Assembly: GCA_020061305.1 (NCBI GenBank)
Contig: JAGUYM010000014.1
Location: forward strand, 183,920 to 235,213
Origin: Candidatus Woesebacteria bacterium
Lineage (GTDB): Bacteria; Patescibacteriota; Microgenomatia; UBA8517
Length of the DNA stretch: 51,294 nt
Direction of reading: 5' to 3'
Shown: piece by piece, positions 1 through 51,294 of the stretch
Layout: the number at the start of each line of letters is the position of its first letter
How positions within the stretch are numbered: position 1 is the first letter of the stretch
Translations under genes and position numbers: made by a program
Notes under the pieces: generated by a model
Databases searched by the model: none
The model's input: the letters and a program-made list of their open reading frames with translations, nothing else
What the model was told of the DNA's origin: nothing

Positions 1-8
1 AAAATTTT

Positions 9-1169
9 ATGCTCACCTTAGGTTTCCTGGGACTTTATTTGGTTTCAACTGGAGTGTCATTGGCTGCGTTTGTTTTTTTGTTTAAAAACAATTCATCATC
101 GGATAATGCAAAAACAAACAATGGTGTTATTTCAAGAGTTGATTTGAGTAAGCCAAAGACTGAAGAGTGTCCACTAAATGGTGCATATTTTACAAAAGAA
201 GAAAGAAAGTTTTGGGAAGAAAGGAGACCGATTGCTGTAATGATCGAAAATTCAATTGATGCAAGGCCACAATCAGGGTTATCTAGGGCAGATGTTATTT
301 ATGAGGCAGTTGCTGAAGGCGGAATAACTAGGTTTATGCCAATATTTTATTGTAATACCGCGTCACAGGAGGTAAAAGTGGCTCCGGTTAGGTCAGCAAG
401 AATTTACTTTATTAATTTTGCTATGGAGTATGGTGACAAGCCCATATTTATGCATGTGGGCGGAGCAAATAATTATTCAGGCAGTGGTGATACAGCAAAA
501 GAAGCAAGGGCATTGGAATTTTTGGAAACAATTGGTTGGAAAGTTCCAAGAGGAAATGATTTTGATACGACATATGATTCAGCCTATCCTGTTTTTTGGA
601 GAAATTATGAAAGATTAGGTAGAGAAGTTGCAACTGAACATACAATGATGGCATCTCTCGATGCTGCTTATGAACAAGCTAAAAAACGGGGCTTTGGATT
701 TAATGACGAGAACGGTAAGGCTTGGAATGAAAAATTTATTCAATATAAGTTTATTGATGGGAAACAAACAGGCTCAGTTTCAGAGATATCTTTTGATTAT
801 TGGGATAACAAGCAAGATTATTCCGTTTTATGGAAATATGATCCAACTAGTAATAACTATTTAAGGTTAACCGGGGGACAGGTTCATACTGACCTTGAGA
901 CTAAAGAACCGTTATTGGCTAAAAATGTAGTTATATTGTTTGCCAAAGAAAAGGGGCCTGTTGATAAAAACATGCATATGATGTATACAGTAACTGGCAA
1001 GGGAAAAGCTCTTGTTTTTCAGAATGGAGAAGCAATCGAGGGAACTTGGGAGAAGAAAGATGGATATGACAGATTGAAACTATTTGATAGTAAAGATAAA
1101 GAAATTGCGTTTGTAAGAGGAGTTACTTGGTTCCACATTGTTCCTGCCGGGAATACTATCAATTATTAA
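9..1169 (+). CDS. DUF3048 (YerB-like) membrane-anchored protein; frame is open to the window edge, so the true start may lie upstream
   Basis: RPIAVMIENS..ARPQSGLSRADVIYEAVAEGGITRF and APVRSAR motifs; N-terminal hydrophobic segment. Confidence 0.85.
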   Translation: MLTLGFLGLYLVSTGVSLAAFVFLFKNNSSSDNAKTNNGVISRVDLSKPKTEECPLNGAYFTKEERKFWEERRPIAVMIENSIDARPQSGLSRADVIYEAVAEGGITRFMPIFYCNTASQEVKVAPVRSARIYFINFAMEYGDKPIFMHVGGANNYSGSGDTAKEARALEFLETIGWKVPRGNDFDTTYDSAYPVFWRNYERLGREVATEHTMMASLDAAYEQAKKRGFGFNDENGKAWNEKFIQYKFIDGKQTGSVSEISFDYWDNKQDYSVLWKYDPTSNNYLRLTGGQVHTDLETKEPLLAKNVVILFAKEKGPVDKNMHMMYTVTGKGKALVFQNGEAIEGTWEKKDGYDRLKLFDSKDKEIAFVRGVTWFHIVPAGNTINY

Positions 1170-1187
1170 TAATTATTAAAATAAAGT

Positions 1188-1772
1188 ATGGCAACCATAA
1201 GCGATATAATCACTTCAAAAGTTCGGGTTAAAATTTTAGAACTTTTTTACTCAAATTTGACTGAAATGTACCATGTTAGGGGAATTGTTAGAGAAATAGG
1301 TGAGGAGATTAATGCCGTTAGGCGTGAGCTTCAGAAAATGGAAGAAATCGGTATCTTGAAAAAGGAACAGAGAGGAAACAGGATTTATTTTTTTGTAAAA
1401 ACCGATTACCCCCTTTTTGGGGATCTGCTTTCAATAATTTCTAAATCAACAGGATTTGGAAAAGCACTTCTCGATGCCAAATCTAAATTAGGAAAAGTTT
1501 TATACATAATGTTTTCAGGTAGATTTACAAGGCATAAAAAAAGAAAAACCGATGATGAGGTAGAAGCTTTGGTGGTTGGAGAAATTATTCTTCCAGAACT
1601 TGCATCAATCGTTAGGCTTTTTGAGTCCAAACTTGGTAGAGAAATAAATTATACAGTGATGAGCAGTGAAGAATTGGAATACAGGAAAAAAAGAAAGGAC
1701 CCGTTCCTTTTGGGTATTTTAGCCCAAAGTAGAACGATGATTTTTGGAGATGAAGAGGGGCTTGTTGGTTAA
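1188..1772 (+). CDS. Winged-helix protein with a degenerate nucleotidyltransferase-like C-terminal domain
   Basis: SKVRVKILELF...INAVRRELQKMEEIGIL wHTH; FSGRF...DDEVEALVVG resembles the GS..DxD NTase motif. Confidence 0.6.
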   Translation: MATISDIITSKVRVKILELFYSNLTEMYHVRGIVREIGEEINAVRRELQKMEEIGILKKEQRGNRIYFFVKTDYPLFGDLLSIISKSTGFGKALLDAKSKLGKVLYIMFSGRFTRHKKRKTDDEVEALVVGEIILPELASIVRLFESKLGREINYTVMSSEELEYRKKRKDPFLLGILAQSRTMIFGDEEGLVG

Positions 1773-2964
1773 ATTGCTTCTAATTGCAATTCTAGTTGGA
1801 ATATCGAGTTATTTTGTGTATTCAAAGGAACTTATCTTGGGTCTTGATTTATCAGGAGGAAGTAGGCTCATTTTTGATGCGGATACCACAAAAATTGATA
1901 CTGATAAAAAAGAAACAGCTTTGACATCACTAAGAAATGTGGTTGAAAAAAGGGTAAATTTTTTTGGAGTGTCAGAACCAAATGTGAGAATCTCCTCTTT
2001 TGAGGGTAAAAATAGAATAATTGTTGAGCTTCCTGGAATAAACGACCCAAAAGAGGCTGTAAATTTAATTGGCCAAACTGCCCAGCTTAATTTTGTTGAA
2101 GTAATTGATGCTTCACCATCTGCACAGATTAAAGAAACTGGAGTAACGGGAGCTGATATCAAGGCATCAACCATAGCTTTTGACCCAAACACAGGAAAAC
2201 CTGTAGTTTCTTTTGAAATTAAAAAAGAAAGCGAGGAAAAGTTTGAGGATTTAACAAGGTCCTTAATTGGTAAAAGAATGATAATTTTACTTGATTCAAC
2301 GGTAATAACAGATGCTGTTGTCCAGGATGTAATTATTGAAACAGGCCAGATATCTGGAAATTTTACACTCGAGGAAGCTAAGGAAATATCAAGTTTGTTA
2401 AATTCAGGTGCACTTCCCGTACCTATTAGATTGGTTGGAGAAGAAACAATAGGTGCGACATTGGGAATGGATTCCATAAACAAAAGCATTAAAGCAGGAA
2501 TTGTTGGCCTTGTCATGGTCTCACTTTTTATGATTTTAAACTATAAAAAAAATGGAGTAATTGCAACAATTGCTCTATTAATTTTTGGTGTAATTACTTT
2601 AGCTCTTTATAAATTGATTCCTGTGGTTTTAACCCTACCTGGAATTGCAGGTTTTACGCTTTCAATTGGGATGGCAGTTGATAGCAATATTTTGATTTTT
2701 GAAAGATTAAAAGAGGAGATAAAAACAAAGTCACTTGAAAGTGCACTTGAAGTAGCTTTTGGCAGGGCATGGGATTCAATAAGGGATGCAAATATTGCAA
2801 CACTTGTGACCGCATTTATTTTAGCAAATCCCTTAGAATGGGAGTTTTTACATGTGTCTGGTCCTGTCAGGGGTTTTGCAATTACACTTGCATTAGGAAT
2901 AGCTGTAAGTTTATTTACAGGAATATTTGTAACAAGAAATCTAATGAGGCTTTTAATTAAATAA
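1744..2964 (+). CDS. secD: Protein translocase subunit SecD (start may be 1750)
   Basis: LGLDLSGG, RVNFFGVSEP, LNSGALPVP, IGATLG, GMAVDSNILIFERLKEE. Confidence 0.95.
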   Translation: MEMKRGLLVKLLLIAILVGISSYFVYSKELILGLDLSGGSRLIFDADTTKIDTDKKETALTSLRNVVEKRVNFFGVSEPNVRISSFEGKNRIIVELPGINDPKEAVNLIGQTAQLNFVEVIDASPSAQIKETGVTGADIKASTIAFDPNTGKPVVSFEIKKESEEKFEDLTRSLIGKRMIILLDSTVITDAVVQDVIIETGQISGNFTLEEAKEISSLLNSGALPVPIRLVGEETIGATLGMDSINKSIKAGIVGLVMVSLFMILNYKKNGVIATIALLIFGVITLALYKLIPVVLTLPGIAGFTLSIGMAVDSNILIFERLKEEIKTKSLESALEVAFGRAWDSIRDANIATLVTAFILANPLEWEFLHVSGPVRGFAITLALGIAVSLFTGIFVTRNLMRLLIK

Positions 2965-2966
2965 AA

Positions 2967-3755
2967 ATGTTGTGGCTAAAATATAAATTACTGTACTTTT
3001 TAACATCTTTAGTTGTAATATCAGCAGGTGTTTTTGGATATTTTAAATGGGAGTTAAATCTTGGTCTAGATTTCACAGGTGGTGCAGTTGGAGAATACAA
3101 AAATGATTTTGGTGAGGTAAAAAAATTTGAAAAGGCGGGCATAAACGAAGAAGAAGCCATTAAGTTAAGAGAAGAATATAAAAAAAATGGATTTAAAGAG
3201 ATTAAATTTGAAATGGTGGGGCCAACAATTGCTCCTGATTTGGTTAAAAAAACAGTACATGCTTTAAGTTTATCATCAGCTTTAATTTTGATTTGGATAT
3301 CAATTCAATTTAGAAGTATTAAGTTTGGAGTGTCGGCAATTCTTGCCATGATTCATGATTCGATTGTATTAATAGGAAGTTTTTCTTTGTTGGGCCATTT
3401 TTTTGATGCTCAAGTTGATTTCCTTTTTGTAACTGCAATTCTTACAATATTATCTTTCTCTGTCCATGACACAATTGTTGTTTTTGATAGAATCAGAGAG
3501 AAACAAAAAAGAGAACTTGGAAGTTTAGAGGAACTATCTAATAAAGCAATTACTGAAACGATGGTTAGAAGTCTAAATAATTCTTTTACAATAATATTTA
3601 TGTTAGTGTCACTTATGCTTTTGGGTGGAGAAACAATTCGTTGGTTTGCCGTAGCCTTATTAATCGGTACCATCTCCGGCACCTACTCTTCTCCATTTGT
3701 AGCAGTACCATTACTTGTCATTTTCGACAAAATTTTTAGAAAGAAAGTCAACTAA
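2967..3755 (+). CDS. secF: Protein translocase subunit SecF (compact)
   Basis: GLDFTGG, VGPTI, HDSI, SVHDTIVVFDRIRE, GTYSSPFVA; follows secD. Confidence 0.95.
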   Translation: MLWLKYKLLYFLTSLVVISAGVFGYFKWELNLGLDFTGGAVGEYKNDFGEVKKFEKAGINEEEAIKLREEYKKNGFKEIKFEMVGPTIAPDLVKKTVHALSLSSALILIWISIQFRSIKFGVSAILAMIHDSIVLIGSFSLLGHFFDAQVDFLFVTAILTILSFSVHDTIVVFDRIREKQKRELGSLEELSNKAITETMVRSLNNSFTIIFMLVSLMLLGGETIRWFAVALLIGTISGTYSSPFVAVPLLVIFDKIFRKKVN

Positions 3756-5072
3756 AATTTCCCTTTCATTTGGTAGCATCTTGTTTTCTACTTTTTCAAA
3801 AATTTTTTCTAAAACCTCACCCACTTTTGGTCCACTTGGGATACCTAGAATCTCCATTACGTCTTTACCATTTATTTTTAAGTCCTTAATTGAGAATGGT
3901 TGTTTTTGAACTACAATAAGTCTTTTTTTGAATTCTTCTAAACGCCAGCTAGTTTCTTTTGCTCCACCCCCTAGCCTATCAGCAACTCTAAGGTTGAGCA
4001 TGTCCTCAATGTTTTCAATCCCAACGTTTCTAATAAACCTTCTTATGGCGGAATCAGTTTGCCTTTCATCAACAGTAAATTGATGAAATCTAACAAGTTT
4101 AATAAACTTATCCTTTTCTGCATTAGAAAATCTAAGCCTATCAGCAATATTTTTAGCAATCTTTGTAGAAACCATTTCGTGATTGTAAAAGGTGATAAAT
4201 CCTTCTGTTGATTTTCTATATGTTTGGGGTTTACCTATATCATGAATTAAGGTTGCAAATTTTGTTACTGGATCTTTAGATTTGCAAAATTTAAGACTCA
4301 TCAAAAGATGAGTTCCGACATCATAAATATGGTGTCTATTTGGGGATTTTTGATCAACTCCAAAACACTTGACAAGTTCAGGTAAAATTTCTTGCATCAG
4401 TCCTGATTCTTTCAAATGAACTATGCCAGAATATGCATTTTCATTTTTTAATATCTTAAATAACTCGTCCTTTATTCTTTCTTTGGCGATTTTATTGATT
4501 AAACTGGCGTTTGTTTTAATTGCCTCAAAAGTATTTGCTTCGATTTCAAAATTTAATTCCCCTGCAATTCTTACAGCCCTAAGCATTCGAAGCGCATCTT
4601 CTTGAAATCTTTCATTTGGATCACCCACTGCTTTTAGTGTTTTATTTTTTAAATCTTTTTGTCCATCAAAAAAATCGTGAACTGTGATCTGTGAACCGTG
4701 AACTGATAATGCCAAGGAGTTAATGGTGAAATCGCGTCTTTTTAAATCGTTTTCAAGTGTTTCTCCCCAAACTACTTTATCAGGCCTTCTATTGTCTGAA
4801 TATCCATATTCTGTTCTGTATGTTGTTATTTCGAATGGTTTATCAAACCCATCAACAACAAATCCAACGGTTCCAAATTTATTGTCGTAGAATCCCTCTG
4901 GTAATACTTTTAATATTTCATCAGGTGTTGCGTTTGTTGTAAAATCCCAGTCATAAACAATTTTTCCCATCAATAAATCTCTTACGGCTCCGCCCACAAT
5001 ATAAATTCCAAAGCCTTCTGATTTAAATTTAGATAAAAGACCTTTAACTTCATCAGGAATATTTAGATTCAT
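3711..5072 (-). CDS. cca: tRNA nucleotidyltransferase (CCA-adding enzyme family) with HD domain
   Basis: VGGAVRDLL, DWDFTT, DLKRRDFTIN, EDALRMLRAVR, HDIGKP. Confidence 0.88.
   Translation of the reverse strand: MNLNIPDEVKGLLSKFKSEGFGIYIVGGAVRDLLMGKIVYDWDFTTNATPDEILKVLPEGFYDNKFGTVGFVVDGFDKPFEITTYRTEYGYSDNRRPDKVVWGETLENDLKRRDFTINSLALSVHGSQITVHDFFDGQKDLKNKTLKAVGDPNERFQEDALRMLRAVRIAGELNFEIEANTFEAIKTNASLINKIAKERIKDELFKILKNENAYSGIVHLKESGLMQEILPELVKCFGVDQKSPNRHHIYDVGTHLLMSLKFCKSKDPVTKFATLIHDIGKPQTYRKSTEGFITFYNHEMVSTKIAKNIADRLRFSNAEKDKFIKLVRFHQFTVDERQTDSAIRRFIRNVGIENIEDMLNLRVADRLGGGAKETSWRLEEFKKRLIVVQKQPFSIKDLKINGKDVMEILGIPSGPKVGEVLEKIFEKVENKMLPNEREILVDFLSKNFVENDK
4677..4704 (-). repeat. Degenerate 7-mer tandem array inside cca
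   Basis: Coding strand AGTTCAC GGTTCAC AGATCAC AGTTCAC. Confidence 0.75.
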
Positions 5073-5076
5073 ATGT

Positions 5077-5086
5077 TAATATTATA
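5077..5086. promoter_or_regulatory. Overlapping divergent -10 boxes for cca and recJ
   Basis: Minus TATAAT 5086-5081, 8 nt before ATG 5072; plus TAATAT 5077-5082, 8 nt before ATG 5091. Confidence 0.5.
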
Positions 5087-5090
5087 CAGT

Positions 5091-6674
5091 ATGAAATGGG
5101 ATGTATTGTATGGTTCGCCGATTACAAATCACAAATCACTAATTACTGCGTTACTTGAGAATAGAGGCTTGAAATCAAAAAAAGAAATTGATGAATTTTT
5201 AAATCCAACTAAAAATATAAAACTTGATATACCTAAAAATATTCTTAAAAGACTTAACGAGGCAAAAAAGAATAAAGAAAAAATTGTAATTTTTGGTGAT
5301 TATGATTGTGATGGTGTTTGTGCAACTGCAATTCTTTGGGAAACAATGTATAAAGAAGGTTTTGATGTAATGCCATACATTCCAGATAGATTTGAAGAAG
5401 GATATGGAATCAAAAGTACAACTTTTGCAAACTCTAAATTTCAAAATCTAAATCCGAATTTAATAATCACAGTCGATAATGGAATCGTTGCTTACGATGC
5501 CATTAAAGAGGCTAAAAAAAGAGGAATTGATGTAATTGTTGTTGACCATCATGCACTTGGAAACAAGAAGCTTACTACACCCTACATACTGCATTCTACT
5601 ATTGTATGTGGTAGTGCTCTCGCTTGGTTTTTATCCCGCGAACTGTCCACTGTTCATCGTTCACTGTTCACGGGTTTAGATCTTGTAGCCCTTGGGACCG
5701 TCGCTGATCAAATTCCACTTTTGGGCATAAACAGATCAATTGTTAAGTATGGACTAGAAGAATTAAACAATACAAAAAGACTAGGCTTAAGACAAATTGT
5801 AAAAGATGTGGGGGTTCAAAATGTTGGTGTTTATGAAATTGGTTTTATGATTGCTCCAAGAATAAATGCTTCTGGAAGACTTCTTCATGCAATTGATGCC
5901 TTAAGACTTCTTTGCACAAAAGACCCCAAAAAAGCAAAAGAATTATCAAAAAAATTAAGCGAGACAAATATTGAAAGGCAAAAAATTGTTGAGGGGGTGG
6001 TTGCAAGAGTACTGGAAGAAACGAGTGATGGAGATAAAATCATGGTAATAAGCGGTGATTATCATGAAGGCGTGATAGGGCTTGCATCAGGAAAAGTAAC
6101 CGAGAAATATTACAAGCCTTCAATAGTTTTATCAGTTGGAAAAGAAGTATCAAAAGCTTCAGCGCGGTCAATTAATGGTTTTAACATAATTGAGGCTATT
6201 AAAGAAACAAATTTAATTTTAGAAGGTGGAGGGCATCCTATGGCTGCCGGGTTTAGTATAGAAACCAGTAAAATTTCAGAATTTAAAACAAAAATAAATG
6301 AAATATCAAAAAAATATCTAACAGATGAGATTTTGGAAAAAAAATTAAAAATAGATTTGGAATTGGATTTTAAATATATAAATATTAAATTAATTGAAAT
6401 TTTAAAAAAGCTTGAGCCATTTGGATATGGTAATAGTCAACCAGTTTTTACTACAAAAAAAGTAAAAGTTGTTGAAAGTAAAACAGTGGGAAGTGATGGA
6501 AAACATCTAAAATTAAAATTAGAACAAAATGGAATTAAATTTGATGGAATATGGTTTAATAATAACCAAACGCCAATAATCAACAATCAATACGACATTG
6601 CATTCACGATTGAAGAAAACATTTGGAATAACAAAACCTTAATTCAATTGAAAATTAAAGATATCAAATACTAA
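5091..6674 (+). CDS. recJ: ssDNA exonuclease RecJ (start re-called from 5073 to 5091)
   Basis: GDYDCDG, TVDNG, DHH, TVAD, APRINASGR, GGHPMAAG, LEPFGYGN. Confidence 0.95.
   Translation: MKWDVLYGSPITNHKSLITALLENRGLKSKKEIDEFLNPTKNIKLDIPKNILKRLNEAKKNKEKIVIFGDYDCDGVCATAILWETMYKEGFDVMPYIPDRFEEGYGIKSTTFANSKFQNLNPNLIITVDNGIVAYDAIKEAKKRGIDVIVVDHHALGNKKLTTPYILHSTIVCGSALAWFLSRELSTVHRSLFTGLDLVALGTVADQIPLLGINRSIVKYGLEELNNTKRLGLRQIVKDVGVQNVGVYEIGFMIAPRINASGRLLHAIDALRLLCTKDPKKAKELSKKLSETNIERQKIVEGVVARVLEETSDGDKIMVISGDYHEGVIGLASGKVTEKYYKPSIVLSVGKEVSKASARSINGFNIIEAIKETNLILEGGGHPMAAGFSIETSKISEFKTKINEISKKYLTDEILEKKLKIDLELDFKYINIKLIEILKKLEPFGYGNSQPVFTTKKVKVVESKTVGSDGKHLKLKLEQNGIKFDGIWFNNNQTPIINNQYDIAFTIEENIWNNKTLIQLKIKDIKY
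5119..6590 (+). repeat. Five separate degenerate 7-mer arrays inside recJ: 5119-5146, 5427-5461, 5572-5599, 5644-5671, 6563-6590
   Basis: e.g. CGATTAC AAATCAC AAATCAC TAATTAC; TGTCCAC TGTTCAT CGTTCAC TGTTCAC; TAACCAA ACGCCAA TAATCAA CAATCAA. Confidence 0.7.
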
Positions 6675-6889
6675 CGACCAACCCCTAAATTTTGCCAGAA
6701 AGATTTTGGTAGGCCTGCTGGCGGTACTTGATCTTCCTCGACAGTGGCGGGCGCTTCCGGTTGTAATTGTTCCTCTGGCACGCCAAAGCCTCGCGCTTGA
6801 TCAGCTGCAGTAATTTCACCTAATGGTTTTTGTTCCGCCACAGGTTCATATTCAAAATTTGGACCTAGATATAATTCTTTTATTGTCAT
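6671..6889 (-). CDS. Orphan 72-aa acidic, Pro/Glu-rich protein
   Basis: ORF with perfect SD AAGGAGGTGA (6905-6896) 6 nt before ATG; has its own promoter and attenuator. Confidence 0.75.
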   Translation of the reverse strand: MTIKELYLGPNFEYEPVAEQKPLGEITAADQARGFGVPEEQLQPEAPATVEEDQVPPAGLPKSFWQNLGVGR

Positions 6890-6914
6890 TATTTTTCACC
6901 TCCTTTTTAATAAT

Positions 6915-6941
6915 AAAAAACCTCTTTTGTAAAAGAGGTTT
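6915..6941 (-). terminator. Intrinsic terminator (3:4 hairpin of attenuator)
   Basis: Minus strand AAACCTCTTTT-AC-AAAAGAGGTTT running into a T tract then ATTATT. Confidence 0.8.
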
Positions 6942-6968
6942 GTCAAAAAAAACAACAAGACAAACCTC

Positions 6969-7016
6969 TTAGTTAAAGAGATTAATAATTGTCTTGACTG
7001 CATTTAATATTTTCAT
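6969..7016 (-). CDS. Putative leader peptide MKILNAVKTIINLFN
   Basis: ATG 7016 to TAA 6969; the stop codon overlaps antiterminator segment 2. Confidence 0.6.
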   Translation of the reverse strand: MKILNAVKTIINLFN

Positions 7017-7028
7017 AAAGCGACTTTT

Positions 7029-7080
7029 AGTTTATAAAACCCAGTTCATAGTTGTCAAGACACAAATTTAAATCTAAAAT
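7029..7080. promoter_or_regulatory. Back-to-back sigma70 promoters sharing the TTGTCAA/TTGACAA -35 core
   Basis: Plus TTGTCA(7052)-17-TAAAAT(7075), ATG 6 nt later; minus TTGACA(7058)-18-TAAACT(7034). Confidence 0.65.
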
Positions 7081-7086
7081 ACCTAT

Positions 7087-8421
7087 ATGAAACGAACCTT
7101 GGTCAAAGAAACTGTCTCTAAAATTGATGAGAAGGTATTAATTAAAGGCTGGATAAATACAGTTCGTGATCATGGGAAGATTACTTTTATTGACTTAAGA
7201 GACAGAACGGGTGTTATTCAGTGTGTTGGTGCAAATTTGGAAAAAGTTACCCCAGAATCTGCAATTGAAATTATTGGAAAGGTTGTCAAAAGACCTGAAA
7301 AATTAATTAATAAAGATATTGAAACAGGTGAAGTTGAGGTTCAAATTGGAGAAGTGAAGATTTTAAATTTGTCTCAAGAATTACCTTTTGATATGGGCAA
7401 AATAGATTTGGATTTGAGTTTACCAACCCTTTTAGACAACAGATCCTTAACACTTAAAAATCAGAAACAAGCCGCAATATTTAAGGTACAAAACGAGGTG
7501 GCAAAAGCTTTCAGAAAAGCGTCAGAGGATATAAGTTGTCAGGAAATTTTTGTTCCAACAATTTCGGCATCATCGACTGAAGGCGGTTCTGAAGTTTTTG
7601 AGATCAAATACTATGATCACAAGGCATTTTTGACACAAAGCCCACAGTTATACAAGCAAATTGCAGTTGGCGCATTTGAAAGAGTTTATTTGTTTTCCCA
7701 TGCCTATAGAGCAGAACCATCGGTAACAACAAGGCATCTATCAGAAGTTGTTCAGATGGATTGTGAAATAGCATTTGTTGAAAATTTTGAAGAGTTGCTT
7801 GATACGGTTGAGTATGTGGGAACGAAGATGATAGTTGATGCATACCAAAATAGTCTTGATCAAATGAAACTGTATCAAGTAAAAAAACCCATTCTCGAAA
7901 ATAAAGTGCCTAGATTAACTCTTCATGAAGCACAAAAAATCATTGAAGAAAGAACCGATCGAAAGGTTGTTGGAGAAAAGGATTTATCACCTGAAGATGA
8001 AACGGAGATATGCAGATGGGCGCTTGAGGAAAAAAGGAGCGATTTTGTAACAGTTACCCATTTCCCAACAAAGAAAAGAGCGTTTTATACAATGCCTGAT
8101 CCAAATAATCCAGAATTTAGTTTGTCATATGATTTGCTTTTTAGGGGTGTTGAAATATGTTCAGGAAGTCAAAGAATAAATGATTACCAAATACTTGTGG
8201 ATGCAATCAAAAGCAGAGGAATGAATCCAAAAGATTTTGAAATGTATTTACAAACTTTTAAATTTGGTATGCCACCCGAAGGGGGGTTTTCATTTGGATT
8301 AGAGAGAATAACAATGAAGCTTTTAGAACTTAAAAATGTGCGTGAGGCTTCACTATTCCCAAGAGATATGGAAAGGGTTGATGTGAGATTTTCACAAGTT
8401 GAGGAAGCTTCAAAAAAATAA
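7087..8421 (+). CDS. aspS: Aspartyl-tRNA synthetase, short archaeal/non-discriminating type
   Basis: OB-fold VRDHGKITFIDLRD, LTQSPQLYKQ, YRAEPS.T.RHL, GMPPEGGFSFGLER. Confidence 0.85.
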   Translation: MKRTLVKETVSKIDEKVLIKGWINTVRDHGKITFIDLRDRTGVIQCVGANLEKVTPESAIEIIGKVVKRPEKLINKDIETGEVEVQIGEVKILNLSQELPFDMGKIDLDLSLPTLLDNRSLTLKNQKQAAIFKVQNEVAKAFRKASEDISCQEIFVPTISASSTEGGSEVFEIKYYDHKAFLTQSPQLYKQIAVGAFERVYLFSHAYRAEPSVTTRHLSEVVQMDCEIAFVENFEELLDTVEYVGTKMIVDAYQNSLDQMKLYQVKKPILENKVPRLTLHEAQKIIEERTDRKVVGEKDLSPEDETEICRWALEEKRSDFVTVTHFPTKKRAFYTMPDPNNPEFSLSYDLLFRGVEICSGSQRINDYQILVDAIKSRGMNPKDFEMYLQTFKFGMPPEGGFSFGLERITMKLLELKNVREASLFPRDMERVDVRFSQVEEASKK

Positions 8422-8424
8422 ATC

Positions 8425-9363
8425 ATGGAAAAAAGTAATCTTTTGTATTTATCATTACTTTCTTTTGTTTTAATTTCAACTTCTGCTATTTCAATTTCAT
8501 CACAGACCGATTATTTTAAAATTGATACGCAAAAAGTTTTAAAAGAAGTCAATGCGAAGTTTTTAGGTAAAAAGTACTCGGACTTGCCCGTCTTAAAAGA
8601 TGGGGCGACTTTTCCTATAATTTCGGCCCAATCTGCAGTTGCAATAGACCTAGTATCAGGTGTTTCATTATATGAAAAAGACCCAAACAAAAAACTACTT
8701 CCTGCTTCAACTACAAAAATAATGACTGCCTTAGTTGCTCTTGATACATATGATTTGGATCAAATATTAAAAGTTGGAAAAATTAATGTAGTAGGGCAAA
8801 AAATGGGTTTAGTTTGGGGAGAGGAGATAAAATTTATTGACTTATTAAAGGGCTTGTTAATTTTTTCGGCAAACGATGCGGCTGAAGTTTTGGCTTTAAA
8901 TCATCCAGCAGGGAGAGATGTGTTCATAGGTTTAATGAATAAAAAAGCACAGGACTTGGGTTTAAAAGATACCCATTTTGAAAATCCTACGGGGCTGGAT
9001 GGAAACGGTGGTCAGTATTCAACAACTAGAGATTTGGTAATTCTTTCCAAACAGGCAATAAAAAATCCCTTTTTTAAAGAAATTGTTGCAATTAAAAATG
9101 AAACAGTTAAGAGCGTTGATGGAAAATATATTCATAGGCTTATAAACATAAACAAACTATTGGGAGAAGTGGACGGGGTTTATGGAGTAAAAACAGGTTG
9201 GACAGAAAATGCAAGAGAAAATTTAGTTTCATATTTAGAAAGAGATAATAGAAAAATAATGATAGCAGTACTAGGAAGCAGTGACAGATTTGGAGAAACT
9301 AAAGAACTAATCAAATGGATATTTGATAATTACTCTTGGGAAGAAGTAAAAATTCCTAACTAG
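8425..9363 (+). CDS. D-alanyl-D-alanine carboxypeptidase (peptidase S11)
   Basis: PASTTKIMT (SxxK), SAN (SxN), KTG. Confidence 0.9.
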   Translation: MEKSNLLYLSLLSFVLISTSAISISSQTDYFKIDTQKVLKEVNAKFLGKKYSDLPVLKDGATFPIISAQSAVAIDLVSGVSLYEKDPNKKLLPASTTKIMTALVALDTYDLDQILKVGKINVVGQKMGLVWGEEIKFIDLLKGLLIFSANDAAEVLALNHPAGRDVFIGLMNKKAQDLGLKDTHFENPTGLDGNGGQYSTTRDLVILSKQAIKNPFFKEIVAIKNETVKSVDGKYIHRLININKLLGEVDGVYGVKTGWTENARENLVSYLERDNRKIMIAVLGSSDRFGETKELIKWIFDNYSWEEVKIPN

Positions 9364-9365
9364 GG

Positions 9366-10412
9366 TTATTCACCATAATAATCATTTGTTACTGCGGGGA
9401 TGTAAGCTACAAAGTCTTTGTCTCCTTCAATTACAAATATTGGCTGGAAGAATTCAACATAAACTCCTGGATCAAAATAGGCAAGATAAATTTTCCTTAT
9501 TTTTATATTTTCCCCATCTTGAACTGAACCCTGATTTGTTAGGAAATAATTTCCATGAGTGAGCTCCTGCCAAACCACCTCACTTGATTTAATGGGGTAT
9601 GTTGCAAATTGTTCTTCATCAACTGGAAAATAGTGATATTCTCCTGCAATTACATCTCTTCCCTTTTCTCTTAATCCCGAAAGCATAAACCAAATATTGG
9701 CTTGAATTGGGTTTTTGGTTATTGAAGGCATTTCATCAAACGATTTTCTGAAAAAATCTAGTCTTACCAAACTTGAGTCAGAAAGCGATAATGCCTCAAT
9801 AAAACCACCACCCTGAGTTTTTAAAAAGCTATTCTTAATAGGCCCGGTTAAATCTGTAGGCATTAGGTTTGCACCACTTAACATTTGCTTAACAGTTCCT
9901 GCACCAACTTCAGGTAGTGGGGGTTTGACAAGAAGTGGACTAGGATCGGCTGCTAAATCATAGCTAATTGAAAAACTGCCTGTAACAATATTCATTTCCA
10001 AACTTGCATTTGATGTCCTGTGGGAAAATCTAAAGATAGAGTCTGATATTTGAACCGCATCAGGAGTAAATCCAAGCCTTTGTGCCTTTTCTTTGGCAAA
10101 GTCCAAAGATAAAAGGTTTGCTGATATTTTTGGCATGAAATAAACTCTTGCCTGATCTTTAAAAGTGGGCAGGCTTCCATCAACTGTTTCCAAGGTAAAT
10201 GTTAGCTGTGGTTTCTGTTTATCCAAAAATGGAAGTTTGGGAAGTTTTCCAAAGGCAACAGTAGGAGGTGTTGGAGCAGGAGGAAAGACCTTTTTGTAAA
10301 CTGCAATCAAAACATTTAATGAAAATCTAGTGATAATTATAAAAATGACAAAATAAATAAAATATCTCAAAGATCTTCTTGCATAAATTGAACTTTCAGT
10401 GAGTGTGGCCAT
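9366..10412 (-). CDS. Membrane-anchored hypothetical protein (start re-called to 10412, MATLT)
   Basis: Long ORF, one N-terminal TM helix, PPAPTPP linker. Confidence 0.8.
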   Translation of the reverse strand: MATLTESSIYARRSLRYFIYFVIFIIITRFSLNVLIAVYKKVFPPAPTPPTVAFGKLPKLPFLDKQKPQLTFTLETVDGSLPTFKDQARVYFMPKISANLLSLDFAKEKAQRLGFTPDAVQISDSIFRFSHRTSNASLEMNIVTGSFSISYDLAADPSPLLVKPPLPEVGAGTVKQMLSGANLMPTDLTGPIKNSFLKTQGGGFIEALSLSDSSLVRLDFFRKSFDEMPSITKNPIQANIWFMLSGLREKGRDVIAGEYHYFPVDEEQFATYPIKSSEVVWQELTHGNYFLTNQGSVQDGENIKIRKIYLAYFDPGVYVEFFQPIFVIEGDKDFVAYIPAVTNDYYGE

Positions 10413-10418
10413 TTTATT

Positions 10419-10437
10419 TGCTATAATCATTTTAGCA
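10419..10437. promoter_or_regulatory. Overlapping divergent extended -10 promoters
   Basis: Plus TGCTATAAT 10419-10427, 9 nt before gltX ATG; minus TGCTAAAAT 10437-10429. Confidence 0.65.
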
Positions 10438-11753
10438 TGAATCAAAATAAAGTTAGAACTAGATTTGCACCCAGCCCAACAGGTTTTTTACATATTGGTG
10501 GTTTAAGAACTGCACTTTACGCATATCTCTTGGCAAAACATGAAGGGGGAGATTTTATACTTCGGATCGAAGACACTGATCAAAAAAGAGAAGTTGAAGG
10601 TGCAACTGAAGCGCTCCAAGAAACTTTAAAAAAATTTGGTTTAATTTGGGACGAATTTTACAAGCAATCAGAAAGACTTGAAAAATATAAAAGTGCCGCA
10701 GAAAAATTAGTTAGGGAAAGTTATGCTTTTTATTGCAATTGCAAACCTAAAAATGCAAAAGTAGAAGGGTTTTCTAAGGAATTGCGCGACCCATGTAGAG
10801 ATAAAAAGTTGACCAGTGGAGCAATAAAATTGAGGGTTCCAGATGGGCAGATTGTTAGATATCATGATTTTGTTCACAAGAAAGAAATATCTTGGAAAAC
10901 TGATGAAGTTTATGACGCCACACTTTTAAAATCAGATGGATTCCCAACTTACCATTTAGCTGTAGTAGTTGATGATACTGACATGAAGATAAGTCATATT
11001 ATAAGAGGACATGATTGGCTTCCCTCAACCCCAATACATCTTTTAGTTTTTGATTATTTGGTTAGTAAAAGGCCCGAGATTGGGCATTTAACAGATATTT
11101 TGTCAACTGAAACTGGCAAAAAACTTTCAAAAAGACGAGATTCTGTTTTTGTAGAACAATTCTTAGAAGAAGGTTATCTTTCAGAGGCACTTCTCAATTT
11201 TGTATTACTTTTAGGTTGGGCTCCCAAAAATAATAAAGAAATGTTTACTCTCACTGAGATGGTTAAAAGTTTTGACATAAACGGATTTCAGGACGCTAAT
11301 CCTAAGTTTTTTAGAGATAAACTTGATTGGTTTAATGGACAGTATATTCGTCAACTGAAAGTTGGCGACTTAAATTCTAAATTCCAAACTCTAAATTCTA
11401 AATTTAAAGCATTAAAGACAGAAACACAAATAGAAATTACAAAACTGGTTAAAGATAGAATTAGTAAGTTAACTGATATAAATACACTGGCCAAGTTTTT
11501 TTGGGAGACACCTGAAGTTGACAAGAGTCTTTTGGGCAATAATTATAAACTTCATCTTGCGAAAGCTATCGAGGCAATTGAAAACGATAAAGATTTGATG
11601 GAAGTTGTAAAGGAAAACAATTTTAAAACTGGAGACTTTTTTATGGATTTGAGAATTGCCATAACAGGCTCAAAGTTTACCCCTCCAATAAATGAATCAA
11701 TTGAAATTTTAGGAAAAGATGAAACATTAAAAAGACTTAAAAAAGTTATATGA
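10437..11753 (+). CDS. gltX: Glutamyl-tRNA synthetase
   Basis: RFAPSPTGFLHIGG, LRIEDTD, DGFPTYH, KLSKR. Confidence 0.95.
   Translation: MNQNKVRTRFAPSPTGFLHIGGLRTALYAYLLAKHEGGDFILRIEDTDQKREVEGATEALQETLKKFGLIWDEFYKQSERLEKYKSAAEKLVRESYAFYCNCKPKNAKVEGFSKELRDPCRDKKLTSGAIKLRVPDGQIVRYHDFVHKKEISWKTDEVYDATLLKSDGFPTYHLAVVVDDTDMKISHIIRGHDWLPSTPIHLLVFDYLVSKRPEIGHLTDILSTETGKKLSKRRDSVFVEQFLEEGYLSEALLNFVLLLGWAPKNNKEMFTLTEMVKSFDINGFQDANPKFFRDKLDWFNGQYIRQLKVGDLNSKFQTLNSKFKALKTETQIEITKLVKDRISKLTDINTLAKFFWETPEVDKSLLGNNYKLHLAKAIEAIENDKDLMEVVKENNFKTGDFFMDLRIAITGSKFTPPINESIEILGKDETLKRLKKVI
11370..11404 (+). repeat. 7-mer array inside gltX
   Basis: TTAAATT CTAAATT CCAAACT CTAAATT CTAAATT. Confidence 0.85.
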
Positions 11754-12682
11754 AACAAAATTCTGCCCAAAGCCTTGACCTTTTTAGGCAAAAACTTAAA
11801 TTAAAAAGCCTTGAGGCGGGAGAAAATTTCAAAAAAAATTTTCCTGAAGCCCATCAGTTTTTACTTGATAAAGGTTTAGAATTAAAAAAGATTAGAGAGC
11901 ATTCTGCAAAATTAATTTCTGCGGGGGCAATTACAGGAACACTTCTTTTGGCTCCACCCACAGGAGTTGGTGAATTGCCAAAGCCTACAGAAGTCATAAA
12001 AAGTCTGGATGAACCTGATTCAAATAGAAACAGACTTCCACAAAAAGAACTCCTTGAAGCACTTTCCAAAATGCTTCCGCAAGAAGTAAGGCCACTTCTT
12101 AGAGATGAAGAAAAGAGGTTGGAACAGGTAATAAAAGATATAACTGGAATACCTGCAAAAGCAACACTTGAAGAAGAGCACTTAAATACAATTTATGGTT
12201 ACATAGGTGCCGAACAGCACTTAAAAAGATTCCCTGGAGATACTTTGGAAAACCATGGACCTTATTATAAAGAGGGTATTGCTCCTGGCCTTGGTGCATG
12301 GGGTTATTTTGCTAAATCAAAAGATCAGTTGACGCCAGATTTAATTGAAACTGAAAAATGGTATTCTGTTGTTCAGACATTATATCTTCCCGGTTGGAAC
12401 TCAAGACAGCCATATCTTCGGGATTGGTACAAATACAGAAAACTTATGATATTAAACACTAAAAATGGAAATGCTGTTGTTACCGCAATTGCAGACTCAG
12501 GCCCTGCAGCTTGGACAGGTAAACATTTTGGAGGAAGCCCAGAAGTTATGGAATATCTGGGTGGAAGTAGATATAAAAAGGGTGCGGTTTTAGTCTTTTT
12601 TGTTGATGATCCTGAAAATAAAATAAAATTGGGCCCAGTCGATTATAATAAAATAAATAAAGAAAACTTAATACAAATATGA
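11750..12682 (+). CDS. Hypothetical protein with possible RlpA-like double-psi beta-barrel C-terminus
   Basis: NGNAVVTAIADSGP....KHFGGSPEVMEYLG resembles RlpA NGKSVVVRINDRGP...IIDLS. Confidence 0.5.
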   Translation: MKQNSAQSLDLFRQKLKLKSLEAGENFKKNFPEAHQFLLDKGLELKKIREHSAKLISAGAITGTLLLAPPTGVGELPKPTEVIKSLDEPDSNRNRLPQKELLEALSKMLPQEVRPLLRDEEKRLEQVIKDITGIPAKATLEEEHLNTIYGYIGAEQHLKRFPGDTLENHGPYYKEGIAPGLGAWGYFAKSKDQLTPDLIETEKWYSVVQTLYLPGWNSRQPYLRDWYKYRKLMILNTKNGNAVVTAIADSGPAAWTGKHFGGSPEVMEYLGGSRYKKGAVLVFFVDDPENKIKLGPVDYNKINKENLIQI

Positions 12683-12993
12683 GTCAATTATTTTTTGATA
12701 AAATCCTGGATTTGAGTAAATTAGAAAATGTCTTAAATAAGCTAACTCGTTCGACAGAAGAGCGGACGGAGTTGTGGTTACATGTTGATGAGATTATTCA
12801 TAACAGAATTATTTCTTGTTGTTTATTACATTTACATAAGGACCATCATCAAGAATTTTTGGAGATTTTTATTAGAAGCCCTTACGATAAAGGAATAATT
12901 AAGTATTTAGATGATAAAACAAAGAAAGATATGAAAAAAGTTTTACAAGATGAAATAAAACTTCTAGAAAAAGAAATTAGAGAGCTCAGATAA
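12679..12993 (+). CDS. Hypothetical protein
   Basis: ORF coupled to both neighbours. Confidence 0.7.
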   Translation: MSQLFFDKILDLSKLENVLNKLTRSTEERTELWLHVDEIIHNRIISCCLLHLHKDHHQEFLEIFIRSPYDKGIIKYLDDKTKKDMKKVLQDEIKLLEKEIRELR

Positions 12994-13335
12994 ATGGATA
13001 CTCATTACAAAGGTTTAATTTGGACCAATCATGCAATCCATAGAATGCGAGAAAGAGGAATATCACAGGGTGATGCGTGGGCTACATGGAACAGACCGGA
13101 GCAAAGTAGATACGCTGCTTCAAAAGGTGCGTGGGTGTATTATAGAACTTGGCCCGCTTCGACTGGCAAGCCGGGTGAATATATCAAGATCGAAGTTGTT
13201 GCAAAACGAAACGAGAAGAAACAATGGGTAATTATATCCGTTTGGAGCAATGAAGTAAAAAATACCAACAATCAGAGTCCTCAAAAATCACTTTTTCTTA
13301 CCCTTTTTAGAAATATTTTCTCGATTAAGAACTAA
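12994..13335 (+). CDS. DUF4258-family protein
   Basis: WTNHAIHRMRERGIS motif. Confidence 0.7.
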   Translation: MDTHYKGLIWTNHAIHRMRERGISQGDAWATWNRPEQSRYAASKGAWVYYRTWPASTGKPGEYIKIEVVAKRNEKKQWVIISVWSNEVKNTNNQSPQKSLFLTLFRNIFSIKN

Positions 13336-13530
13336 ATATATCAGAGGAAGGATGCCTAAAGAATTGACTACCAAGAGTGCGATGAACCATACATTTTGAT
13401 TCTTTTTTGCCGATTTCCAAAGGGCAAATCCTCGAAGTATTAAATCAATTAATGAAAACAAGGTCAACCCTCCAAAAAACCATCTCTTATCATAATCATA
13501 TCCCCAGTATCCCCATTTTCCGTACATCAT
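13288..13530 (-). CDS. DUF5652-family small membrane protein
   Basis: LRGFALWKSAKKNQNVWFIALLVVNSLGILPLIY. Confidence 0.8.
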   Translation of the reverse strand: MMYGKWGYWGYDYDKRWFFGGLTLFSLIDLILRGFALWKSAKKNQNVWFIALLVVNSLGILPLIYLVLNRENISKKGKKK

Positions 13531-13536
13531 TAGTTC

Positions 13537-13579
13537 ATCATATTAGATAGTTGACAAGATTTCAATAGATAACTAGAAT
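13537..13579. promoter_or_regulatory. Overlapping divergent sigma70 promoters, both apparently leaderless
   Basis: Plus TTGACA(13551)-17-TAGAAT(13574), ATG 8 nt later; minus TTGAAA-17-TATGAT(13542-13537), ATG 6 nt later. Confidence 0.75.
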
Positions 13580-13587
13580 GGATTTAG

Positions 13588-14274
13588 ATGACTGCCAAAA
13601 GTAAGACTTTTAAATATCTTCCGATCCTTGCAATTACTGCGTTTGTTTTGAGTTTTGCTGTTGTCAATTATAACAATTCTCAAGTTTTGAATACTTCGGA
13701 GGGGATGGTTTTAAGTGATAGGGACGAGAATTCTGAGGAGATTGAAAAGAGGAACGAAGAAAGAGTTGAAGCAACAAAAAGAGAAAATGAACAAAAGTCA
13801 GAAGAAGCTAAAAAAAGAAATGAAGTTAGGAAAGAGGTAAGAAATAGATCGGAGATTAGAGTTAGAGAGGTAGAAAGTGAAAGCGAGGATTCAGATCAAG
13901 ACGAGTTTGAATTAGAATCTGAAGGAGTAAAAGCAAGAACAGGTTTTCCGTTGAAATTGGATACCAAAACAAATGAGTTAATGGTGGCTGGCCCCAGTGG
14001 TGAGACCAAGGATGTTGCAGTTTTACCTGACAAAGCTGTTGAAAATCTCTTGGAAAATAAAAGGATAGAGTTAATAGATGAACCTTTAGATTTAGTTGAA
14101 AATAAAGATAAAAGTGAACTTGAATACAGAGCAGAGGCAGTTGAAGAGAAAAGATTTTTAGGATTGTTTAAAATTAGGCTTCAAAAAGAATTTAGAATTT
14201 CGTCAGAAACGGGTGAAGTAGATGAAATTCCTACAACGGGATTAAGAAGACTTCTTGATCTTCTCTCTTTCTAA
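13588..14274 (+). CDS. Exported hypothetical protein
   Basis: N-terminal hydrophobic helix, charged coiled region, strong promoter. Confidence 0.75.
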   Translation: MTAKSKTFKYLPILAITAFVLSFAVVNYNNSQVLNTSEGMVLSDRDENSEEIEKRNEERVEATKRENEQKSEEAKKRNEVRKEVRNRSEIRVREVESESEDSDQDEFELESEGVKARTGFPLKLDTKTNELMVAGPSGETKDVAVLPDKAVENLLENKRIELIDEPLDLVENKDKSELEYRAEAVEEKRFLGLFKIRLQKEFRISSETGEVDEIPTTGLRRLLDLLSF

Positions 14275-15213
14275 TATCCGAACAACTTCAGTAATATGCT
14301 CTGTATCCATAAGTTCAGCTCTTAAGGTTGTTGCTCCATCAAAACCTTTTATATACATTTTAAAAAACCTTTTAAGTGTGGCAAAATGCTTGCTATCACC
14401 ATATATGTGATGATGTAAGTTGGTGTGTTTGAGGGCAAGGTCAAGGAAATCATTAACTTTATGATCTATGTTATTATTTCCAAATATCCATGGGTTTTTG
14501 AGTATCCCTCTTGCAATCATTACTCCATCAACTCCATATTGTTTATGTTTTAAAACAGCTTCTTTTTTTGATAAAACATCCCCATTTCCAATAACCAATG
14601 TATTGGGAGAGATTTTATTTTTAATTTTTGTAATCTCACCAATTGCGTCCCAGTTAGCCTGACCATCTGACATTTGTGAGGGTGTTCTACAATGAACAGT
14701 AAGTGCGTCTATTTTTTGTTCAAGTAAAAATTGTACCCAGTCCTGATACGAGATAATTTTATTACCCAATCTTGTCTTAATGCTTAATGGAATTTTATTT
14801 TTGAGCCCTTCTTTTGTTGCATTAATTATTTCTTTAACTAGATCAAAATTACCAATGCATCCGGCTCCACCGCCAGATTCTACAACACTTCTGTGAGGGC
14901 AACCCATGTTTATATCTACCCCATCAAATCCCAAATTGAGACAGATTTGTGCTGATCTGAAGAAATTTTGGGGATTAGACCCCCAAATTTGGGCGACTAT
15001 TGGTCTTTGGCTCTTACTAAATTGAAGTCTTTTTATGGTTTCTGGATAACCTTTTTCAGATGTGAGCCCGTCAGTATTCGTAAATTCTGTAAAAAACACA
15101 TCAGGACGAGGTAAATATCTCGAAACTATTTCTCTAAACACATAATCGGTTACATTTTCCATTGGTGCCAAAACAATAAATGGTCTGGTAAGCTTGGTCC
15201 AGAAATTAATCAT
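14242..15213 (-). CDS. dus: tRNA-dihydrouridine synthase
   Basis: LAPMENVTD, DINMGCP, SIKTRLG, TVHCRT, GNGD, GVMIARG. Confidence 0.92.
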   Translation of the reverse strand: MINFWTKLTRPFIVLAPMENVTDYVFREIVSRYLPRPDVFFTEFTNTDGLTSEKGYPETIKRLQFSKSQRPIVAQIWGSNPQNFFRSAQICLNLGFDGVDINMGCPHRSVVESGGGAGCIGNFDLVKEIINATKEGLKNKIPLSIKTRLGNKIISYQDWVQFLLEQKIDALTVHCRTPSQMSDGQANWDAIGEITKIKNKISPNTLVIGNGDVLSKKEAVLKHKQYGVDGVMIARGILKNPWIFGNNNIDHKVNDFLDLALKHTNLHHHIYGDSKHFATLKRFFKMYIKGFDGATTLRAELMDTEHITEVVRILEREKIKKSS

Positions 15214-15279
15214 GATGTTTGTATTATAGCCGACTTTTGGCTATATATTTAAATCAAATACCTGATATAATGATGATAG

Positions 15280-15618
15280 ATGGGGAACTTTAATAGAGAT
15301 AGAAATTCAAGGGTTGGAAGATTTAGTAGTAACAATCGTGGAGATAGGCAGATGTTTAAAACAGTTTGTAGCAATTGTGGTAAGGATTGCCAGGTTCCAT
15401 TTAAGCCAACGGGAGATAAACCCGTTTATTGTAGCGAGTGTTTTGAAAAAATTGGTGGAAGAAGTGAAAGGAAATCTTCTGATAGATCAAGACTCAGAGG
15501 AGACAGTGGATTTAACGATATTAACATCAAATTAGACAGAATATTAAGTTTACTTGAACCAAAAGAACCAAAACCAAAAAAATCCAGCAAAAAAGTAGTT
15601 TCAGAAGAAAAGGTGTAA
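15280..15618 (+). CDS. CxxC-x17-CxxC zinc-finger protein
   Basis: CSNCGKDCQVPFKPTGDKPVYCSECF; TGATATAAT 8 nt before ATG. Confidence 0.88.
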   Translation: MGNFNRDRNSRVGRFSSNNRGDRQMFKTVCSNCGKDCQVPFKPTGDKPVYCSECFEKIGGRSERKSSDRSRLRGDSGFNDINIKLDRILSLLEPKEPKPKKSSKKVVSEEKV

Positions 15619-15718
15619 AAGTTTAATAGACTCAAATTTTAGTGGTATTAGTTCTGTATTTTCACTGTATATAAAACAGTTGAAAGAAATTCGAATGTTG
15701 TCTTGTATAATACGGTAG

Positions 15719-16198
15719 ATGAAGAAAATAATAGTTGTTTCCTTGGTTTTATTGGTGTTATCAATTGTCGGTTACTTTTTTTATAATTATTCAAAAAAAA
15801 CCAACTCTACTGATTTAACTGAAACCAGCCTAGTTGCACCAGGTAGACCTGCAGATATAACAGGATTGATAGTTTCACAATTAGGAAATGAGGTTGTTGT
15901 AGCCAAAGAAATTGGCAAAGTTATTTTATCTGAAGAGGAACAGGCTATTAAAAAAGCAGAATCACAAAAATTGACTCCGGAAGAACGGTCTGCTTTAAAA
16001 GCCCAAGAGAGTGCCAATTTAACAACTGAAGATATCAAATTAATAATTCCGGTAGGAACTACCATAGCAAAAGGTGCTGGCGATGCTAGCGGAAAACAAA
16101 TAATTGCAGATATTGCAGAACTTACAAAGGGCACATATATTTCGGTTTGGTTAGATCAAAACAATAATATAGAATATGTCAAAATTAAACAAATATAA
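15719..16198 (+). CDS. Membrane-anchored hypothetical protein, first gene of ABC operon 1
   Basis: Signal-anchor; overlaps adaptor gene. Confidence 0.75.
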   Translation: MKKIIVVSLVLLVLSIVGYFFYNYSKKTNSTDLTETSLVAPGRPADITGLIVSQLGNEVVVAKEIGKVILSEEEQAIKKAESQKLTPEERSALKAQESANLTTEDIKLIIPVGTTIAKGAGDASGKQIIADIAELTKGTYISVWLDQNNNIEYVKIKQI

Positions 16199-17195
16199 GT
16201 TTTATATAGTAGGAGGCTTAATTTTATTATTGGGAGTATCTTGGTATTTAATATCTAAAAACAAAACTGTAGTTGAACCGTTGCAAACCGCAAAAGTTGT
16301 AAAAGGAGACCTTAGTATTTCATTTTCTATCGATGGTAAATTGGTCGGAGATATTTACGAACCCACATTTGTCTTGGGTGGAAAAGTAAACCAAGTTTTT
16401 GTTAAAGAAGGGGATTATGTTAAGGCAGGTCAATGGATAGCAACTCTTGATACGGAAGAAGCCCAAAAGAATCTTGAGAAATTATTGCGTGATTATTCAA
16501 GTAAAAGAAATGATTTTGAAGAAATAACCGGGGTAACTTATGTAAACACAGTAGTAACTGATACGATACGAAGGATCTTGGAAAAAAATCAATGGGATTT
16601 GGAAAAAGCGGTAATTGATGTAGAACTTAAAAACATAGCTCTTAAACAATCAAGGTTGATTGCGCCAGTGTCAGGGATCGTGGCAAACCTAAATATTAAA
16701 ATTGGAGATGTCGTCAGCACACAAAACCAAACCCCGATTGTTACCATAGTAAAGTCTAATATTTTTTCCTTTGTTGCATATGCAGAGGAAAGTGATGCTT
16801 TAAAAATCGATAAAGATCAAATAGTAAAAATTTCTTTTGAGGCATACGACGACAAAGATTATCTTGCCAACAGGTATTTTTTGTCTCCTGTTGCCGAGAT
16901 TGATAGTAATGGATTAACTACCTACAAAGTTACTGCATATCTGGATACACCAAAGGATGTAAAACTAATGGATGGCATGGAAGGAAGTATCTTGTTTATT
17001 ACTAAGGAAGTCAAAGATGTAATTACAATCCCGAACAAGGCAGTTTACCGAGAAAACAATAAGTCTTATGTTGATGTTATAAACGATCACAAGGAAATCA
17101 GTAAAGTTGAAATTGAAACCGGATTTACAGATGGTAAATCGGTTGAAGTTACAAAAGGTTTAACCATTGACCAAAACGTTATAACCAGAAAATAA
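16176..17195 (+). CDS. MacA-like periplasmic adaptor
   Basis: GKVNQVFVKEGDYVKAGQ, LIAPVSGIV, IETGFTDG. Confidence 0.88.
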   Translation: MSKLNKYKFYIVGGLILLLGVSWYLISKNKTVVEPLQTAKVVKGDLSISFSIDGKLVGDIYEPTFVLGGKVNQVFVKEGDYVKAGQWIATLDTEEAQKNLEKLLRDYSSKRNDFEEITGVTYVNTVVTDTIRRILEKNQWDLEKAVIDVELKNIALKQSRLIAPVSGIVANLNIKIGDVVSTQNQTPIVTIVKSNIFSFVAYAEESDALKIDKDQIVKISFEAYDDKDYLANRYFLSPVAEIDSNGLTTYKVTAYLDTPKDVKLMDGMEGSILFITKEVKDVITIPNKAVYRENNKSYVDVINDHKEISKVEIETGFTDGKSVEVTKGLTIDQNVITRK

Positions 17196-17203
17196 AATGT
17201 ATC

Positions 17204-17878
17204 ATGCCTGTTATTACTCTTACATCTGTTAAAAAAAGTTACTTCATTAAAAATATCGAATATCCAATTTTAAAAGGCATAAATTTAACGGTTAATAAAG
17301 GAGAATTTGTGGCTTTAATGGGACCTTCTGGATCTGGAAAATCAACCCTTTTAAATATAATCGGTGGATTAGACAAATCAACTGAGGGGAAATATATTAT
17401 AAATGAAAAATTAGTATCGAACTTATCTTCAGATGAACTGGCCGATATCAGAAACATTTATATAGGTTTTATTTTTCAAAATTTTAATTTAATTCCCACA
17501 CTTTCAACGCTTGATAATGTGGCTTTGCCAAGTTTTTATTCAGGAGATGTAAATTATAAAAAAGCAGAAGAGTTACTTAGTATGGTGGGGCTTTCGGATA
17601 GACTGAGTAATAAACCCAATGAACTTTCGGGAGGCCAAAGACAAAGGGTGGCTATTGCAAGATCTTTAATTAATGATCCTGAATTTATCTTAGCCGATGA
17701 ACCTACGGGCAATCTTGATAGTAAGACCGGGGAGGAAATAATGAAACTAATAGTTTCCCTTAAAAAAGATTACGGTAAAACCATTTTAATGGTTACACAT
17801 GATCCACATTTAGCTAAACTAACCGACAGAATAATTTACCTTAAAGATGGTTATATTACGAAGAAAAAAAACGTATGA
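17204..17878 (+). CDS. ABC ATPase, LolD/MacB type
   Basis: GPSGSGKST, LSGGQRQRVAIAR, ILADEPTGNLD. Confidence 0.95.
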   Translation: MPVITLTSVKKSYFIKNIEYPILKGINLTVNKGEFVALMGPSGSGKSTLLNIIGGLDKSTEGKYIINEKLVSNLSSDELADIRNIYIGFIFQNFNLIPTLSTLDNVALPSFYSGDVNYKKAEELLSMVGLSDRLSNKPNELSGGQRQRVAIARSLINDPEFILADEPTGNLDSKTGEEIMKLIVSLKKDYGKTILMVTHDPHLAKLTDRIIYLKDGYITKKKNV

Positions 17879-19080
17879 CAAAATATAGTTTCTATATAAA
17901 ATTGTTTCGGTTGTCTTGGCAATCATTAAGGTCCAATGTTTTTAGATCTTTTTTAACGACATTGGGAATTATAATTGGAGCAGCGACCATTATTATAGTT
18001 GTTGCGCTTGGTGAGGGAGCAAAAAGAGATATTGAAGCACAATATTCAAACATGTCTGTTACAACAATTTTAATTAATGGTCCATCAACTGAGGGTTCCC
18101 AATCAAAATTGTCTGTTGATGACATACCTGCAATACAGGCTATTAGTACAGTTTCTGATGCCGTTCCGATGCTTACCGGAAAAGTAAATATCTCGACAGC
18201 AAATAACACTGCAAGTTTTAATGTCGTTGGAACCTATCCTAATTTTTCCGATGTGGCGAATCTGACATACGAAAGGGGGGGTTTTTTTGACCAGACGGAT
18301 GAAGATGATCACACAAAGGTTGTGATTCTTGGGGCGACTGTGGCAGAAGAAATATATGGCACCCGCAATCCCGACGTCTTGGGCCAAAGTATAGTATTGG
18401 GAAAGAAAGAATTTGAAATAGTGGGTATAGCAAAGTATAAGGGTGGTGCTTTTGGACCAATTTCAATTGATGAAAGTGTTTTTACACCTTATTCCTCAAG
18501 TTACAGATATATCTTAGGAAAAAATGGTAAATTTTCCTTTAATGTAAATGCTCAAAGTGTAGATCTTTTAGAGGAAACAATGTCAAGTTTAACTAAAGTT
18601 TTGCGTGAAGAACATAAAATAGCGGCAAACACACCGGAAGACTTTAAATTAAAAGATATGGGTGCAACGGTTGCATCTGCACAAGGCTCTTCACAGACAA
18701 TGGCAATTCTTCTTGGGGCTGTGGGATTTATAGTTCTTCTTGTGGGTGGAATTGGGATTATGAATATTATGTATGTTACTGTTTCGGAAAGAACAAAAGA
18801 GATTGGAATAAGAAAAGCGATTGGAGCTAAGGATAATCATGTTCTGACGCAGTTTTTGTTTGAAGCATTTATACTAACAGGTGTTGGTTATTTGATTGGG
18901 ACAATATCTTCTATAGGAATCTATTTTATTCTGCTTTCTTTGGGAGTAAAAATAGTTTTTGTTTGGTGGAGCCTAGTTCTTTCATTTATTATTACTTTTA
19001 CAGTTGGAATGTTTTTTGGCTATTACCCTGCCAAAAAAGCTGCAGCTCTCGACCCAATAGATGCACTGCGATACGAATAA
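17875..19080 (+). CDS. MacB/FtsX-like ABC permease
   Basis: FRSFLTTLGIIIG, GGIGIMNIM..VSERTKEIGIRKAIGA, DPIDALRYE. Confidence 0.93.
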   Translation: MTKYSFYIKLFRLSWQSLRSNVFRSFLTTLGIIIGAATIIIVVALGEGAKRDIEAQYSNMSVTTILINGPSTEGSQSKLSVDDIPAIQAISTVSDAVPMLTGKVNISTANNTASFNVVGTYPNFSDVANLTYERGGFFDQTDEDDHTKVVILGATVAEEIYGTRNPDVLGQSIVLGKKEFEIVGIAKYKGGAFGPISIDESVFTPYSSSYRYILGKNGKFSFNVNAQSVDLLEETMSSLTKVLREEHKIAANTPEDFKLKDMGATVASAQGSSQTMAILLGAVGFIVLLVGGIGIMNIMYVTVSERTKEIGIRKAIGAKDNHVLTQFLFEAFILTGVGYLIGTISSIGIYFILLSLGVKIVFVWWSLVLSFIITFTVGMFFGYYPAKKAAALDPIDALRYE

Positions 19081-19216
19081 TCAACACGATCAGCGATATA
19101 CTCCACTTACTCTCAAGTTTTTAGTATAGAAGCAGTAATGCCTATTACAATCGAAATTAGTAATTATTATATGCTATATTAGATTAATACGACGGTTTAG
19201 AAGGGGGTGATTAAAG

Positions 19217-19819
19217 ATGAAAAAAATATTTATGTTAATTTTACCGACTTTGGGATTAGTATACTTGCCCACTTTAGTTTCAGCACAAGGTAGTCAGCAA
19301 CAAAACAGAGTTCAGGACCCGAAAACTAATGTTAGCGCAACGGTTACACCAAAAAGTAACCAAATCCAAAATGAAAATTTGATCCAAGTACAGAATAAAG
19401 GCCAAGAAACACAACTTATGGTTGCAACGCAACAAGTTCAGCAACTTATGGATGTGGAAGGACTAACTGTTGAGGTTGGTGATAAAATTAGAACTTTGGC
19501 CAAGGAGCAAGTAGGGGCGCAAGAACAGATTAAAACTCAGCTTGATAGGCTGGAATCTAAATCCAATTTTATGAAAAAGCTTTTTGGTCCTGATTTTGGA
19601 GCAATAAAAAATCTTAATCAATTGATGGAACAAAATAGATTAAGGATTCAAGAGTTACAGCAATTACAAAATCAAGTAACGAATCAAGCAGAAAAAACTC
19701 AATTGCAGGAAGCAATTCAAACGCTTTTGAATCAGAATACTGATTTACGGGAACAAGTCAAGGCTGAAGAAAAAGTAGGAAGTATATTTGGCTGGCTTAT
19801 TAAATTGTTCAATAATTAG
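19217..19819 (+). CDS. Secreted Gln-rich coiled-coil protein
   Basis: Signal peptide; SD AAGGGGGTGA upstream. Confidence 0.8.
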   Translation: MKKIFMLILPTLGLVYLPTLVSAQGSQQQNRVQDPKTNVSATVTPKSNQIQNENLIQVQNKGQETQLMVATQQVQQLMDVEGLTVEVGDKIRTLAKEQVGAQEQIKTQLDRLESKSNFMKKLFGPDFGAIKNLNQLMEQNRLRIQELQQLQNQVTNQAEKTQLQEAIQTLLNQNTDLREQVKAEEKVGSIFGWLIKLFNN

Positions 19820-19936
19820 CTATTATTACACCAAACTGGCCAAGGGCAGATGCTTAGCTTGCTAAGAATGTCGGTTCAGAATTTTTCGACCTCGTGATTG
19901 TTTTGTCCAAGTGTATTACAATAAAACGGGCTTTAT

Positions 19937-21104
19937 CTAGCTCGCCACCTGTTTTGCGGGTTTTAGTTTGTTTACTGCATATAGTGCAGTTATCACCAAA
20001 AACACAGTTGCTAAAAAATATGGAGATTTGGTTCCAATTTGTGCGTAGAAGAAAGTTCCCAGGAGAGGACCGAATAACCTAGCAACCGCTGCTACCGACT
20101 GGTTCATACCTGCGATACTACCTTGTTCTTTTTCAGGTGTCAGTTTCGAAATATAGCCTGTAATTACTGGCCTTGATATCCCACTTGCTAAAGCAAGAAG
20201 GGTTACGGCGATAAGAAGCATGGCTACACTAGTACCCACAGCTATCAGTCCTAATGCTACAGCCATAAGGATAATAGTGATAATGATCAATCTATGCTCT
20301 GAAAACAAATTCTCAATTCTTTTAAGCAGAAATAATTGCACCACTATTCCCACTAAACCCAAATAAGCAAAAATTAGTCCGTTAGTTCTTGCAGATAAAT
20401 TAAGACTGTGTTCGGTGTAAAGGGCAAATGTACCTTGCATAAGCGAGAAGGAGAACATGGTCATAAAAAAGATGCTTAGAAGAGTCCCAAGTTCAGGATG
20501 CGTTAATGCATCAAAAAAGTCTTTTACCCCAAAAATCTGGTTTTCCTTTTTCTTAACCTCATTATCTTGTCTGCTTTTAATATATGATTCTGGGAGAAAG
20601 AAATAAGCCAGAACAACCGCAATGAGTGCAACTGCCCCTGCTACGAATGCTGGCACGGCATATCCATACACCGAAAGCAATCCGCCAACAGCAACTAAAG
20701 GCAGCCATCATAATACCCATTCCTTGAGTCCTGTTTTCTTTGGTAGTTATATCTGCAATATATGCCTGGGCAGTTGATATGTTGCCACCGGTAATACCGT
20801 CAATAATTCTGGACATAAATAAGACTGGAATAGTTTTGGCAGCTCCAAGTAAACCAAAAGAGGCCGCAGTTCCAAGAATGGAAATGACGAGGACGGGACG
20901 TCTGCCGAATTTATCTGACAATTTACCTAAAATGGGAGCTGAAATTATTTGGAACAAGGAATATGTAGCAGTTAAAAGGCCGATAGTTATTGCTCCTGCC
21001 CCGAAACTTTCAACATAATACGGCAAAAGCGGCAAAATAATGCCAAAACCCAATAGGTTTACAAATACTATTAAAAATATAATCCAAATTCGACTGTCTT
21101 TCAT
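19937..21104 (-). pseudogene. TetA/DHA1-type MFS transporter broken by a short deletion and frameshift near 20694
   Basis: Frame 1 has GKLSDKFGRRP and ends GMGIMMAAFS; frame 2 resumes AVGGLLSVYG; the usual LGFxxGP of motif C is missing. Confidence 0.85.
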
Positions 21105-21131
21105 AATGTATGCTAAACTTTTACTTCACAT

Positions 21132-22823
21132 TTAACGAATTGACGCTTTATTATCCTTTAAAAATTGGCTCCACCCCTCAATTGTATCAAGAACAAGTGC
21201 AAAAGGAGTCTCTATTATAAAATTAAATAGAATTGCGAATACATTATATTCTTTCCACTTGGATGCAAAAAATGACCCCACATTGGCTATGGGCACGAAA
21301 ATCATATCAAGCAAGAATTCATAAAAAGATGTTTTATCATCAACATTAAGTTCCTTTGATTTATTTCGAATACCAACAGCGGCAAACACTGTTAGGGAAA
21401 TCGTAAATGTATCAAAGATTACTGAAGTTAAGGGTAGTCCGGCAACATAAAACGACGCCCCTACAACTGTAAAAACCGACAAAGTCATAAACAAATAAAT
21501 TGTTACATAAAATGTTTTAGATAATACCTCTCTATTTTTTCCAATCTCAATTTCATAAAATTTCTTTTTTTCACCCTTATATACAAAACTTTCAACAACT
21601 TTCAATACATGCTCGCGATTTTTCTCTGATGGTGCTCTTATGATCATAACTAAAAGAAACATAACGATTGTAGGTATTATAAAATCTATAAATGCTGTAA
21701 ACAGACTAAACTCTTCGTAGAAGAACTTAGCCAGTGGAACTTCTACTATAAAAAATGTAAACCAGTTAGATAAAAATACGGATAAAGTCGAGAAGATTCC
21801 CAGTCTAAAAAGCCTTTTTTTTAAAGTATTGTAACGCTTATCATACAACTGGCTAATCTTTTGCTTAAATTTCTTACGGTCTTCGATTGTGGGAATAATT
21901 TTTTCAGGCTTATTCTTTGCTTCTTCCAAAAAATCGTTTAAAAGAGAAAAAACAGTATCATTTTGATCGCAAATACGGTTGAAATTTTTGGCCAATGGGT
22001 GTCTAAGAATGTTTTCTAAATTATTCCAAAAATCTATTACTTCATTTAATCGCGCGGGAAGAGCTTCATCAGACAAATCTTTCCAATCAGGAAATCGAAA
22101 ATTTAACAAGCGGTATGCTATAAAGGCATCATCCAAGTTAAATAAGGTCCTACAAACGGCTATATATATTTGTTGTTCCTTCTCGTTTTTTGTTAGCCCC
22201 ACCGTGGGTGACAGGTTGATTCGGCTCTCCATCATCTTTGTCATTGCATCAAGCAACGCATACTCCCTGATTGGCTTTACAAGAATTTCTTCAATCTCAC
22301 AGGCAGCAATTTCCAATATAAAAGTATAGAAATTTGCCTGTTTTTTGATGCTTAAAGGAGAGTTACGTGATGATTGTGTTAAAAAATATTGATATTTAGT
22401 TAGTGATTTTGAGACTACTGAAATTGATTCTTTTGGAACTTCGTCATTTGGCAAATGACCGCCTCTTACTAATTCTGTTGTGATAGTTTCCGCCAAACTG
22501 TCTACTTCTGGCTGTTTATAAATAGGAATTCTCAAATCTTTTGCAAAAAGCAGACGCTTGAGTATCCTTTCAATTGCTCGTCTTCTAAGCACATTATCCT
22601 CCTGCCAATCCACAACTTTACGAATTTTTTCATATAGCTTTGCAATGCTAGTGGCGATTTCGTCAACATGAATTGGTGTGCTATCCTTATTCAAAGCTTC
22701 AAGGTTGGTAACATACTCTTGCGTCAGTGCAAAAACTTCATCGGTTATATTACGATTCAACTTATCGAAATGTTTTGACTCATGTTGATTATTCTCAAAA
22801 ATAACTCCGTTATTTCCTATCAT
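21132..22823 (-). CDS. Hypothetical membrane protein with C-terminal TM helices
   Basis: 563-aa ORF, soluble helical N-terminus, hydrophobic segments after residue ~340. Confidence 0.8.
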   Translation of the reverse strand: MIGNNGVIFENNQHESKHFDKLNRNITDEVFALTQEYVTNLEALNKDSTPIHVDEIATSIAKLYEKIRKVVDWQEDNVLRRRAIERILKRLLFAKDLRIPIYKQPEVDSLAETITTELVRGGHLPNDEVPKESISVVSKSLTKYQYFLTQSSRNSPLSIKKQANFYTFILEIAACEIEEILVKPIREYALLDAMTKMMESRINLSPTVGLTKNEKEQQIYIAVCRTLFNLDDAFIAYRLLNFRFPDWKDLSDEALPARLNEVIDFWNNLENILRHPLAKNFNRICDQNDTVFSLLNDFLEEAKNKPEKIIPTIEDRKKFKQKISQLYDKRYNTLKKRLFRLGIFSTLSVFLSNWFTFFIVEVPLAKFFYEEFSLFTAFIDFIIPTIVMFLLVMIIRAPSEKNREHVLKVVESFVYKGEKKKFYEIEIGKNREVLSKTFYVTIYLFMTLSVFTVVGASFYVAGLPLTSVIFDTFTISLTVFAAVGIRNKSKELNVDDKTSFYEFLLDMIFVPIANVGSFFASKWKEYNVFAILFNFIIETPFALVLDTIEGWSQFLKDNKASIR

Positions 22824-22841
22824 ATTTTTTAATAACTTAGA

Positions 22842-24059
22842 TTATTCATATCTTAGTGCCGCAATCGGTGAGAGTAGAGATGCGCGTCTTGCTGGAGCAA
22901 TTCCAAAAATTATTCCGACTCCTGCAGAAACAACAAAAGCAAGAATAATTGACCACGCGGTAACAGTCATCGGTATAAAATTGTTTAACAAGAGTGCACC
23001 GCCGCTACCGAGTAAGATTCCAATGATCCCACCGCCTACGGACAAAAAGACTGCCTCGATCAAAAACTGGGTTAAAATCACTTCAGGTGTAGCCCCCAGG
23101 GCTTTCCTGAGACCTATCTCTCTTGTTCTTTCTGTTACAGACACGAGCATTATATTCATAATGCCGATACCTCCGACTAAAAGTGAAATGGCAGCGATGC
23201 CACCCAAAGCGATTGTGAGGGTATCAAGAATAGAAGAAACGGTCGATAAGATTTCCTTCTGATCGATTACAGTAAAGTCTTCCTCGTCGTGTCGTTTTAA
23301 CATTACCGCTTCTATCAATGGAACAGCTGAGGCAACCTCATCACTTGAACTTACTTGGGTGAATATTATGCTGATATTATCCAAGCCAAATTGGCGTTGA
23401 GCAGTAGTTATTGGGACAAAAATTTTATCGTCGGAAGTTAAGCTGCCTTGACCACCTTGTTCTTTCATTACGCCCATAACAAGATAGCGGTAGTCTCCAA
23501 CTTTGATCTTCTCTCCAACCGGATTTTGGTTTCCAAATAATTCATGGGCGACAGTGTGTCCTAAAATCGTCACTTTCCTTCCACTGTTGACCTCAGATTG
23601 CGTAAAAAAACTACCAGTTTCGAATTCTGAGCTCCTTATATTTATATAATTTTGTGTAGTGCCGATAATTTGTCCGGAAACAGTTTCACTCTTATAGCTG
23701 GCAAGGCCTGGAGCCATGACTACGGCAGCAGTATCTTTGATTTGGGGTAAACTTCTTTCTATCTCTTCGGCATCCCTTAGTTCCAACTTAGAAGCTGCTA
23801 TTGAAGAAAAAGCGCCACTTGCAGCTCCTCCACTAGCCCCTGTTTGTTCAATATCAATATCACCCGGGACAACCATAATGAGGTTAGAGCCCATATCTTG
23901 CATTTGTCCTGTTATATAATCTTTAAGTCCTGAACCAACGGAAACCAGCAAAATTACGGCCGCAACACCAATAATTACCCCAAGCGCGGTCAAGAAGGAG
24001 CGCGATCTGTTTACAATTAGGGATTTGGTTGCGATTCTAATAAGTTGTTTTAGTTGCAT
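22842..24059 (-). CDS. MacB/FtsX-like ABC permease (operon 2)
   Basis: RSFLTALGVIIG, GGIGIMNIMLVSVTERTREIGLRKALGA. Confidence 0.93.
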   Translation of the reverse strand: MQLKQLIRIATKSLIVNRSRSFLTALGVIIGVAAVILLVSVGSGLKDYITGQMQDMGSNLIMVVPGDIDIEQTGASGGAASGAFSSIAASKLELRDAEEIERSLPQIKDTAAVVMAPGLASYKSETVSGQIIGTTQNYINIRSSEFETGSFFTQSEVNSGRKVTILGHTVAHELFGNQNPVGEKIKVGDYRYLVMGVMKEQGGQGSLTSDDKIFVPITTAQRQFGLDNISIIFTQVSSSDEVASAVPLIEAVMLKRHDEEDFTVIDQKEILSTVSSILDTLTIALGGIAAISLLVGGIGIMNIMLVSVTERTREIGLRKALGATPEVILTQFLIEAVFLSVGGGIIGILLGSGGALLLNNFIPMTVTAWSIILAFVVSAGVGIIFGIAPARRASLLSPIAALRYE

Positions 24060-24060
24060 T

Positions 24061-24741
24061 TTAATTTATTACCTTACCGTCTTTTAATCTGATTATTCTT
24101 TGTGCTTTGTTTGCAATGTTGTCATCGTGGGTGACAAGGATAACTGTCCTGCCTTGTTGGTGAAGTTTTTTAAATATTTCCATGACTTCTACACCCGATT
24201 TTGAATCCAAATTTCCCGTTGGTTCATCGGCAATGATTATTGAGGGGTCTGTAATCAGCGCACGGGCAATAGCTACTCTTTGTTGTTGACCTCCTGAAAG
24301 CTGATTTGGATGATGGTCAAGTCTTTCTCCTAAACCAACTTTCCCTAAAACTTCAGCAGCCTTTTTAGCTATCTGTGAGCTGGTGGTGCCGTTATACAAC
24401 AGAGGAAGACTTACATTATCGAGTGCCGAAGTCCTGGGTAATAAATTAAACTGCTGAAACACAAATCCTATTTTTTTATTTCTGACCTGTGCCAATTGTC
24501 TTTCAGTCATCTGGCTGATTTCTTGATCATCTAAAAGGACTTTACCGGAGGTTGGTGTATCCAAACAGCCAACTATGTGCATTAGGGTTGATTTCCCACT
24601 CCCTGAAGGACCAATAATGGAAACAAACTCACCCTCCATTATTGCAAGAGAAACGTTGTCAAGGGCTTTTACAGATACCCCGTCCATTCGATAAATTTTG
24701 GATACAGTTTCCAATCTGAGTATGTTTTTTGTCTTTGTCAT
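24061..24741 (-). CDS. ABC ATPase, LolD/MacB type
   Basis: GPSGSGKST, LSGGQQQRVAIAR, DEPTGNLD. Confidence 0.95.
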   Translation of the reverse strand: MTKTKNILRLETVSKIYRMDGVSVKALDNVSLAIMEGEFVSIIGPSGSGKSTLMHIVGCLDTPTSGKVLLDDQEISQMTERQLAQVRNKKIGFVFQQFNLLPRTSALDNVSLPLLYNGTTSSQIAKKAAEVLGKVGLGERLDHHPNQLSGGQQQRVAIARALITDPSIIIADEPTGNLDSKSGVEVMEIFKKLHQQGRTVILVTHDDNIANKAQRIIRLKDGKVIN

Positions 24742-24747
24742 TACACA

Positions 24748-25788
24748 TTATTTTTTTTCGTTACCTGGCAGGGCAATTACCTGCCCTTCTTCTAAGCCTT
24801 TAATTATCTCCACTTCAGTCAAAGTGGTTAAACCAACATTAACCTCCTTTTCTATTTTGTTGCCGTCTTCGATGATATAAACAACACTAATACCGTCTTT
24901 TTGTTTTATGTAGTTTCCCGGAATAACCAAAGCATTTTCTCTTTGATCCAGTACAAATTCCACATCGCCACTTAATCCTACTGCCATGTTACTCCCGTTT
25001 GAGTCAAATTGAATCTCAATAGGTATAGTAACTCCTCCTGTGGCAGTTTTGACTCCGGCCTTACCGATATAGGAAACAGTTCCTTCAAAGGTTTCATCAG
25101 GAAAGGCATCAAGAGATATTTTTGCTTTTTGTCCGAGTTTTATTTTACCGTAGTCTATTTCATCCACCTGAGCTGTAAATTTAAACTCTGACACATCAGC
25201 AACAACTATAGTATCCGTTAAAGCAATATTAGCACCGGGAGTAAAGTTATCTGATATCGACACAACAGTTCCGTTAAAGGGTGCGATTAAAGTTGTGTTT
25301 GACAAGGCGTTTCGTGTAGCCAAAACAGCGTTATAGGCATTATCTTTTGCGACTTCGGCGGCAGTCCTTGTTTCCTTTTGAGTGAAAGATTCGTCGTTGT
25401 CATGATCCTTAACGCTATCATAGACCCTATCCAAAGTTGCTTCGGCGGCGCGCAGGTTAGAGTTGGCAATCTGAAGATTGGCATTAAGTTGTACGGCATC
25501 AAGCTGGGCTAGTGATTGCCACTTTTTAACATCTTCACCTTGACTTACCCCAACCCATGCTAGCTTACCAGGAGTATTAAAATGTAGAGTTGCCTGGCTC
25601 TTTCCTTTGATAGATCCTGAGGCTGATATGGTTGAAAATAAATCCTGTCGCACCACTTTTGTAGTTACCATCTCATCGCTATTACCAGTAATCAGGCTTT
25701 TACCAATCAATATGGATAAAGCGACAATAACAAAGATAATAACTTTCCACCTATTTTCTCTAATAAACCGACACATTTTTTTTAGCAT
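24748..25788 (-). CDS. MacA-like periplasmic adaptor
   Basis: GKLAWVGVSQGE, LIAPFNGTV, VDEIDYGKIKLGQ. Confidence 0.88.
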   Translation of the reverse strand: MLKKMCRFIRENRWKVIIFVIVALSILIGKSLITGNSDEMVTTKVVRQDLFSTISASGSIKGKSQATLHFNTPGKLAWVGVSQGEDVKKWQSLAQLDAVQLNANLQIANSNLRAAEATLDRVYDSVKDHDNDESFTQKETRTAAEVAKDNAYNAVLATRNALSNTTLIAPFNGTVVSISDNFTPGANIALTDTIVVADVSEFKFTAQVDEIDYGKIKLGQKAKISLDAFPDETFEGTVSYIGKAGVKTATGGVTIPIEIQFDSNGSNMAVGLSGDVEFVLDQRENALVIPGNYIKQKDGISVVYIIEDGNKIEKEVNVGLTTLTEVEIIKGLEEGQVIALPGNEKK

Positions 25789-25799
25789 AAGTTTTTTAT

Positions 25800-26360
25800 T
25801 TACCTAACGGTTAATGAATATCTAGTTAGTTGTTTTGCTAGTTCTTCCGATTTCATTTCCTTTGGAACAAATGGTCCAAAAAGAAACCCAAGAATAGATG
25901 CCGAAAAGACATACATAAATTTACGACCTCTTCTTCTTGTTATATCTATATCTTCAATTAATTCTCTAATTAGTTTAAGAACGGAGAATCTCATTTTAGC
26001 AATATACCGAATGATCGGCCGTTTCTCATCGCTGGCTCCTGTAAAACTAGTTAAAAGGCTGATTTCTGGGTGTTTTATCCGAAAATCCAGAAGTACTAAT
26101 ATAATCTGAAATAGCGTGTCAAACGGTGTTACATTTTTTTTAACCGCCTGCCTTAACTCTTTTTTGAGTACTAAAAAGTTTTTTTGCATAAGCTTCTTAC
26201 ACAACTCTTCTTTACTCTCAAAATAATAATAAAGGGCAGGTTTGCCGATTCCGACTTCACTGGCGATATCATCCATGGATGTGCCAAAATATCCTCGTTC
26301 GGCAAACAGCCTTCCTGTTGTTGTCAGTATCTCTTCTTCTCTGTTAGATGCTTTATTCAT
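25800..26360 (-). CDS. TetR/AcrR family regulator
   Basis: LFAERGYFGTSMDDIASEVGIGKPALYYYFESKE. Confidence 0.93.
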   Translation of the reverse strand: MNKASNREEEILTTTGRLFAERGYFGTSMDDIASEVGIGKPALYYYFESKEELCKKLMQKNFLVLKKELRQAVKKNVTPFDTLFQIILVLLDFRIKHPEISLLTSFTGASDEKRPIIRYIAKMRFSVLKLIRELIEDIDITRRRGRKFMYVFSASILGFLFGPFVPKEMKSEELAKQLTRYSLTVR

Positions 26361-26370
26361 TGCAAAAATT

Positions 26371-26390
26371 TATTGACCGTTCGGTCAGTA
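26371..26390. promoter_or_regulatory. Putative TetR operator
   Basis: TAtTGACCG-TT-CGGTCAgTA palindrome between promoter and ATG. Confidence 0.75.
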
Positions 26391-26397
26391 TTTAGTT

Positions 26398-26425
26398 ATT
26401 GTATCAAAATTATGATTGAAGTCAA
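26398..26425 (-). promoter_or_regulatory. Promoter of tetR-ABC operon
   Basis: TTGACT-16-TACAAT with extended TG. Confidence 0.6.
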
Positions 26426-26435
26426 TTTTCTAAAA

Positions 26436-27044
26436 TTAAAATCCTACTTTTTCTTTAATAAAGATCAGGTTTATGCGGTCGGGCATAACCTCGGAGTTAA
26501 TAACGAGTAGTTTTCTAATACCGCTATGCATACCATAAACATTCATTAACCTTTCATCCTCTAATTTGAAAGTATACTCTTCGATGCGTTGCATGGCCTC
26601 ATCAAGATTTTTGACAATTTTTTGTGTCCCAACCACCCAGATCACATGGGCGGCAGAAAAGACATAGGGGGCTAGTTGACTACCGGAGTTTGAAGCAATG
26701 ACTACTTTGCCGTCTTCGGTGACCGCATGAACACTCCCGACCACATAGTCGGGAGCACTGTTAATTCTTCGGGCTTGTGCTCGCTGTTCGCTTTCCGGCA
26801 GGGAAGTTATCTTTTTCCGGAGTGACACAAATTTTTCAGACTCGTCAATTGCTGTGTCTAGTCCTATTTGCTGGGCTGTTGTGGAGGTTGCAGTCATGAC
26901 TGTGGCACCTTTTTGAATCAGCGACAATGCTTCTTCTTTTGCTTGACTACCGCTTTCTACTATCGAAACTTTTATCCCATTTGCTTCAAGCGCATGCTTG
27001 GTTTTTTCTATACTTTGGTTATCGGCTAACTTGTCCCATTTCAT
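26436..27044 (-). CDS. LUD-domain protein (start 27044, alternative 27065)
   Basis: GSVHAVTEDGKVVIASNSGSQL, VIWVVGTQKIV. Confidence 0.8.
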   Translation of the reverse strand: MKWDKLADNQSIEKTKHALEANGIKVSIVESGSQAKEEALSLIQKGATVMTATSTTAQQIGLDTAIDESEKFVSLRKKITSLPESEQRAQARRINSAPDYVVGSVHAVTEDGKVVIASNSGSQLAPYVFSAAHVIWVVGTQKIVKNLDEAMQRIEEYTFKLEDERLMNVYGMHSGIRKLLVINSEVMPDRINLIFIKEKVGF

Positions 27045-27069
27045 ATATTGTATAATATAAGACATATTA

Positions 27070-27083
27070 TACTTTGTAAAGTA
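27070..27083. promoter_or_regulatory. Putative HxlR-family operator
   Basis: TACTTT-GT-AAAGTA perfect inverted repeat between divergent genes. Confidence 0.55.
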
Positions 27084-27100
27084 GTTACAAAAAGTAAAGT

Positions 27101-27403
27101 ATGAATAACGAGTCTTGCGGGGTAGAAAATACCGTTAAAATTATCGGCAAAAAATGGACGATACTTATTATCAGGGATCTTTGTGAGGGTAAAAAAAGAT
27201 TTGGCGAGCTCTTGCGCTCACTTGAGGGTATAAGTCCTCGGACACTTTCTTTTCGGCTCACCCAGCTGGAGAGGGAAGGTATCATTAGGCGCAAAGTGTT
27301 TAAAGAAATTCCCCTTCACACCGAATACTCACTTACACCAAAAGGTGAGTCCCTGCGGGATATTATTATAAAAATGCAACGGTGGGGAGAAACTAAAAAA
27401 TAA
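27101..27403 (+). CDS. HxlR-family winged-helix regulator
   Basis: IGKKWTILII, RFGEL, GISPRTLS.RL, HTEYSLT.KG. Confidence 0.92.
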   Translation: MNNESCGVENTVKIIGKKWTILIIRDLCEGKKRFGELLRSLEGISPRTLSFRLTQLEREGIIRRKVFKEIPLHTEYSLTPKGESLRDIIIKMQRWGETKK

Positions 27404-27530
27404 GCTATCAAACCACCGAAATTAACCAAAAATCAGTCAGAGTAAATAAACAGAGTAAATAAGGCCAAGCCTATTTTTGAAATCTCAAAGATTAAAAAGT
27501 TTTTTAAGCGACAAACAAAAACACTAAATT

Positions 27531-27642
27531 ATGGAAGCCAAGATAAATATATTCCAAGAGTCGCAATATTGGACCTGCTGAAATTGCGAGAAGAAAACAC
27601 TCGGGTTGGATTGGATTTATTGCAACGGTTGTAATCAAGTGA
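27531..27642 (+). pseudogene. Frameshifted 5' fragment of a small membrane-protein gene
   Basis: Two frameshifts join M..KYIP.V(C)NIGPAEIARRKHSGWIGFIATVV, then TGA. Confidence 0.45.
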
Positions 27643-27720
27643 CCGTTTATGAACGGTATCTGGCTGAGCATACGAGTCTAGTATCTACTAGTCCCATATG
27701 CTAATACTCCAAGTGTATCG

Positions 27721-27775
27721 CTTTTGAGGCCAAATGAGACATTTGAGACAGTATAAAAAGGAAATGTCTCAAAAG
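27721..27775. repeat. TGAGACA direct and inverted repeat cluster
   Basis: TGAGACATTT 27735, TGAGACA 27744, AAATGTCTCA 27762. Confidence 0.6.
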
Positions 27776-27825
27776 TCGTTGATGTATTTTGATATAGTCC
27801 AACTTGTTTGTTATATAATCGGGTT

Positions 27826-28323
27826 ATGCTAACTAAAGATGAGCTGGATTATTTATCGAAAATTCCAAGAAACAAAAAAGTTTCAGTTAAGCCTTTTGAC
27901 CCACAAGCCAGAAGGGTAGGAGATTTGATTGTCTCCAAAATCAAAAAAGCTTTATCCGACCTCGAAGTTTTGTTTATGGGAGCAACTGCACTTGAGATTG
28001 CAGGACAAAATGATATTGATATTTATATGTTATCAGAACCTAGTAAATTTGGTGAACACTTACCAACTTTAGAAAAACTTTTTGGCAAACCTAAAAGTAC
28101 CTACGATACTTTTATTGAATGGTCGTTTACTGAGAACGGATATCCAATAGAACTCTATTTAACCGAACCACCCGAAAGACAAATTAGGGTCTATGAAATA
28201 CTCAAATCAAACAAAGAATTATTAAAAGAGTATGAGGATCTAAAACTTAAATTTAGTGACAAGAGTTTTAGAGATTATCAAAGAGCAAAATATGAATTTT
28301 ACAGTAAAATACTGAACCTTTGA
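27826..28323 (+). CDS. GrpB/UPF0157-like nucleotidyltransferase-fold protein (start re-called to 27826)
   Basis: GATALEIAGQNDIDI, YEDLKL...YQRAKYEF; TATAAT 6 nt before ATG. Confidence 0.7.
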   Translation: MLTKDELDYLSKIPRNKKVSVKPFDPQARRVGDLIVSKIKKALSDLEVLFMGATALEIAGQNDIDIYMLSEPSKFGEHLPTLEKLFGKPKSTYDTFIEWSFTENGYPIELYLTEPPERQIRVYEILKSNKELLKEYEDLKLKFSDKSFRDYQRAKYEFYSKILNL

Positions 28324-28329
28324 AGGATT

Positions 28330-28881
28330 CTAGATTTCTATCTCCTTCATTTCAAGGTTTGCCCAATCAATATATCTCCCAAGATCAAGAAATATTAACT
28401 GGTCATATTTTTCTCTTGCTGCAATAACGTCTAGCAAGTGCCTAAAAAATATTGCATGCCCTACAACTGCAATGCTGTCGTATTTGTCCTTTTGTTTTTT
28501 TAGAAATTTCAGGAATTTCTCTGCTCTTGCTTTAATCTCGTTGAAGCTCTCACTACCATCGTATTTCCAGTCTGGGTTTTTGCGATATTCCAAAAGCCCC
28601 CAATCCCAAAACTTTCTACTCTCTTCTCTACTTTTGCCATCTAAAGATTTGGGTCTGACATACTCATAGATATAATCAATAGTCTCATAGTTGCCTTCAC
28701 CAAAAACCAGATCTGCTGTTGCCGTAGCTCTTATTAATGGGGAGGAATAGACCTTATCTACTTTTAGATCTGAATAAAGTCCTTCTTCAATTGTAGATGC
28801 ATCTATTTTTGCATCAGGGTTTTGAGATTTTCCTTCTCCCGATTCAAGAGTTTTGGCATGGCGAATTAAATATAATTTCAT
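28330..28881 (-). CDS. Histidine phosphatase superfamily protein
   Basis: LYLIRHA.T, SSPLIRA.AT, ESFNEIKARA, VVGH. Confidence 0.88.
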   Translation of the reverse strand: MKLYLIRHAKTLESGEGKSQNPDAKIDASTIEEGLYSDLKVDKVYSSPLIRATATADLVFGEGNYETIDYIYEYVRPKSLDGKSREESRKFWDWGLLEYRKNPDWKYDGSESFNEIKARAEKFLKFLKKQKDKYDSIAVVGHAIFFRHLLDVIAAREKYDQLIFLDLGRYIDWANLEMKEIEI

Positions 28882-28952
28882 ATTGATAAAAGCTATTTTA
28901 TATCAAGCCTTAATCATTTTGAAGTGGATGTAGTAAAATTGAGGTTTGAATT

Positions 28953-29762
28953 ATGAAAAATAATAAATATGCATATGGAATAGACTTTGGAACCACAAAT
29001 TCCACCATAACGGCCATTACTAGGTCGGGTGAACCAATACGATTGGAGATTGATAACGAGGCCGAAAATAAGGCTGTTATGTGATCAGTCATTTGTATCA
29101 ATAACAATCATGAGTTTATATACGGTCAAAAAGCTGTTGCCACTTATGTAAAAGATATTGCTGAAGGTAGAGTCGCTAAAAGAAAGAGTATATTTACTGG
29201 AAAATATATAAAGATCTCTTCTCCAGCTGACGCAGGAGGTTTTAAGTAAGATCAGATAGTACCAGAAATTATTGAGATTGAAGAAGGTGAAGGAGGAAGA
29301 TTATTGCAGGCACTTAAAAGTATTTTAAGTAGCAAGTTCATATCAAATCTTAAAATTTTTGAAAAAGAATATTCAATAGAGGAACTTGTATCTTCATTCC
29401 TCAAGGAGATGGTTAGGTTCATCGCAAGAGTTCACAAATTAAAACCAAATAGAATTAGAGAGAAATTTTTACCCGCAAATTTTGCTTGCTTTAGCATCGA
29501 TGACTATCTAAAAAAATATTTTCAACAGTGTTACCTTAATTATATTGCAGCGGGTGAAGAATACAAAAAAAGATTAGAGTTAGTCAAAAAAATCATTGAC
29601 ATAGAATGGCTAGCAATCTATTTGTATTCGATGACTCCAGAAAAAATAAAGATTAGGAAATTTTCCGACAAGAACTTCGATGAGAGTGCCTACCTCAAAA
29701 CCCAATATCTCAAATTTCACAACAGGCTGAAAATCATAGAAAATGGCTTGCTGGCTGATTAG
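28953..29762 (+). pseudogene. Hsp70 (YegD-like) pseudogene with two in-frame stops and an apparently unrelated tail
   Basis: YGIDFGTTNS; TGA 29082 and TAA 29247 in the same frame; GRLLQALKSIL; Hsp70 similarity ends near 29410. Confidence 0.8.
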
Positions 29763-29764
29763 TT

Positions 29765-30350
29765 TCAGCTGATTAACCTCAACAAAAACGGTACAATTCT
29801 GATTGTGGGGAGTTTGTATCTGTAGACAACTTTGTAGTAAGTGGTTCTGAATATTTTGGTTTTTTCTTCAAGTCTTTGATTAAATTTCTGGTCATTTTTG
29901 ATATCTGTCAGGAAATTGCCTGCAGCACGTTCTATGGACGGGAAAAGAAGCTGGTTTTGATAGTCTTCCCTGGCAGTTGAGTATTCATCTTGTTTTTCTT
30001 CAATTAGCTTTAGAAGTTTTTTTCAACCTCCAAGTAGATTTTAATTTGGCAGGTATTCTTTGGTATGGAGATTTTGGTCTTTGACCGAGGATTATAAACT
30101 CCTCAAGGCATTTGTTTTGAAAATCCATTATCTGGGAGAGCCTTTTAATGATACTCACCAATTTTCTTTTCTTATATTTTTCTTTGAGAAAAGAAGCTAT
30201 TGTTTCTCCAGAGTAGGAATGGCAAAAAAGAAACTCTTAACTCTTCATAATCATCCTTGATCATTTTTTTGTCGACAACGATAAGCTTATTTGGTACGAA
30301 TCTCTGTTCTGTCCCAAAAATATCCTTATAACTCAGCCCCGAAAAGGTTT
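29765..30350 (-). pseudogene. Decayed hypothetical gene (bounds approximate)
   Basis: Protein-like frame SYKDIFGTEQRFVPNK... broken by several stops and one frameshift; open C-terminal piece ending YKLPTIRIVPFLLRLIS*. Confidence 0.45.
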
Positions 30351-30513
30351 AATCTAACTAGTATAAACTGGTCGTTATCAGTACACGAAACAGGGATTCG
30401 AACGGAGGCTAATTGAAGCTAAATTTTGGTTATAATCCTCGCCTTTGAAAACAGCACTTTTGGAGGAAAACACGGGTTTTTCGAGAGAGTATGGTCACTA
30501 GAGGTGCATATAC

Positions 30514-30587
30514 TGGCTGCGGAGCTTGGGGTTGAACCAAGATACCATCCTCCAGAGGGATGAGTCCTGCCATTAGACGACTCCGCA
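30514..30587 (-). tRNA. tRNA-Gln(CUG), CCA encoded
   Basis: Cloverleaf TGCGGAG/CTCCGCA, anticodon arm CATCC-CTCTGGA-GGATG, T arm CTTGG-TTCAACC-CCAAG; TGATATAAT upstream. Confidence 0.95.
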
Positions 30588-30697
30588 TTGATCTTAACTA
30601 GATTATTATATCAGTCAAATGCTTTTTTGGTATTATTTGGTAATATTAGGCAATATTTGACACTTATGAATATACTATCAAAATAATTTTCACTTTA

Positions 30698-31036
30698 TTA
30701 TATTATTTTTGGTATAAACAAAAGACCTGCAATAATTATGGAAGTTATCGAAGCGAATAATACAACTGCTGCAGAAATATCTTTAATTTGTCTTGCCAAC
30801 TCTGTTTTTTCTAAAGAGTGAAGGTCAACAAGTTTTTCAATTGCTGTATTTATCATTTCAAAAGTTATCACAAAAAATATAGTTAGAATCAAGATTGCAA
30901 CTTCTTGCTTTGAAAATTCAAAAAAATATGCAAAAATTAAAACAAGCAAGGCAAAAAGAAAATGAACGCTCAAATTGGGTTCAGATTTCAACGCATCAAT
31001 AATTCCTTGGAGAGCATATTTAAAACTTTTTGTCAT
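30698..31036 (-). CDS. dgkA: DgkA-family diacylglycerol/undecaprenol kinase
   Basis: SFKYALQGI, EMINTAIEKLVD, KDISAAVV. Confidence 0.85.
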   Translation of the reverse strand: MTKSFKYALQGIIDALKSEPNLSVHFLFALLVLIFAYFFEFSKQEVAILILTIFFVITFEMINTAIEKLVDLHSLEKTELARQIKDISAAVVLFASITSIIIAGLLFIPKII

Positions 31037-31037
31037 A

Positions 31038-31063
31038 GTTTAAGTATATCGTTTAAGTATATC
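31038..31063. repeat. Exact 13-bp tandem duplication in a 32-bp divergent gap
   Basis: GTTTAAGTATATC x2. Confidence 0.9.
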
Positions 31064-31068
31064 AAAAT

Positions 31069-31527
31069 ATGATAACTTTTTTTGCAAGTGTTTTAATTTG
31101 GTTAATGTTTTTCGGGCTTGTGGTTTTGTGGATTATTGACGGCAAACACAAAAAAGAAATTGTAATACATGCCTTGTTTGCTTGTTTTTTTGCCTGGGTG
31201 ATTTCTGAAAGTATTAAACATTTTTTCCCAACCTTAAGACCTTATGCGGTTAACGGACTTGACCCTTTAACATTGACTATTCCCATTGATGGGGCTTTCC
31301 CTTCAAGCCATACTGCGGTTAGTGTTGCTTTGGCAGTTTCAATTTTTAAGCACAACAGAAAAATAGGGATGTTATATATAGTAATGGCAGGTTTTGTCGG
31401 AATTGCAAGAATAATGGCGTATGTTCATTATCCATTAGATATAATTGGTGGAGCAGTTATTGGAGTGATAATCGCACCCTTGACATCTAGCAGACACTTT
31501 GCTAGACTGCTAAGTAATAATGATTAG
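31069..31527 (+). CDS. PAP2-family phosphatase (BcrC-like)
   Basis: IKHFFPTLRP, FPSSH, ARIMAYVHYPLD. Confidence 0.88.
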   Translation: MITFFASVLIWLMFFGLVVLWIIDGKHKKEIVIHALFACFFAWVISESIKHFFPTLRPYAVNGLDPLTLTIPIDGAFPSSHTAVSVALAVSIFKHNRKIGMLYIVMAGFVGIARIMAYVHYPLDIIGGAVIGVIIAPLTSSRHFARLLSNND

Positions 31528-33883
31528 AAGTATTCCAATTGTTCCAATTAGAGGGTCGGTAGTTTTTCCCCACACAGATGTTTTGCTATCATTTATCAGA
31601 CCAAATGCGGTAGCTGCTGCCGACGATGCTTTCAAAAAAGACAGGGTGGTTGCTATTTTTGCCCAGAAAGACTCAAGGATAAATGATCCTACAAGAAACG
31701 ATTTGTATGAAATAGGAACATTGGTAACGATAACACAACTTATGCCCTCAGAGGACGGTGTTCATGCTTTGGTTCATGGTCATTCCAGGATAAGGCTTAA
31801 GGAAATTGTTTCCAATATTCCATTTGCTGTTGGGGTAGTTGAGGAAGTAGACGAGAATATTGAACCATCTCCCGAGATTTCGGCACTTTCAAGAACACTT
31901 TCCGATCAATTTAAAGTCCTTTTGTCGATGGGTAAAAATGTTGAGGTTATGTCAATTGTAAAACTAATTGGTGAGAATACTAACCCCTCAGAATTAACGG
32001 ACCAAATAGCTGGGGTTTTGGATTTAAAGCTTAATGAAAAACAAATTCTTCTTGAAACAACACCCATTCTTGAGAGGATGAAGAAAACCAACGACTTTTT
32101 AGCCAGGGAAATAAATATACTTCGGATTGAAAAGGAAATATTAACTAAGACTGAAATGCAATTTAATGAAAACATGAAGAGAAATATCCTAAGGGAAAGA
32201 AAAAGGGCAATAGACAAGGAATTGGGTCAGATGGGAGATGAAGAAAAAGTTGGGGATATCCCTTCGGAAGAAGTTAAGGAATATAAAAAGAAAATAATGG
32301 AGGCTAAAATGCCAAAAGAAGTTGAAGAAAAAGCCTTGAAAGAACTTGAAAAGTTTTCCAAAATGAGTTCATACAATCCAGAGTCGGGTTTTTTGAGAAA
32401 TTATTTGGATTGGTTATGTGATATGCCTTGGGATAAGTTAAGCCCAAATAATGTGGTTATTGCAAAGGCGGCGAAAATAATGGAAGAAAAGCACTACGGA
32501 CTCCCCAAAACTAAAGAAAGAATTTTGGAATATCTGGCAGTAATGAAACTTCTTGAAAAGAGGAGGAAGTCAAATACAAAAGATAGGTATCAACCAACAA
32601 TTTTATGTTTCATTGGTCCTCCAGGTGTTGGAAAAACCTCAATAGGTAGAGCAATCGCAGAAGCTATGGGAAGAAAATTCGTAAGAGTATCTTTAGGTGG
32701 GATTCGTGATGAGGCAGAAATTCGAGGCCATAGAAGAACGTATGTGGGGGCACTTCCAGGACGAATTGTCCAAGGAATAAAACAGGCTGGAACCAGAAAT
32801 CCCGTATTTATGTTAGATGAGATTGATAAAGTTGGATATGATTTTAGGGGAGACCCAAGTTCGGCTCTTCTTGAGGCACTTGACCCAGAACAAAATAGGG
32901 AATTTTCAGACCACTATTTAGAAGTTCCATTTGATTTGTCTGAAGTCTTTTTTATTGCAACTGGAAATGTTCTAGATACCATCCCTCAAGCCTTAAGGGA
33001 CAGGATGGAAATTATACAATTCTCAGGTTACACTGAGGATGAAAAATTTGAAATTGCGAAAAAGTTTATAATTCCAAAACAAATTAAAAATCATGGATTG
33101 GATGACATAAAGTTTTCGATTTCAGATTCCAGTATTAAGACCATGATATCAAGATATACAAGAGAAGCAGGAGTTAGAAATTTGGAAAGACAGATATCAA
33201 CAGTTGCTAGAAAAATAGCCAAACTTGTGGCTCAGAAAAAAACATATCCGAAAGTTATCACTAATGCACATTTATTAAAATATCTAGGTCCGTATAGATA
33301 CACTGCATTGGCCGCAGAAAAAAAAGATGAAATAGGAATGTCAACAGGACTTGCAGTTACAAACTCAGGTGGAGAAATATTGTTTATTGAGGTTTCAATA
33401 ATGCCGGGAAGGGGAAGACTTACGCTAACGGGCCAGCTTGGGGATGTGATGAAGGAGTCAGCACAAGCGGCATTTACATGGACAAGGGCAAATTATAAGT
33501 TACTAGGACTTTCGGCTAATTTTTCTCAAAAAATTGATGTTCATATCCATGTTCCAGAGGGGGCAGTACCAAAAGATGGTCCTTCGGCAGGAACTGCAAT
33601 CACAACCGCTCTTGTTTCAGCATTAACCAAAACTGCGTCAAAAAGAGACACGGGGATGACAGGAGAAATAACCCTAAGGGGAAAAGTTACTGAAATTGGT
33701 GGGGTAAAAGAAAAAACAATTGCAGGCCATAGAGCGGGATTAAAAACAATAATTCTCCCAAAGGATAATAAAAAAGATATGGTTGATGTACCAAAAAGTG
33801 TTAAAGAAGACATTAAGTTTGTTTATGCGACACAGATTGAAGATGTTCTCTCCCACACACTCACTAAATGGCCCATAAAATAA
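31520..33883 (+). CDS. lon: Lon protease
   Basis: GPPGVGKTS, HRRTYVGALPG, PKDGPSAG, IGGVKEK. Confidence 0.97.
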   Translation: MIRSIPIVPIRGSVVFPHTDVLLSFIRPNAVAAADDAFKKDRVVAIFAQKDSRINDPTRNDLYEIGTLVTITQLMPSEDGVHALVHGHSRIRLKEIVSNIPFAVGVVEEVDENIEPSPEISALSRTLSDQFKVLLSMGKNVEVMSIVKLIGENTNPSELTDQIAGVLDLKLNEKQILLETTPILERMKKTNDFLAREINILRIEKEILTKTEMQFNENMKRNILRERKRAIDKELGQMGDEEKVGDIPSEEVKEYKKKIMEAKMPKEVEEKALKELEKFSKMSSYNPESGFLRNYLDWLCDMPWDKLSPNNVVIAKAAKIMEEKHYGLPKTKERILEYLAVMKLLEKRRKSNTKDRYQPTILCFIGPPGVGKTSIGRAIAEAMGRKFVRVSLGGIRDEAEIRGHRRTYVGALPGRIVQGIKQAGTRNPVFMLDEIDKVGYDFRGDPSSALLEALDPEQNREFSDHYLEVPFDLSEVFFIATGNVLDTIPQALRDRMEIIQFSGYTEDEKFEIAKKFIIPKQIKNHGLDDIKFSISDSSIKTMISRYTREAGVRNLERQISTVARKIAKLVAQKKTYPKVITNAHLLKYLGPYRYTALAAEKKDEIGMSTGLAVTNSGGEILFIEVSIMPGRGRLTLTGQLGDVMKESAQAAFTWTRANYKLLGLSANFSQKIDVHIHVPEGAVPKDGPSAGTAITTALVSALTKTASKRDTGMTGEITLRGKVTEIGGVKEKTIAGHRAGLKTIILPKDNKKDMVDVPKSVKEDIKFVYATQIEDVLSHTLTKWPIK

Positions 33884-33916
33884 TTTATTTGATATAATAC
33901 TCCTATTGTTAAAAAA

Positions 33917-33990
33917 GGCCCCGTCGTCTAGTGATCTAGGACACTTGGTTCTCATCCAAGAGATCATGAGTTTGAATCTCATCGGGGTCA
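33917..33990 (+). tRNA. tRNA-Glu(CUC), CCA not encoded, A19/U56 variant
   Basis: GGCCCCG/CGGGGTC acceptor, CTTGG-TTCTCAT-CCAAG anticodon arm, ATGAG-TTTGAAT-CTCAT T arm; TGATATAAT at 33890. Confidence 0.9.
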
Positions 33991-34062
33991 CACAAAGTGA
34001 TACTGTTCAGTTGATGTTGAGGATATTAAAAACATTAATGAAATTATTATAAGTATTTTTGC

Positions 34063-34091
34063 TTGACAACATGGTGTTCTGGAGGTACACT
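34063..34091 (+). promoter_or_regulatory. greA promoter
   Basis: TTGACA-17-TACACT. Confidence 0.8.
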
Positions 34092-34118
34092 TTAAACCTA
34101 ATTATATAAAATTAGTAT

Positions 34119-34172
34119 ATGACAAATCTTTCCAACATGTTTACTGTAATTAGCCTCATTAAGGCTAGGTAA
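34119..34172 (+). CDS. Putative greA leader peptide MTNLSNMFTVISLIKAR
   Basis: 17-codon uORF between promoter and terminator. Confidence 0.6.
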   Translation: MTNLSNMFTVISLIKAR

Positions 34173-34196
34173 TCTGTTGGGGAGAAGGTGGGCAAT

Positions 34197-34228
34197 ATCT
34201 CTCCAAATAGCAGGGGAGATTATTTTTT
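34197..34228 (+). terminator. Intrinsic terminator in greA leader
   Basis: ATCTCTCC-AAATAGCA-GGGGAGAT then TATTTTTT. Confidence 0.75.
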
Positions 34229-34247
34229 GTTAAAAATACATGAAAAC

Positions 34248-34700
34248 ATGAAAAAACAAATACAAGTAACACAAAAAGGATTGGATGCTTTAAAACAGGA
34301 ATTAGAAGAACTAATTAATTTCAAAAGGCCTGCACTTGTTGCCAGACTTTCTAATGCCAGAAGCCAAGGTGATCTGTCTGAAAATAGTGATTATCAAAAT
34401 GCTAGGGAGGAACTTGAGTTTATGGATGGAAGAATTGATGAACTTGAAGCTGTTATAAAAAATTCCGCAGTCGTTAGTGATGTTGATGGCGGTGGAATTG
34501 GTACAAAAGTAACAGTTAAAGTTAATGGGGCAATTCATACATTTGAGGTTGTTGGGGAATGGGAAGCCGATCCGTCAAAGAAAAAAATAAGCCACACTTC
34601 CCCACTTGGGAAAGCCTTAATAGGCAGAAAAGTGGGTGAAAAGTTTGATGTTGAAGCACCAGCAGGCAAGATTACATATGAAGTGGTGGCGATCGAGTAA
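34248..34700 (+). CDS. greA: Transcription elongation factor GreA (start re-called to 34248)
   Basis: ARSQGDLSENSDY, ISHTSPLGKAL, EAPAG. Confidence 0.96.
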   Translation: MKKQIQVTQKGLDALKQELEELINFKRPALVARLSNARSQGDLSENSDYQNAREELEFMDGRIDELEAVIKNSAVVSDVDGGGIGTKVTVKVNGAIHTFEVVGEWEADPSKKKISHTSPLGKALIGRKVGEKFDVEAPAGKITYEVVAIE

Positions 34701-34742
34701 TTTAAATCACCCAGTTTTTTTGCTAGAATCTTATTAGTCATA

Positions 34743-36185
34743 ATGAATACTACAGGAATTAGCGTAATTGAAGACAGATTAAACAAACTTAAAGCAATAG
34801 TAGATATGGGTATAGATCCATATCCTTCTATATTAAAATTTAAACGAGAGGAAATTAAGAAATCTTTAAAATCTTTTGGAGATAAAACCTCGGTTGCCGG
34901 TCGCTTAATGAGCTTGAGGAGCCATGGAAATGTGGTTTTTGCGGACATTGTTGATGAGTCAGGGAAAATCCAACTTTTTTTTCAGAAGAAAAATTTGAGA
35001 GAAAATTTTAAATTTTTAAAACTTATAGATCAGGGGGATTTTTTATCAGTTATTGGAAAAGTTATTAAAACAGTAGCAGGCGAGATATCTATTGATGTAG
35101 AAGATTTTCAGCTTCTAACAAAAACATTAAACCCCCTACCTTCAACATGGTTTGGATTAAAAGATGAAGAAGATAGGTATAGAAAAAGATATTTGGATCT
35201 TTTATTGAATGAAGATTTAAAAGATTTATTTAGGAAAAAGGCTGTTTTTTGGCAAAGCATGAGAGAGTTTTTAGTTAAAAAGGGTTTTCTTGAAGTTGAA
35301 ACTCCGGTTCTTGAAAATACCGCTGGGGGGGCTGATGCCAATCCTTTTGTTGCACACCACAATGCACTTGATATTGATTTATATTTAAGAATTTCTATGG
35401 GTGAACTATGGCAAAAAAGACTAATGGTGGCTGGTTTTGAAAAGACATTTGAGATAGGCAGACAGTTTAGAAACGAGGGAATAAGCAGAGAACATTTACA
35501 AGATTATTCACAAATGGAGTTTTATTGGGCCTATGCCAATTATGAAGATTCAATGAAATTAGTCGAAGAAATGTTTAAATATGTGGCCAAAGAAACATTT
35601 GGGAAATTGACATTTAAAATAAATGGAAATAGTGTTAATTTGGAAAAACCATGGGAGAAAATTGACTACACTGAAACAATTTTGAATAAAACTGGTGTAG
35701 ATATTGGAAAAGTTAACAGTCAAGAACTAAAAGACGAATTAATTAAAAGAAAAATAAAATTTGAAAAAAATGATGATAGTGGAAGGCTTATCGATTTATT
35801 GTGGAAATCAATTAGAAAAGAGATAGTTGGGCCTGTATTTTTGGTTGGCCATCCGGTTGAAGTATCACCTCTAGCTAAGAGAATGAAAGATAGCCCTAGG
35901 TTTGTGGAAAGATATCAGGTGATACTGGCGGGTAGCGAAATGGGTAATGGATATTCGGAGTTAAATGACCCAATTGATCAAGAAGAAAGATTTAAAAAAC
36001 AACAAGAGTTAAGGGATAAGGGAGATGAAGATGCACAGATGCATGATTATGATTTTGTGGAGGCGCTAAAATATGGTATGCCGCCAGTTACTGGGTTTGG
36101 AGTATCTGAAAGATTGTTTTCTTTTTTAGCTGATAAACCAATTAGGGAGGCTGTCCTTTTTCCGTTGTTAAGACCTGTTAAATAA
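34743..36185 (+). CDS. lysS: Lysyl-tRNA synthetase, class II
   Basis: RYRKRYLDL, GGADANPF.AHHNALD, FRNEG, YGMPP.TG.G. Confidence 0.96.
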   Translation: MNTTGISVIEDRLNKLKAIVDMGIDPYPSILKFKREEIKKSLKSFGDKTSVAGRLMSLRSHGNVVFADIVDESGKIQLFFQKKNLRENFKFLKLIDQGDFLSVIGKVIKTVAGEISIDVEDFQLLTKTLNPLPSTWFGLKDEEDRYRKRYLDLLLNEDLKDLFRKKAVFWQSMREFLVKKGFLEVETPVLENTAGGADANPFVAHHNALDIDLYLRISMGELWQKRLMVAGFEKTFEIGRQFRNEGISREHLQDYSQMEFYWAYANYEDSMKLVEEMFKYVAKETFGKLTFKINGNSVNLEKPWEKIDYTETILNKTGVDIGKVNSQELKDELIKRKIKFEKNDDSGRLIDLLWKSIRKEIVGPVFLVGHPVEVSPLAKRMKDSPRFVERYQVILAGSEMGNGYSELNDPIDQEERFKKQQELRDKGDEDAQMHDYDFVEALKYGMPPVTGFGVSERLFSFLADKPIREAVLFPLLRPVK

Positions 36186-36231
36186 TTTTAGGTATTGAAA
36201 TTTATTCAGAATGGTCTAGAATTGCTAGAAT

Positions 36232-36576
36232 ATGGCCAAGAAAAGAACCCCAAAAACTATAAAAACAGTAAAAGTATCAAACTTGATGAGGGCTTTGTCC
36301 GTTGAGGAATTAAGAGATCAAGTTAAAGAACTTCGAGCGGAAATGACCCGCTACATAATTGAGTCAATTGCGGTTTCTATTTTGGGCCTACTTCTTTTTA
36401 TTGGTGCTCCGTCAGTTTTTCCAACAATTATTGATCCTTATAATCCAAATTCTTTAAAAATTATGCAGGGAGTTATAGCTATTCCTACAGTTTTTTGGGT
36501 TTTAACGGTTCTTGGAAACATGGTTAGATATTTTAAAATTTTAAGACTTAAAGCTCAACTTCGAAATCAAAAATGA
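36232..36576 (+). CDS. Small two-TM hypothetical protein
   Basis: ORF with TTGAAA-16-TAGAAT promoter 9 nt upstream. Confidence 0.75.
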   Translation: MAKKRTPKTIKTVKVSNLMRALSVEELRDQVKELRAEMTRYIIESIAVSILGLLLFIGAPSVFPTIIDPYNPNSLKIMQGVIAIPTVFWVLTVLGNMVRYFKILRLKAQLRNQK

Positions 36577-37136
36577 CTCGGGATGAGGCGCTTCAATTAG
36601 TAAATTCTTGGACTACAAATAAAAATCTGGTGCGTCACATGTTGGCGGTCGAGGCGGCAATGCTTGGTCTTTCCAGAAAGTTAAGAAATGAGGATAGGAG
36701 TGACGAACCATGGGGAATGGTTGGGTTATTACACGATGCTGATTATGAAAAGTATCCTAATGAACACCCAAGAAAAATAATAGAGGAATTAAAAAAGAGA
36801 AATGAGGATGTGAAGATAATTAATGCGATTAAAGCACATGCCTATGGATTTAATGGGATGAATGTCATGCCCAAAACTCCATTGGAATGGGCAATATATA
36901 CATCTGATGAATTAACGGGTTTTATAGTTGCGGTAACACTTATTAGACCTTCCAAAAAAATTGCTGATGTGACTGTTGAAAATGTACTTTCAAAATGGGA
37001 CAAAAAAGATTTTGCAAAAGGGGTAAACAGGAATCAAATAGAACTTTGTGAAGAAAAGTTGGGAATTAAATTACCTGATTTTATCCAGATTGTTCTTGAT
37101 TCAATGAAAAACATTTCTTCAGAACTTGGGTTATAA
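36573..37136 (+). CDS. HD-domain phosphohydrolase
   Basis: RHMLAVEAAM, GLLHDADYE, AIKAH, SDELTGFI. Confidence 0.88.
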   Translation: MTRDEALQLVNSWTTNKNLVRHMLAVEAAMLGLSRKLRNEDRSDEPWGMVGLLHDADYEKYPNEHPRKIIEELKKRNEDVKIINAIKAHAYGFNGMNVMPKTPLEWAIYTSDELTGFIVAVTLIRPSKKIADVTVENVLSKWDKKDFAKGVNRNQIELCEEKLGIKLPDFIQIVLDSMKNISSELGL

Positions 37137-37190
37137 GCAAAGCTTGATAAATTATGAGCAAAGATCACAAACTTGGTTTATAATATATCT

Positions 37191-38426
37191 ATGTTAGATA
37201 TTAAATTCATTAGAGAAAACGTAGATTTTGTAAAACTTTCAACCAAGAATAAAAGTTTTGATGAAAGTGTTGTTGATAAACTGCTTACTGTTGATGAAAC
37301 AAGAAGAAAATTAATTCAAGAAACAGAAGAAATAAGAGCTAAACGCAACAAATTAGGTAAAGAAGACATCGAAGAAGGTAAAAAGTTAAAAATTGATTTA
37401 AAAGAAAAAGAAGAAAAACTTGAAGAAGTAGAGAAAGAATTTATTGAACTTCTTCATCAAGTTCCAAATCCACCATCAAATAATGCTCCAATTGGTAAAG
37501 ATGACAAAGAAAATGTAGAAATAAAAAAAGTTGGGGAGATTAGAAAGTTTGATTTTACTCCAAAAGATCATTTAGAACTTGGTACAAATTTAGGAATTTT
37601 AGATTTTGAAAGTGGGGCCAAAGTTTCTGGTTCTCAATTTTATTATTTATATGGTGATGGAGCACTACTTGAACTTTCATTAACCATGTATGCATTAGAT
37701 AAACTTTCCAAAAAAGGATATTTGCCTGTTATTACTCCTGACTTGGCTAAATCTAGATATTATTTAGGTACAGGTTATGCACCTAGAGGAAATGAAGCAC
37801 AGACATACGAAATTAAAGATGAAGATTTAGGTCTTATTGCAACTGCTGAAGTGACTTTGGCAGGCAAGCATGCAGATGAAACAATTCCTGAAGATAAATT
37901 GCCTATTAAATATGTGGGTTACTCACATTGTTTTAGACAAGAAGCAGGAGCATATGGAAAATATTCAAAGGGACTATATAGGGTTCATCAATTTACAAAA
38001 GTTGAAATGTTTATTTACTGTAAACCAGAGGAATCGGAAAGGATGCATCAAGAACTTTTATCAATTGAAGAAGAAATTTATCAAGAATTGGGGATACCAT
38101 ATAGAGTTTTAGATATGTGTACAGGTGATTTAGGTGCTATGGCAGTTAGAAAATATGATGTTGAAGCCTGGATGCCTGGTAGAAATGATTACGGAGAAAT
38201 AACATCAACATCAAATGTTACCGATTATCAAGCAAGAAATCTAAATGTTAAATACAAGAAAAAAGATGGAACAAACGAATTTGTTCACATGTTAAATGGA
38301 ACTGCAATTGTTATGTCTAGGGTTCCAATAGCCATTCTTGAAAACTATCAAAATGAAGATGGAAGTGTAGATGTTCCAGAGGTTCTTCAAAAGTGGATGG
38401 GAAAGACAAAAATAGAAGCTAAATGA
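37191..38426 (+). CDS. serS: Seryl-tRNA synthetase (start re-called to 37191)
   Basis: MLDIKFIREN, TAEV, FRQEAG, GLYRVHQF, HMLNGT. Confidence 0.96.
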   Translation: MLDIKFIRENVDFVKLSTKNKSFDESVVDKLLTVDETRRKLIQETEEIRAKRNKLGKEDIEEGKKLKIDLKEKEEKLEEVEKEFIELLHQVPNPPSNNAPIGKDDKENVEIKKVGEIRKFDFTPKDHLELGTNLGILDFESGAKVSGSQFYYLYGDGALLELSLTMYALDKLSKKGYLPVITPDLAKSRYYLGTGYAPRGNEAQTYEIKDEDLGLIATAEVTLAGKHADETIPEDKLPIKYVGYSHCFRQEAGAYGKYSKGLYRVHQFTKVEMFIYCKPEESERMHQELLSIEEEIYQELGIPYRVLDMCTGDLGAMAVRKYDVEAWMPGRNDYGEITSTSNVTDYQARNLNVKYKKKDGTNEFVHMLNGTAIVMSRVPIAILENYQNEDGSVDVPEVLQKWMGKTKIEAK

Positions 38427-40219
38427 AAATAATAAAGTCCGAATTTTTAAGACTTTTTTCAATTACAAAATGGGTTGTATTAGTCTATTTTAAAAATCAT
38501 CCTTTTCATATGGCCGTAACCCTGATTACGCATATGATTAATTCACTGTCAAATTTGACTAATGCCTATATTATTGCCCTAGCAACGGATAGAGCAATTT
38601 ATATTTTGGGACAAAAAAATTATGGAATTTATGATTTTTTACCAATTGTAATATTGATTATTGGTTCATATCTCTTCTTTCAATTTTCGGAGATCATAAA
38701 TACTTATGCTTGGAGGATTATTTCCTATAAAGACTATTTTGTATTAAGAAAAATATTAATTAATAGGCTATCTAAACTTGGCATTCAAAATTTGGAAAAT
38801 CCAGAGGTTGCAAATAAAACTCAAAGATTCAATGAAGAGCAAAATAACATTTTAGGTTATATGCAAAGTTTATTAAAGATTGCCTCTGGTTTTATGAGTT
38901 TTATAGTTTCGGGATTAGTTATTGTAAGAACAATGCCTCTTGTTGCCGGCGCATTTTTTGTTGTGATGGTGGTTAAATTTATGGCAAACCAAAAATACAT
39001 AAGATTGTTGTGGGTTTTAAATAGGAATTTAACGGAGGAGAGAAGAAAAAATATTGGAGCGATGAATTATCTGGCCGAACCCGCCCCTCTAAAAGAGTTG
39101 ATTTTGTCTCAGGGAACGAAATTTTTAGAGAATAAGATTGACAAATATGTAAACTTTGTTGTTGATCAAGTTGTGTCAATTAGAAAAAGATGGAATTTAT
39201 CAAAGATAATTGGATCGATCTTGGATTCAGGTGTTTTTGGTTGGGGAATTATTGTTGTTTTACAAAGATTAGTTAACGGAGTTATTAGTATTGGGCAATT
39301 AACTTTTGAAATAAGGGCGTTAAGAATCTTCTCTGATTCATTTGGTAATTTTATGGGAAATTTAGTGGCACTTCGAGAGTCTTCGATTAAAATAGGTGAC
39401 ATATTAGATCTTTTTACCAAATATGAAGCGGATAAAGATGGAAACAAAATACTTAAGCAAGAATTGCCACTCATTAAATTTAATAATGTTAGTTTTAAAT
39501 ATCCAAATTCTGATAAATACATCTTTAAAGATCTTAATTTGGAAATTAAACCGGGAGAAAAAATTGCAATAGTTGGGGAAAATGGCGCAGGAAAAACGAC
39601 TTTAATTAAACTTCTCTGTCGTTTTTATAGAGTTAACAGAGGTACAATTTTATTGTCAGAAGTAAATGTCAACGATTTAAAAATAAAAAACTGGTATAAA
39701 AAGCTTGGTGTTTTGTTTCAGGATTATAATGCCTATGGAGTATTAACTGTTAGAGAGAACATTGAAATTGACAGCACGGATAAAATAGTAACAGAGGAAA
39801 GTTTGATAAAAGCGCTAAAAGAAGCAAACGCGATTTCTTTTGTGCAAAAATACAAAAATAAACTTAATCAAATACTTTCAGAAAGATTTAGCGGCGGAAC
39901 TAGGCCGTCAACAGGTCAATGGCAGAAGATTGCAATTGCTAGAGTATTTCATAGAAATGCACCGATTCTTATTTTAGATGAACCAACGGCTTCAATTGAT
40001 GCAGTAGCAGAAAGTAAAATATTTGACAATATTTATGAATTTTCAAAAGGGAAAACTGTAATCATTATTTCACATAGATTTTCAACCGTTAGAAATGCTG
40101 ATAGGATAATAGTTTTAGACAAAGGTAAAATTATAGAACAAGGAAGTCACGAGGAATTACTAAAATTAGATGGTAAATATGCAAAAGCCTTTAAACTACA
40201 AGCCAAGGGGTATCAATAA
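38423..40219 (+). CDS. Fused ABC exporter (TMD + ATPase)
   Basis: GENGAGKTT, PSTGQWQK, LDEPTASID, ISHRFSTV. Confidence 0.9.
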   Translation: MKIIKSEFLRLFSITKWVVLVYFKNHPFHMAVTLITHMINSLSNLTNAYIIALATDRAIYILGQKNYGIYDFLPIVILIIGSYLFFQFSEIINTYAWRIISYKDYFVLRKILINRLSKLGIQNLENPEVANKTQRFNEEQNNILGYMQSLLKIASGFMSFIVSGLVIVRTMPLVAGAFFVVMVVKFMANQKYIRLLWVLNRNLTEERRKNIGAMNYLAEPAPLKELILSQGTKFLENKIDKYVNFVVDQVVSIRKRWNLSKIIGSILDSGVFGWGIIVVLQRLVNGVISIGQLTFEIRALRIFSDSFGNFMGNLVALRESSIKIGDILDLFTKYEADKDGNKILKQELPLIKFNNVSFKYPNSDKYIFKDLNLEIKPGEKIAIVGENGAGKTTLIKLLCRFYRVNRGTILLSEVNVNDLKIKNWYKKLGVLFQDYNAYGVLTVRENIEIDSTDKIVTEESLIKALKEANAISFVQKYKNKLNQILSERFSGGTRPSTGQWQKIAIARVFHRNAPILILDEPTASIDAVAESKIFDNIYEFSKGKTVIIISHRFSTVRNADRIIVLDKGKIIEQGSHEELLKLDGKYAKAFKLQAKGYQ

Positions 40220-40221
40220 AA

Positions 40222-40812
40222 ATGTTTGGGACAAAGATTTTAGCGGAAAGAAGTTCAAAATATAATAAAAATATTAGAGTTGTTAGGTCTTTAGGGCTTG
40301 GTACTTATATACAGGTTAATGGTTTAACACAAAGTGGTGGGGTTGTTGAACAAATATGGAAAAATACATTGAAAAAACTCCAAACTGAAAAAACTCTAAA
40401 AATCAAAAATATCTTGATACTTGGATTGGGGGGGGGAACAGTTGCAAAACTGCTTCGTAAAAAATATCCTGATGCAAAAATAACTGGTGTTGAAATCGAC
40501 CCGATCATGATTGAGCTAGGGAAAAAATATTTAGATTTAGATAAATACAATATTGATATAAAAATTGAAGATGCAAGAAATTATAAGTTTGGTAAACATG
40601 ATTTAGTGATAGTTGATACTTATTTGGGCAATAAGGTTGTAGAAGTGGCAGGGTCGGACACTGCCATAGGCAAAATTGTTATTTTTAATAGGTTATACTA
40701 TGGAGGCAATAGACCAGATGCTATTAAGTTTGGAAAAAAAATAGAAAAAGTCTTTTCAAAAGTAACATGGCATTATCCTGTTGCCAACCTCATGTTCATT
40801 TGTGAGCCTTAA
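40222..40812 (+). CDS. SAM-dependent methyltransferase (spermidine-synthase-like fold)
   Basis: LILGLGGG, GVEIDP, EDA. Confidence 0.75.
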   Translation: MFGTKILAERSSKYNKNIRVVRSLGLGTYIQVNGLTQSGGVVEQIWKNTLKKLQTEKTLKIKNILILGLGGGTVAKLLRKKYPDAKITGVEIDPIMIELGKKYLDLDKYNIDIKIEDARNYKFGKHDLVIVDTYLGNKVVEVAGSDTAIGKIVIFNRLYYGGNRPDAIKFGKKIEKVFSKVTWHYPVANLMFICEP

Positions 40813-40837
40813 ACTGGTAGAATAGTTTGTACAGACT

Positions 40838-43495
40838 ATGTTTAAATTCTTAAATAAAATATTTGATGTTAATCAGAAAGAAATCGATAGGCTTAATAAA
40901 ACAGTTTTAAAGATCAATAGTTTTGAAGACAAATTTAAAAAAATCAAAACAGAAAAATTAAAACTTGAGACTGAAAAACTCAAAAAATTGATATCTAGTG
41001 AAGAATCTTTGTCAACAATTCTCCCTCAAAGCTACGCTTTGGTTCGTGAAACATCCCTAAGAATTTTGGGTCAAAGACATTACGATGTCCAGCTTCTGGC
41101 CGCAACTGCCCTTTTTGAAGGGAAAATCGTTGAACAAAAAACCGGCGAGGGTAAAACATTGTCTGCTGTCCCCGCCCTTTATCTGAGAGCACTAACTGGG
41201 AAAGGTGCTCATTTGGTTACTGTTAATGACTTTTTAGCGCGTATTGGTGCTGGTTGGAATGGGCCAATTTTTGAAGCCTTAGGTTTAAGTGTTGGTGTAA
41301 TAGTTCAGGAAAATAAATCCTATGTTTACGATCCAAAATATACAGATAACACACATGGAGATGAAAGACTTTCGCATTTAAAGCCGGTTACAAGAAAAGA
41401 AGCTTATGCCTGTGACATTACTTATGGTACAAACAATGAATTTGGATTTGATTATCTTCGTGACAATATGGTTCAAGATCTTTCAGAAATGGTTCAAAGA
41501 GAGCACTATTTTGCTATTGTTGATGAAGTTGACTCAATTTTAATTGATGAAGCCAGAACTCCACTTATAATTTCAGCACCTGATACAGAACCAACCCAAA
41601 AATATTATGAATTTGCGAAACTTGTGGACAAATTAAATCCAGATACAGATTTTAAGGTTGACGAAAAAGCAAAATCGACAAGTTTAACTGAAACGGGGAT
41701 TGCCAAAGTTGAAAAAATATTGGGTGTTGATAATTTATATGAAAAAGATTTTGAAAGCATTCACCATATTGAAAATGCACTTCGGGCAAGAAGCCTTTAT
41801 TTGAAAGATAGAGATTATGTAGTCAAAGATGGACAAGTTATTATAGTTGATGAATTTACAGGAAGATTAATGACAGGAAGAAGATGGAGTGATGGACTTC
41901 ATCAGGCGGTGGAAGCAAAAGAAGGAGTTGTAATTCAACAGGAAAGTAAAACCTTAGCTACAATTTCATTTCAAAATTATTTCAGAATGTATGAACATCT
42001 CTCAGGAATGACAGGAACGGCAGTAACTGAAGCTGAAGAATTCAAAAAAATTTATGGTTTGGAAACAATTGCAATTCCAACACATAGAGAAATGGTGAGA
42101 ATTGATATGGGTGATGTGATTTATAAAAATTTAAATGCCAAATATCATGCCATTGCCTCGGATGTTGAGGAAAAATATAAAAAAGGTCAACCTGTGTTGA
42201 TTGGTACTACATCAATTGAAAAAAATGAATTGATAAGCAATCTTTTAAAACGAAAAAAAGTTCCACATAATTTATTAAATGCAAAAAATCACGAAAAAGA
42301 GGCTGAAATTATTGCTGATGCAGGGAAACTTAAGGCGGTCACGGTTGCTACCAATATGGCAGGTCGTGGAGTAGATATTATTTTAGGTGGGGCAAGGCCT
42401 GAAAATACAAAAACTCCAAAACTCCAAAACTCCAAAATAAAAGAGTGGGAAAAGGAACATAAAAAAGTAATTGATTTGGGTGGCCTCCATGTAATTGGAA
42501 CAGAAAGACATGAAAGTAGAAGAATAGATAACCAGCTTCGAGGAAGAGCTGGAAGACAAGGAGATCCTGGCTCATCTAGATTTTATCTGTCTCTTGAAGA
42601 TGATTTAATGAGAATTTTTGGTGGTGATCAAATAAAATCTTTGATGGATAGACTTTCAATTCCTGACGATCAACCAATCGAAAATCCACTTGTTAGCCGC
42701 GCCATTGAGCAGTCACAAGTTAAAGTTGAGGGTTTTCATTTTGATACTAGAAAAAGGCTTGTTGAATTTGATGATGTTGCCAATCAACAAAGAGAAATAA
42801 TCTATAAACTTCGAAGAAAAGTTTTGGAAAATGATAATTTAAAAGATGAGATTATTGAAAAATTAGGAATTCATGCCAAAAAAATTTCCATCTTTGAGAT
42901 AGAACCTGATTATGAGGCCATAACTGCAAAATTTTTAGAAGTTATTCCGTTTGATCCAGATTCATCTAAAAATTTCAAAAAAGAGCTTTCTAAATATAAT
43001 TCACAAAAGGAAATTGAGGAGTTTATAGAAAAAGTTTTTGAGGATGTACATTTCTCGAGAGAAAAAGAATTGGGTGAAAAAACCATGAGGCAAATTGAAA
43101 AATATGCTTATCTGGGAGCGATTGACCATCATTGGATTGACCACATTGATGCAGTTGATGATTTAAGGCAGGCAATAGGACTTCGAGCCTATGGTCAGAG
43201 GGATCCACTAGTTGAATTTAAAGGTGAAGCGTATGACATGTTTGAAGGATTACTGGCAAGAATTGATGAAGAGATAGTTAAAAGATTATTTAGAATTGGT
43301 GTTACACAGAGGCCACAAGAAATCCCTCTATCAAAAGCAGTGGAAAATGTTGATAAAAAAGATGGGACAGGACTGACAAGCCAACAGGCAACAGTTAATA
43401 GTCAACAGTCGGTGCATAAATTGGGTCGAAATGATCCCTGTTGGTGTGGGAGTGGCAAAAAATGGAAAAAGTGCCACTGGCCGAATTTGGGGTAA
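40838..43495 (+). CDS. secA: Preprotein translocase SecA
   Basis: KTGEGKT, IVDEVDSILIDEARTPL, NQLRGRAGRQGDPG, SEC-C GRNDPCWCGSG. Confidence 0.98.
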   Translation: MFKFLNKIFDVNQKEIDRLNKTVLKINSFEDKFKKIKTEKLKLETEKLKKLISSEESLSTILPQSYALVRETSLRILGQRHYDVQLLAATALFEGKIVEQKTGEGKTLSAVPALYLRALTGKGAHLVTVNDFLARIGAGWNGPIFEALGLSVGVIVQENKSYVYDPKYTDNTHGDERLSHLKPVTRKEAYACDITYGTNNEFGFDYLRDNMVQDLSEMVQREHYFAIVDEVDSILIDEARTPLIISAPDTEPTQKYYEFAKLVDKLNPDTDFKVDEKAKSTSLTETGIAKVEKILGVDNLYEKDFESIHHIENALRARSLYLKDRDYVVKDGQVIIVDEFTGRLMTGRRWSDGLHQAVEAKEGVVIQQESKTLATISFQNYFRMYEHLSGMTGTAVTEAEEFKKIYGLETIAIPTHREMVRIDMGDVIYKNLNAKYHAIASDVEEKYKKGQPVLIGTTSIEKNELISNLLKRKKVPHNLLNAKNHEKEAEIIADAGKLKAVTVATNMAGRGVDIILGGARPENTKTPKLQNSKIKEWEKEHKKVIDLGGLHVIGTERHESRRIDNQLRGRAGRQGDPGSSRFYLSLEDDLMRIFGGDQIKSLMDRLSIPDDQPIENPLVSRAIEQSQVKVEGFHFDTRKRLVEFDDVANQQREIIYKLRRKVLENDNLKDEIIEKLGIHAKKISIFEIEPDYEAITAKFLEVIPFDPDSSKNFKKELSKYNSQKEIEEFIEKVFEDVHFSREKELGEKTMRQIEKYAYLGAIDHHWIDHIDAVDDLRQAIGLRAYGQRDPLVEFKGEAYDMFEGLLARIDEEIVKRLFRIGVTQRPQEIPLSKAVENVDKKDGTGLTSQQATVNSQQSVHKLGRNDPCWCGSGKKWKKCHWPNLG
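42408..42439 (+). repeat. 8-mer array in secA variable region
   Basis: CAAAAACT CCAAAACT CCAAAACT CCAAAATA. Confidence 0.8.
43380..43407 (+). repeat. 7-mer array in secA C-terminal linker
   Basis: GCCAACA GGCAACA GTTAATA GTCAACA. Confidence 0.7.
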
Positions 43496-43522
43496 CTTGT
43501 GTAAGATTGTAAATATAAAAAT

Positions 43523-44002
43523 ATGCAAGAGGGTAAATTTAATTTCATTTCATTTTTTGGCTACGTGGCCGTTATTGGGGTTGTGACATTTGGACTGGTG
43601 TATTTTTTGAATAATCAAAATAATTTTTTGACAGTTGAAAATAATCAACAAACAACTCAAAATGAAGTGGTGGATACTGAAGGACTAAAAATTGAAGATT
43701 TAGTTATTGGGACAGGTGAGGAAGCAGTAAATGGTAAAACTGTTTCAGTCCATTACACTGGGACTTTGACTGATGGAACCAAATTTGATTCAAGTAAGGA
43801 TAGAAATCAGCCATTTGAATTTACACTTGGTGCAGGTCAAGTTATTCAAGGTTGGGATTTAGGAGTTCTTGGTATGAAAATTGGAGGTAAAAGAAAGTTA
43901 ACAATTCCCTCAAGCTTGGGTTATGGTGAAACGGGTGCTGGTGGTGTAATCCCTCCAAATGCTACATTGATTTTTGAAGTAGAACTTCTTGACCTAAAGT
44001 GA
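43523..44002 (+). CDS. Membrane-anchored FKBP-type PPIase
   Basis: [37 protein letters not shown]. Confidence 0.95.
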
Positions 44003-44014
44003 TAATATTAATTT

Positions 44015-44641
44015 ATGTCTGAAGTTAAAGAACCAAAAAAGAAGGTGCTTGTTGTTGAAGAAGTGGAAGCAGAAGAAAATAGAGTAGAGGATAAGAGTGA
44101 TGAGCAAAGTTTGGTTAATGATGCCGGTGAGTCAAATACGGAAACGGAACAACCATTAATTCAGGAATCTGAGGAGAAACCAAATTATCTTTGGATAATT
44201 GTTCCAACGGCCCTTTTGGTTGGTGCTTTGGCTGGTGGGCTTATTACCTATTTTTCAGCAGTGCCGGGATTTAATGCGTCTCCGACATCAACTCCCATTG
44301 CAACTATTGAACCACTATCCACAGAAACTCCGGTTAGTTCACCATCAGCTGAACTTAAAAAAGAAAGCCTTAAAATACAAATATTGAATGGGAGTGGTGT
44401 TTCCGGAGTTGCAGGGAAAGCAAAGACTTATCTTGAAAATTTGGGTTATAAAAATATTGAAATAGGTAATGCCAATAGTTCCAGTTTCGAAACAACTGAA
44501 ATTTCCATAAAAACAGCTAGCAAAGAATATCTAGATTTGTTACTTGAAGATTTGGGTAAAGATTATGAAGTTTCAACTGACACTAAAATACTTTCTGCCT
44601 CAAGTAAATTTGATGCAATTATCACTCTTGGTAAAAAATGA
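44015..44641 (+). CDS. LytR C-terminal-domain membrane protein
   Basis: IQILNGSGVSGVAG, IGNA, IITLGK. Confidence 0.8.
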   Translation: MSEVKEPKKKVLVVEEVEAEENRVEDKSDEQSLVNDAGESNTETEQPLIQESEEKPNYLWIIVPTALLVGALAGGLITYFSAVPGFNASPTSTPIATIEPLSTETPVSSPSAELKKESLKIQILNGSGVSGVAGKAKTYLENLGYKNIEIGNANSSSFETTEISIKTASKEYLDLLLEDLGKDYEVSTDTKILSASSKFDAIITLGKK

Positions 44642-45723
44642 ATTCTCCTAAATTTTTTCGGTCAATAAATGGCGATATTCCGCTTCCAATATTTTTTCCG
44701 GATGCAACCAGAGCAGTTGTCAGATCATTGGACACCTCAGATATAGAATCAACTAGGACAACTGGGCTTTTGGTTAACACCTTCCACCTCTACAAGGAAT
44801 TGGGAATTGATTTTTTGAAAAAACAAGGAATTAGAAATTTTATAGACTGGAGTGGAGGTTTGATTTCAGATTCTGGCGGTTTTCAGGTTGGGAGTTTAGT
44901 TAAAAGTAATTCTAAATTAGGTAAAGTGACTGATGAGGGTGTAATATTTAAATTAGACAACAATAGAATTTTGTTGACTCCTGAACTTTCAATTCAAATT
45001 CAAATGGAATTGGGAGTTGATATGGCTGTTGTTTTAGATGATTTTGATCATCCCAATGCTACAAAAAAAGAATCTGAAATTTCAGTAAAAAGAACCATTG
45101 ATTGGGCTAAAAGAAGCAAAATTGAGTTTGAAAAAATATGCAAAGACAAAGGACTAGGGGTGATTAATAAGCCTTATCTGTTGGGTGTAATTCAAGGTGG
45201 TAGAGATAGAAAACTTCGCAAACATTGTACAGAAAAATTAATAGAAATTGGATTTGATGGATTGGGTTATGGTGGGGAGGAAAAAGTTAAGGGAAATATT
45301 AACTATGATTTGGCAAAATATTTAGCAAAATTAGTTCCTAAAAATTACTTTTTATACGCACTAGGTGTTGGTAAACCTCATGATATCGTAAATTTGGTTA
45401 AAATTGGCTACAATATTTTCGACTGCGTACTTCCAACAAGAGATGCAAGGCACGGAAGAATGTATGTTTATGATGCTAATTCAATTGATGAAATTGACCT
45501 GACAAAAAAAGATTTTTATTATTTTTTTAATCCTAAAAAGCAACAGAATTTAAAAAATAATGAAAAAATTAGCAAAGCCTGTGATTGTTTAACTTGCACT
45601 AGGTACACAAAAAGTTATTTATGTCATTTATTTAGAATTGGAGATTTTACTGCCGGTCGTCTGGCAACAATTCATAACCTCCGCTTCTATTCAATTTTGA
45701 TGGAGAAATTAAGAGGTTTTTAA
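44638..45723 (+). CDS. tgt: tRNA-guanine transglycosylase family protein with divergent base pocket
   Basis: DSGGFQ, IQGG, FDCVLPTRDARHG, CDCLTC...H. Confidence 0.88.
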   Translation: MNSPKFFRSINGDIPLPIFFPDATRAVVRSLDTSDIESTRTTGLLVNTFHLYKELGIDFLKKQGIRNFIDWSGGLISDSGGFQVGSLVKSNSKLGKVTDEGVIFKLDNNRILLTPELSIQIQMELGVDMAVVLDDFDHPNATKKESEISVKRTIDWAKRSKIEFEKICKDKGLGVINKPYLLGVIQGGRDRKLRKHCTEKLIEIGFDGLGYGGEEKVKGNINYDLAKYLAKLVPKNYFLYALGVGKPHDIVNLVKIGYNIFDCVLPTRDARHGRMYVYDANSIDEIDLTKKDFYYFFNPKKQQNLKNNEKISKACDCLTCTRYTKSYLCHLFRIGDFTAGRLATIHNLRFYSILMEKLRGF

Positions 45724-45773
45724 CTTGGGTCTTGACACTTGGGACTTGTTATATGTATACTCGGCCGACAAAG

Positions 45774-46400
45774 ATGGAAGAGACTACTCAAACACAAGCC
45801 GAAATCGCACAAGCAGGACCAATAGGTTCTAGTACGATTAATTCAGCATCAAAAAGCGGCAGTACAAAATGGCTTATTATATTTATTTTGCTTTTAGCCC
45901 TCGGTGGCGGTGGTGTTTATTATTTTGCAACGAGCGGCAATGAACCAATTGCTACTCCGACCCCATCGTACGGTGTGATTCCAATAACCGACGAAGAAAC
46001 AGTGGCAGAACCAACCCCAACATCAACCCCAGTGGCGGTAAATAAAGAGGATATTACAATTGAAGTTCAAAATGGAACAGGAACACCAGGCGAAGCAGCT
46101 TTTGTACAAGGCAAATTAAAGACCTTGGGATACAGTGAAATAAAAGTTGGCAATGCCAGTTCAACAAGTAATACTGATACAATTGTTACATTTACAAAAT
46201 CAGTTCCTGTAAGTGTTCAGGATGAGATTAAAAAAGAACTTGAAAAAAGTTTCAAAACAGTAACAGTTAAATCAACATCTAGCCAAACATCGGATGTAAT
46301 TATAGTCACAGGCTCAAGACTAGGCACAGCAAGCGCAACCACATCACCTTCAGGTTCGCCAAAAGCAACCTCAACACCAACAGCTTCACCAACGAACTGA
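45774..46400 (+). CDS. Second LytR C-terminal-domain membrane protein (start re-called to 45774)
   Basis: IEVQNGTGTPGEA, VGNA; TTGACA(45732)-18-TATACT upstream. Confidence 0.8.
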   Translation: MEETTQTQAEIAQAGPIGSSTINSASKSGSTKWLIIFILLLALGGGGVYYFATSGNEPIATPTPSYGVIPITDEETVAEPTPTSTPVAVNKEDITIEVQNGTGTPGEAAFVQGKLKTLGYSEIKVGNASSTSNTDTIVTFTKSVPVSVQDEIKKELEKSFKTVTVKSTSSQTSDVIIVTGSRLGTASATTSPSGSPKATSTPTASPTN

Positions 46401-46424
46401 CAGATAGTATATAATCTAATTTAG

Positions 46425-46862
46425 ATGGATAAGTTTTTGGGTTTTGTAAATAATTTTTCCTTTTCTCCAACTTATTTTAAAGCTGGGGGAATTGCCATTC
46501 TTTTTTTTCTTCTTCTGGTTTCATTTGCAGTTTTTAAGCGCTACATGAATAAATCAACTTTGCAAGGCGGAGTTGTAGGTATATTTTTTGGGGTTTTAAT
46601 TGCCCTAATTATTGAGGGATTTTTACTAATTGCAGGTAAAACTGCGGTGACTGAACTTTTAGGTTGGAAAAATGCTCCAAAACCAATTGAAACAGCACTT
46701 AACTTAGGAAGGGAAAAATTGGTAAATGTCTTAGGGGTAACGGATGAAATACCATCTTCTTATGCAGATTCCGATCCGACATTAGATGAAGCAATTGAAG
46801 TTCTTCAAAGTATGAATCCAACAGAGCTTAAAAAAATCAAATCCATAATATGCACACAATAA
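46425..46862 (+). CDS. Hypothetical membrane protein
   Basis: Two TM helices; TATAAT 9 nt before ATG. Confidence 0.75.
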   Translation: MDKFLGFVNNFSFSPTYFKAGGIAILFFLLLVSFAVFKRYMNKSTLQGGVVGIFFGVLIALIIEGFLLIAGKTAVTELLGWKNAPKPIETALNLGREKLVNVLGVTDEIPSSYADSDPTLDEAIEVLQSMNPTELKKIKSIICTQ

Positions 46863-47911
46863 ATGATTTTAACAGTCGGCTTAGTGAGGTAATTTCAAAA
46901 TATGAGTCCTTGAAGGATATTTTAAATATTGATGAAAAAGAAAGTGAACTTAAAAGTTTAGAGGCAAAATCAACTGATCCTAATTTGTGGAATGACCAGG
47001 AAAATGCCAAAAAATTATTACAAAATTTATCATCGCTTAAAGATGAGCTAGAAATCCTAAAAGATTTTGAAAGCTCTCTTGAAATATTAAAGGAAATTGA
47101 AGATGAAAAAGAGTTATTAAGATTAGAAAAAGTTATTTCTTTGTTAGAAGTGAATTCATACCTATCTGGTCCTTATGACAACTTAGATGCTGTTCTTTCT
47201 ATTCATGCAGGTCAAGGTGGAACGGAAGCAATGGATTGGACATCAATTGTTTATAGAATGTATTTAAGATATGCAGAAATAAAAGGCTGGCAAGTTGAAA
47301 CAATTGATATGACGCAAGGTGATGAAGCGGGGATGAAAAGTGTAACCTTTATTATAAAAGGAAGGTTTGCCTATGGATATCTTAAAAAAGAAGCTGGTAC
47401 ACATAGATTAGTTAGACTTTCTCCATTTAATGCAAACAATTTAAGGCAAACATCATTCTGTTTAGTTGAAGTTTTACCAGATTTGGAAGATACAGATCTT
47501 CCGGAAATTGAAATTAAGGATGACGAATTGGAATGGCAATTTACTAGAGCAGGTGGACATGGTGGACAAAATGTAAATAAAGTTTCAACTGCTGTAAGAC
47601 TTACTCATATTCCAACTGGAATTGTTGTAAATGCTAGAACAGAAAGGTTTCAGGAACAAAATAGAAAAATTGCATTGGGGTTACTTAGAGCGAAATTATG
47701 GTTAAGACAGCAGGAAATGGAAAAAAGCCAACTCAAAAGTATAAAAGGTGAATATAGGCCTGCTTCTTGGGGGAATCAAATTAGAAGCTATGTCTTACAT
47801 CCTTATAAAATGGTTAAAGATTTAAGAACTGGGGTAGAATCTGGAGATCCTGATGCAGTTTTAGATGGCAATCTTGAAGCCTTCATTGCAGAAGAGTTAA
47901 AATTAAAGTAA
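46850..47911 (+). CDS. prfB: Peptide chain release factor 2, continuous ORF
   Basis: SPF, GGHGGQNVNK, WGNQIRSYVLHPY. Confidence 0.96.
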   Translation: MHTINDFNSRLSEVISKYESLKDILNIDEKESELKSLEAKSTDPNLWNDQENAKKLLQNLSSLKDELEILKDFESSLEILKEIEDEKELLRLEKVISLLEVNSYLSGPYDNLDAVLSIHAGQGGTEAMDWTSIVYRMYLRYAEIKGWQVETIDMTQGDEAGMKSVTFIIKGRFAYGYLKKEAGTHRLVRLSPFNANNLRQTSFCLVEVLPDLEDTDLPEIEIKDDELEWQFTRAGGHGGQNVNKVSTAVRLTHIPTGIVVNARTERFQEQNRKIALGLLRAKLWLRQQEMEKSQLKSIKGEYRPASWGNQIRSYVLHPYKMVKDLRTGVESGDPDAVLDGNLEAFIAEELKLK

Positions 47912-47920
47912 TATTAATTT

Positions 47921-48610
47921 ATGGAAAGTCAAAATAATACAAATCAAGTTCAACAAAATATTCCAGAGTCTCAAGTTCCTGTGACTGTTCCATCTGCAGA
48001 ACCAGTGAAACCAAGTAGTAATAGTTTCTTGGTAAGCTTATTGTCTGTTTTATTACTTTTGGCAGTAATTGCCGCAGGATTCTTTGCATATCAAACACAA
48101 AGGTTAGTTAAAGAGTTAAGAATCAAGAACGAAGAATTGAGTCAACCAACTTCAAATCCGGTACCAACATACGAACCAGGTTTAGAACCAGAGCCGATTC
48201 CTACTGAAATTTCAACTAAAGATTGGAAAATTTATACAAATGAAAAATATGGGTTTGAATTTAAGTATCCAAATGAATTACTTATGAAAAGCAGTTTAAC
48301 TGATGAAGCTTCTCTTTTCTCAAGTGTGAGAAATGTCTATTTATTGAGTCCTCAATATCCAGATTATGATAATCGAATTATTGATATTGAAAACCATGAT
48401 TTATTAGTGCCGCCCATTGGATGGCAAGAAATAGAGGTTGTGGTTAATGGGTATAATGCCAAAAAATATGTTTTAATCGGTGGGGACGCATCTGTAAAAT
48501 TTGATATATATCAAATTAAATCAGTAACAGGAGGTGTTGAAATAATGGTGAACAAGCAAATGCCTGAGTTGGTTGACCAAATTCTTTCCACCTTTAAATT
48601 TACAGATTAA
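47921..48610 (+). CDS. Membrane-anchored protein with PsbP-like motif
   Basis: Single TM then DWKIYTNEKYGFEFKYP. Confidence 0.6.
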   Translation: MESQNNTNQVQQNIPESQVPVTVPSAEPVKPSSNSFLVSLLSVLLLLAVIAAGFFAYQTQRLVKELRIKNEELSQPTSNPVPTYEPGLEPEPIPTEISTKDWKIYTNEKYGFEFKYPNELLMKSSLTDEASLFSSVRNVYLLSPQYPDYDNRIIDIENHDLLVPPIGWQEIEVVVNGYNAKKYVLIGGDASVKFDIYQIKSVTGGVEIMVNKQMPELVDQILSTFKFTD

Positions 48611-48656
48611 TTTTTCCTTACTTGCTCCAGACTATATATTATGTTAGTTTATATAT

Positions 48657-49121
48657 ATGGAAAGTGTGCTTAATCCTACAAATCCTATAAACAATGATAA
48701 TTTAGTTAAAAAATTGGATACAAAAAAAACTTCAAGCTCAAATCTTTTGCTGGCAGTTATATCCATTGTTGTTGTTCTGGCAGGCATTGGAACTGGATAT
48801 TATTTTTCTAGAGCTGGCAAAGGGGATACACAAAAGACAATATCTTCAGATATGACAAATTCAGAAAACGAAGCTGGTGTTGCCGATGAAACAACTTTTC
48901 CTGATTCAGCTGAGGGCATTTTAGAGGAAGGTGGAATAAATGGGGAGGGAACACACCATTTGGTAAGAGGTGCTGGGCCTTCTCAATATGCTTATCTTAC
49001 CTCAACTGTTATAAATCTCGATAAATTTGTAGGTAAAAAAGTTCAGGTTTGGGGACAGACAATAACGGGCAAAAAGGCTGGCTGGCTTATGGATATAGGT
49101 AAGATCAAAGTCCTTGAATAA
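48657..49121 (+). CDS. Membrane-anchored hypothetical protein upstream of ftsE
   Basis: Single TM, small beta-rich C-terminus. Confidence 0.75.
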   Translation: MESVLNPTNPINNDNLVKKLDTKKTSSSNLLLAVISIVVVLAGIGTGYYFSRAGKGDTQKTISSDMTNSENEAGVADETTFPDSAEGILEEGGINGEGTHHLVRGAGPSQYAYLTSTVINLDKFVGKKVQVWGQTITGKKAGWLMDIGKIKVLE

Positions 49122-49126
49122 TTTAA

Positions 49127-49777
49127 ATGGTTAAATTTGAAAATGTCTCCAAATCTTTTGGTTCAGTTAAAGCGCTATCAAATGTTTCATTTGAGGTCGG
49201 CGATGGTCAATTTATTTATTTGACAGGTCCTTCAGGAGCGGGAAAAACCACGATTTTAAAAATGATATTAAGGCAAGTAGTGCCTGATTCGGGCAAAATT
49301 TATTTTGACGGAAAGGAGGTAACTTCTCTTGAGACAAAAGATGTTCCCCTTTTAAGACAAAATATTGGTACAGTTTTTCAGGATTTTAAAGTACTTCCAG
49401 AAAGAACCGTTTCAGAAAATGTTGAAGTAGCCTTGGCTGTTTCTGGAGTTTCAATTGATGAGTGGGAAAGAAGGGTTGCCCATGTTTTAAGGCTTGTTGG
49501 TTTAACTAAAAGGCATCGTCTTTTCCCAAATCAACTTTCTGGTGGTGAATTGCAAAGAGTGTCACTTGCAAGAGCCCTGGTTGTTAATCCCAAGTTAATT
49601 TTGGCTGATGAGCCAACTGGCAATCTTGACTGGAAAACTGCTGATGAAATAATGGATTTGTTTGAAAAGATAAATAAAGAAGGAAAAACTATAATAATGG
49701 CGACCCACCATTTGGGTATAATTAAAGATTTTAAACATAAAACAATACATCTGGAAGATGGTAACATTAAGACATGA
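49127..49777 (+). CDS. ftsE: Cell-division ATPase FtsE
   Basis: GPSGAGKTT, IGTVFQDF, LSGGELQRV; precedes ftsX. Confidence 0.9.
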   Translation: MVKFENVSKSFGSVKALSNVSFEVGDGQFIYLTGPSGAGKTTILKMILRQVVPDSGKIYFDGKEVTSLETKDVPLLRQNIGTVFQDFKVLPERTVSENVEVALAVSGVSIDEWERRVAHVLRLVGLTKRHRLFPNQLSGGELQRVSLARALVVNPKLILADEPTGNLDWKTADEIMDLFEKINKEGKTIIMATHHLGIIKDFKHKTIHLEDGNIKT

Positions 49778-50691
49778 ACATACACATAAAAACTGCACTT
49801 GACGCAATTAAAAGGTCACCATTTCAGGCTATTTCAGCCGTTTTTGTTTTGTCGCTTACATTTTTTGTAGCCACGATAATTGCAGTTCTAGTTTATGGTT
49901 CCAATATGGCTATAAAACATTTTGAAACAAGACCACAAATAATTGCTTTTTTGAAAGATAATATAAAAGATGATGCAATTTTAGCTTTAAAAAGTAAATT
50001 AGAAAGTGATATTAGATTGAAACAAGTAAATTATGTTTCAAAAGAAAAAGCTTTAGAAATTTATAAAGAGTCAACAAAAGACAATCCTCTATTGGCGGAA
50101 CTTGTAAATCCCTCAATATTTCCAGCTTCACTTGAATTTTCAGTTTCAGATTTGACATTAGCTCAAACCGTAATTGATGAGATATCAAAAGAAGCAGTTG
50201 TCGACCAAGTTGGGTTTACTGCAAACTTGGGAGGAGAAAAATCGCTGGGTGAAGTAATTCAAAGGCTCAAAAATGCAGGAAATTACATTAGGGTCGGCGG
50301 GCTTGTTTTTGTTTCACTTTTAGCTCTGAGCTCATTTTCTGTTCTTTTGGTAATTATTACCATGAGAATGGCAACGAGAAAAAATGAAATAGAAATTTTA
50401 AGTTTAATTGGTGCAACACCGCAATTTGTAAGAAGTCCTATTGTTGTTGAGGCGGTAGTATATGCTATTTTGGGAGTATTTATAGGTTGGGGCTTGGCTT
50501 TGACTTTGTGGCTTTATTTAACACCAACCATCATGAGCTATTTTGGTCAGGTTCCTTTTATACCAAGAGATCCGCTTACTTTCTTTTTAATGTTTGCATT
50601 AATACTTGGAGCGGAGCTTTTAATTGGACTAATTGTTGCTTTTGCAGGGAGTTTGGTGGCAGTTAAAAGATCCCTAAAAAAAGCAAGATGA
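49774..50691 (+). CDS. ftsX: Cell-division permease FtsX
   Basis: YVSKEKAL..., NP, EIEILSLIGAT..FVRSP..VEA. Confidence 0.9.
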   Translation: MNIHIKTALDAIKRSPFQAISAVFVLSLTFFVATIIAVLVYGSNMAIKHFETRPQIIAFLKDNIKDDAILALKSKLESDIRLKQVNYVSKEKALEIYKESTKDNPLLAELVNPSIFPASLEFSVSDLTLAQTVIDEISKEAVVDQVGFTANLGGEKSLGEVIQRLKNAGNYIRVGGLVFVSLLALSSFSVLLVIITMRMATRKNEIEILSLIGATPQFVRSPIVVEAVVYAILGVFIGWGLALTLWLYLTPTIMSYFGQVPFIPRDPLTFFLMFALILGAELLIGLIVAFAGSLVAVKRSLKKAR

Positions 50692-51294
50692 AAATAGTTT
50701 TTAAATTCATAATTTTTATTTGTTTTTTAGTTTTAAGTTTTCAGTTTTTAAATAAAATCTCTTTTGCTCAATGTGGGAATGTTGATGAGTGTAATAAACA
50801 GATAGAAGAATATCAAAATCAAATAACTAAACTTCAAGGGCAAGCAAATACATTAAAAAATCAAATTGCACAATTTGATGCTCAAATTAAACTAACTACA
50901 CTTAAAATTTCTCAAACTGAAGAAAAAATAAATCAACTTTCGGGAAGAATTGATCAATTAACCGGTTCACTTGAGTCATTAACAAAAGCATATAACACTA
51001 GAGTGGTTGAAACTTACAAACTCATAAGGCTTGGAGACAGCGCAACAATGGTTATAACTTCGGAGAATTTAAATGATGCTTTTCAAAGATTTTCATATTT
51101 GAAAAAAATTCAGCAGGCGGATAAGGGGCTATTAGATAGACTGCAAAAAGCACAGGATGATTATGTTTTGGAAAAAGACGATCAAGAAGAACTTCAGGAT
51201 GAACTAGAAAAACAAAAGAAAAATTTGGATTCACAGAAAAAAGCAAAAGCAGATTTATTGACAGTTACCCGAAACGATGAAAAGAGATATCAGC
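50688..51294 (+). CDS. PcsB/CwlO/EnvC-like coiled-coil cell-wall hydrolase or activator; 3' end cut by the window, absent from the ORF track
   Basis: ATG overlaps ftsX stop; MKIVFKFIIF...AQCGNVDECNKQIEEYQNQITKLQGQANTLKNQI...RFSYLKKIQ, open to the edge. Confidence 0.8.
   Translation, partial: MKIVFKFIIFICFLVLSFQFLNKISFAQCGNVDECNKQIEEYQNQITKLQGQANTLKNQIAQFDAQIKLTTLKISQTEEKINQLSGRIDQLTGSLESLTKAYNTRVVETYKLIRLGDSATMVITSENLNDAFQRFSYLKKIQQADKGLLDRLQKAQDDYVLEKDDQEELQDELEKQKKNLDSQKKAKADLLTVTRNDEKRYQ

Follow-up and report, generated by a model that had tools for sequence, protein, structure and literature searches.

The DNA analysed here, a stretch of 51,294 nucleotides that we call the window, derives from an uncultured groundwater bacterium of the Microgenomates group (CPR; G+C 34%), and it is compact, with spacers almost absent. 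It contains an intact recJ gene, in which five segments with a period of seven nucleotides had been noticed, and arrays of the same kind in five other genes, located with TRF and self-shift scans:

5073..6674, + strand: recJ (ssDNA exonuclease), 533 aa, intact, alternative start MKW at 5091; carries the five segments
5118..5151, + strand: recJ site 1, ATTACAA ATCACAA ATCACTA ATTACT, encoding PITNHKSLIT; N-terminal coil and helix start
5427..5462, + strand: recJ site 2, AACTCTA AATTTCA AAATCTA AATCCGA, encoding ANSKFQNLNPNL; weak, degenerate
5570..5603, + strand: recJ site 3, CTTACTA CACCCTA CATACTG CATTCTA, encoding LTTPYILHST; moderate
5642..5671, + strand: recJ site 4, ACTGTCC ACTGTTC ATCGTTC ACTGTTC AC, encoding STVHRSLFT; surface loop
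6561..6594, + strand: recJ site 5, AATAACC AAACGCC AATAATC AACAATC, encoding NNQTPIINNQ; loop of the OB domain; weak
4673..4709, - strand: cca array, in sense AGTTCAC GGTTCAC AGATCAC AGTTCAC, encoding LSVHGSQITVHDF; loop after the FTINxLAL motif
11370..11408, + strand: gltX array, TAAATTC TAAATTC CAAACTC TAAATTC TAAATT, encoding LNSKFQTLNSKFK; linker between the catalytic and anticodon-binding domains
43382..43410, + strand: secA array, CAACAGG CAACAGT TAATAGT CAACAGT; C-terminal linker before the SEC-C zinc motif
48109..48136, + strand: degenerate array in a 229-aa protein of unknown function, TAAAGAG TTAAGAA TCAAGAA CGAAGAA
50704..50753, + strand: T-rich array in a PcsB-like protein, TTTTTAG TTTTAAG TTTTCAG and further units; signal peptide/N-terminal membrane helix

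The recJ product has the Pfam domains DHH (E-value 1.6e-21), DHHA1 (1.2e-12) and RecJ_OB (7.4e-32), its nearest solved structures are those of RecJ (8y30, 5f54 and 2zxo; PDB match E 6e-73), and its AlphaFold model has a pLDDT of 90.4. Residues D76, D78, D135, H159, H160 and D212 are invariant across 48 orthologues. By its domains and conserved DHH residues the host gene is a predicted RecJ, that is, a DHH-family 5'-3' ssDNA exonuclease. The recJ coordinates and peptides given in an earlier note on this DNA are correct, and its statement that the frame and the DHH motifs are intact is borne out by the 533-aa ORF and by the invariance of the motif residues. Similar arrays outside recJ, which it had also mentioned, were located in cca, gltX, secA, the 229-aa protein and the signal peptide of the PcsB-like protein, whose coiled-coil ORF starts at 50688 and continues past the window end. 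The further claim that each array has its own consensus is partly right, except that the cca array and recJ site 4 are both of the type xGTTCAC in sense (their units are 6/7 identical), and that the gltX array and recJ site 2 have AATTCTA-type units and the peptide NSKFQ.LN in common. In the gltX array, CAA stands in the unit where TAA would fall in frame.

Altogether, the window holds seven strong arrays of at least five unit types, spread over six genes within 51 kb, all inside ORFs and in frame. The hallmark of the heptamer repeat class, tandem 7-nt units in at least three copies and in excess over chance, is present in the window, as are, within the same 51 kb, many dispersed arrays and several unit families. 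Seven period-7 clusters score at least 16/21, against 1.14 expected from codon permutation and 1.67 from synonymous shuffling; none of 300 shuffles reaches seven, and the same shuffle test finds no enrichment of periods 5, 6 and 8-12 in the window. The period-7 excess over codon-preserving shuffles, on which the earlier note had staked its case, stands in the window, and the note was right to place the signal at the level of DNA and not of codons or protein, since synonymous shuffles destroy the periodicity.

Within recJ, each segment was scored by its self-matches at a 7-nt shift (best of 21 positions), with 1000 synonymous-codon shuffles as the null. Site 1 (5119) scores 17/21, a value equalled by 1.1% of the shuffles, site 4 (5644) 16/21 (0/1000) and site 3 (5572) 14/21 (2.8%); site 5 (6563) also scores 14/21, with 24% of the shuffles as high, and site 2 (5427) 12/21, with 73% as high, so that alone it is not significant. 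Because of these rates, the five arrays originally counted come down to two strong ones, sites 1 and 4, and a moderate one, site 3, while sites 2 and 5, taken singly, are indistinguishable from noise. For the gene as a whole, five clusters of at least 14/21 compare with 0.26 expected from codon permutation (0/1000 reach five) and 1.63 from synonymous shuffling (2/1000 reach five). Taken together, the original observation is partly confirmed.

None of the window arrays has more than two identical units in a row, and with unit matches of 78-92% they are degenerate; they recur with identical sequence in Logan contigs from at least three other metagenomes (X3, X5 and X7), although contigs hide rare variants. 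Neither property gives evidence, in this genome, of the 'active' process that had been proposed for them. In six of the seven arrays the DNA fold is not better than that of shuffles (z -1.9 to +1.0), and a hairpin function for the window arrays was rejected, the exception being a small stem at 5634-5679, to which conserved codons contribute. Hairpin-type folds are supported in the recJ gene of the related locus L025, in the cca gene of L093 and in L078 (z -2.3 to -3.0).

The orthologous positions in related loci (here designated by L and a number) carry arrays as well. The site 1 array family recurs at the same place in L093, L096 and L097 and is absent from their sister lineages; in the window, this site is located upstream of the start of the divergent cca gene, at a distance of 46-79 nt. 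At the position of site 3, cleaner (CTACATC/T)3-4 arrays are found in L002, L011 and L092. Site 4, whose loop has the lowest internal confidence of the AlphaFold model (pLDDT 77), gives the window recJ five codons more than L001 and L002; its (xGTTCAC)4 array is found with equal length and frame in L091 and L092, so that, with the window, three separate tree lineages share it, and conserved Arg-Glu-Leu codons (CGC GAA CTG T..) extend into GAACTGT, its first unit. The case for the weak sites 5427 and 6563 comes from relatives, in which the same loops bear clean arrays: the loop of site 2 (residues 116-133) does so in seven of them, for example as KNSKFQIPNSK in L034, and that of site 5 has (AATCAAT)n in L095 and a clean (NAGTACA)4 in L093. 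Arrays of other units occupy the cca loop after FTINxLAL in L011, L018 and L093, and the gltX interdomain linker bears arrays in L027, L037 and L078 too. Orthologue comparison upholds the proposal that the same loop receives different units in different lineages; RecJ arrays occupy about eight loops in all.

A census of about 95 related loci (1.1 Mb, all sampled around recJ) yielded 80 arrays of period 7, compared to 18 of period 8, 8 of period 6 and 6 of period 9, and relative to other coding DNA the recJ excess is of period 7 only. Among the 89 recJ genes we counted 32 arrays, with 6 among 33 cca and 4 among 19 gltX genes, whereas aspS (29 genes) and the 15 other families of at least six members have none; likewise, arrays account for 29% of the insertion segments of recJ, 15% of those of cca and 11% of those of gltX, and for none of the 176 insertion segments of 11 other families with at least 12 members. 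The idea of recJ as the sole target was toned down, cca and gltX reaching a similar array density in the family-level count. Size is narrowly distributed, 88 of 111 arrays having four to five units (~30 nt), and perfect arrays of this size occur within recJ in L027, L078 and L037.

The distribution of stop triplets points to translation as a constraint on where arrays persist. The consensus unit contains a stop in 27% of coding arrays in sense, but in 75% in antisense and in 73% of intergenic arrays (P ~1e-6). No internal stop occurs in any matched recJ reading frame across the loci, and hence all 32 recJ arrays are in frame. On the AlphaFold model, the arrays map to loops, linkers and a signal peptide, which, with 73% stop-free on the sense strand, supports the earlier view that they survive only in tolerant places. 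In relatives, array density is 5.85 per 10 kb in non-coding and gene-edge DNA, versus about 0.5 per 10 kb in coding DNA. The mainly intergenic location typical of the heptamer class therefore holds in relatives and fails in the window, where all seven arrays lie in ORFs, because the window is almost free of spacers.

Units are shared within genomes far more than between them. When two arrays of a locus are separated by more than 300 nt, their units are identical in 9.2% of pairs, compared to 0.7% between loci (13x), and units within one mismatch of each other make up 26% of within-locus and 8% of between-locus pairs; L078 uses AGTTCAA at five sites, and L029 and L040 each have one unit at two to three recJ loops. 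A universal unit was also considered: units containing TCAC occur in the window, L018, L029, L031, L091 and L092, but with 8 seen versus about 5 expected among 111 arrays they are not over-represented, and the rule was therefore dropped.

No recJ relative lies between 100% and 70% protein identity to the window recJ, and we therefore followed gain and loss in another pair, L093 and L094, with a nucleotide identity of 88-89%. Three clean arrays are present in L093, none in L094. The cca array of L093 is a +30-nt insertion relative to L094, whereas its arrays at recJ sites 1 and 5 replace existing sequence without a change in length, differing at up to 23/30 positions while the flanks are identical. 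The outgroup L095 has no array at the cca site or at recJ site 1, and no AGTAC seed. A GTAC core is common to the cca array and the site 5 array of L093, and the replaced patch at site 1 is, at ~57 nt, longer than the array and contains synonymous differences. An origin of these three arrays by plain local slippage is contradicted by the lack of a local seed and by the two length-neutral replacements. Templated overwriting, which the earlier note had offered as another origin, fits both the L093 replacements and the sharing of units within genomes; it is not thereby proven, and exchange of short patches between lineages by recombination is a serious alternative.

As to a possible source, the relative L060 has a PF05635 gene (E 1e-37) between inverted arrays whose unit is that of other L060 arrays. 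The link that the earlier note made between such heptamers and adjacent genes for four-helix-bundle (Avd-like) proteins thus has an instance in L060 and none in the window, where no PF05635 gene was found among the ORFs or by tblastn with the L060 protein. Searched against all loci, the L060 four-helix-bundle protein found only itself, by a single query of limited sensitivity; the cassette is present in one of ~95 related loci and absent within 10 kb of recJ in L091, L092 and L097. With neither reverse transcriptase nor transposase in the window, the statement that it contains no candidate enzyme held, and RT-linked synthesis, suggested at the same time, is unsupported, no reverse transcriptase having been found among the window ORFs. 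Two element classes fit no better. A diversity-generating retroelement (DGR) would comprise an RT, an Avd protein and a TR/VR pair that differs specifically at adenines; the window lacks the proteins, and its arrays are tandem 7-mers. Repeat scans of the window found no long direct repeat pair. A phase-variable locus is not indicated either, given at most two identical units in a row, identical X3, X5 and X7 contigs and stop-free recJ frames. For RPE-like elements the picture is mixed: the location in loops is present, the hairpin is absent in six of the seven window arrays yet supported in L025, L093 and L078, and beyond the unit there is no common consensus.

We consider it probable, though well short of certain, that the recJ segments are the window's share of lineage-wide short heptanucleotide arrays of the STRR or heptameric SSR kind, written as blocks. 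Blocks of ~30 nt of 7-nt-periodic DNA would be inserted into existing sequence or laid over it in a length-neutral manner, each carrying a unit that would recur elsewhere among that genome's arrays. Translation would then filter the genic blocks, leaving only those whose orientation is free of stops and whose place is a tolerant loop, linker or signal peptide; as the array passes through all three frames, it would appear as an odd peptide of 7-13 residues, such as ITNHKSLIT or TVHRSLFT. A few loops of recJ, cca and gltX would have been occupied repeatedly in deep CPR lineages, with units differing by lineage, and the copies in the window genome would be old, partly decayed and fixed, with no demonstrated function. 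The copying step may be a templated process within the genome, by copying or by conversion from one array to another, and may be linked to PF05635 cassettes with array arms; recombination between lineages could then spread the loop alleles. The direct observations that this account brings together are the excess of period 7, the filtering of stops, the placement in loops, the hot spots, the unit sharing, the modal size and, between close relatives, the gain by insertion or replacement. Counting against block writing, no copying enzyme or template was identified, the cassette is confined to one of the ~95 loci, the contigs give no sign of ongoing activity, the site 1 patch in L093 resembles a recombination tract, a local seed is conceivable at recJ site 4, and the hot spots could descend from a small number of ancient arrays that were passed on and reshuffled, with no repeated targeting.

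This last point leads to an alternative without any writing process, in which a few old heptamer loop alleles were shuffled between CPR lineages by short-patch homologous recombination. It would account for the site 4 array of equal length and frame in three separate RecJ lineages, for the number of tree changes needed (5-6 for site 1, 4 for site 5), for the ~57-nt site 1 patch of L093 with its flanking synonymous differences, and for P0002 and P0025, which both have the site 4 and site 5 motifs yet fall in different clades. As a full explanation it nevertheless seems unlikely to us: it leaves the origin of the alleles, their 7-periodicity and the match of units within a genome unexplained, including the GTAC core common to the L093 cca and recJ site 5 arrays. 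Moreover, carriers are 72-83% identical over the array, hardly more than the 68-75% over the whole gene, so that no recent donor is found; a recent donor for the site 1 array in particular was rejected, its four carriers being only 72-83% identical there.

At the other extreme, block writing could be the work of a dedicated intragenomic process, maybe tied to PF05635 / Avd-like cassettes with heptamer arms, that rewrites ~30-nt patches with the genome's prevailing heptamer and favours recJ, cca and gltX loops; we regard this as quite unlikely. RecJ degrades ssDNA intermediates needed for repeat rearrangement and oligo-type conversion, a role established in E. coli by studies of tandem-repeat stability and ssDNA exonucleases. 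Loop-altered recJ alleles could for this reason accompany array gain and travel with it, and the preference for recJ might not be accidental.

Slipped-strand mispairing, the standard origin of tandem repeats, would have arrays grow in place from an existing 7-mer, without copying between sites. The overlap of GAACTGT at site 4 with conserved codons could have provided such a seed, and degeneracy is expected once slippage ends. Slippage alone is nonetheless distinctly improbable, given an excess confined to period 7, a sharp mode of four to five units without a broad tail, a 13-fold higher match in unit between distant sites of one genome than between genomes, and fresh L093 arrays, two of them length-neutral, without a seed in L094 or L095. 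In addition, in-frame growth would need 21-nt steps, but the net differences observed are +12, +15 and +30 nt.

The arrays might alternatively be functional, either as phase-variation switches of recJ working by unit gain and loss, or as sites for a nucleic-acid-binding regulator. In favour of this one can cite the perfect recJ arrays of L027, L078 and L037, the place of site 1 upstream of the divergent cca start (46-79 nt), and heptamer repeats beside start codons elsewhere, for which a role as regulator sites has been proposed (PMC4679880). We judge it very improbable: the window arrays are degenerate, with no more than two identical units in succession, and identical in contigs of at least three other samples; internal stops are absent from the matched recJ frames, so that the 32 recJ arrays all stay in frame; the unit at one loop varies by lineage, which does not fit a conserved binding site; and six of the seven window arrays have no significant DNA fold. 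Finally, that there is no genuine feature here, but chance, AT-rich low complexity (the genome has 34% G+C) or protein-level selection for given peptides, is hardly credible and is refuted for the class by an array count that 0/300 shuffles match, by an excess at period 7 only, by arrays ~10x denser in non-coding and gene-edge than in coding DNA and by the loss of recJ sites 1, 3 and 4 under synonymous shuffling, leaving it possible only for 5427 and 6563 singly, which lie within synonymous-shuffle noise.

That heptamer repeats are over-abundant in bacteria has, to our knowledge, been clear since work of 1990 and 2007, without a mechanism for it. The present case, with units specific to a genome and sites common to several genomes, offers a handle on it, and the 88%-identical pair with three fresh arrays, two of them length-neutral, is a contrast able to catch a writing or conversion process. 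For CPR annotation and protein modelling, the odd loop peptides of 7-13 residues in essential enzymes are repeat-derived and carry no lineage signal; because their distribution is not tree-like, they can mislead trees.

A literature search for heptamer repeats in Patescibacteria returned nothing on this lineage. Several known systems invite comparison. Cassettes of gene-carrying 23S rRNA intervening sequences and PF05635 (S23p, Avd-like four-helix bundle) resemble the L060 locus, where the PF05635 gene is bracketed by inverted arrays; the window, in contrast, lacks PF05635, its recJ arrays are single rather than inverted pairs, and a causal link is conjectural. Rickettsia palindromic elements (RPE), reportedly described by Ogata et al. 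in 2000 as palindromic units of 100-150 bp with a family consensus, are likewise selfish-looking repeats that sit in frame in surface loops of essential proteins without destroying them, whereas the arrays here are ~30 nt long, 7-periodic, mostly non-palindromic in the window and made of lineage-specific units. The TAACTGA direct repeats of marine Beggiatoaceae, cyanobacteria and Bacteroidetes (MacGregor 2015, PMC4679880) are also heptamers of two to six copies, scattered over the genome, with a patchy phylogeny and no known mechanism of transfer; they differ in having one dominant unit, mostly located just upstream of start codons, instead of several units in coding loops.

Also comparable are the GGGNATC and GGGGA(C/T)T heptamers of Xanthomonas and Nostoc, in which a preference for about four units was ascribed to G-quadruplex formation (Rehm et al. 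2015, PMC4692102); these are over-represented in non-coding DNA, under-represented on the coding strand and often arranged in convergent pairs (PMC4692102). Dispersed arrays, a size preference of about four units and a non-coding bias are common to both. However, the arrays described here are AT-rich, without G tracts, and still have the 4-5-unit mode; their size preference therefore needs another explanation than G-quadruplexes, which weakens that account and indicates a block of defined length. Mrazek et al. 2007, ref. 33 of PMC4692102, are credited with showing that heptamers are in excess among the long simple sequence repeats of prokaryotes.

The nearest counterpart are the STRR and heptamer SSRs, which also consist of tandem 7-nt units, with several unit families per genome and many dispersed short arrays, and whose origin and function are as unexplained as those of the arrays studied here. 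STRR heptamers were reportedly found by Mazel et al. in 1990 in heterocystous cyanobacteria (Calothrix, Nostoc/Anabaena), and the secA unit CAACAGT is what we take to be the STRR3 unit. In the present case, the host is a CPR bacterium with a very compact genome, and all seven window arrays are genic and in frame; between lineages, moreover, arrays come back at identical protein loops. The arrays are accordingly a known repeat class, STRR or heptameric simple repeats, in a setting that had not been described.

The window comes from a candidate-phyla-radiation bacterium and is gene-dense, with a G+C content of ~34%. Among named genomes, a Microgenomates-group MAG has the recJ closest to that of the window (66% protein identity), and the recJ genes of Woesebacteria come next. 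The encoded RecJ is intact, with DHH, DHHA1 and RecJ_OB domains and invariant DHH-motif residues; its closest PDB relatives are solved RecJ structures, and its AlphaFold model is confident (pLDDT 90.4). Tandem Repeats Finder and self-comparison at a shift of 7 nt, scored as the best 21 positions with a cut-off of at least 16/21, identified seven period-7 arrays in the window, listed here together with the positions of cca and recJ:

3711-5072, minus strand, cca, back to back with recJ
4673-4709, array in cca
5073-6674 (or from 5091, MKW start), plus strand, recJ, followed 3' by aspS, a D-Ala-D-Ala carboxypeptidase gene, an unknown gene and gltX
5118-5151, array in recJ (site 1)
5642-5671, array in recJ (site 4)
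11370-11408, array in gltX
43382-43410, array in secA
48109-48136, array in the gene of a 229-aa protein
50704-50753, array encoding a signal peptide

Only 1.14 such arrays are expected when codons are permuted within genes and 1.67 after synonymous shuffling, and in neither case did any of the 300 shuffles attain seven; the same test revealed no enrichment for any other period between 5 and 12. The excess over codon-preserving shuffles, set as a check in the earlier note, is thus present within the window, and since the periodicity depends on codon choice, it is a signal at the DNA level, as had been proposed. The arrays in cca, gltX and secA were also detected as described there. Of the five arrays claimed within recJ, those at sites 1 (5119; 17/21, attained by 1.1% of synonymous shuffles) and 4 (5644; 16/21, 0%) are solid and site 3 (5572; 14/21, 2.8%) is moderate, while sites 2 (5427; 12/21, 73%) and 5 (6563; 14/21, 24%) are not significant singly. 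Over the whole of recJ, five clusters reach at least 14/21 against 0.26 expected, a number attained by none of 1000 shuffles. All arrays of the window are degenerate: matches amount to 78-92%, and no more than two identical units follow each other. Over these arrays, contigs of at least three other samples, taken from different studies, do not differ from the window and show no sign of ongoing change or phase variation, although they would mask rare variants.

Several further features of the window deserve mention. The cca and recJ starts lie only 0-18 nt apart, so that each promoter must sit within the opposite gene; relative to the cca start codon, the site-1 array lies 46-79 nt upstream. 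In secA, an in-frame period-8 array, AAAATACA (AAAACTCC)x3 AAAATAAA, occupies 42402-42439, and a methyltransferase gene 2 kb upstream contains a related AAAACTCC/AAAACTCT pair (40370-40405), indicating that the short-period arrays are not strictly 7-mers. An MFS transporter gene on the minus strand (19940-21104) seems split into overlapping ORFs (20577-21104, 175 aa; 19940-20680, 247 aa), possibly by a frameshift, pseudogene formation or an assembly error. Two paralogous HlyD/ABC ATPase/MacB-FtsX efflux operons are present (16176-19080, plus strand; 22842-25788, minus strand), the second accompanied by a TetR gene; the stretch around it (19.9-27 kb) has a raised G+C content of 0.38-0.40, its GC skew is reversed, and it is possibly an accessory island.

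In the AlphaFold model, site 4 lies in a surface loop (residues 192-201) that is the lowest-confidence internal stretch (pLDDT 77), site 5 in an OB-domain loop (495-505) and site 3 in a coil (159-171) followed by a short strand, while sites 1 and 2 cover coil and short helices. The gltX array lies within the linker that joins the catalytic to the anticodon-binding domain, that of secA within the linker preceding the SEC-C motif, and that of cca within a hypervariable loop following the FTINxLAL motif. Among related bacteria, the recJ arrays fall into about eight loops (window numbering), with units that differ lineage by lineage: 116-133 (site 2; seven arrays in relatives), 164-177 (site 3; three), 189-203 (site 4; nine, including that of the window), 249-253 (one), 312-325 (four), 399-412 (one), 479-490 (four) and 496-505 (site 5; two). 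Because the same loops hold arrays in relatives, the weak sites 2 and 5 are probably decayed arrays. Arrays of different units also occupy the cca loop and the gltX linker in several lineages. Directly before the site-4 loop, two RecJ orthologues (P0015 and P0033 in alignment A2) carry an extra 'RELT(S/T)(S/T)' after FLSREL. This suggests an 18-nt tandem duplication in which the conserved SREL codons were copied, another kind of event at the same spot.

For a broader census, ~97 recJ loci were gathered from genome contigs, metagenome contigs and individual look-ups; the statistics rest on the window and the 90 loci from the scans (L001-L090), which together amount to 1.1 Mb. At 17/21 or better, period 7 accounts for 80 arrays, compared to 18, 8, 7, 6 and 4 for periods 8, 6, 12, 9 and 10, respectively. 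At 16/21 or better there are 111 period-7 arrays (55 coding, 25 gene-edge, 31 intergenic), and with ~91% of the DNA in ORFs, their density is about ten-fold greater outside genes. Of 16 array pairs no more than 120 nt apart, 15 are inverted, and the pairs tested form hairpins. Four to five units make up 88 of the 111 arrays, with a steep drop beyond five. G-rich heptamers also favour four units, which was attributed to G-quadruplexes (Rehm et al., PMC4692102), an explanation not transferable to the AT-rich units seen here. One locus of 65% G+C, probably not CPR (L062), contains seven strong heptamer and four octamer arrays in 15.8 kb (e.g. 3744-3801, 8802-8870 and 8997-9122), including arrays of 9-10 units within ORFs and an adjacent inverted pair, showing that the phenomenon extends beyond AT-rich genomes. 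In another locus (L025, 3846-3930), recJ loop 190-200 carries an in-frame inverted pair, (AAGTATN)n and (NAATACN)n, that forms a hairpin (z -3.0) and in this respect resembles the Rickettsia palindromic element (RPE).

recJ holds 32 of the 55 coding arrays, though it represents 13% of the DNA (2.15 per 10 kb versus 0.27 in the remaining coding DNA; P about 1e-13), a contrast limited to period 7, as periods 4, 5, 6 and 8 are equally frequent in both. That recJ is the sole target is weakened by the family-level densities, which are 2.07 per 10 kb for recJ (89 genes), 1.55 for gltX (19 genes) and 1.37 for cca (33 genes), while aspS (29 genes) and 15 further families of at least six members have no array in about 254 kb. 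Of the insertion segments, arrays constitute 29% in recJ, 15% in cca and 11% in gltX, but none of the 176 (71 from aspS) in 11 other families of at least 12 members; insertion tolerance therefore does not account for the hot spots.

When the consensus unit is read cyclically, just 27% of coding arrays have a stop triplet on the sense strand; on the antisense strand the same arrays have one in 75% of cases, and intergenic arrays in 73% (P about 1e-6). Where stop-bearing units are present, the offending copy is altered; in the window gltX, for example, the third unit is CAAACTC, where TAAATTC would yield an in-frame TAA. Arrays thus arise regardless of coding and are filtered afterwards.

The earlier note had assigned each recJ array its own consensus. 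Units are, however, shared within genomes: in the window, the sense strands of cca and recJ site 4 both read xGTTCAC, and AATTCTA-type units and the peptide NSKFQ.LN are common to gltX and recJ site 2. Among arrays more than 300 nt apart, 9.2% of same-locus pairs have identical units versus 0.7% between loci, and 26% versus 8% agree within one mismatch. For example, L078 uses AGTTCAA in recJ, gltX and three places that are intergenic or at gene edges, in L029 and in L040 a single unit recurs at two or three loops of recJ, and in L093 GTAC-core units are common to cca and recJ. Purely local growth is insufficient to account for this sharing.

A fresh gain of arrays is seen in the close pair L093 and L094, which are 88-89% identical in recJ and cca and have three and no clean arrays, respectively. 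In L093, (AAGTACT)5 adds 30 nt to the cca loop, where L094 and the outgroup L095 both have YDGEKLI; (CTAATCA)4 at recJ site 1 replaces unrelated sequence of equal length, with 23 of 30 nt mismatched between identical flanks; and (NAGTACA)4 stands in place of equal-length sequence at site 5, where L095 has a third version of equal length, (AATCAAT)n. These events are block insertions or replacements. The distribution of arrays is not tree-like and could result from short-patch recombination between lineages. On a tree of 48 RecJ orthologues, three separate lineages with good support, those of the window, P0017 (L092) and P0095 (L091), carry the site-4 array (xGTTCAC)4; its length and frame agree among them, and 27 of 33 nt are in common with the window, while their sister sequences are short-looped; the site-1 peptide ITNH.SLIT requires 5-6 changes and the site-5 motif four. 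Moreover, the L093 site-1 patch spans ~57 nt and so exceeds the array, its flanks show synonymous differences, and two motifs are common to P0002 and P0025 despite their different clades. None of the sampled carriers is a close donor, however, as identity is 72-83% within the array and 68-75% over the whole gene, and recombination leaves the within-genome unit sharing unexplained. We think that writing or conversion and inter-lineage recombination both operate. Slippage of local sequence does not fit the L093 arrays, as an AGTAC seed is absent from L094 and L095 at these sites and two of the three events are length-neutral.

Of the processes suggested earlier, slippage, templated overwriting and RT-linked synthesis, the L093 swaps have the appearance of overwriting, while no PF05635 (S23p/Avd-like four-helix-bundle) gene, reverse transcriptase or transposase was found in the window. 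The four-helix-bundle neighbour mentioned in the earlier note is likewise missing there, as it is within 10 kb of recJ in L091, L092 and L097, but has a counterpart in the related locus L060. Here, the gene of a 129-aa PF05635 protein (E 1e-37, weak bAvd-like match; 13523-13909, minus strand) is flanked by an inverted pair of arrays (13500-13546 and 13887-13923), whose unit reappears in at least six other arrays of the locus. We regard this association as a lead rather than a result. The gene is adjoined by a DUF2283 gene (13294-13500) and a 75-aa ORF, and 13218-16298 is dense in ATGAATT/AGGAATT-type arrays, mostly inverted pairs at gene junctions.

The original observation is thus partly confirmed and its interpretation partly supported. 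As the best explanation, which we consider reasonably likely, heptamer arrays with genome-specific units would be written or converted as blocks, translation would then filter those in genes, and inter-lineage recombination would disseminate the array alleles. Our literature search found nothing on arrays of this kind in Patescibacteria, nor on hot spots for them at shared protein loops. The nearest described phenomena are the cyanobacterial STRR heptamers, the G-rich heptamers of Xanthomonas and Nostoc (PMC4692102), the TAACTGA repeats of Beggiatoaceae (PMC4679880) and the general excess of heptamers among long simple repeats; the kind of repeat is known, and its setting in Patescibacteria, with protein-loop hot spots shared between lineages, is undescribed according to this search.

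Follow-up and report, generated by a model that had tools for sequence, protein, structure and literature searches.

A probable leader-peptide transcription attenuator kept at the aspS–recJ locus of Microgenomates bacteria

The gap between aspS, which diverges from it, and recJ, which converges on it, probably harbors a ribosome-mediated leader-peptide transcription attenuator in a Microgenomates (CPR) genome, and comparative sequence analysis combined with structure prediction suggests that it represents a previously undescribed family kept at this locus among relatives. The stretch of DNA that was analyzed, hereafter the window, spans 51,294 nucleotides, and the genome records closest to it are Candidatus Microgenomatus and Levybacteria MAGs (Patescibacteria/CPR). 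These bacteria have tiny genomes, few recognizable regulators and no genetics, and their gene control is largely obscure. Among the best literature matches listed, no report of leader-peptide attenuation in Patescibacteria was found. The 21 leaders described below, together with their covariation, constitute a well-sampled case that points to classical ribosome-mediated attenuation in CPR with two twists, namely a near-leaderless upstream ORF (uORF) devoid of a Shine–Dalgarno (SD) sequence and, as the most unusual aspect, a conserved switch whose gene is exchanged between close relatives. If this reading is true, an RNA family absent from Rfam would be gained, in the form of a compact element suited to cell-free testing, and the small disordered protein family encoded downstream in the window (Y.GP.F...ADQARGFGVPE) would be a candidate for a product made when translation slows.

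Architecture of the leader in the window

The original prediction had proposed a TTGACA promoter, a uORF, the mutually exclusive helices 1:2, 2:3 and 3:4, a T tract and an SD sequence on the minus strand in front of an orphan gene, and each of these elements was found where it had been placed (Table 1). The promoter scan lists the leader promoter as TTGACA-18-TAAACT with 10/12 matches, from which transcription would start near 7024-7021, leaving the uORF, which has no SD, with a putative 5′ UTR of approximately 5–8 nt. The predicted helix 1:2 joins CAAGACAA (6996-6989) to TTGTCTTG (6963-6956) around the inner pairing of CTCTT (6980-6976) with AAGAG (6970-6966), and the unpaired loop that separates the outer from the inner arm of segment 1 contains the conserved Ile codons ATT ATT (6989-6984). 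Segment 2 resembles segment 4 and begins within the stop codon, overlapping it by two bases, which agrees with the overlap noted in the original prediction. The antiterminator helix 2:3, formed by AAGAGGTTTGTC (6970-6959) and GACAAACCTCTT (6944-6933), is indeed the perfect 12-bp duplex that had been described (12/12 pairs). The terminator at 6941-6915 was the only terminator-like site that the terminator scan detected in the region 6000-8000.

Folding of the 146-nt leader yielded −32.9 kcal/mol, as opposed to −21.9 ± 3.1 kcal/mol for 200 shuffled sequences (z = −3.55), with helix 1:2 and the terminator together making up the minimum-energy fold. The 2:3 duplex reached −18.6 kcal/mol versus −5.7 ± 2.0 kcal/mol for shuffles, none of 1000 being as good. 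A start codon at the observed distance from the promoter and in frame with the fixed stop arose in 2.4% of the shuffles of this leader. The neighboring aspS mRNA looks leaderless both in the window and in the relatives, judging from promoter and start positions, so that initiation at or near the 5′ end is plausible in these organisms. RNA support for the locus was sought in three metatranscriptomes of the same study, in which no contig fell on it; the locus is carried by DNA runs only.

Table 1. Features of the aspS–recJ intergenic region and its surroundings in the window
Feature	Position	Strand	Remarks
recJ (RecJ)	5073-6674	+	convergent; 4-nt overlap with the 72-aa ORF
72-aa ORF, ATG 6889	6671-6889	−	GC ~44%, versus 23-37% in the flanks
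SD of the downstream gene, AAGGAGGTGA (AAGGAGGTG at 6905-6897)	6896-6905	−	sequence
Intrinsic terminator 3:4, AAACCTCTTT-TACA-AAAGAGGTTT	6915-6941	−	predicted; hairpin 6941-6918, T6 6920-6915
Segment 3, GACAAACCTCTT	6933-6944	−	nine bases shared with the 5′ arm of the terminator
Segment 2, AAGAGGTTTGTCTTG	6956-6970	−	pairs with segment 1 (anti-antiterminator) or segment 3 (antiterminator)
Segment 1, within the uORF	6976-6996	−	outer arm CAAGACAA 6996-6989, inner arm CTCTT 6980-6976
uORF MKILNAVKTIINLFN, 15 codons + TAA	6969-7016	−	sequence; ATG 7016, TAA 6971-6969
Leader −10, TATAAA (16-nt spacer, 7036-7031) or TAAACT (18-nt spacer, 7034-7029)	7029-7036	−	sequence
Leader −35 hexamer, TTGACA	7053-7058	−	sequence and promoter scan
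aspS promoter TTGTCA-17-TAAAAT, then 6 nt, ATG 7087	7052-7087	+	start inferred from sequence
aspS, class-II AspRS	7087-8421	+	divergent from the leader

Conservation of the leader, its uORF and its alternative helices

Comparison loci were obtained through proteins, by collecting aspS loci from genome and metagenome collections along with homologs of the 72-aa protein and reading the DNA upstream of aspS. This revealed the same layout at the aspS–recJ locus in 20 further distinct leaders (L001, L005, L007, L008, L009, L012, L013, L015, L047, L048, L049, L054, L055, L058, L059, L062, L063, L067, L082 and L128), whose AspRS are 51–83% identical to that of the window. A perfect TTGACA was found in all 20 relatives in which the promoter was read, and each leader runs from this hexamer and a −10 element through the short ORF to segment 2, which is rich in purines and resembles segment 4, then to a segment 3 rich in pyrimidines, and lastly to a terminator with its T-run. 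The leader is missing from seventeen other loci of similar distance, in several of which recJ directly abuts aspS. Additionally, a variant contig present in two DNA runs retains recJ, the promoter region and aspS, with positions 6666-7012 replaced by 381 unrelated bases. A covariance model derived from the seven closest leaders recovered the distant ones weakly (E 0.03–6), found no copy in any other context across 249 kb, and did not match a second leader located in front of greA (see below); the divergent subfamily aligned too poorly in MAFFT for a second model. An Rfam search, which had been suggested along with the original prediction, returned no family at the gathering threshold, either in 6300-7500 or across the window as a whole, two tRNAs excepted.

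The short ORF is kept in 21 of 21 leaders of this locus, as expected from the original prediction, and 19 of them were tested statistically. In all 19, the start codon (17 ATG and 2 GTG) is located 36–43 nt past the first T of TTGACA and is not preceded by an SD, which by promoter geometry would place it approximately 2–8 nt from the transcription start in most leaders, with L128 as the exception (5′ UTR of ~23 nt). Such a start opened an ORF of 10 codons or more in 19/19 leaders versus 5–20% of dinucleotide shuffles, and when the stop codon was held fixed, an in-frame start with an open frame appeared in 0.4–4.8% of shuffles per leader. At the sequence level, the frequency of the uORF is far beyond chance even when approximately 11 independent lineages are considered. 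Within the close subfamily, three separate uORF indels were observed with lengths of 3, 3, and 6 nt, all of them whole codons and all falling in a region that is unpaired in every predicted structure. From such conservation alone, the uORF would be taken as translated.

The peptide itself diverges strongly between subfamilies. In the close subfamily, the N-terminal residues vary freely and the C-terminal half (K-T-I-I-N-L-F) is conserved, coinciding with the paired RNA; constraint on the RNA alone could therefore explain most of the peptide conservation in this subfamily, and nothing accordingly points to a specific arrest peptide.

The alternative helices were also preserved across the leaders. 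The 2:3 duplex, at −11 to −20.5 kcal/mol, is in most cases more stable than the terminator (approximately −9 to −15 kcal/mol), and it was better than shuffles in 17/19 leaders (P ≤ 0.03; not in L015 and L067). Segment 3 shares 6–10 nt with the 5′ arm of the terminator in 17 of the 19, the two exceptions being L015 and L062, in both of which the terminator is poorly defined. The position of segment 2 relative to the uORF is likewise constrained, since in 15/19 leaders segment 2 begins 0–5 nt past the first base of the stop; the exceptions are L015, L059, L067, and L082, and in L059 and L082 the uORF extends through segment 2. The sequences that form helix 2:3 vary by lineage with their complementarity kept, as illustrated by the pairs AAGAGGTTTGTC/GACAAACCTCTT, GGGGTTAAGTTT/AAACTTAACCTC, GGGAGATTTTG/CAAAATCTCCC, and GGGAGGTC/GACCTCCC. 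In the alignment of the seven closest leaders, pairing reached 96.7% in helices 1:2 and 3:4, where three pairs are changed on both sides, and 97.6% in helix 2:3, where two are, as opposed to 32–67% pairing in a control in which the partners were slid by 1–3 columns. Both states are therefore close to 97% paired and carry compensatory changes, which is the covariation across relatives that the original prediction would entail. L048 exhibits how one substitution can be accommodated in both states, with a C-G pair of the terminator converted into U-A and a G-U pair retained in 2:3 at the same position. On the basis of sequence and folding, this element shows every structural feature by which a leader-peptide attenuator is defined.

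Predicted switching, possible cue and downstream genes

Each of the 19 leaders was folded with an imposed ribosome footprint. The free RNA adopted helix 1:2 plus the terminator in 18/19 leaders, L005 being the one whose free fold is already the antiterminator. With the ribosomal P site placed six codons before the stop, the 2:3 antiterminator became the optimum in 11/19 leaders, that of the window included, and in the remaining eight the terminator stayed the thermodynamic optimum with segment 1 masked, so that the switch in these eight must be kinetic, with 2:3 forming ahead of the synthesis of segment 4. When the ribosome was placed at the stop codon, segment 2 was masked and the terminator restored in all leaders except the two atypical ones, L015 and L062. 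The conserved uORF, the placement of its stop codon, the covariation and these three footprint-dependent states support the trp/his-type logic that had been attributed to the leader.

According to the mechanism that we propose, a strong σ70-type promoter would give rise to a transcript on which an SD-less uORF of 15–19 codons begins 2–8 nt from the presumed 5′ end. In the absence of a ribosome, segment 1 would pair with segment 2, hairpin 3:4 would form, and the transcript would end near 6915. A ribosome reaching the stop codon would lead to the same outcome, its footprint covering segment 2 so that 3:4 forms and transcription terminates; this coverage is expected, since pairing in segment 2 begins at the second base of the stop codon. 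A ribosome delayed approximately 5–9 codons before the stop, over V-K-T-I-I (V7–I11), would instead mask segment 1 and leave segment 2 free to pair with the emerging segment 3, which would consume the 5′ arm of the terminator and allow RNA polymerase to read into the SD-led gene. Read-through would thus require a ribosome that has initiated and is delayed over segment 1, and the switch would report slow elongation on the uORF. Stalling, its cue and the regulated read-through are what we infer from these folding models.

Regarding the cue, no conserved codon run for a single amino acid was found among the leaders compared, and no residue is repeated more than three times, which bears out the remark in the original prediction that such a run is missing. 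The Ile codon ATT in the internal loop of segment 1 is present in 8/8 close leaders and is the sole conserved feature not accounted for by pairing. One or more Ile codons lie within the last 11 codons of every leader, which is weak evidence given that Ile makes up approximately 8% of the codons of the genome. The uORF also contains GTC and CTC, which are rare here (8% of Val codons and 4% of Leu codons, respectively), and both are located in paired segments. The likeliest cue would be the supply of Ile-tRNA, or else translation speed in general. Sensing of Asn by way of the neighboring AspRS, suggested by the conserved N-L-F, was considered and rejected: the Asn codon lies in a paired segment and is absent from L049 and from the divergent subfamily, and transcription of aspS runs the other way.

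Downstream of the leader in the window lies the ORF of 72 aa, for which, as for the other downstream proteins scanned, neither Pfam nor NCBIfam gave a match. A profile search against 1.84 billion cluster representatives identified 24 relatives of the 72-aa protein, so the label of orphan gene in the original prediction does not hold. These relatives are 54–134 aa long, except for one protein of 531 aa in which a short stretch is matched repeatedly. They share the core [DE][IL]Y.GP.F...G.YT.ADQARGFGVPE..L, some of them also PP.GLPKSFW..LGVG, and the motif of the small family can be written as Y.GP.F...YT.ADQARGFGVPE..L...PP.GLPKSFW. As far as sequence comparison tells, the 72-aa protein belongs to a genuine but narrow family and is no strict orphan. 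AlphaFold modeled it with three short helices (pLDDT 71, pTM 0.27), and the protein is accordingly predicted to be mostly disordered.

Near-identical leaders were found to precede unrelated genes. In L001, L005, L055, and L128 the gene behind the leader encodes a homolog of the 72-aa protein, whereas L007 carries a Cys-rich protein of 73 aa, L048 an acidic protein of 55 aa, and L047 and L049 zinc-ribbon-like proteins that have an extra promoter of their own, a second TTGACA promoter located between the terminator and the gene; elsewhere the leader is followed by other proteins of 58–417 aa (319 aa in L082 and 417 aa in L013). No resistance domain (rRNA methylase, ABC-F protein, or efflux pump) was detected in the downstream proteins scanned, and at none of the loci compared is the regulated gene one for amino-acid biosynthesis or an aaRS, which is consistent with the view, already expressed in the original prediction, that the target is not a biosynthetic gene. 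Since the downstream gene differs among close relatives, the switch is a property of the locus and not of the gene; its description as the attenuator of this particular gene has to be revised accordingly, the leader being tied to aspS–recJ and the genes of relatives being unrelated. It is unlikely that the cue is tied to the function of the downstream protein. Several points speak against an attenuator, among them the missing codon run, the second promoter in L047 and L049, and the unrelated downstream genes of the relatives, which leave no physiological logic to connect cue and target.

Alternative explanations, known systems and the greA leader

A conserved unit followed by a swapped gene would also be expected if the element were a stand-alone small gene, encoding an RNA of ~110 nt and/or a 15-aa peptide that acts in trans, with read-through being incidental. 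The separate TTGACA promoter past the terminator in L047 and L049 points in the same direction, and trans functions have been documented for attenuator RNAs and leader peptides, rnTrpL/peTrpL providing the precedent (PMC6614838, PMC7298713). Such a gene would leave unexplained, however, why an antiterminator that overlaps the terminator is kept with differing sequences in 17/19 leaders and why the stop codon abuts segment 2; the strong divergence of the peptide between subfamilies also argues against it, and a function in trans could add to attenuation instead of replacing it. We regard this explanation as unlikely.

A further explanation concerns the promoters, whose −35 hexamers overlap at about half of the loci (in the window, leader TTGACA at 7058-7053 on the minus strand versus aspS TTGTCA at 7052-7057 on the plus strand). 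Through the shared −35 region, the leader promoter might compete with that of aspS and modulate aspS, and the terminator might act as an insulator that blocks antisense transcription into recJ, which converges on the downstream gene with a 4-nt overlap. A spacing of 31–35 nt from the aspS start is common to ten of the leaders read (those of the window, L005, L007, L012, L047–L049, L054, L055, and L059). At the other half of the loci, nevertheless, the aspS and leader promoters lie 46–200 nt apart with the leader intact, and in L013 recJ was not found within ~1.5 kb on that side. A plain terminator, moreover, requires neither a uORF nor an antiterminator. We consider this role quite improbable as an account of the element. 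The roles in trans and at the promoters may be either alternatives or additions to attenuation.

Less probable again is an RNA switch in which the 1:2 hairpin is bound by a protein or a small ligand, along the lines of PyrR, L4 or a riboswitch, and the uORF is a coincidence. The long 1:2 hairpin with its apical stem-loop is conserved, and the best Rfam match was the PyrR binding site (RF00515), but at 21.4 bits (E = 3) it falls far short of the gathering score (54), and none of the Rfam families attained its own threshold. The fixed distance from promoter to start codon, the open frame and the whole-codon indels would be unexpected for a pure RNA element, and no loop or junction sequence was found to be conserved across subfamilies. 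Finally, the notion that the hairpins are solely a plus-strand terminator for recJ can be dismissed as practically negligible, since the inverted repeats do also fold as plus-strand hairpins but are followed by TTTGTC and TTAGTTAAAG in place of a T tract, no plus-strand terminator came up in the scan there, the end of recJ (6674) is 240 nt away, and the element stays beside aspS where the downstream gene is long (319 aa in L082 and 417 aa in L013) and recJ is far or absent nearby.

Taken as a ribosome-mediated attenuator, the leader resembles the E. coli trpL and hisL/pheL/thrL/leuL/ilvL class in its promoter-proximal leader ORF, its mutually exclusive helices 1:2, 2:3, and 3:4, its intrinsic terminator with a U-tract and a stop-codon position at which a terminating ribosome would cover segment 2, as well as in the predicted read-through upon stalling in segment 1. 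It differs from this class in having no codon run, no SD and a near-leaderless uORF, and its target is a small and mostly disordered protein that varies between relatives instead of a biosynthetic enzyme or an aaRS; there is also no sequence or Rfam similarity between the two. The leader peptides ilvL/ivbL of E. coli are rich in branched-chain residues, and here too Ile, Leu, Val, and Phe dominate the overlap with segment 1, accounting for approximately half of the last 10 residues. Unlike ilvL/ivbL, the leaders described here have no long runs and non-ilv targets, and the enrichment may reflect the pyrimidine-rich character of segment 1.

As for initiation, the leader may be compared with the leaderless sORF attenuators of Actinobacteria and Deinococcus, in which an SD-less ORF at or near the 5′ end of the transcript controls downstream genes. 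Leaderless polycysteine sORF attenuators have been described in mycobacteria (bioRxiv 10.1101/834739) and 14 leaderless leader peptides in D. deserti (PMC4007540). Those ORFs are rich in the cognate residue (e.g., Cys) and located before matching metabolic or aaRS genes, whereas the leaders of this locus have a recurrent Ile codon only and a putative 5′ UTR of 2–8 nt, and belong to a CPR phylum. Functionally, the closest analogy would be with general ribosome-stalling attenuators. Those of vmlR, bmrCD/BmrB, ermK, and Listeria lmo0919 are induced by translation inhibitors, and a ribosome-stalling attenuator induced in this way is also found in the yxjB leader of B. subtilis (PMC6851288). In these systems, as in the model proposed here, a short uORF with no codon run links stalling to the choice between terminator and antiterminator, and the cue is the status of translation; they differ in preceding resistance genes and often in having arrest motifs, neither of which is present here.

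These analogies allow a broader reading, which we put forward tentatively and consider doubtful as a whole: the element may be a sensor, independent of its downstream gene, of ribosomes lagging behind RNA polymerase, in which a near-leaderless uORF reads the speed of translation. Together, this sensor and the leader of greA would make up a minimal "translation-status" regulon of a CPR bacterium that is poor in protein regulators, the copy at aspS–recJ serving as a conserved inducible platform onto which fast-evolving genes for small proteins are swapped.

A TTGAC promoter followed 140–160 nt downstream by a strong hairpin with a T-run occurs at only two sites in the 51 kb of the window, the leader described above and that of greA. 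Located at 34063-34251, it comprises a TTGACA-17-TACACT promoter, a uORF encoding MTNLSNMFTVISLIKAR, and a segment 2 (GGGGAGA) that resembles segment 4. Aligned locally to the 19 leaders, it gave significant matches to a few of them, and there only over the terminator-like portion; the two types of leader share their design, and homology between them would be conjectural. Folding of the greA leader with imposed ribosome footprints produced the same three states.

Variability of the aspS–recJ slot

A comparison with the 60-kb contig of a related strain, present in the sequencing runs X5 and X7, revealed that recJ, the promoter region and aspS were all retained, with 381 unrelated bases standing in place of 345 (window 6666-7012, covering the cargo gene, i.e., the small gene that follows the leader, and most of the leader itself). 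This replacement is direct evidence that the slot between aspS and recJ is hypervariable. At the aspS loci L016 and L019, the attenuator was absent upstream of the small genes adjoining aspS; these loci have in common a different conserved motif (GTCAGGTTYCYGTCAAGC), and the small genes that it precedes in this slot are unrelated. We also found, in L001, an element of ~35 nt (ATTGGGATTGCTTCAC...GTTCGCAATGAC) inserted in two copies between aspS and the leader promoter, which may represent a small repetitive sequence or else a mobile element of miniature type.

Coordinates of features in the window and at related aspS loci
Feature	Location	Strand	Description
Second mini-ORF	L005 2267-2320	-	
Second mini-ORF	L128 802-849	+	
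Copies of the ~35-nt element	L001 316-360 and 410-445		
aspS promoter	window 7052-7087	+	TTGTCA-17-TAAAAT, 6 nt, ATG; from sequence
greA leader	window 34063-34251	+	four-segment design as in the aspS-locus leader
greA leader uORF, MTNLSNMFTVISLIKAR	window 34119-34172	+	read from sequence

Short reading frames and added control ahead of the cargo gene

In several relatives (L005, L054, L059 and L128), the stretch that separates the terminator from the cargo gene contains a second mini-ORF, 7-15 codons long, as exemplified by MDKNKKTNEGGDDK and MNIKQKAQTKVNGGE, each followed by a stop codon; the window lacks one in this position. The mini-ORF reads the cargo Shine–Dalgarno sequence (GGAGGTGA) as G-G-D/E, and its stop lies at or over the cargo start. 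In L001 and L127, a full gene of 71-73 aa takes the place of the mini-ORF and has the same type of ending (...NGGENL and ...TGGDSNE before the stop). The leaders of L059 and L082 form a subfamily with a longer, hydrophobic leader ORF (uORF) of 32-34 codons and the C-terminus GGLFR, which passes through segment 2 and stops inside the loop of the 2:3 antiterminator; its product could be a small membrane peptide, or the leader could be the same switch in variant form. In L047 and L049, an extra TTGACA promoter lies downstream of the leader terminator, and a long inverted repeat (TTTCTGAAAAA...TTTTTCAGAAA) separates this promoter from the cargo, a zinc-ribbon-like small gene. The cargo at these two loci has a control of its own on top of read-through.

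The aspS promoter and a leader upstream of greA

With 6 nt between TAAAAT and ATG, aspS appears from its sequence to be leaderless. In the window, the -35 hexamers of the aspS and leader promoters overlap on opposite strands, and the two promoters may therefore compete; a TTGACA 31-35 nt from the aspS start, as in the window, was observed in approximately half of the related loci. The greA leader, for which homology with the aspS-locus leader was not demonstrable, has the promoter TTGACA-17-TACACT and a 5' UTR of ~20 nt. Its segment 4 (GGGGAGAT plus a T-run) is mimicked by segment 2 (GGGGAGA), and in footprint-constrained folds the modeled free, stalled and at-stop states all agreed with those predicted for an attenuator.

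Follow-up and report, generated by a model that had tools for sequence, protein, structure and literature searches.

Putative leader-peptide attenuators upstream of greA and of a small acidic orphan gene in Candidatus Woesebacteria

Background

GreA relieves the backtracking of RNA polymerase that follows loss of transcription-translation coupling. To our knowledge, the input signal of the terminators in E. coli greA leaders has been unclear so far, and regulation in CPR/Patescibacteria is almost unknown; none of the top-ranked papers from a full-text literature search paired 'leader peptide' or 'attenuator' with 'Patescibacteria'. The window analyzed in this study is a stretch of 51,294 nt from a Candidatus Woesebacteria bacterium (assembly GCA_020061305.1, contig JAGUYM010000014.1, positions 183,920-235,213 of the forward strand). 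It contains two leaders of the leader-peptide type, leader 1 on the minus strand upstream of an ORF for a 72-aa protein and leader 2 on the plus strand upstream of greA, and the question is which signal these leaders would report. The RNA runs of the source study, the sole RNA runs found, contained nothing from this stretch.

Results and Discussion

Anatomy of the two leaders

Both leaders consist of a consensus-like promoter, an ATG frame of 15 (leader 1) or 17 (leader 2) codons, and three helices, namely a 1:2 stem that encloses a small hairpin, an antiterminator (2:3) and a terminator (3:4). The three helices are mutually exclusive, and the 3:4 helix is an intrinsic terminator located directly 5' of the regulated gene. 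The features of leader 1 are:

7029-7058, minus strand: promoter, -35 TTGACA (7058-7053), 18-nt spacer, -10 TAAACT (7034-7029)
6969-7016, minus strand: uORF 1, 15 codons plus TAA, encoding MKILNAVKTIINLFN
6984-6989, minus strand: putative stall site, tandem Ile codons ATT ATT, codons 10-11
6956-6996, minus strand: P1 domain (anti-antiterminator), CAAGACAA (6996-6989) paired with TTGTCTTG (6963-6956)
6933-6970, minus strand: antiterminator, 12 bp, AAGAGGTTTGTC (6970-6959) with GACAAACCTCTT (6944-6933)
6909-6941, minus strand: intrinsic terminator, AAACCTCTTT-TACA-AAAGAGGTTT (6941-6918), then T tract TTTATTATT
6671-6889, minus strand: ORF of the 72-aa acidic protein, SD GGAGG at 6903-6899

The features of leader 2 and the genes downstream of it are:

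34063-34091, plus strand: promoter, TTGACA-17-TACACT
34119-34172, plus strand: uORF 2, 17 codons plus TAA, encoding MTNLSNMFTVISLIKAR
34158-34163, plus strand: putative stall site, Ile14-Lys15 (ATT AAG), 18-21 nt upstream of the antiterminator arm
34127-34185, plus strand: P1 domain, segment 1 TCTTTCCAACA (34127-34137) with segment 2 TGTTGGGGAGA (34175-34185)
34179-34204, plus strand: antiterminator, GGGGAGA (34179-34185) with TCTCTCC (34198-34204), dG -8.4
34197-34229, plus strand: intrinsic terminator, ATCTCTCC-loop-GGGGAGAT (34197-34220), then T tract TATTTTTTG
34248-34700, plus strand: greA, 150 aa, ATG at 34248, Pfam GreA_GreB_N and GreA_GreB
34701-36185, plus strand: lysS, with a promoter-like site of its own, TTTAAA-17-TAGAAT, at 34701-34729

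Every element of the anatomy claimed in a first-pass annotation (TTGACA, a 15-17-codon uORF, a 1:2 stem with a hairpin, segment 2 near the stop and a 3:4 terminator) is present, and greA as the regulated gene of leader 2 is supported by its two Pfam domains. The claim of two attenuators also stands in that both are real, conserved and of the leader-peptide type, with the correction that leader 1 lies on the minus strand, which the claim had left unstated.

In leader 1, the inner hairpin of P1 pairs ATCTCTT (6982-6976) with AAGAGGT (6970-6964). The uORF 1 stop lies at the junction of its loop and 3' arm, which is opened by the last two stop bases, and the antiterminator begins within the same stop codon. 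The antiterminator has a dG of -16.7 kcal/mol (z -7.6), with a range of -10.7 to -18.6 over all 8 homologs. This family comprises leaders in 8 distinct relatives, in all of which the ORF is kept and the leader is located between aspS and recJ; the TTGACA promoter was detected for six of the eight homologous leaders, and compensatory changes in P1 were found in relatives (AAAACAA/TTGTTTT in L086 and CTTCTT/AAGAAG in L082). The -35 element of leader 1 overlaps that of the divergent aspS promoter (TTGTCA, 7052-7057).

In leader 2, the small hairpin inside P1 is TAGCCT (34151-34156) with AGGCTA (34162-34167). An equivalent promoter was found in all 26 homologous greA leaders. Covariation in this family is extensive, with 18 of 24 pairs changed on both sides and the observed values reached by 0 of 500 shuffles, and 84.5% of cells are paired in the group A antiterminator, compared with 49-75% in slid controls.

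The fold z-scores of the two leaders are -3.2 and -3.6, and they are the only clean intergenic sites with a hairpin and a T tract found in the 51 kb. When the window was scanned with covariance models, each leader was the sole match of the other's model; these matches are largely architectural. The between-family scores of 22-46 bits are barely above reverse-strand scores of 24-34 bits. Sequence homology between the leaders was considered and rejected, nhmmer finding none. A scan of the window with Rfam 15 detected no leader family, the gathering threshold being reached by two tRNAs only. The best cis-regulatory leader families in the two leaders were Phe_leader (16-18 bits, threshold 55) and PyrR (21 bits, threshold 54), and the top match of any kind was SpF39_sRNA (24 bits, threshold 60).

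Selection on the uORFs

A greA leader with an ATG uORF of 17-21 codons was found at 26 of 79 Microgenomates greA loci. The ATG is invariant in this family, and the stop falls at a fixed place with any of the three codons (TAA 14, TGA 7, TAG 5), so placed that 0-3 nt separate the end of the uORF from segment 2, with the G-rich core of segment 2 6-9 nt after the stop. The 495 uORF codons include no in-frame stop, whereas the two alternative frames contain 20 and 47, and an ORF comparable to the uORF arises in shuffled leaders with P ~0.01. The uORFs in both families are under selection and behave as translated frames, from which we infer their translation.

The uORF promoters lie 7-30 nt upstream of the ATG; the uORF 1 ATG is 12 nt downstream of its -10 box and has no SD sequence. 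The missing SD is no argument against translation of the uORFs, because this genome is nearly devoid of SD sequences and has -10 boxes 6-12 nt upstream of many ATGs. CTAATT was considered as an initiation motif and was discarded, as it shows no enrichment in the window.

Proposed mechanism

With the established size of the ribosome footprint, the coordinates indicate that a ribosome at the stop codon masks segment 2 and that one at the putative control codons leaves it free. The stop codon and the antiterminator arm of leader 1 overlap, and the ATT ATT pair is in an unpaired bulge with Ile11 16 nt upstream of the arm. In leader 2 the distance from the first base of the stop codon to the start of the arm is 9 nt, with Ile14 and Lys15 21 and 18 nt upstream of the arm, respectively. 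It seems probable that the two leaders work as trp-type attenuators of transcription, mediated by the ribosome and belonging to a group of switches in Woesebacteria-like CPR that follow one design, probably tuned to the decoding of Ile (plus Lys or Asn).

RNA polymerase would start at the strong promoter, and a ribosome would load on the short SD-less 5' end, the usual mode of initiation in this genome, and translate the uORF of 15 or 17 codons. On reaching the stop codon, the ribosome would cover segment 2 with its footprint, the 3:4 terminator would form and transcription would end; with no ribosome, 1:2 would form and the terminator would form as well. A ribosome lingering on Ile-Ile-Asn (leader 1) or Ile-Lys (leader 2), 16-21 nt before the antiterminator arm, would melt segment 1 and the small hairpin, leaving segment 2 free to form the 2:3 helix, and greA or the 72-aa gene would be transcribed. 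As ribosome position would decide between terminator and antiterminator, the switches would turn on when decoding slows, with the greatest sensitivity when charged Ile-tRNA (plus Lys or Asn) is scarce, and with a response to any general slowdown of elongation as well. Since both switches recur in relatives, the expression of greA and of the 72-aa gene is probably tied to decoding speed at a few Ile, Lys or Asn codons. Co-regulation of the two leaders as one regulon is plausible.

Comparison with known greA leaders

In E. coli, two thirds of transcripts end within the greA leader, through which GreA also controls its own synthesis (PMC2836576, PMC6829880); greA/rnk ranks high among gene families in the frequency of upstream attenuators (PMC2965389), and Naville and Gautheret (2010) predicted greA leaders for Proteobacteria and Firmicutes. 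Like the E. coli greA leader/GraL, leader 2 has a strong promoter, an intrinsic terminator in the greA 5' leader and an antiterminator alternative. Translation-independent control of greA of the GraL kind, with terminator efficiency set by the state of RNA polymerase or the level of GreA, the terminated RNA possibly acting in trans and the uORF secondary or incidental, would agree with these precedents. It would also agree with the conservation pattern, as the stem CTCTCC/GGAGAG is the most conserved piece of the leader and survives without a uORF in five equally close relatives (L008, L009, L012, L015 and L020), which have only the promoter and a CTCTCC/GGAGGG terminator. These five loci imply that translation is not the sole possible input. 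As a full explanation such control is nonetheless improbable: it gives no account of the conserved ATG, the open frame, the stop placement and the 1:2 and 2:3 helices in 26 loci, it leaves leader 1 unexplained, and it may coexist with ribosome control instead of replacing it.

No leader peptide has been described for the E. coli and predicted greA leaders, for which GreA autoregulation and GraL in cis are known, in contrast to the leaders described here. Terminators in greA leaders are already known, and a leader peptide that operates such a terminator would be a new variation on them. The conserved frame in the greA leader leads to a testable hypothesis, namely that the supply of GreA is set by ribosomes keeping pace with RNA polymerase.

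Codon signal and peptide sequence

The motif I[KNR] occurs in frame near the stop in 27 of 34 leaders (2/34 and 0/34 in the other frames) and within the last nine codons in 19 of the 26 greA leaders (2 and 0 in the other frames). In all eight leader-1 homologs, at least one Ile followed by N or R is found at the stall-site position, with none in the other two frames. Ile accounts for 14-18% of uORF codons, compared with 8.4% of the proteome, and its wobble base varies among uORFs (ATT, ATC, ATA). Base pairing accounts for some of the bias towards AAG, which makes up 58% of Lys codons in the uORFs and 20% in genes. The in-frame Ile/Lys signal is in part forced, because AUUAUUAA and AUUAAG, in AU-rich unpaired segments, fit an open frame in two of three phases only. 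Common to the families is an in-frame Ile-(Ile)-Lys/Asn motif at the place where, judged from the sequence, a stalled ribosome would free the antiterminator, and it is kept across sub-families of differing local RNA structure. As an amino-acid sensor, a leader with one or two Ile codons would be weak; in the window greA leader, this position carries a single Ile-Lys.

Most of the conserved residues turned out to be codons within RNA stems: FSN corresponds to segment 1 and SLIKA to the small hairpin of the greA leader, and KT and NLF to stems of leader 1. This bears on the suggestion that the signal is nascent-peptide arrest or an antibiotic, i.e. that the peptide sequence, by itself or together with a ligand or drug, causes ribosome stalling. 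The conservation of some C-terminal residues (greA leader, L-I-(I)-K-A; leader 1, T-I-I-N-L-F) speaks for such a sensor, but these residues come from stem nucleotides covarying at the RNA level, and outside them neither peptide is conserved. In the greA leader peptide, residues 7-11 vary freely, and arrest is therefore very improbable. The resemblance of the two window peptides, T-[IV]-I-[NS]-L-[FI], exists (BLOSUM62 score 17) and is not significant: among random pairs, 8% reach this score when drawn from the pooled uORF composition and 13% when made by shuffling the two peptides (P ~0.1), in line with the caution that it could be chance.

Lys-codon leaders in relatives

Further leaders of this design do exist in the lineage: a third family was identified in Woesebacteria relatives, which at the position of the Ile-Ile pair of leader 1 carries Lys codons in tandem (SKK or KKK). 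These leaders precede LysX, LysY-like and LysK-like genes and lysS; none is located in this window, and no published description of them was found. As in leader 1, the stop is in the inner-hairpin loop, followed by a G(G)AGGTT(T)GTC antiterminator arm and an AACCTC/GAGGTT terminator, and model R2 scores them at 24-38 bits. The premise that CPR bacteria are without the classic attenuator targets is contradicted by these genes, and textbook amino-acid attenuation, as predicted from leader design, probably works in these reduced genomes. Because the codons of the Lys leaders match the regulated pathway, the conserved codon positions likely hold control codons, and the Lys leaders serve as an internal control for the codon reading of the greA and 72-aa leaders. 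In the window leaders themselves, with one or two Ile codons before greA and an orphan protein, control codons matching the pathway or synthetase of the regulated gene were not found.

The Lys leaders also bear on the original proposal of a general coupling sensor, in which the uORF codons are irrelevant and any slowdown that makes the leading ribosome fall behind RNA polymerase (through antibiotics, shortage of any amino acid or a low number of ribosomes) causes read-through in one translation-stress regulon. The free variation of residues 7-11, the lack of a run of any single codon in the uORFs, the architecture common to both leaders, the role of GreA after uncoupling and the many stresses answered by whiB7 all fit this proposal. 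A purely general sensor is rather unlikely, as I-(I)-K/N is kept in frame at the critical position despite differing local RNA structure, and codons at that position in the sister Lys leaders match the regulated pathway; the Lys-leader pattern points at least as much to codon-specific sensing (Ile, Lys, Asn) as to slowdown in general.

A broader version of codon-specific attenuation is offered tentatively and is itself somewhat doubtful: one modular attenuator design with exchangeable control codons may be the main reporter of aminoacyl-tRNA supply in Woesebacteria-like CPR, with Lys-Lys controlling lysine synthesis and lysS, and Ile-Ile-Asn or Ile-Lys controlling greA and the acidic orphan, all in a starvation regulon through which the state of translation would be coupled to the rescue of transcription. 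If so, greA and the orphan would be wired to the amino acids most used by an AT-rich proteome, and the 72-aa protein would be a new stress effector co-induced with GreA.

Comparison with leader-peptide attenuators

The two leaders resemble E. coli trpL, pheL, leuL and pheST in having a promoter-proximal uORF (14-17 codons), the 1:2, 2:3 and 3:4 helices and an intrinsic terminator, and resemble classical attenuators in having (putative) control codons approximately 4-6 codons before the stop and a stop codon at which a terminating ribosome would mask segment 2. In trpL the control codons are Trp10-Trp11 of 14, as compared with Ile10-Ile11 of 15 in leader 1, and pheST is a leader-peptide attenuator of an aminoacyl-tRNA synthetase. 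Unlike in classical attenuators, the regulated genes here are greA and a small orphan gene instead of a biosynthetic operon. The candidate control codons number only one or two, an SD is absent, the 5' UTR is very short, and the host is a CPR bacterium.

The mycobacterial whiB7 uORF senses translation stress, and its composition tunes the starvation sensed, in that case for Ala (PMC10274678). Like the whiB7 leader, the leaders described here combine a uORF of variable peptide sequence with a terminator/antiterminator before a non-biosynthetic gene, with enrichment for Ile/Lys/Asn, and the greA leader has a uORF and a Rho-independent terminator/antiterminator before a stress-response gene. The whiB7 uORF differs in being longer and encoding nearly all amino acids, the whiB7-regulated gene is a transcription factor with positive feedback, and the systems have no sequence relation.

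The downstream genes

The strong SD of the 72-aa gene is a rarity in this genome, an SD being present in only 4 of 54 window genes. The protein has no match in Pfam or NCBIfam and 28 representatives among 1.8 billion proteins; its AF2 model is mostly disordered and a low-confidence fold (pLDDT 61). Its central YTVADQARGFGVPEEQL motif was examined as a clue to function and was uninformative, matching only repeat proteins and LysM/HTH-like turns. The orphan protein is a candidate stress factor.

A role of the greA leader as a Lys sensor for lysS was considered and rejected, since lysS is absent downstream at 8 of 25 uORF-bearing loci and has a promoter-like site of its own in the window; lysS is probably not dependent on leader 2. 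A conserved stretch located 5' of the greA promoters of relatives yielded TTGATAYNNTCTNA (14 letters, four of them N or Y), which has no exact copy in the window and is absent at the window greA promoter. With one mismatch allowed, nine matches to it occur in the window compared with 3.9 expected, a count reached by 2 of 100 shuffles.

Architecture of the two leaders

Leader 1, on the minus strand before a 72-aa ORF, and leader 2, on the plus strand before greA, are best read as ribosome-mediated attenuators. Leader 1 lies between the divergent aspS gene (7087-8421) and the 72-aa ORF (6889-6671), which converges on recJ, and leader 2 lies downstream of tRNA-Glu. Their RNA arms are numbered 1 to 4, pairing as 1:2 (P1, anti-antiterminator), 2:3 (antiterminator) and 3:4 (terminator).

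Elements of the candidate attenuators
7058-7029, minus: leader 1 promoter, TTGACA-18-TAAACT
7016-6969, minus: uORF 1, 15 codons from ATG, MKILNAVKTIINLFN and stop
Minus: leader 1 1:2 stem, CAAGACAA with TTGTCTTG, enclosing a small hairpin
Minus: leader 1 2:3 helix, perfect, 12 bp, starting within the stop codon
Minus: leader 1 terminator, 10 bp and T tract, then a strong SD
Plus: leader 2 promoter, TTGACA-17-TACACT
34119-34172, plus: uORF 2, 17 codons, MTNLSNMFTVISLIKAR and stop
Plus: leader 2 1:2 stem, 11 bp, around TAGCCT/AGGCTA
Plus: leader 2 2:3 helix, 7 bp
Plus: leader 2 terminator, 8 bp and T tract, 27 nt upstream of the greA ATG (34248)

The design proposed by the first-pass annotation (promoter, uORF of 15 or 17 codons, 1:2 stem around a hairpin, stop placement and terminator) was thus present in full at both sites. 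The stop codon of leader 1 falls at the junction of the loop and 3' arm of the small hairpin. Fold z-scores were -3.2 (leader 1) and -3.6 (leader 2), and the two leaders were the sole convincing intergenic sites in the window with a hairpin followed by a T tract. An Rfam search returned no family matching either leader.

The aspS promoter (plus strand, TTGTCA-17-TAAAAT) places its -10 box 6 nt before the aspS ATG, and its -35 hexamer overlaps that of leader 1 back to back at 7052-7058; competition for RNA polymerase between these promoters is possible. A T8 run directly 3' of the leader 1 P1 hairpin (6945-6952, minus), not conserved in relatives, could, together with that hairpin, pause the polymerase and so keep it in step with the ribosome. 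Before greA, a three-codon mini-ORF (ATG AAA ACA TGA, 34240-34251) has a stop overlapping the greA ATG; no counterpart turned up in those relatives that were inspected.

Conservation of the greA leader

Among 79 greA loci from GTDB genomes, 26, including that of the window, carried the full arrangement: a promoter close to consensus, a 17-21-codon uORF that opens with an ATG 7-30 nt past the -10 box and ends 0-3 nt upstream of segment 2 (whose G-rich core lies 6-9 nt past the stop) and, in most, a terminator 12-30 nt upstream of greA. One further locus (L040) has ATA at the position of the uORF ATG, and in a side group (L023, L027, L034) the uORF is longer and includes S-I-I-N/K. The sub-groups were linked to each other by nhmmer, and RNAalifold recovered the 1:2 stem and the terminator. 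Both sides were altered in 18 of 24 pairs, the observed covariation values were reached by 0 of 500 shuffles, and 88% of cells were paired versus 50-63% in slid controls; the alignment was fitted to the model and is biased toward it, so that these values are supportive, not independent, evidence.

Five loci of similar GreA identity (L008, L009, L012, L015 and L020) have neither uORF nor antiterminator; they retain the promoter, followed at once by the conserved CTCTCC/GGAGGG hairpin and T tract, about 60-90 nt before greA. The uORF layer seems evolutionarily labile. These uORF-less leaders resemble E. coli GraL, and they and published work on the E. coli greA leader (PMC2836576, PMC6829880) and the Naville/Gautheret survey (PMC2965389) support a GraL-like, GreA-dependent layer that may act beside ribosome control. 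No leader was found at the more distant Microgenomates greA loci among the 79.

Since 8 of 25 uORF-bearing loci have no lysS downstream and the window's lysS has its own promoter, lysS probably lies outside leader 2 control.

L004-L015, L020, L030 and L036 share a conserved TTGATATAnTCTGATTT motif 5-25 nt before the greA -35 box, which in many relatives abuts the -35 TTGACA and might serve as an operator or UP element. The greA promoter of the window lacks this motif; the window has one weak copy, at 27789-27802.

Conservation of leader 1 and its relation to the greA leader

Relatives of the 72-aa protein are very few, 28 representatives among 1.8 billion proteins, and the order aspS, leader, small ORF(s), recJ was kept at every recovered locus with sufficient flank. 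P1, the inner hairpin and the terminator folded in 8 of 8 distinct leader-1 sequences, as did an antiterminator (-10.7 to -18.6 kcal/mol) starting at the stop codon. Compensatory changes were AAGACAA/TTGTCTT to AAAACAA/TTGTTTT, CCTCTT/AAGAGG to CTTCTT/AAGAAG, and TTTGTC/GACAAA to TTAAGTTT/AAACTTAA. The protein's central motif, YTVADQARGFGVPEEQL, also matches repeated segments within a handful of very large repeat proteins (P0133, P0136, P0145), one of them a LysM-repeat protein, and is probably a generic helix-turn feature.

When the window was scanned with a covariance model of the greA leader (R1), leader 1 was the only other match (28.8 bits, E 0.004). R1 scored up to 46 bits on leader-1 homologs and a model of leader 1 (R2) 22-38 bits on relatives' greA leaders, with reverse-strand scores of 24-34 bits. 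On the window, R2 did not report the greA leader at E<1, and nhmmer found no similarity between the two leaders. The leaders resemble each other in architecture; common descent is possible.

Probable translation of the uORFs and the encoded peptides

By its GreA, LysRS, Lon and AspRS sequences, the window belongs to Patescibacteria, Microgenomates, near Woesebacteria. An SD-like motif precedes 4 of 54 window genes, the strongest being that of the 72-aa ORF, and many have a TATAAT- or TAGAAT-like -10 box 6-12 nt upstream of the ATG (for example 3711-5072, 10437, 13588, 14242-15213, 15280, 15719, 34743 and 46425). This suggests that leaderless or short-leader mRNAs are widespread and the norm in the window, and the absence of an SD from the uORFs is therefore no objection to their translation.

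Translation of the greA-leader frame is favoured by an invariant ATG, by the absence of stops from 495 codons in frame 0 (versus 20 and 47 in the other frames), by the interchange of stop codons at one place (TAA 14, TGA 7, TAG 5), and by the rarity of a comparable ORF in shuffled 75-nt leaders (about 1% of trials).

The T-[IV]-I-[NS]-L-[FI] likeness of the two window peptides, to which the first-pass annotation had pointed, carries little weight, as its BLOSUM62 score of 17 was reached by random pairs in 8-13% of trials. Conserved residues are mostly stem nucleotides read as codons: in the greA peptide, F-S-N is encoded by TTTTCCAACA (segment 1) and S-L-I-K-A by AGCCTTATTAAGGCT (small hairpin), and in the leader-1 peptide K-T is AAGACA and N-L-F is AACCTCTTT. 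Because of this, and of the free variation at residues 7-11 in the greA peptide, an arrest peptide is unlikely; the translation-stress scheme proposed earlier is supported in part.

Within the last nine codons, 19 of 26 greA leaders have an in-frame Ile-(Ile)-Lys/Asn/Arg motif, as do 8 of 8 leader-1 homologs (2 and 0, and 0 and 0, respectively, in the other two frames); this signal is partly forced, since only two of three phases allow AUUAUUAA to be open. The motif's contexts differ (a hairpin loop, another hairpin's loop, a bulge) and its Ile wobble base varies (ATT, ATC, ATA). Among uORF codons, 14-18% are Ile, compared with 5-8% in other frames and 8.4% across the proteome.

Lys-codon leaders of relatives and the position of the proposed control codons

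R2 also matched sites just 3' of greA in relatives, with the same design as leader 1 and uORFs of 12-16 codons containing tandem Lys codons (SKK or KKK); none was found in the window.

Lys-codon leaders matched by R2 (greA locus:positions)
L017:2023-2114
L068:2978-3070
L025:2996-3079
L028:2979-3067
L026:2989-3082
L030:2967-3046
L038:439-531
L019:2949-3041
Peptides: MRNLLNIISKKTAAS; MKIILVIMKKKTTSF; MQLHTNLKKAAKKQNS; MNILTNNKKHTTS; MQKIVIIVSKKTVSS; MSILDSKKKIAS; MRNLVCFDSKKKTAS

The genes that follow include lysS, M20 peptidases (read as LysK-like), an aminotransferase with a class II synthetase, and a LysX ATP-grasp protein with a semialdehyde dehydrogenase (read as LysY-like). Lys codons before lysine genes follow the textbook logic of amino-acid attenuation, and, from these gene neighbourhoods, a LysW-type lysine pathway appears to be present in these CPR relatives and to be under classical attenuation. 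Since the Lys codons that precede lysine genes stand 5-7 positions before the stop, codons at that place are suggested to be the control codons in this lineage. Ile10-Ile11 of the 15 codons of leader 1 occupy it; in the greA leader the stop falls after the small hairpin, so that Ile/Lys at -4/-3 lie at the same 18-21 nt from the antiterminator arm.

Under ribosome-mediated attenuation, segment 2 would be masked by a ribosome that has reached the uORF stop and terminates there, and the terminator would form; with no ribosome, 1:2 would form, and again the terminator; a ribosome held at the Ile/Lys/Asn codons would melt P1 and free segment 2, giving the antiterminator and read-through. The signal could be Ile-tRNA supply or any slowdown, and both can hold at once, as specific-supply and general-slowdown sensing do for the whiB7 uORF (PMC10274678). 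The survey covered the 51-kb window and the fetched loci. Leader-peptide attenuators are a known kind of switch, to which those found here, upstream of greA and of an orphan protein gene in a CPR lineage, add a variant.

Elsewhere in the window, at 28953-29762, a 43-codon ORF beginning MKNNKYAYGIDFGTTNS ends at TGA, beyond which other frames have open stretches. Tested pieces gave no Pfam match; its start resembles an Hsp70/actin-fold N-terminus, and the ORF may be a decayed gene.

Follow-up and report, generated by a model that had tools for sequence, protein, structure and literature searches.

An A19:U56 base pair in place of G19:C56 in the elbow of a tRNA-Glu(CUC) gene from a Candidatus Woesebacteria bacterium

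The tRNA-Glu(CUC) gene of a Candidatus Woesebacteria draft genome was found to carry an A:U pair at positions 19 and 56, where tRNAs usually have G:C, with Watson-Crick complementarity retained. This sequence state, its compensation and its recurrence on other assemblies were observed directly, as were the conserved context of the gene and the lack of any other tRNA-Glu(CUC) in the 97%-complete assembly. The gene is probably an expressed, functional, GAG-decoding tRNA-Glu(CUC), whose compensated A19:U56 pair would have the same shape as the usual one and would have been fixed by near-neutral GC-to-AT drift.

Sequence and Structure of the tRNA Gene

The gene lies in a stretch of 51,294 nucleotides, referred to here as the window, and its features and neighbors are collected in Table 1. 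The Rfam model RF00005 matched it over model positions 1–71 (the full model) with 58.2 bits (E = 4.4e-10; gathering score 29). Divided by structure, the tRNA reads GGCCCCG UC GUCU AGUGAUCUA GGAC A CUUGG UUCUCAU CCAAG AGAUC AUGAG UUUGAAU CUCAU CGGGGUC A, with AGUGAUCUA as the D-loop, UUUGAAU as the T-loop and a variable loop of 5 nt (AGAUC). The stems of 7, 4, 5 and 5 bp contain no mismatch, the wobbles being one G2:U71 and one U13:G22, and the core bases U8, A14, G18, U54, U55, G57 (R57), A58 and G53:C61 are standard. A G:C pair at 19:56 is a near-invariant feature of tRNAs and no condition for membership in the family. The gene ends with the discriminator base and does not encode CCA, as in many other tRNA genes of the genome. 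The original prediction, made from the letters of the window, had placed here a tRNA-Glu with A19, U56 and the T-loop TTTGAAT, and it was right in every detail according to the sequence, ARAGORN and Rfam. The accompanying suggestion that tRNA scanners might under-score such a gene was not borne out, since ARAGORN finds it and its Rfam score exceeds those of the tRNA-Gln of the window (51.1 bits) and the tRNA-Glu(UUC) of the same genome (57.2 bits).

The anticodon fits the requirement for Glu (YUC). In E. coli, an identity element of tRNA-Glu is the augmented D-helix, which comprises U11:A24, U13:G22 and a missing nucleotide 47. Both U11:A24 and U13:G22 are present in the window tRNA and nucleotide 47 is not missing, the variable loop having 5 nt; the variable loops of the relatives' tRNA-Glu genes have either 4 or 5 nt, and the E. 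coli rule might not apply in this lineage. On sequence grounds, the gene is classed as a member of the tRNA family, and as tRNA-Glu by anticodon and orthology. Minimum free energy folding did not return the cloverleaf for the window tRNA or for either of two versions with G19:C56, and the tRNA on metagenome contig L205 folded into a cloverleaf whose D-stem is extended. In the cloverleaf form, the energy was −23.8 kcal/mol for the tRNAs of the window, L205 and L207, and −25.5 kcal/mol for that of L211. Because tertiary pairs lie outside the energy model, such folding is uninformative on the elbow.

Table 1. Positions of the tRNA-Glu(CUC) gene, its elbow bases and other features in the window.
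Feature	Position in window	Strand	Basis or remark
GluRS-type class-Ic synthetase gene	about 10449..11330		PF00749; one gene found
tRNA-Gln(CUG)	30514..30587	-	second tRNA of the window
lon, 787 aa	31520..33883	+	upstream neighbor; Pfam Lon_C, LON_substr_bdg, AAA
Extended -10 promoter-like box, TGATATAAT	33890..33898	+	18 nt upstream of mature 5' end
tRNA-Glu(CUC)	33917..33990	+	ARAGORN; Rfam RF00005; 74 nt including discriminator A73 (33990)
D-loop G18 and A19	33933..33934	+	A19 (33934) in place of near-invariant G19; alignment with relatives
Anticodon CUC	33951..33953	+	reads GAG; ARAGORN
T-loop U54, U55 and U56	33971..33973	+	U56 (33973) in place of C56; can pair with A19
greA, 170 aa	34188..34700	+	downstream neighbor; Pfam GreA_GreB_N, GreA_GreB

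Genomic Context

The genome is a draft of 658,693 bp in 17 contigs, with a GC content of about 35%. ARAGORN reported 27 tRNAs in it, among which the anticodon CUC occurs once, in the tRNA-Glu of the window. A canonical copy elsewhere, which the original prediction had allowed for, was not found in the genome: the only other tRNA-Glu is a single canonical gene with the anticodon UUC, on contig C8. In the long open reading frames of the genome, GAG accounts for 25% of the Glu codons (2962/11825). The gene order lon, tRNA-Glu(CUC), greA, lysS is shared with many relatives, and the window gene is the positional ortholog of their canonical tRNA-Glu(CUC) genes.

The promoter-like box upstream of the gene was spotted by eye and by its conservation. 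Of 13 related contigs with otherwise diverged flanks, 11 have a TGnTAnAAT box at the equivalent site ahead of the orthologous tRNA. A two-hexamer promoter scan returned nothing directly upstream of the tRNA, and the box has no −35 match. An accessory or phage-derived (array) tRNA was considered and ruled out, as ARAGORN finds two tRNAs only in the 51 kb of the window and the flanking genes lon, greA and lysS stand in conserved order. The elbow of the other tRNA, tRNA-Gln(CUG), is canonical, with AAUGGCA in the D-loop and UUCAACC in the T-loop.

Compensatory Change at Positions 19 and 56

A tRNA-Glu was found in 28 of the 40 related genomes searched. All 28 genes have G19:C56, with GG in the D-loop (AGUGGUCUA and similar) and UUC in the T-loop (UUCRANU). 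Compared with them, the window tRNA has A for the second G of the D-loop GG and U for the C of the T-loop UUC, with no other change in these motifs. At 91% identity, the nearest reference ortholog (L002) shows seven differences from the window tRNA: the pair 7:66 is G-C in the window versus A-U, 49:65 is A-U versus G-C, 19:56 is A-U versus G-C, and loop base 59 also differs. All the paired differences, in three pairs, are thus compensated.

A metagenome scan with a pattern of the D-arm and anticodon arm, in which position 19 was left as N, returned 31 contigs. Two of these, L205 and L219, have A19 with U56 and a tRNA that differs from that of the window only by A57. They come from different groundwater samples (Hain-H43 for L205 and Hain-H41 for L219) and independent assemblies, and they share only about 71% identity with the window in the flanks, so that they represent different organisms and not the same assembly. 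The tRNAs of two further contigs, L207 and L227, have G19:C56 and are identical to those of L205 and L219 except at positions 19 and 56 (2/74). No half-changed form, either A19 with C56 or G19 with U56, was present among the 59 related tRNA-Glu genes (31 from the metagenomes and 28 from the genomes). According to our own arithmetic, the chance that two random substitutions land in one of some 25 paired positions and yield a Watson-Crick pair again is about 0.003. Additionally, U56 was found in 7 of the 378 unique tRNAs compared, and all seven have A19 and none the D-loop GG; those from outside the lineage are the array tRNAs and the phage T5 tRNA-Ile1 described below.

Taken comparatively, the two elbow changes are compensatory, beyond what chance would give, and are not to be read as error or decay; the pattern at 19:56 is that of a base pair selected for complementarity. 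The claim of compensation in the original prediction is upheld by the A19:U56 tRNAs of independent assemblies and by the lack of an uncompensated form among the 59 genes. Its further claim of a functional elbow appears likely to hold, given that the synteny and the promoter-like box are kept and that the paired changes relative to L002 are compensated.

Frequency and Recurrence

The A19:U56 pair is rare. It occurs in 1 of the 27 tRNAs of the window's genome and in none of the 129 tRNAs of three relatives (two full tRNA sets and that of 74% of a third genome). A pattern search for A19 in this type of tRNA-Glu D-arm, covering 401 genomes of the phylum, gave an A19:U56 tRNA in two, namely the window's genome and G239, a member of another family of the same class. 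The tRNA-Glu(CUC) of G239 (L351; 59.2 bits) has the D-loop AGUGACCUA and the T-loop UUUAAAU and is also located upstream of greA. The third match of this search (L353, in G140) was rejected as no tRNA. A scan of all reference genomes for A19 in the Glu-type D-arm was swamped by chance matches, 113 of the 120 listed being no tRNA, and it provides examples, not a frequency. As the searches were aimed at the tRNA-Glu D-arm, the impression of a repeated switch in one tRNA is biased.

In a tree of the Lon C-terminal region, the window was grouped with a same-genus relative bearing G19:C56 (support 100/99) and L219, with A19:U56, was grouped with L207, with G19:C56 (100/98), L205 standing apart. The AU test on this tree rejected monophyly for the three carriers, the window, L205 and L219 (p = 2.6e-9), and also for L205 with L219 (p = 0.005). 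The GreA tree points the same way, though a shared origin for the window and L205 was not rejected by it (p = 0.067). Judged by the Lon tree, the carriers of A19:U56 do not form one clade. Together with the case in the other family, this means that the switch recurs, in either direction, or that the tRNA gene was exchanged between close relatives.

The syntenic tRNA-Glu(CUC) of the same-genus genome G001 (L004:1501-1574) was found to be only 82% identical to that of the window. It has a variable loop of 4 nt, compared with 5 nt in the window, and a different T-stem, and more distant organisms carry a tRNA nearly identical to the window's. This divergence suggests a replacement or conversion of the tRNA gene at the locus.

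Elbow-Handling Machinery

The flat face of the 19:56 pair serves as a stacking surface for RNase P RNA, the L1 stalk and T-box stem I, which are not known to read its bases. Usually G19:C56, the pair is the outermost one of Watson-Crick type in the elbow, and R57 lies in the stack between it and G18:U55 (reviewed in PMC7912444). The RNase P RNA of the genome is encoded about 1.9 kb upstream of the window start (L079:1501-1792, corresponding to G000:C1:181745-182036, where G000 is the window's genome). It has a length of 292 nt and scores 92.5 bits, under the Rfam cut-off of 100; 11 nt stand in for a block of 79 model positions, from J11/12 to the 3' strand of P11, and another block, of 24 positions, is absent. 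These lost blocks are presumably the P12–P14 region and P18, respectively. The gene for ribosomal protein L1 is present (G000:C4:5499-5834), with an open frame of 184 aa that matches positions 81–198 only of the Pfam profile, and the protein may be shortened. A gene for the CCA-adding enzyme is present as well. No T-box was found in the genome. The elbow readers named in the original prediction therefore carry weight here only in part: RNase P and the L1 stalk are represented, by the RNase P RNA and L1 genes, but stack on the pair.

No gene was found in the genome for TruB_N, for a TrmA-type protein (PF05958) or for the GidA family (PF01134, with TrmFO and MnmG), and one SpoU-type methylase is present. 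Of the 40 relatives, 24 belong to the same family, and TruB_N was detected in 11 of these; in the 16 from four other families it was detected in none, so that 29 relatives gave no match to it. The idea that the loss of TruB frees the elbow was dropped as an explanation, as a small test showed no clean link and no case concerned 19:56: C55 or G55 occurred in 6 of 35 tRNAs of the TruB-positive genome G018 (74% of the genome), in 0 of 46 of the TruB-positive G019 and in 4 of 48 of the TruB-negative G009.

Other A19:U56 tRNAs and Published Precedents

Among the matches listed, A19:U56 was also found in a tRNA-Glu(UUC) of an array in a Hyphomonas MAG (L145) and in a tRNA-His and a tRNA-Arg of an array in a Cytophagales MAG (L154), accessory tRNA arrays being understood as defined in PMC4758250. 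These cases are extra copies, in groups of 7–8 tRNAs within at most 8 kb, whereas the window gene stands alone, as a core gene in conserved surroundings. The tRNA-Ile1(GAU) of phage T5 (AY543070.1, 28210-28286) has the D-loop AGCGAUCUA and the T-loop UUUAAAU and is a natural A19:U56 tRNA. In its GenBank record it is described as convertible into an amber suppressor, implying that the E. coli translation apparatus makes use of it. This tRNA resembles that of the window in having GA for GG, UUU for UUC and an equal 9-nt D-loop frame; it differs in being a phage accessory with another amino-acid identity and not the sole gene for its anticodon in a cellular genome.

The same base-pair swap has been engineered. 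A T. thermophilus pre-tRNA-Gly with G19A/C56U was cleaved by PRORP3 like the wild type, with kreact values of 1.78 and 1.67 per min, respectively (PMC4797305). In human mitochondrial tRNA-Ser(UGA), G19C abolished charging by the mitochondrial SerRS and A19:U56 restored it (PMC10412605). Since the engineered pair keeps or restores function, pairing and not base identity is needed by PRORP3 and by the mitochondrial SerRS. These mutants are laboratory constructs in other tRNAs, with enzymes absent from the organism's use.

The relatives' canonical tRNA-Glu(CUC) genes share with that of the window the anticodon, the D-stem GUCU/GGAC with U13:G22, the 9-nt D-loop frame and the locus, with at most 91% identity in the reference genomes; they have G19:C56 and the window gene A19:U56, and some of the metagenome twins differ at position 57 too. 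A literature search for surveys of natural A19:U56 or A18:G55 tRNAs and for elbows in the candidate phyla radiation returned mutagenesis papers only (PMC4797305 and PMC10412605). The closest named precedent for the variant is the phage T5 tRNA-Ile1(GAU), and the closest experimental ones are the two double-mutant studies. The A19:U56 pair is accordingly not new in kind; it is a rare variant of which natural and experimentally tested cases were already on record.

Origin and Meaning of the A19:U56 Pair

The A19:U56 pair would close the elbow in the shape of the usual G19:C56, so that RNase P RNA, the ribosome and the CCA-adding enzyme would find the same flat face to stack on; one hydrogen bond would be lost and stability slightly lowered. 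It would have arisen through two GC-to-AT transitions, the direction favored in this AT-rich, reduced genome, in a course of near-neutral compensatory evolution in which 19:56 was selected for complementarity and not for base identity. That the gene makes a working tRNA is supported by the complete cloverleaf, the synteny, the compensation, the covariation, the −10 box, its standing as sole CUC isoacceptor, the presence of the machinery genes and the precedents. Expression and charging of the tRNA and equivalence of the A:U and G:C pairs are inferred for this organism, and the precedents concern other tRNAs and enzymes (plant protein-only RNase P, mitochondrial SerRS and E. coli with T5). The finding would be a natural confirmation of what mutagenesis and phage T5 had shown before, namely that 19:56 is selected for Watson-Crick geometry over G:C identity. 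It is a clean example, with twins that differ only at 19 and 56, no half-changed form and a solitary core gene that is the only one found for its anticodon.

On its own, the finding matters little. The broader question, one that computation can answer, is how freely elbow contacts drift in reduced-genome bacteria and whether such drift follows the loss of the enzymes that read the elbow, and other elbow contacts in the lineage were judged worthier of follow-up than A19:U56 itself. It is conceivable, though unlikely, that the D-loop/T-loop tertiary code has loosened across the lineage, with A19:U56 as one sign of it, maybe in connection with pared-down elbow-handling parts. The observations that would speak for such a loosening, an improbable reading as it stands, are the independent recurrence in one tRNA and the coexistence of A18 with G55, of C55 and of A54:U58; the pared-down parts may be the RNase P RNA without its P12–P14 block and the absent TruB, TrmA and TrmFO. 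If true, these tRNAs would define the elbow geometries that translation really needs.

The recurrence of the switch in one tRNA could also mean selection instead of drift. An adaptive A:U elbow, weaker or differently read, might for instance suit cold groundwater, an altered release from the L1 stalk or a stripped-down elbow machinery. The non-monophyly of the carriers on the Lon tree, for all three and for L205 with L219, would fit such an origin, as would the further case in the other family (L351), the RNase P RNA without its 79-position block, the failure to find TruB, TrmA-type and GidA-family genes and the variation of other tertiary pairs in the family. Nevertheless, an adaptive origin is considered quite improbable. 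The pair is rare within this genome, in its three relatives and across the 401 genomes (for this D-arm type), both changes follow the AT mutation bias, and non-monophyly would also result if close relatives exchanged the tRNA gene. In addition, a shared origin for the window and L205 is not rejected when GreA is taken by itself, and the test for an association with the loss of TruB gave no clean link.

There is very little chance that the gene is decaying or dispensable. The canonical tRNA-Glu(UUC) on contig C8 might read GAG by wobble, in which case tRNA-Glu(CUC) could be dispensable. The tRNAs with odd elbows in this genome, Glu(CUC), Val(CAC) and Thr(CGU), all have C34, a doubtful Pro(GGG) with G34 coming in addition, which fits weaker selection on partly redundant tRNAs. 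Decay, however, would not compensate, and here all the paired changes are compensated without a mismatch; the Rfam score is as high as those of canonical tRNAs, A19:U56 is kept on the contigs with diverged flanks, and the promoter-like box and gene context are conserved. An assembly or sequencing artefact, conceivable in a draft of 17 contigs, can be dismissed for practical purposes, because errors are very unlikely to match at two interacting positions and L205 and L219, from different samples and different organisms, have the same A19 and U56.

Other Unusual Elbows and tRNAs

Further departures from the usual elbow were observed. In the tRNA-Val(CAC) of the window's genome (L032:201-272, + strand; G000:C13:7306-7377; Rfam 62.5 bits), with the D-loop AGUAGUA and the T-loop UGCAAAA, A18 faces G55 in place of G18 facing U55. 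The same combination was found in the tRNA-Gly(CCC) of G001 (L050), in the initiator-like tRNA-Met of G026 (L066) and G018 (L322), in the tRNA-Gln(CUG) of the related contig L228 and in tRNAs of Thermoleophilaceae, Labilithrix and Cytophagales MAGs. G55 is present in 18 of the 378 unique tRNAs, and all 18 have AG at positions 18–19. The literature search found no paper on the combination of A18 with G55.

The tRNA-Thr(CGU) of the window's genome (L033:202-274, - strand; G000:C13:18556-18628; 58 bits) has the T-loop AUCGUUG, in which the intraloop pair U54:A58 is swapped to A54:U58. The swap is common to G001 (L050, AUCGUAG), and other relatives have UUC.A. ARAGORN also called a tRNA-Pro(GGG) (L031:201-272, + strand; G000:C1:173692-173763) with the D-loop AAGAGUA and the T-loop UGCGACU; the call falls below the Rfam gathering score and could be either false or a degenerate tRNA. 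At position 55, where U is near-universal, C is common in this family (T-loop UCC...), with 4 of 48 tRNAs in G009 and 5 of 35 in G018 (L271-L350), and C55 also occurs in four metagenome versions of tRNA-Glu(CUC) (L202, L222, L223 and L228). The D-loop GG is kept in every C55 tRNA.

Dense tRNA arrays were seen in Labilithrix MAGs, with 29 tRNAs in L175:1-8000 and 21 in L098:1-8000, and T-loops of the G55 type (UGCGA..) occur six times in L175 and three times in L098. The arrays L154 and L145, both of which hold A19:U56 tRNAs, contain 7 and 8 tRNAs, respectively. Finally, a long-arm tRNA with the anticodon UUA, called 'tRNA-Stop' by ARAGORN, was found in G009 (L308:3929-4017, - strand; G009:C1:740229-740317; Rfam 59.1 bits), and a tRNA with the anticodon CUA, called 'Pyl' by ARAGORN, in G004 (L072:1224-1297, - strand); both may be suppressor-type tRNAs.

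Follow-up and report, generated by a model that had tools for sequence, protein, structure and literature searches.

A Probable Leader-Peptide Attenuator Upstream of greA in Candidatus Woesebacteria

Introduction

The E. coli greA leader, GraL, was reportedly described by Potrykus in 2010. It consists of 19 nt followed by a terminator, contains no open reading frame (ORF), and is associated with repression in cis by GreA, an effect that is seen only in vivo and with an unidentified helper (Dylewski 2019, PMC6829880). In a survey of predicted attenuators, greA/rnk was placed seventh among the gene families; the leaders were predicted in Enterobacteria, bacilli, and Clostridia, and antiterminators were drawn for Enterobacteria and bacilli with no peptide mentioned (Naville and Gautheret 2010, PMC2965389). 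Among greA leaders, premature termination is a widespread feature (PMC2965389), yet the input is undefined even in E. coli (PMC6829880). When the locus presented here was initially annotated, E. coli was said to have a leader terminator (GraL) and no known translated switch of the trp type, which agrees with both papers (PMC6829880, PMC2965389). A full-text literature search returned no report of a leader-peptide attenuator for greA or of such attenuation in any gene of Patescibacteria. Transcription factors are few in bacteria of the candidate phyla radiation, where mRNAs are mostly leaderless or devoid of a Shine-Dalgarno (SD) sequence.

The present analysis concerns a greA leader from a Candidatus Woesebacteria bacterium (GenBank assembly GCA_020061305.1, contig JAGUYM010000014.1, positions 183,920 to 235,213); the whole stretch of 51,294 nucleotides is referred to as the window. 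From the parts of this leader, their conservation and covariation, and their geometry, it is probable that greA and the genes co-transcribed with it, here probably lysS, are controlled by a ribosome-dependent transcription attenuator of the leader-peptide (trp) type.

The greA Leader and Its Gene Context

The window is AT-rich with a GC content of 35%. The features of the greA locus are listed in Table 1. With 10 of 12 consensus matches, the promoter of the greA leader is the top promoter-like site of the region. This TTGACA-17-TACACT promoter and a 17-codon upstream ORF (uORF) had both been pointed out in the initial annotation, and both are present in the sequence. The stems 1:2, 2:3 and 3:4, the inner hairpin, and the T tract described there are present as well, although the coordinates that were implied for them were off by one in places. 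The 154-nt leader is predicted to fold into 1:2 together with 3:4 (-41.6 kcal/mol, z = -4.26), and none of 200 shuffled sequences was as stable. An Rfam scan of positions 33850-34800, taken up to E = 10, returned only tRNA matches with E < 1, and no riboswitch, T-box, or lysine riboswitch was identified.

Table 1. Features of the greA locus in window coordinates.
Feature	Position	Strand	Remarks
lon	31520-33883		Upstream of tRNA-Glu(CUC)
tRNA-Glu(CUC)	33917-33991		Between lon and the greA leader
Sigma-70-type promoter	34063-34091	+	TTGACA 34063-34068, 17-nt spacer, TACACT 34086-34091
Putative leader-peptide uORF	34119-34172	+	17 codons, then TAA (34170-34172); peptide MTNLSNMFTVISLIKAR
Region 1, TCTTTCCAACA	34127-34137	+	5' arm of the anti-antiterminator; uORF codons 3-7
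Inner hairpin, TAGCCT-CATTA-AGGCTA	34151-34167	+	Arms 34151-34156 and 34162-34167; inside the uORF
AUU-AAG (Ile-Lys)	34158-34163	+	Codons -4/-3 from the stop; only conserved coding feature of the uORF
Region 2, TGTTGGGGAGA	34175-34185	+	Partner of either region 1 or region 3
Region 3, ATCTCTCCAA	34197-34206	+	Shared by the terminator (5' arm) and the antiterminator (3' arm)
Region 4, GGGGAGAT, and T tract, TATTTTTTG	34213-34229	+	Completes the intrinsic terminator; T tract 34221-34229
Stem 1:2	34127-34137 with 34175-34185		11 bp including 2 G.U
Stem 2:3	34177-34185 with 34198-34206		TTGGGGAGA with TCTCTCCAA; 9 bp including 1 G.U
Terminator 3:4	34197-34204 with 34213-34220		ATCTCTCC with GGGGAGAT, then the T tract
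greA, proposed regulated gene	34248-34700	+	150 aa; Pfam GreA_GreB_N and GreA_GreB
Promoter-like site for lysS	34701-34729	+	TTTAAA, 17-nt spacer, TG-TAGAAT; in the 42-nt greA-lysS gap
lysS, class II lysyl-tRNA synthetase	34743-36185	+	Pfam tRNA-synt_2 and OB-fold domain

The GreA protein of the window shares 60-81% identity with its homologues and 64-81% with the closest of them, of which those that are named belong to Woesebacteria, Microgenomates, or Patescibacteria. Several loci labelled as uncultured Gammaproteobacteria fall within the same GreA clades as the others. The start codon of greA is taken to be the ATG at 34248, and not 34249, since the amino termini of the relatives align there (MxKxIQLT). 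A public call of a 157-aa GreA that begins with a TTG at 34227 was rejected because that codon falls within the terminator's T tract and because the alignment with relatives begins at the ATG. Also discarded was a micro-ORF (34240-34251) that overlaps the greA start and had been noted at the outset. While it exists, conservation is lacking, with such a micro-ORF at only 4 of 129 distinct greA starts, so it is attributed to chance and has no role in the attenuator.

No terminator is present between greA and lysS in the window, and as a result lysS is probably co-transcribed with greA upon read-through. The gene also appears to have a promoter of its own in the intervening gap. In the relatives, a TATAAT or TATACT box is located 7-9 nt 5' of the lysS ATG within a gap of 20-60 nt after greA. 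Thus, lysS is probably fed both by its own promoter and by read-through from greA. The two genes are directly adjacent in approximately 50 of the first 80 loci.

A Family of Long Leaders

Two GreA searches, one of genome contigs and one of metagenome contigs, provided 160 loci. A terminator-like hairpin with a CYCUCC/GGAGRG stem is found no more than 90 nt from the greA start in 133 of the 150 loci with usable flanking sequence. Approximately half of these terminator-bearing loci have a long form, in which all four regions seen in the window are present, and the others have a short form. A covariance model of the terminated fold (R1) was built from 16 close sequences. It matches 65 distinct long leaders, all of them on the greA strand, directly upstream of greA, and from Woesebacteria/Microgenomates. 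The distance from TTGACA to the uORF is fixed in nearly all relatives, with mostly 48-53 nt between the -35 element and the ATG.

In the 44 cleanest rows of the alignment, 91.1% of the cells are paired compared to 77.0% in shuffles, and changes on both sides are seen in 21 of 25 pairs. The covariation score is 0.472 against 0.220 when shuffled, with 0 of 500 shuffles reaching it and slid controls at 0.113 or below; since the structure guided the model alignment, in which the ATG columns are included, and since the sequences are related, these shuffle statistics overstate independence and are not to be read as probabilities. A separate count for each helix over all 65 rows agrees with this picture. 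The terminator helix is paired in 98% of cells, and 7 of its 8 pairs change on both sides. The inner hairpin is paired in 86-88% of cells with both-sided changes in all six pairs, and in the larger set of 65 rows the value is 87% against 65% in shuffles. RNAalifold, when run on a plain MAFFT alignment, recovered the terminator only; the model-based alignment was needed for the rest.

Support for the antiterminator comes from per-sequence energies rather than from fixed-column covariation. When columns are kept fixed, pairing in 2:3 does not exceed that in shuffles (72% in both) because the register of GGAGAG/CUCUCC slips between lineages. Over 60 leaders, the mean 2:3 duplex energy is -13.3 kcal/mol with the leader's own partner, -11.6 kcal/mol when leaders exchange partners at random (0 of 5000 permutations reach the native value), and -6.5 kcal/mol when region 2 is shuffled. 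When 33 leaders were folded singly, 2:3 was about as stable as 3:4 in nearly every one. The initial annotation had named covariation among greA leaders as one means of checking the proposal; in this analysis, all three helices are kept with covariation across approximately 65 distinct leaders, 2:3 by way of its energies.

The Leader Open Reading Frame

An ORF that starts with ATG, is 15-21 codons in length, and ends 1-8 nt 5' of region 2 is present in 63 of the 65 leaders, where 3.7 would be expected from mononucleotide shuffles; membership of the family was set by RNA structure through the covariance model. One of the two exceptions is a false match to a short form, while in the other the alignment is truncated although the leader itself has the ORF. 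An unbiased MAFFT alignment shows the ATG to be invariant. Of the 63 leaders, only 6 have an open +1 frame and only 5 an open +2 frame, these frames being closed in about 90%. Three kinds of stop codon are used (TAA 35, TAG 17, TGA 11). Counted from the A of the ATG, region 1 begins 8 nt downstream in 50 of 63 leaders. The ORF has 17-18 codons in 50 of 63, and the gap between the stop codon and region 2 is 2 nt in 33 of 63 with a range of 1-8 nt. An unconserved uORF had been put forward initially as a finding that would speak against attenuation; the opposite was found, with the uORF, its start, and the position of its stop relative to region 2 all conserved in approximately 65 leaders.

The peptides themselves drift, as illustrated by MTNLSNMF..., MKLSPSICYF..., MFTLSPVTK..., and MLAYFSTNF.... 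Over region 1, the reading register varies among lineages (FSN, SPS, LSP, FST), and therefore the frame is kept independently of the RNA motif. Since the peptides drift while the frame stays open, what is conserved is an open frame and not a protein, as is characteristic of leader peptides. No SD sequence precedes the uORF. Only 2 of the 47 long ORFs of the window have a strong SD, and many window genes have a TATAAT-like -10 box 7-9 nt 5' of the ATG, which suggests that leaderless mRNAs are widespread among them. In this genome, the absence of an SD before the uORF is thus nothing unusual.

The uORF has no run of control codons for any one amino acid, and the only conserved codon of this kind is a single AAG at position -3 from the stop. 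At codon -4, ATT is used in 43 of 63 leaders, ATC twice, and ATA never. At codon -3, AAG is used in 36 of 63 and AGG in 6, with no instance of AAA. AAG is the rare lysine codon, with 77 occurrences in the window genes against 351 for AAA. The bases of AUU-AAG also make up the loop and the 3' arm of the inner hairpin, and the exceptions at codon -3 (AGG, UGG, and GGG) are accompanied by compensating changes in that hairpin. Given these compensating changes and the strong preference for ATT over ATC and ATA, the conservation of AUU-AAG reads as mainly nucleotide-level.

Short Forms and Related Leaders

The short-form leaders (L007, L008, L012, L014, L017, L019, L020, L028, L034, L042, L050, and others) have the same CYCUCC/GGAGRG terminator and no uORF. 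Their terminator is only 39-63 nt beyond the -35 element, leaving approximately 5-27 transcribed nt before it. The two forms do not separate on the GreA tree but are interleaved, and the well-supported branches force at least about 21 changes between labels that contain a few known errors, such as L135, which is labelled short and yet is a good match to the long-form model. Sister loci such as L017 (short) and L037 (long) have the promoter and a conserved motif just after the -10 box in common and differ in the uORF/1:2 module. From the interleaving of the forms and from sisters that differ in this module, the terminator is seen as the stable core, and the putative ribosome-sensing module as a part that is easily gained or lost.

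The motif in the first transcribed bases after the -10 box reads (A)UCUCCCUCGUUAGG or ACCUAAUUA and is common to both forms (for example L019, L020, L022, L037, L041); a weaker version is found in the window at 34095-34106. It resembles region 3, could pair with region 4, and also contains a -10-like TAGGYT. A further motif, TTGATAYNNTCTGATTTC, abuts TTGACA on its upstream side in 50 of 161 greA loci (for example L007, L012, and L013) and is absent from the window. Together with TTGACA, it forms three TTGA-like repeats about 11 nt apart that may represent a regulator site or an UP-like element.

The window contains a second candidate leader-peptide attenuator at 6905-7030 on the minus strand, with a TTGACA promoter, the uORF MKILNAVKTIINLFN, and the same architecture as the greA leader. 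Its 1:2 stem is GUCAAGACAA/UUGUCUUG, its perfect 2:3 stem is GAGGUUUGUC/GACAAACCUC, and a strong terminator is present. It is matched by model R1 at 29.7 bits and has a fold z of -3.24. The downstream gene is a 72-aa orphan ORF (6671-6889) that has a perfect SD sequence and no Pfam match.

Canonical lysine attenuators are also found directly 5' of lysS, at L102:1967-2108 and in the greA-lysS spacers of L111 and L016. The leader peptides of L102, L111, and L016 are MNTVNTSKKSSS, MLKLTIYTSKKKFTS, and MKIILVIMKKKTTSF and contain KK or KKK runs, which in L111 and L016 are within the 5' arm of the 1:2 helix. A strong terminator comes after each of the three, and their fold z values range from -3.0 to -4.6. 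The arrangement is suggestive of pheM/pheST-like control of lysyl-tRNA synthetase.

Proposed Mechanism

Transcription is predicted to start approximately 20 nt 5' of the uORF, which is presumed to be translated. On a leader with no ribosome, 1:2 would pair, followed by 3:4, and the polymerase would stop at the T tract. Toeprints generally map 15-16 nt beyond the first P-site nucleotide. For a ribosome that does not fall behind and arrives at the stop codon at 34170, the leading edge would therefore be at approximately 34182-34183, masking most of the region 2 bases that pair with region 3; 3:4 would form and transcription would terminate. The position of the stop codon fits such masking of region 2 by a terminating ribosome, with the footprint size taken from general toeprint knowledge. 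If the ribosome is anywhere between the start codon and about codon -3 while region 3 is being made, 1:2 would be blocked and region 2 would be free. Region 2 would then capture region 3, and the resulting 2:3 stem would prevent the terminator so that greA is transcribed. At one end of this range, a ribosome initiating at the ATG would already overlap region 1; at the other, a ribosome with codon -3 in its A site would have its edge at approximately 34174.

The absence of a run of one codon and the free drift of the peptide point to general ribosome lag as the most likely signal, that is, slow or stalled translation and the loss of coupling between ribosome and polymerase. GreA output would then be tied to ribosome speed, as was proposed in the initial annotation, which fits both the geometry and the absent codon run. 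Loss of transcription-translation coupling promotes backtracking, and Gre factors resolve backtracked complexes. With this function in mind, the leader may even be a dedicated coupling sensor that responds solely to the first ribosome keeping up, or failing to keep up, with RNA polymerase across some 50 nt, a narrower reading that is best regarded as doubtful. If true, it would amount to a direct feedback from ribosome lag to GreA supply in bacteria with small genomes and few regulators, and in the short, GraL-like forms the terminator would have been retained and its sensor lost.

Canonical leader peptides elsewhere in the same organisms, both before lysS and at 6905-7030 of the window, are counted in support of the leader-peptide attenuator for greA. 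Against it stand the lack of a control-codon run, unlike the classical amino-acid attenuators, and the many close relatives that have no uORF module, from which it follows that the terminator can also be governed in some other way. The three metatranscriptomes of the source study gave zero coverage, and an RNA run for the relative L081 yielded only 20-40-nt scraps that derive from relatives.

Alternative Explanations

The main rival to general ribosome lag keeps the same attenuator and has it sense one amino acid: the ribosome would stall at the rare AAG (Lys) codon, and perhaps at AUU (Ile), when charged tRNA is scarce, and so turn on greA-lysS and increase the supply of lysyl-tRNA synthetase. 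This is less likely than general lag and, taken by itself, unlikely, even though AUU-AAG is the sole conserved coding feature of the uORF and AAG, although rare in the genome, is never replaced by AAA at codon -3. The geometry is also favorable, since a stall with AAG in the A site is the last one that leaves all of region 2 free, and lysS is a frequent neighbor of greA. However, only one such codon is present, and it is kept equally well where lysS is not adjacent (L009, L013, L022, L025, L026, L043, L047, L055, L061). Among the greA loci, an association of lysS adjacency with either the lysine codon or the long form was looked for and none was found; lysS follows long and short leaders at equal frequency. 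The hairpin compensation that accompanies AGG, UGG, and GGG, together with the bias to ATT, gives the constraint the appearance of a nucleotide-level one. What is more, the canonical lysine attenuators of lysS carry KK or KKK in region 1 (L016, L102, L111). The existence of these separate attenuators before lysS and the missing link to lysS adjacency make a lysine-specific role of the greA leader less likely.

A different proposal dispenses with the ribosome. The 1:2 helix and the inner hairpin would be bound by a protein, such as GreA itself or another factor, or by a ligand, and the frame would be a by-product of the RNA. Such a switch has precedents, as other phyla commonly have greA leaders that combine a terminator with an antiterminator and for which no peptide is reported (PMC2965389) and E. 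coli GreA represses itself in cis via GraL with a helper that is not identified (PMC6829880). It would also suit the short-form relatives, which retain only the promoter, the conserved 5' motif, and the terminator, and the nucleotide-level conservation of the AUUA hairpin loop. Yet an incidental frame is not expected to be open in 63 of 65 leaders while the other two are mostly closed, and an RNA-only switch leaves unexplained both the invariant ATG 8 nt 5' of region 1 and the three kinds of stop codon placed 2 nt 5' of region 2. Nor does the leader match any Rfam family, riboswitches and T-box included. This proposal is accordingly considered improbable. It is barely credible that the leader is no more than an AT-rich spacer with an ordinary terminator remaining from the upstream tRNA gene. 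While the leader is indeed AT-rich and tRNA-Glu ends at 33991, the terminator is 200 nt past the tRNA and 3' of a conserved promoter, and chance is already contradicted by the fold z of -4.26 and by covariation and ORF conservation throughout the family.

Comparison with Known Systems

The proposed leader-peptide attenuator of greA may be considered alongside trpL, hisL, pheL, and pheM/pheST. In common with these, it has a promoter-proximal short ORF, mutually exclusive 1:2, 2:3, and 3:4 pairings, and an intrinsic terminator, and its stop codon is set such that a terminating ribosome would mask region 2. It differs from the classical attenuators in that it has no codon run for one amino acid, no SD sequence, and a conserved hairpin inside the ORF, and in that its output is a transcription elongation factor and not a biosynthetic or charging enzyme. 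A leader ORF with no codon run is also found in bmrB, which precedes bmrCD in B. subtilis (PMC4191407), and in both cases read-through is expected upon any ribosome stall. The attenuators of the bmrB type control resistance and efflux genes in response to antibiotics, whereas here the output is GreA.

With greA, lysS, and the orphan gene as three examples, bacteria of the candidate phyla radiation appear to use classical ribosome-mediated attenuation repeatedly. In the case of greA, the input can be read from the sequence as a ribosome on a conserved leader ORF, and this offers a concrete, testable way in which the state of translation could be linked to how much of an anti-backtracking factor is supplied.

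With respect to GraL, the likeness is that an intrinsic terminator separates the promoter from greA, so that control would be exerted at premature termination. The short-form relatives, in which the promoter is followed by 5-27 nt and the terminator (e.g., L007, L012, L017, L020), match the GraL layout. In contrast, approximately 100 nt with a uORF precede the terminator in the window; a short, ORF-less stretch of the GraL type (about 19 nt) is absent there, and no sequence similarity between the two leaders was detected. In summary, the leader would function in the manner of a trp-type attenuator and occupies the place of GraL; attenuators in greA leaders are known, whereas no leader-peptide version is known to have been described.
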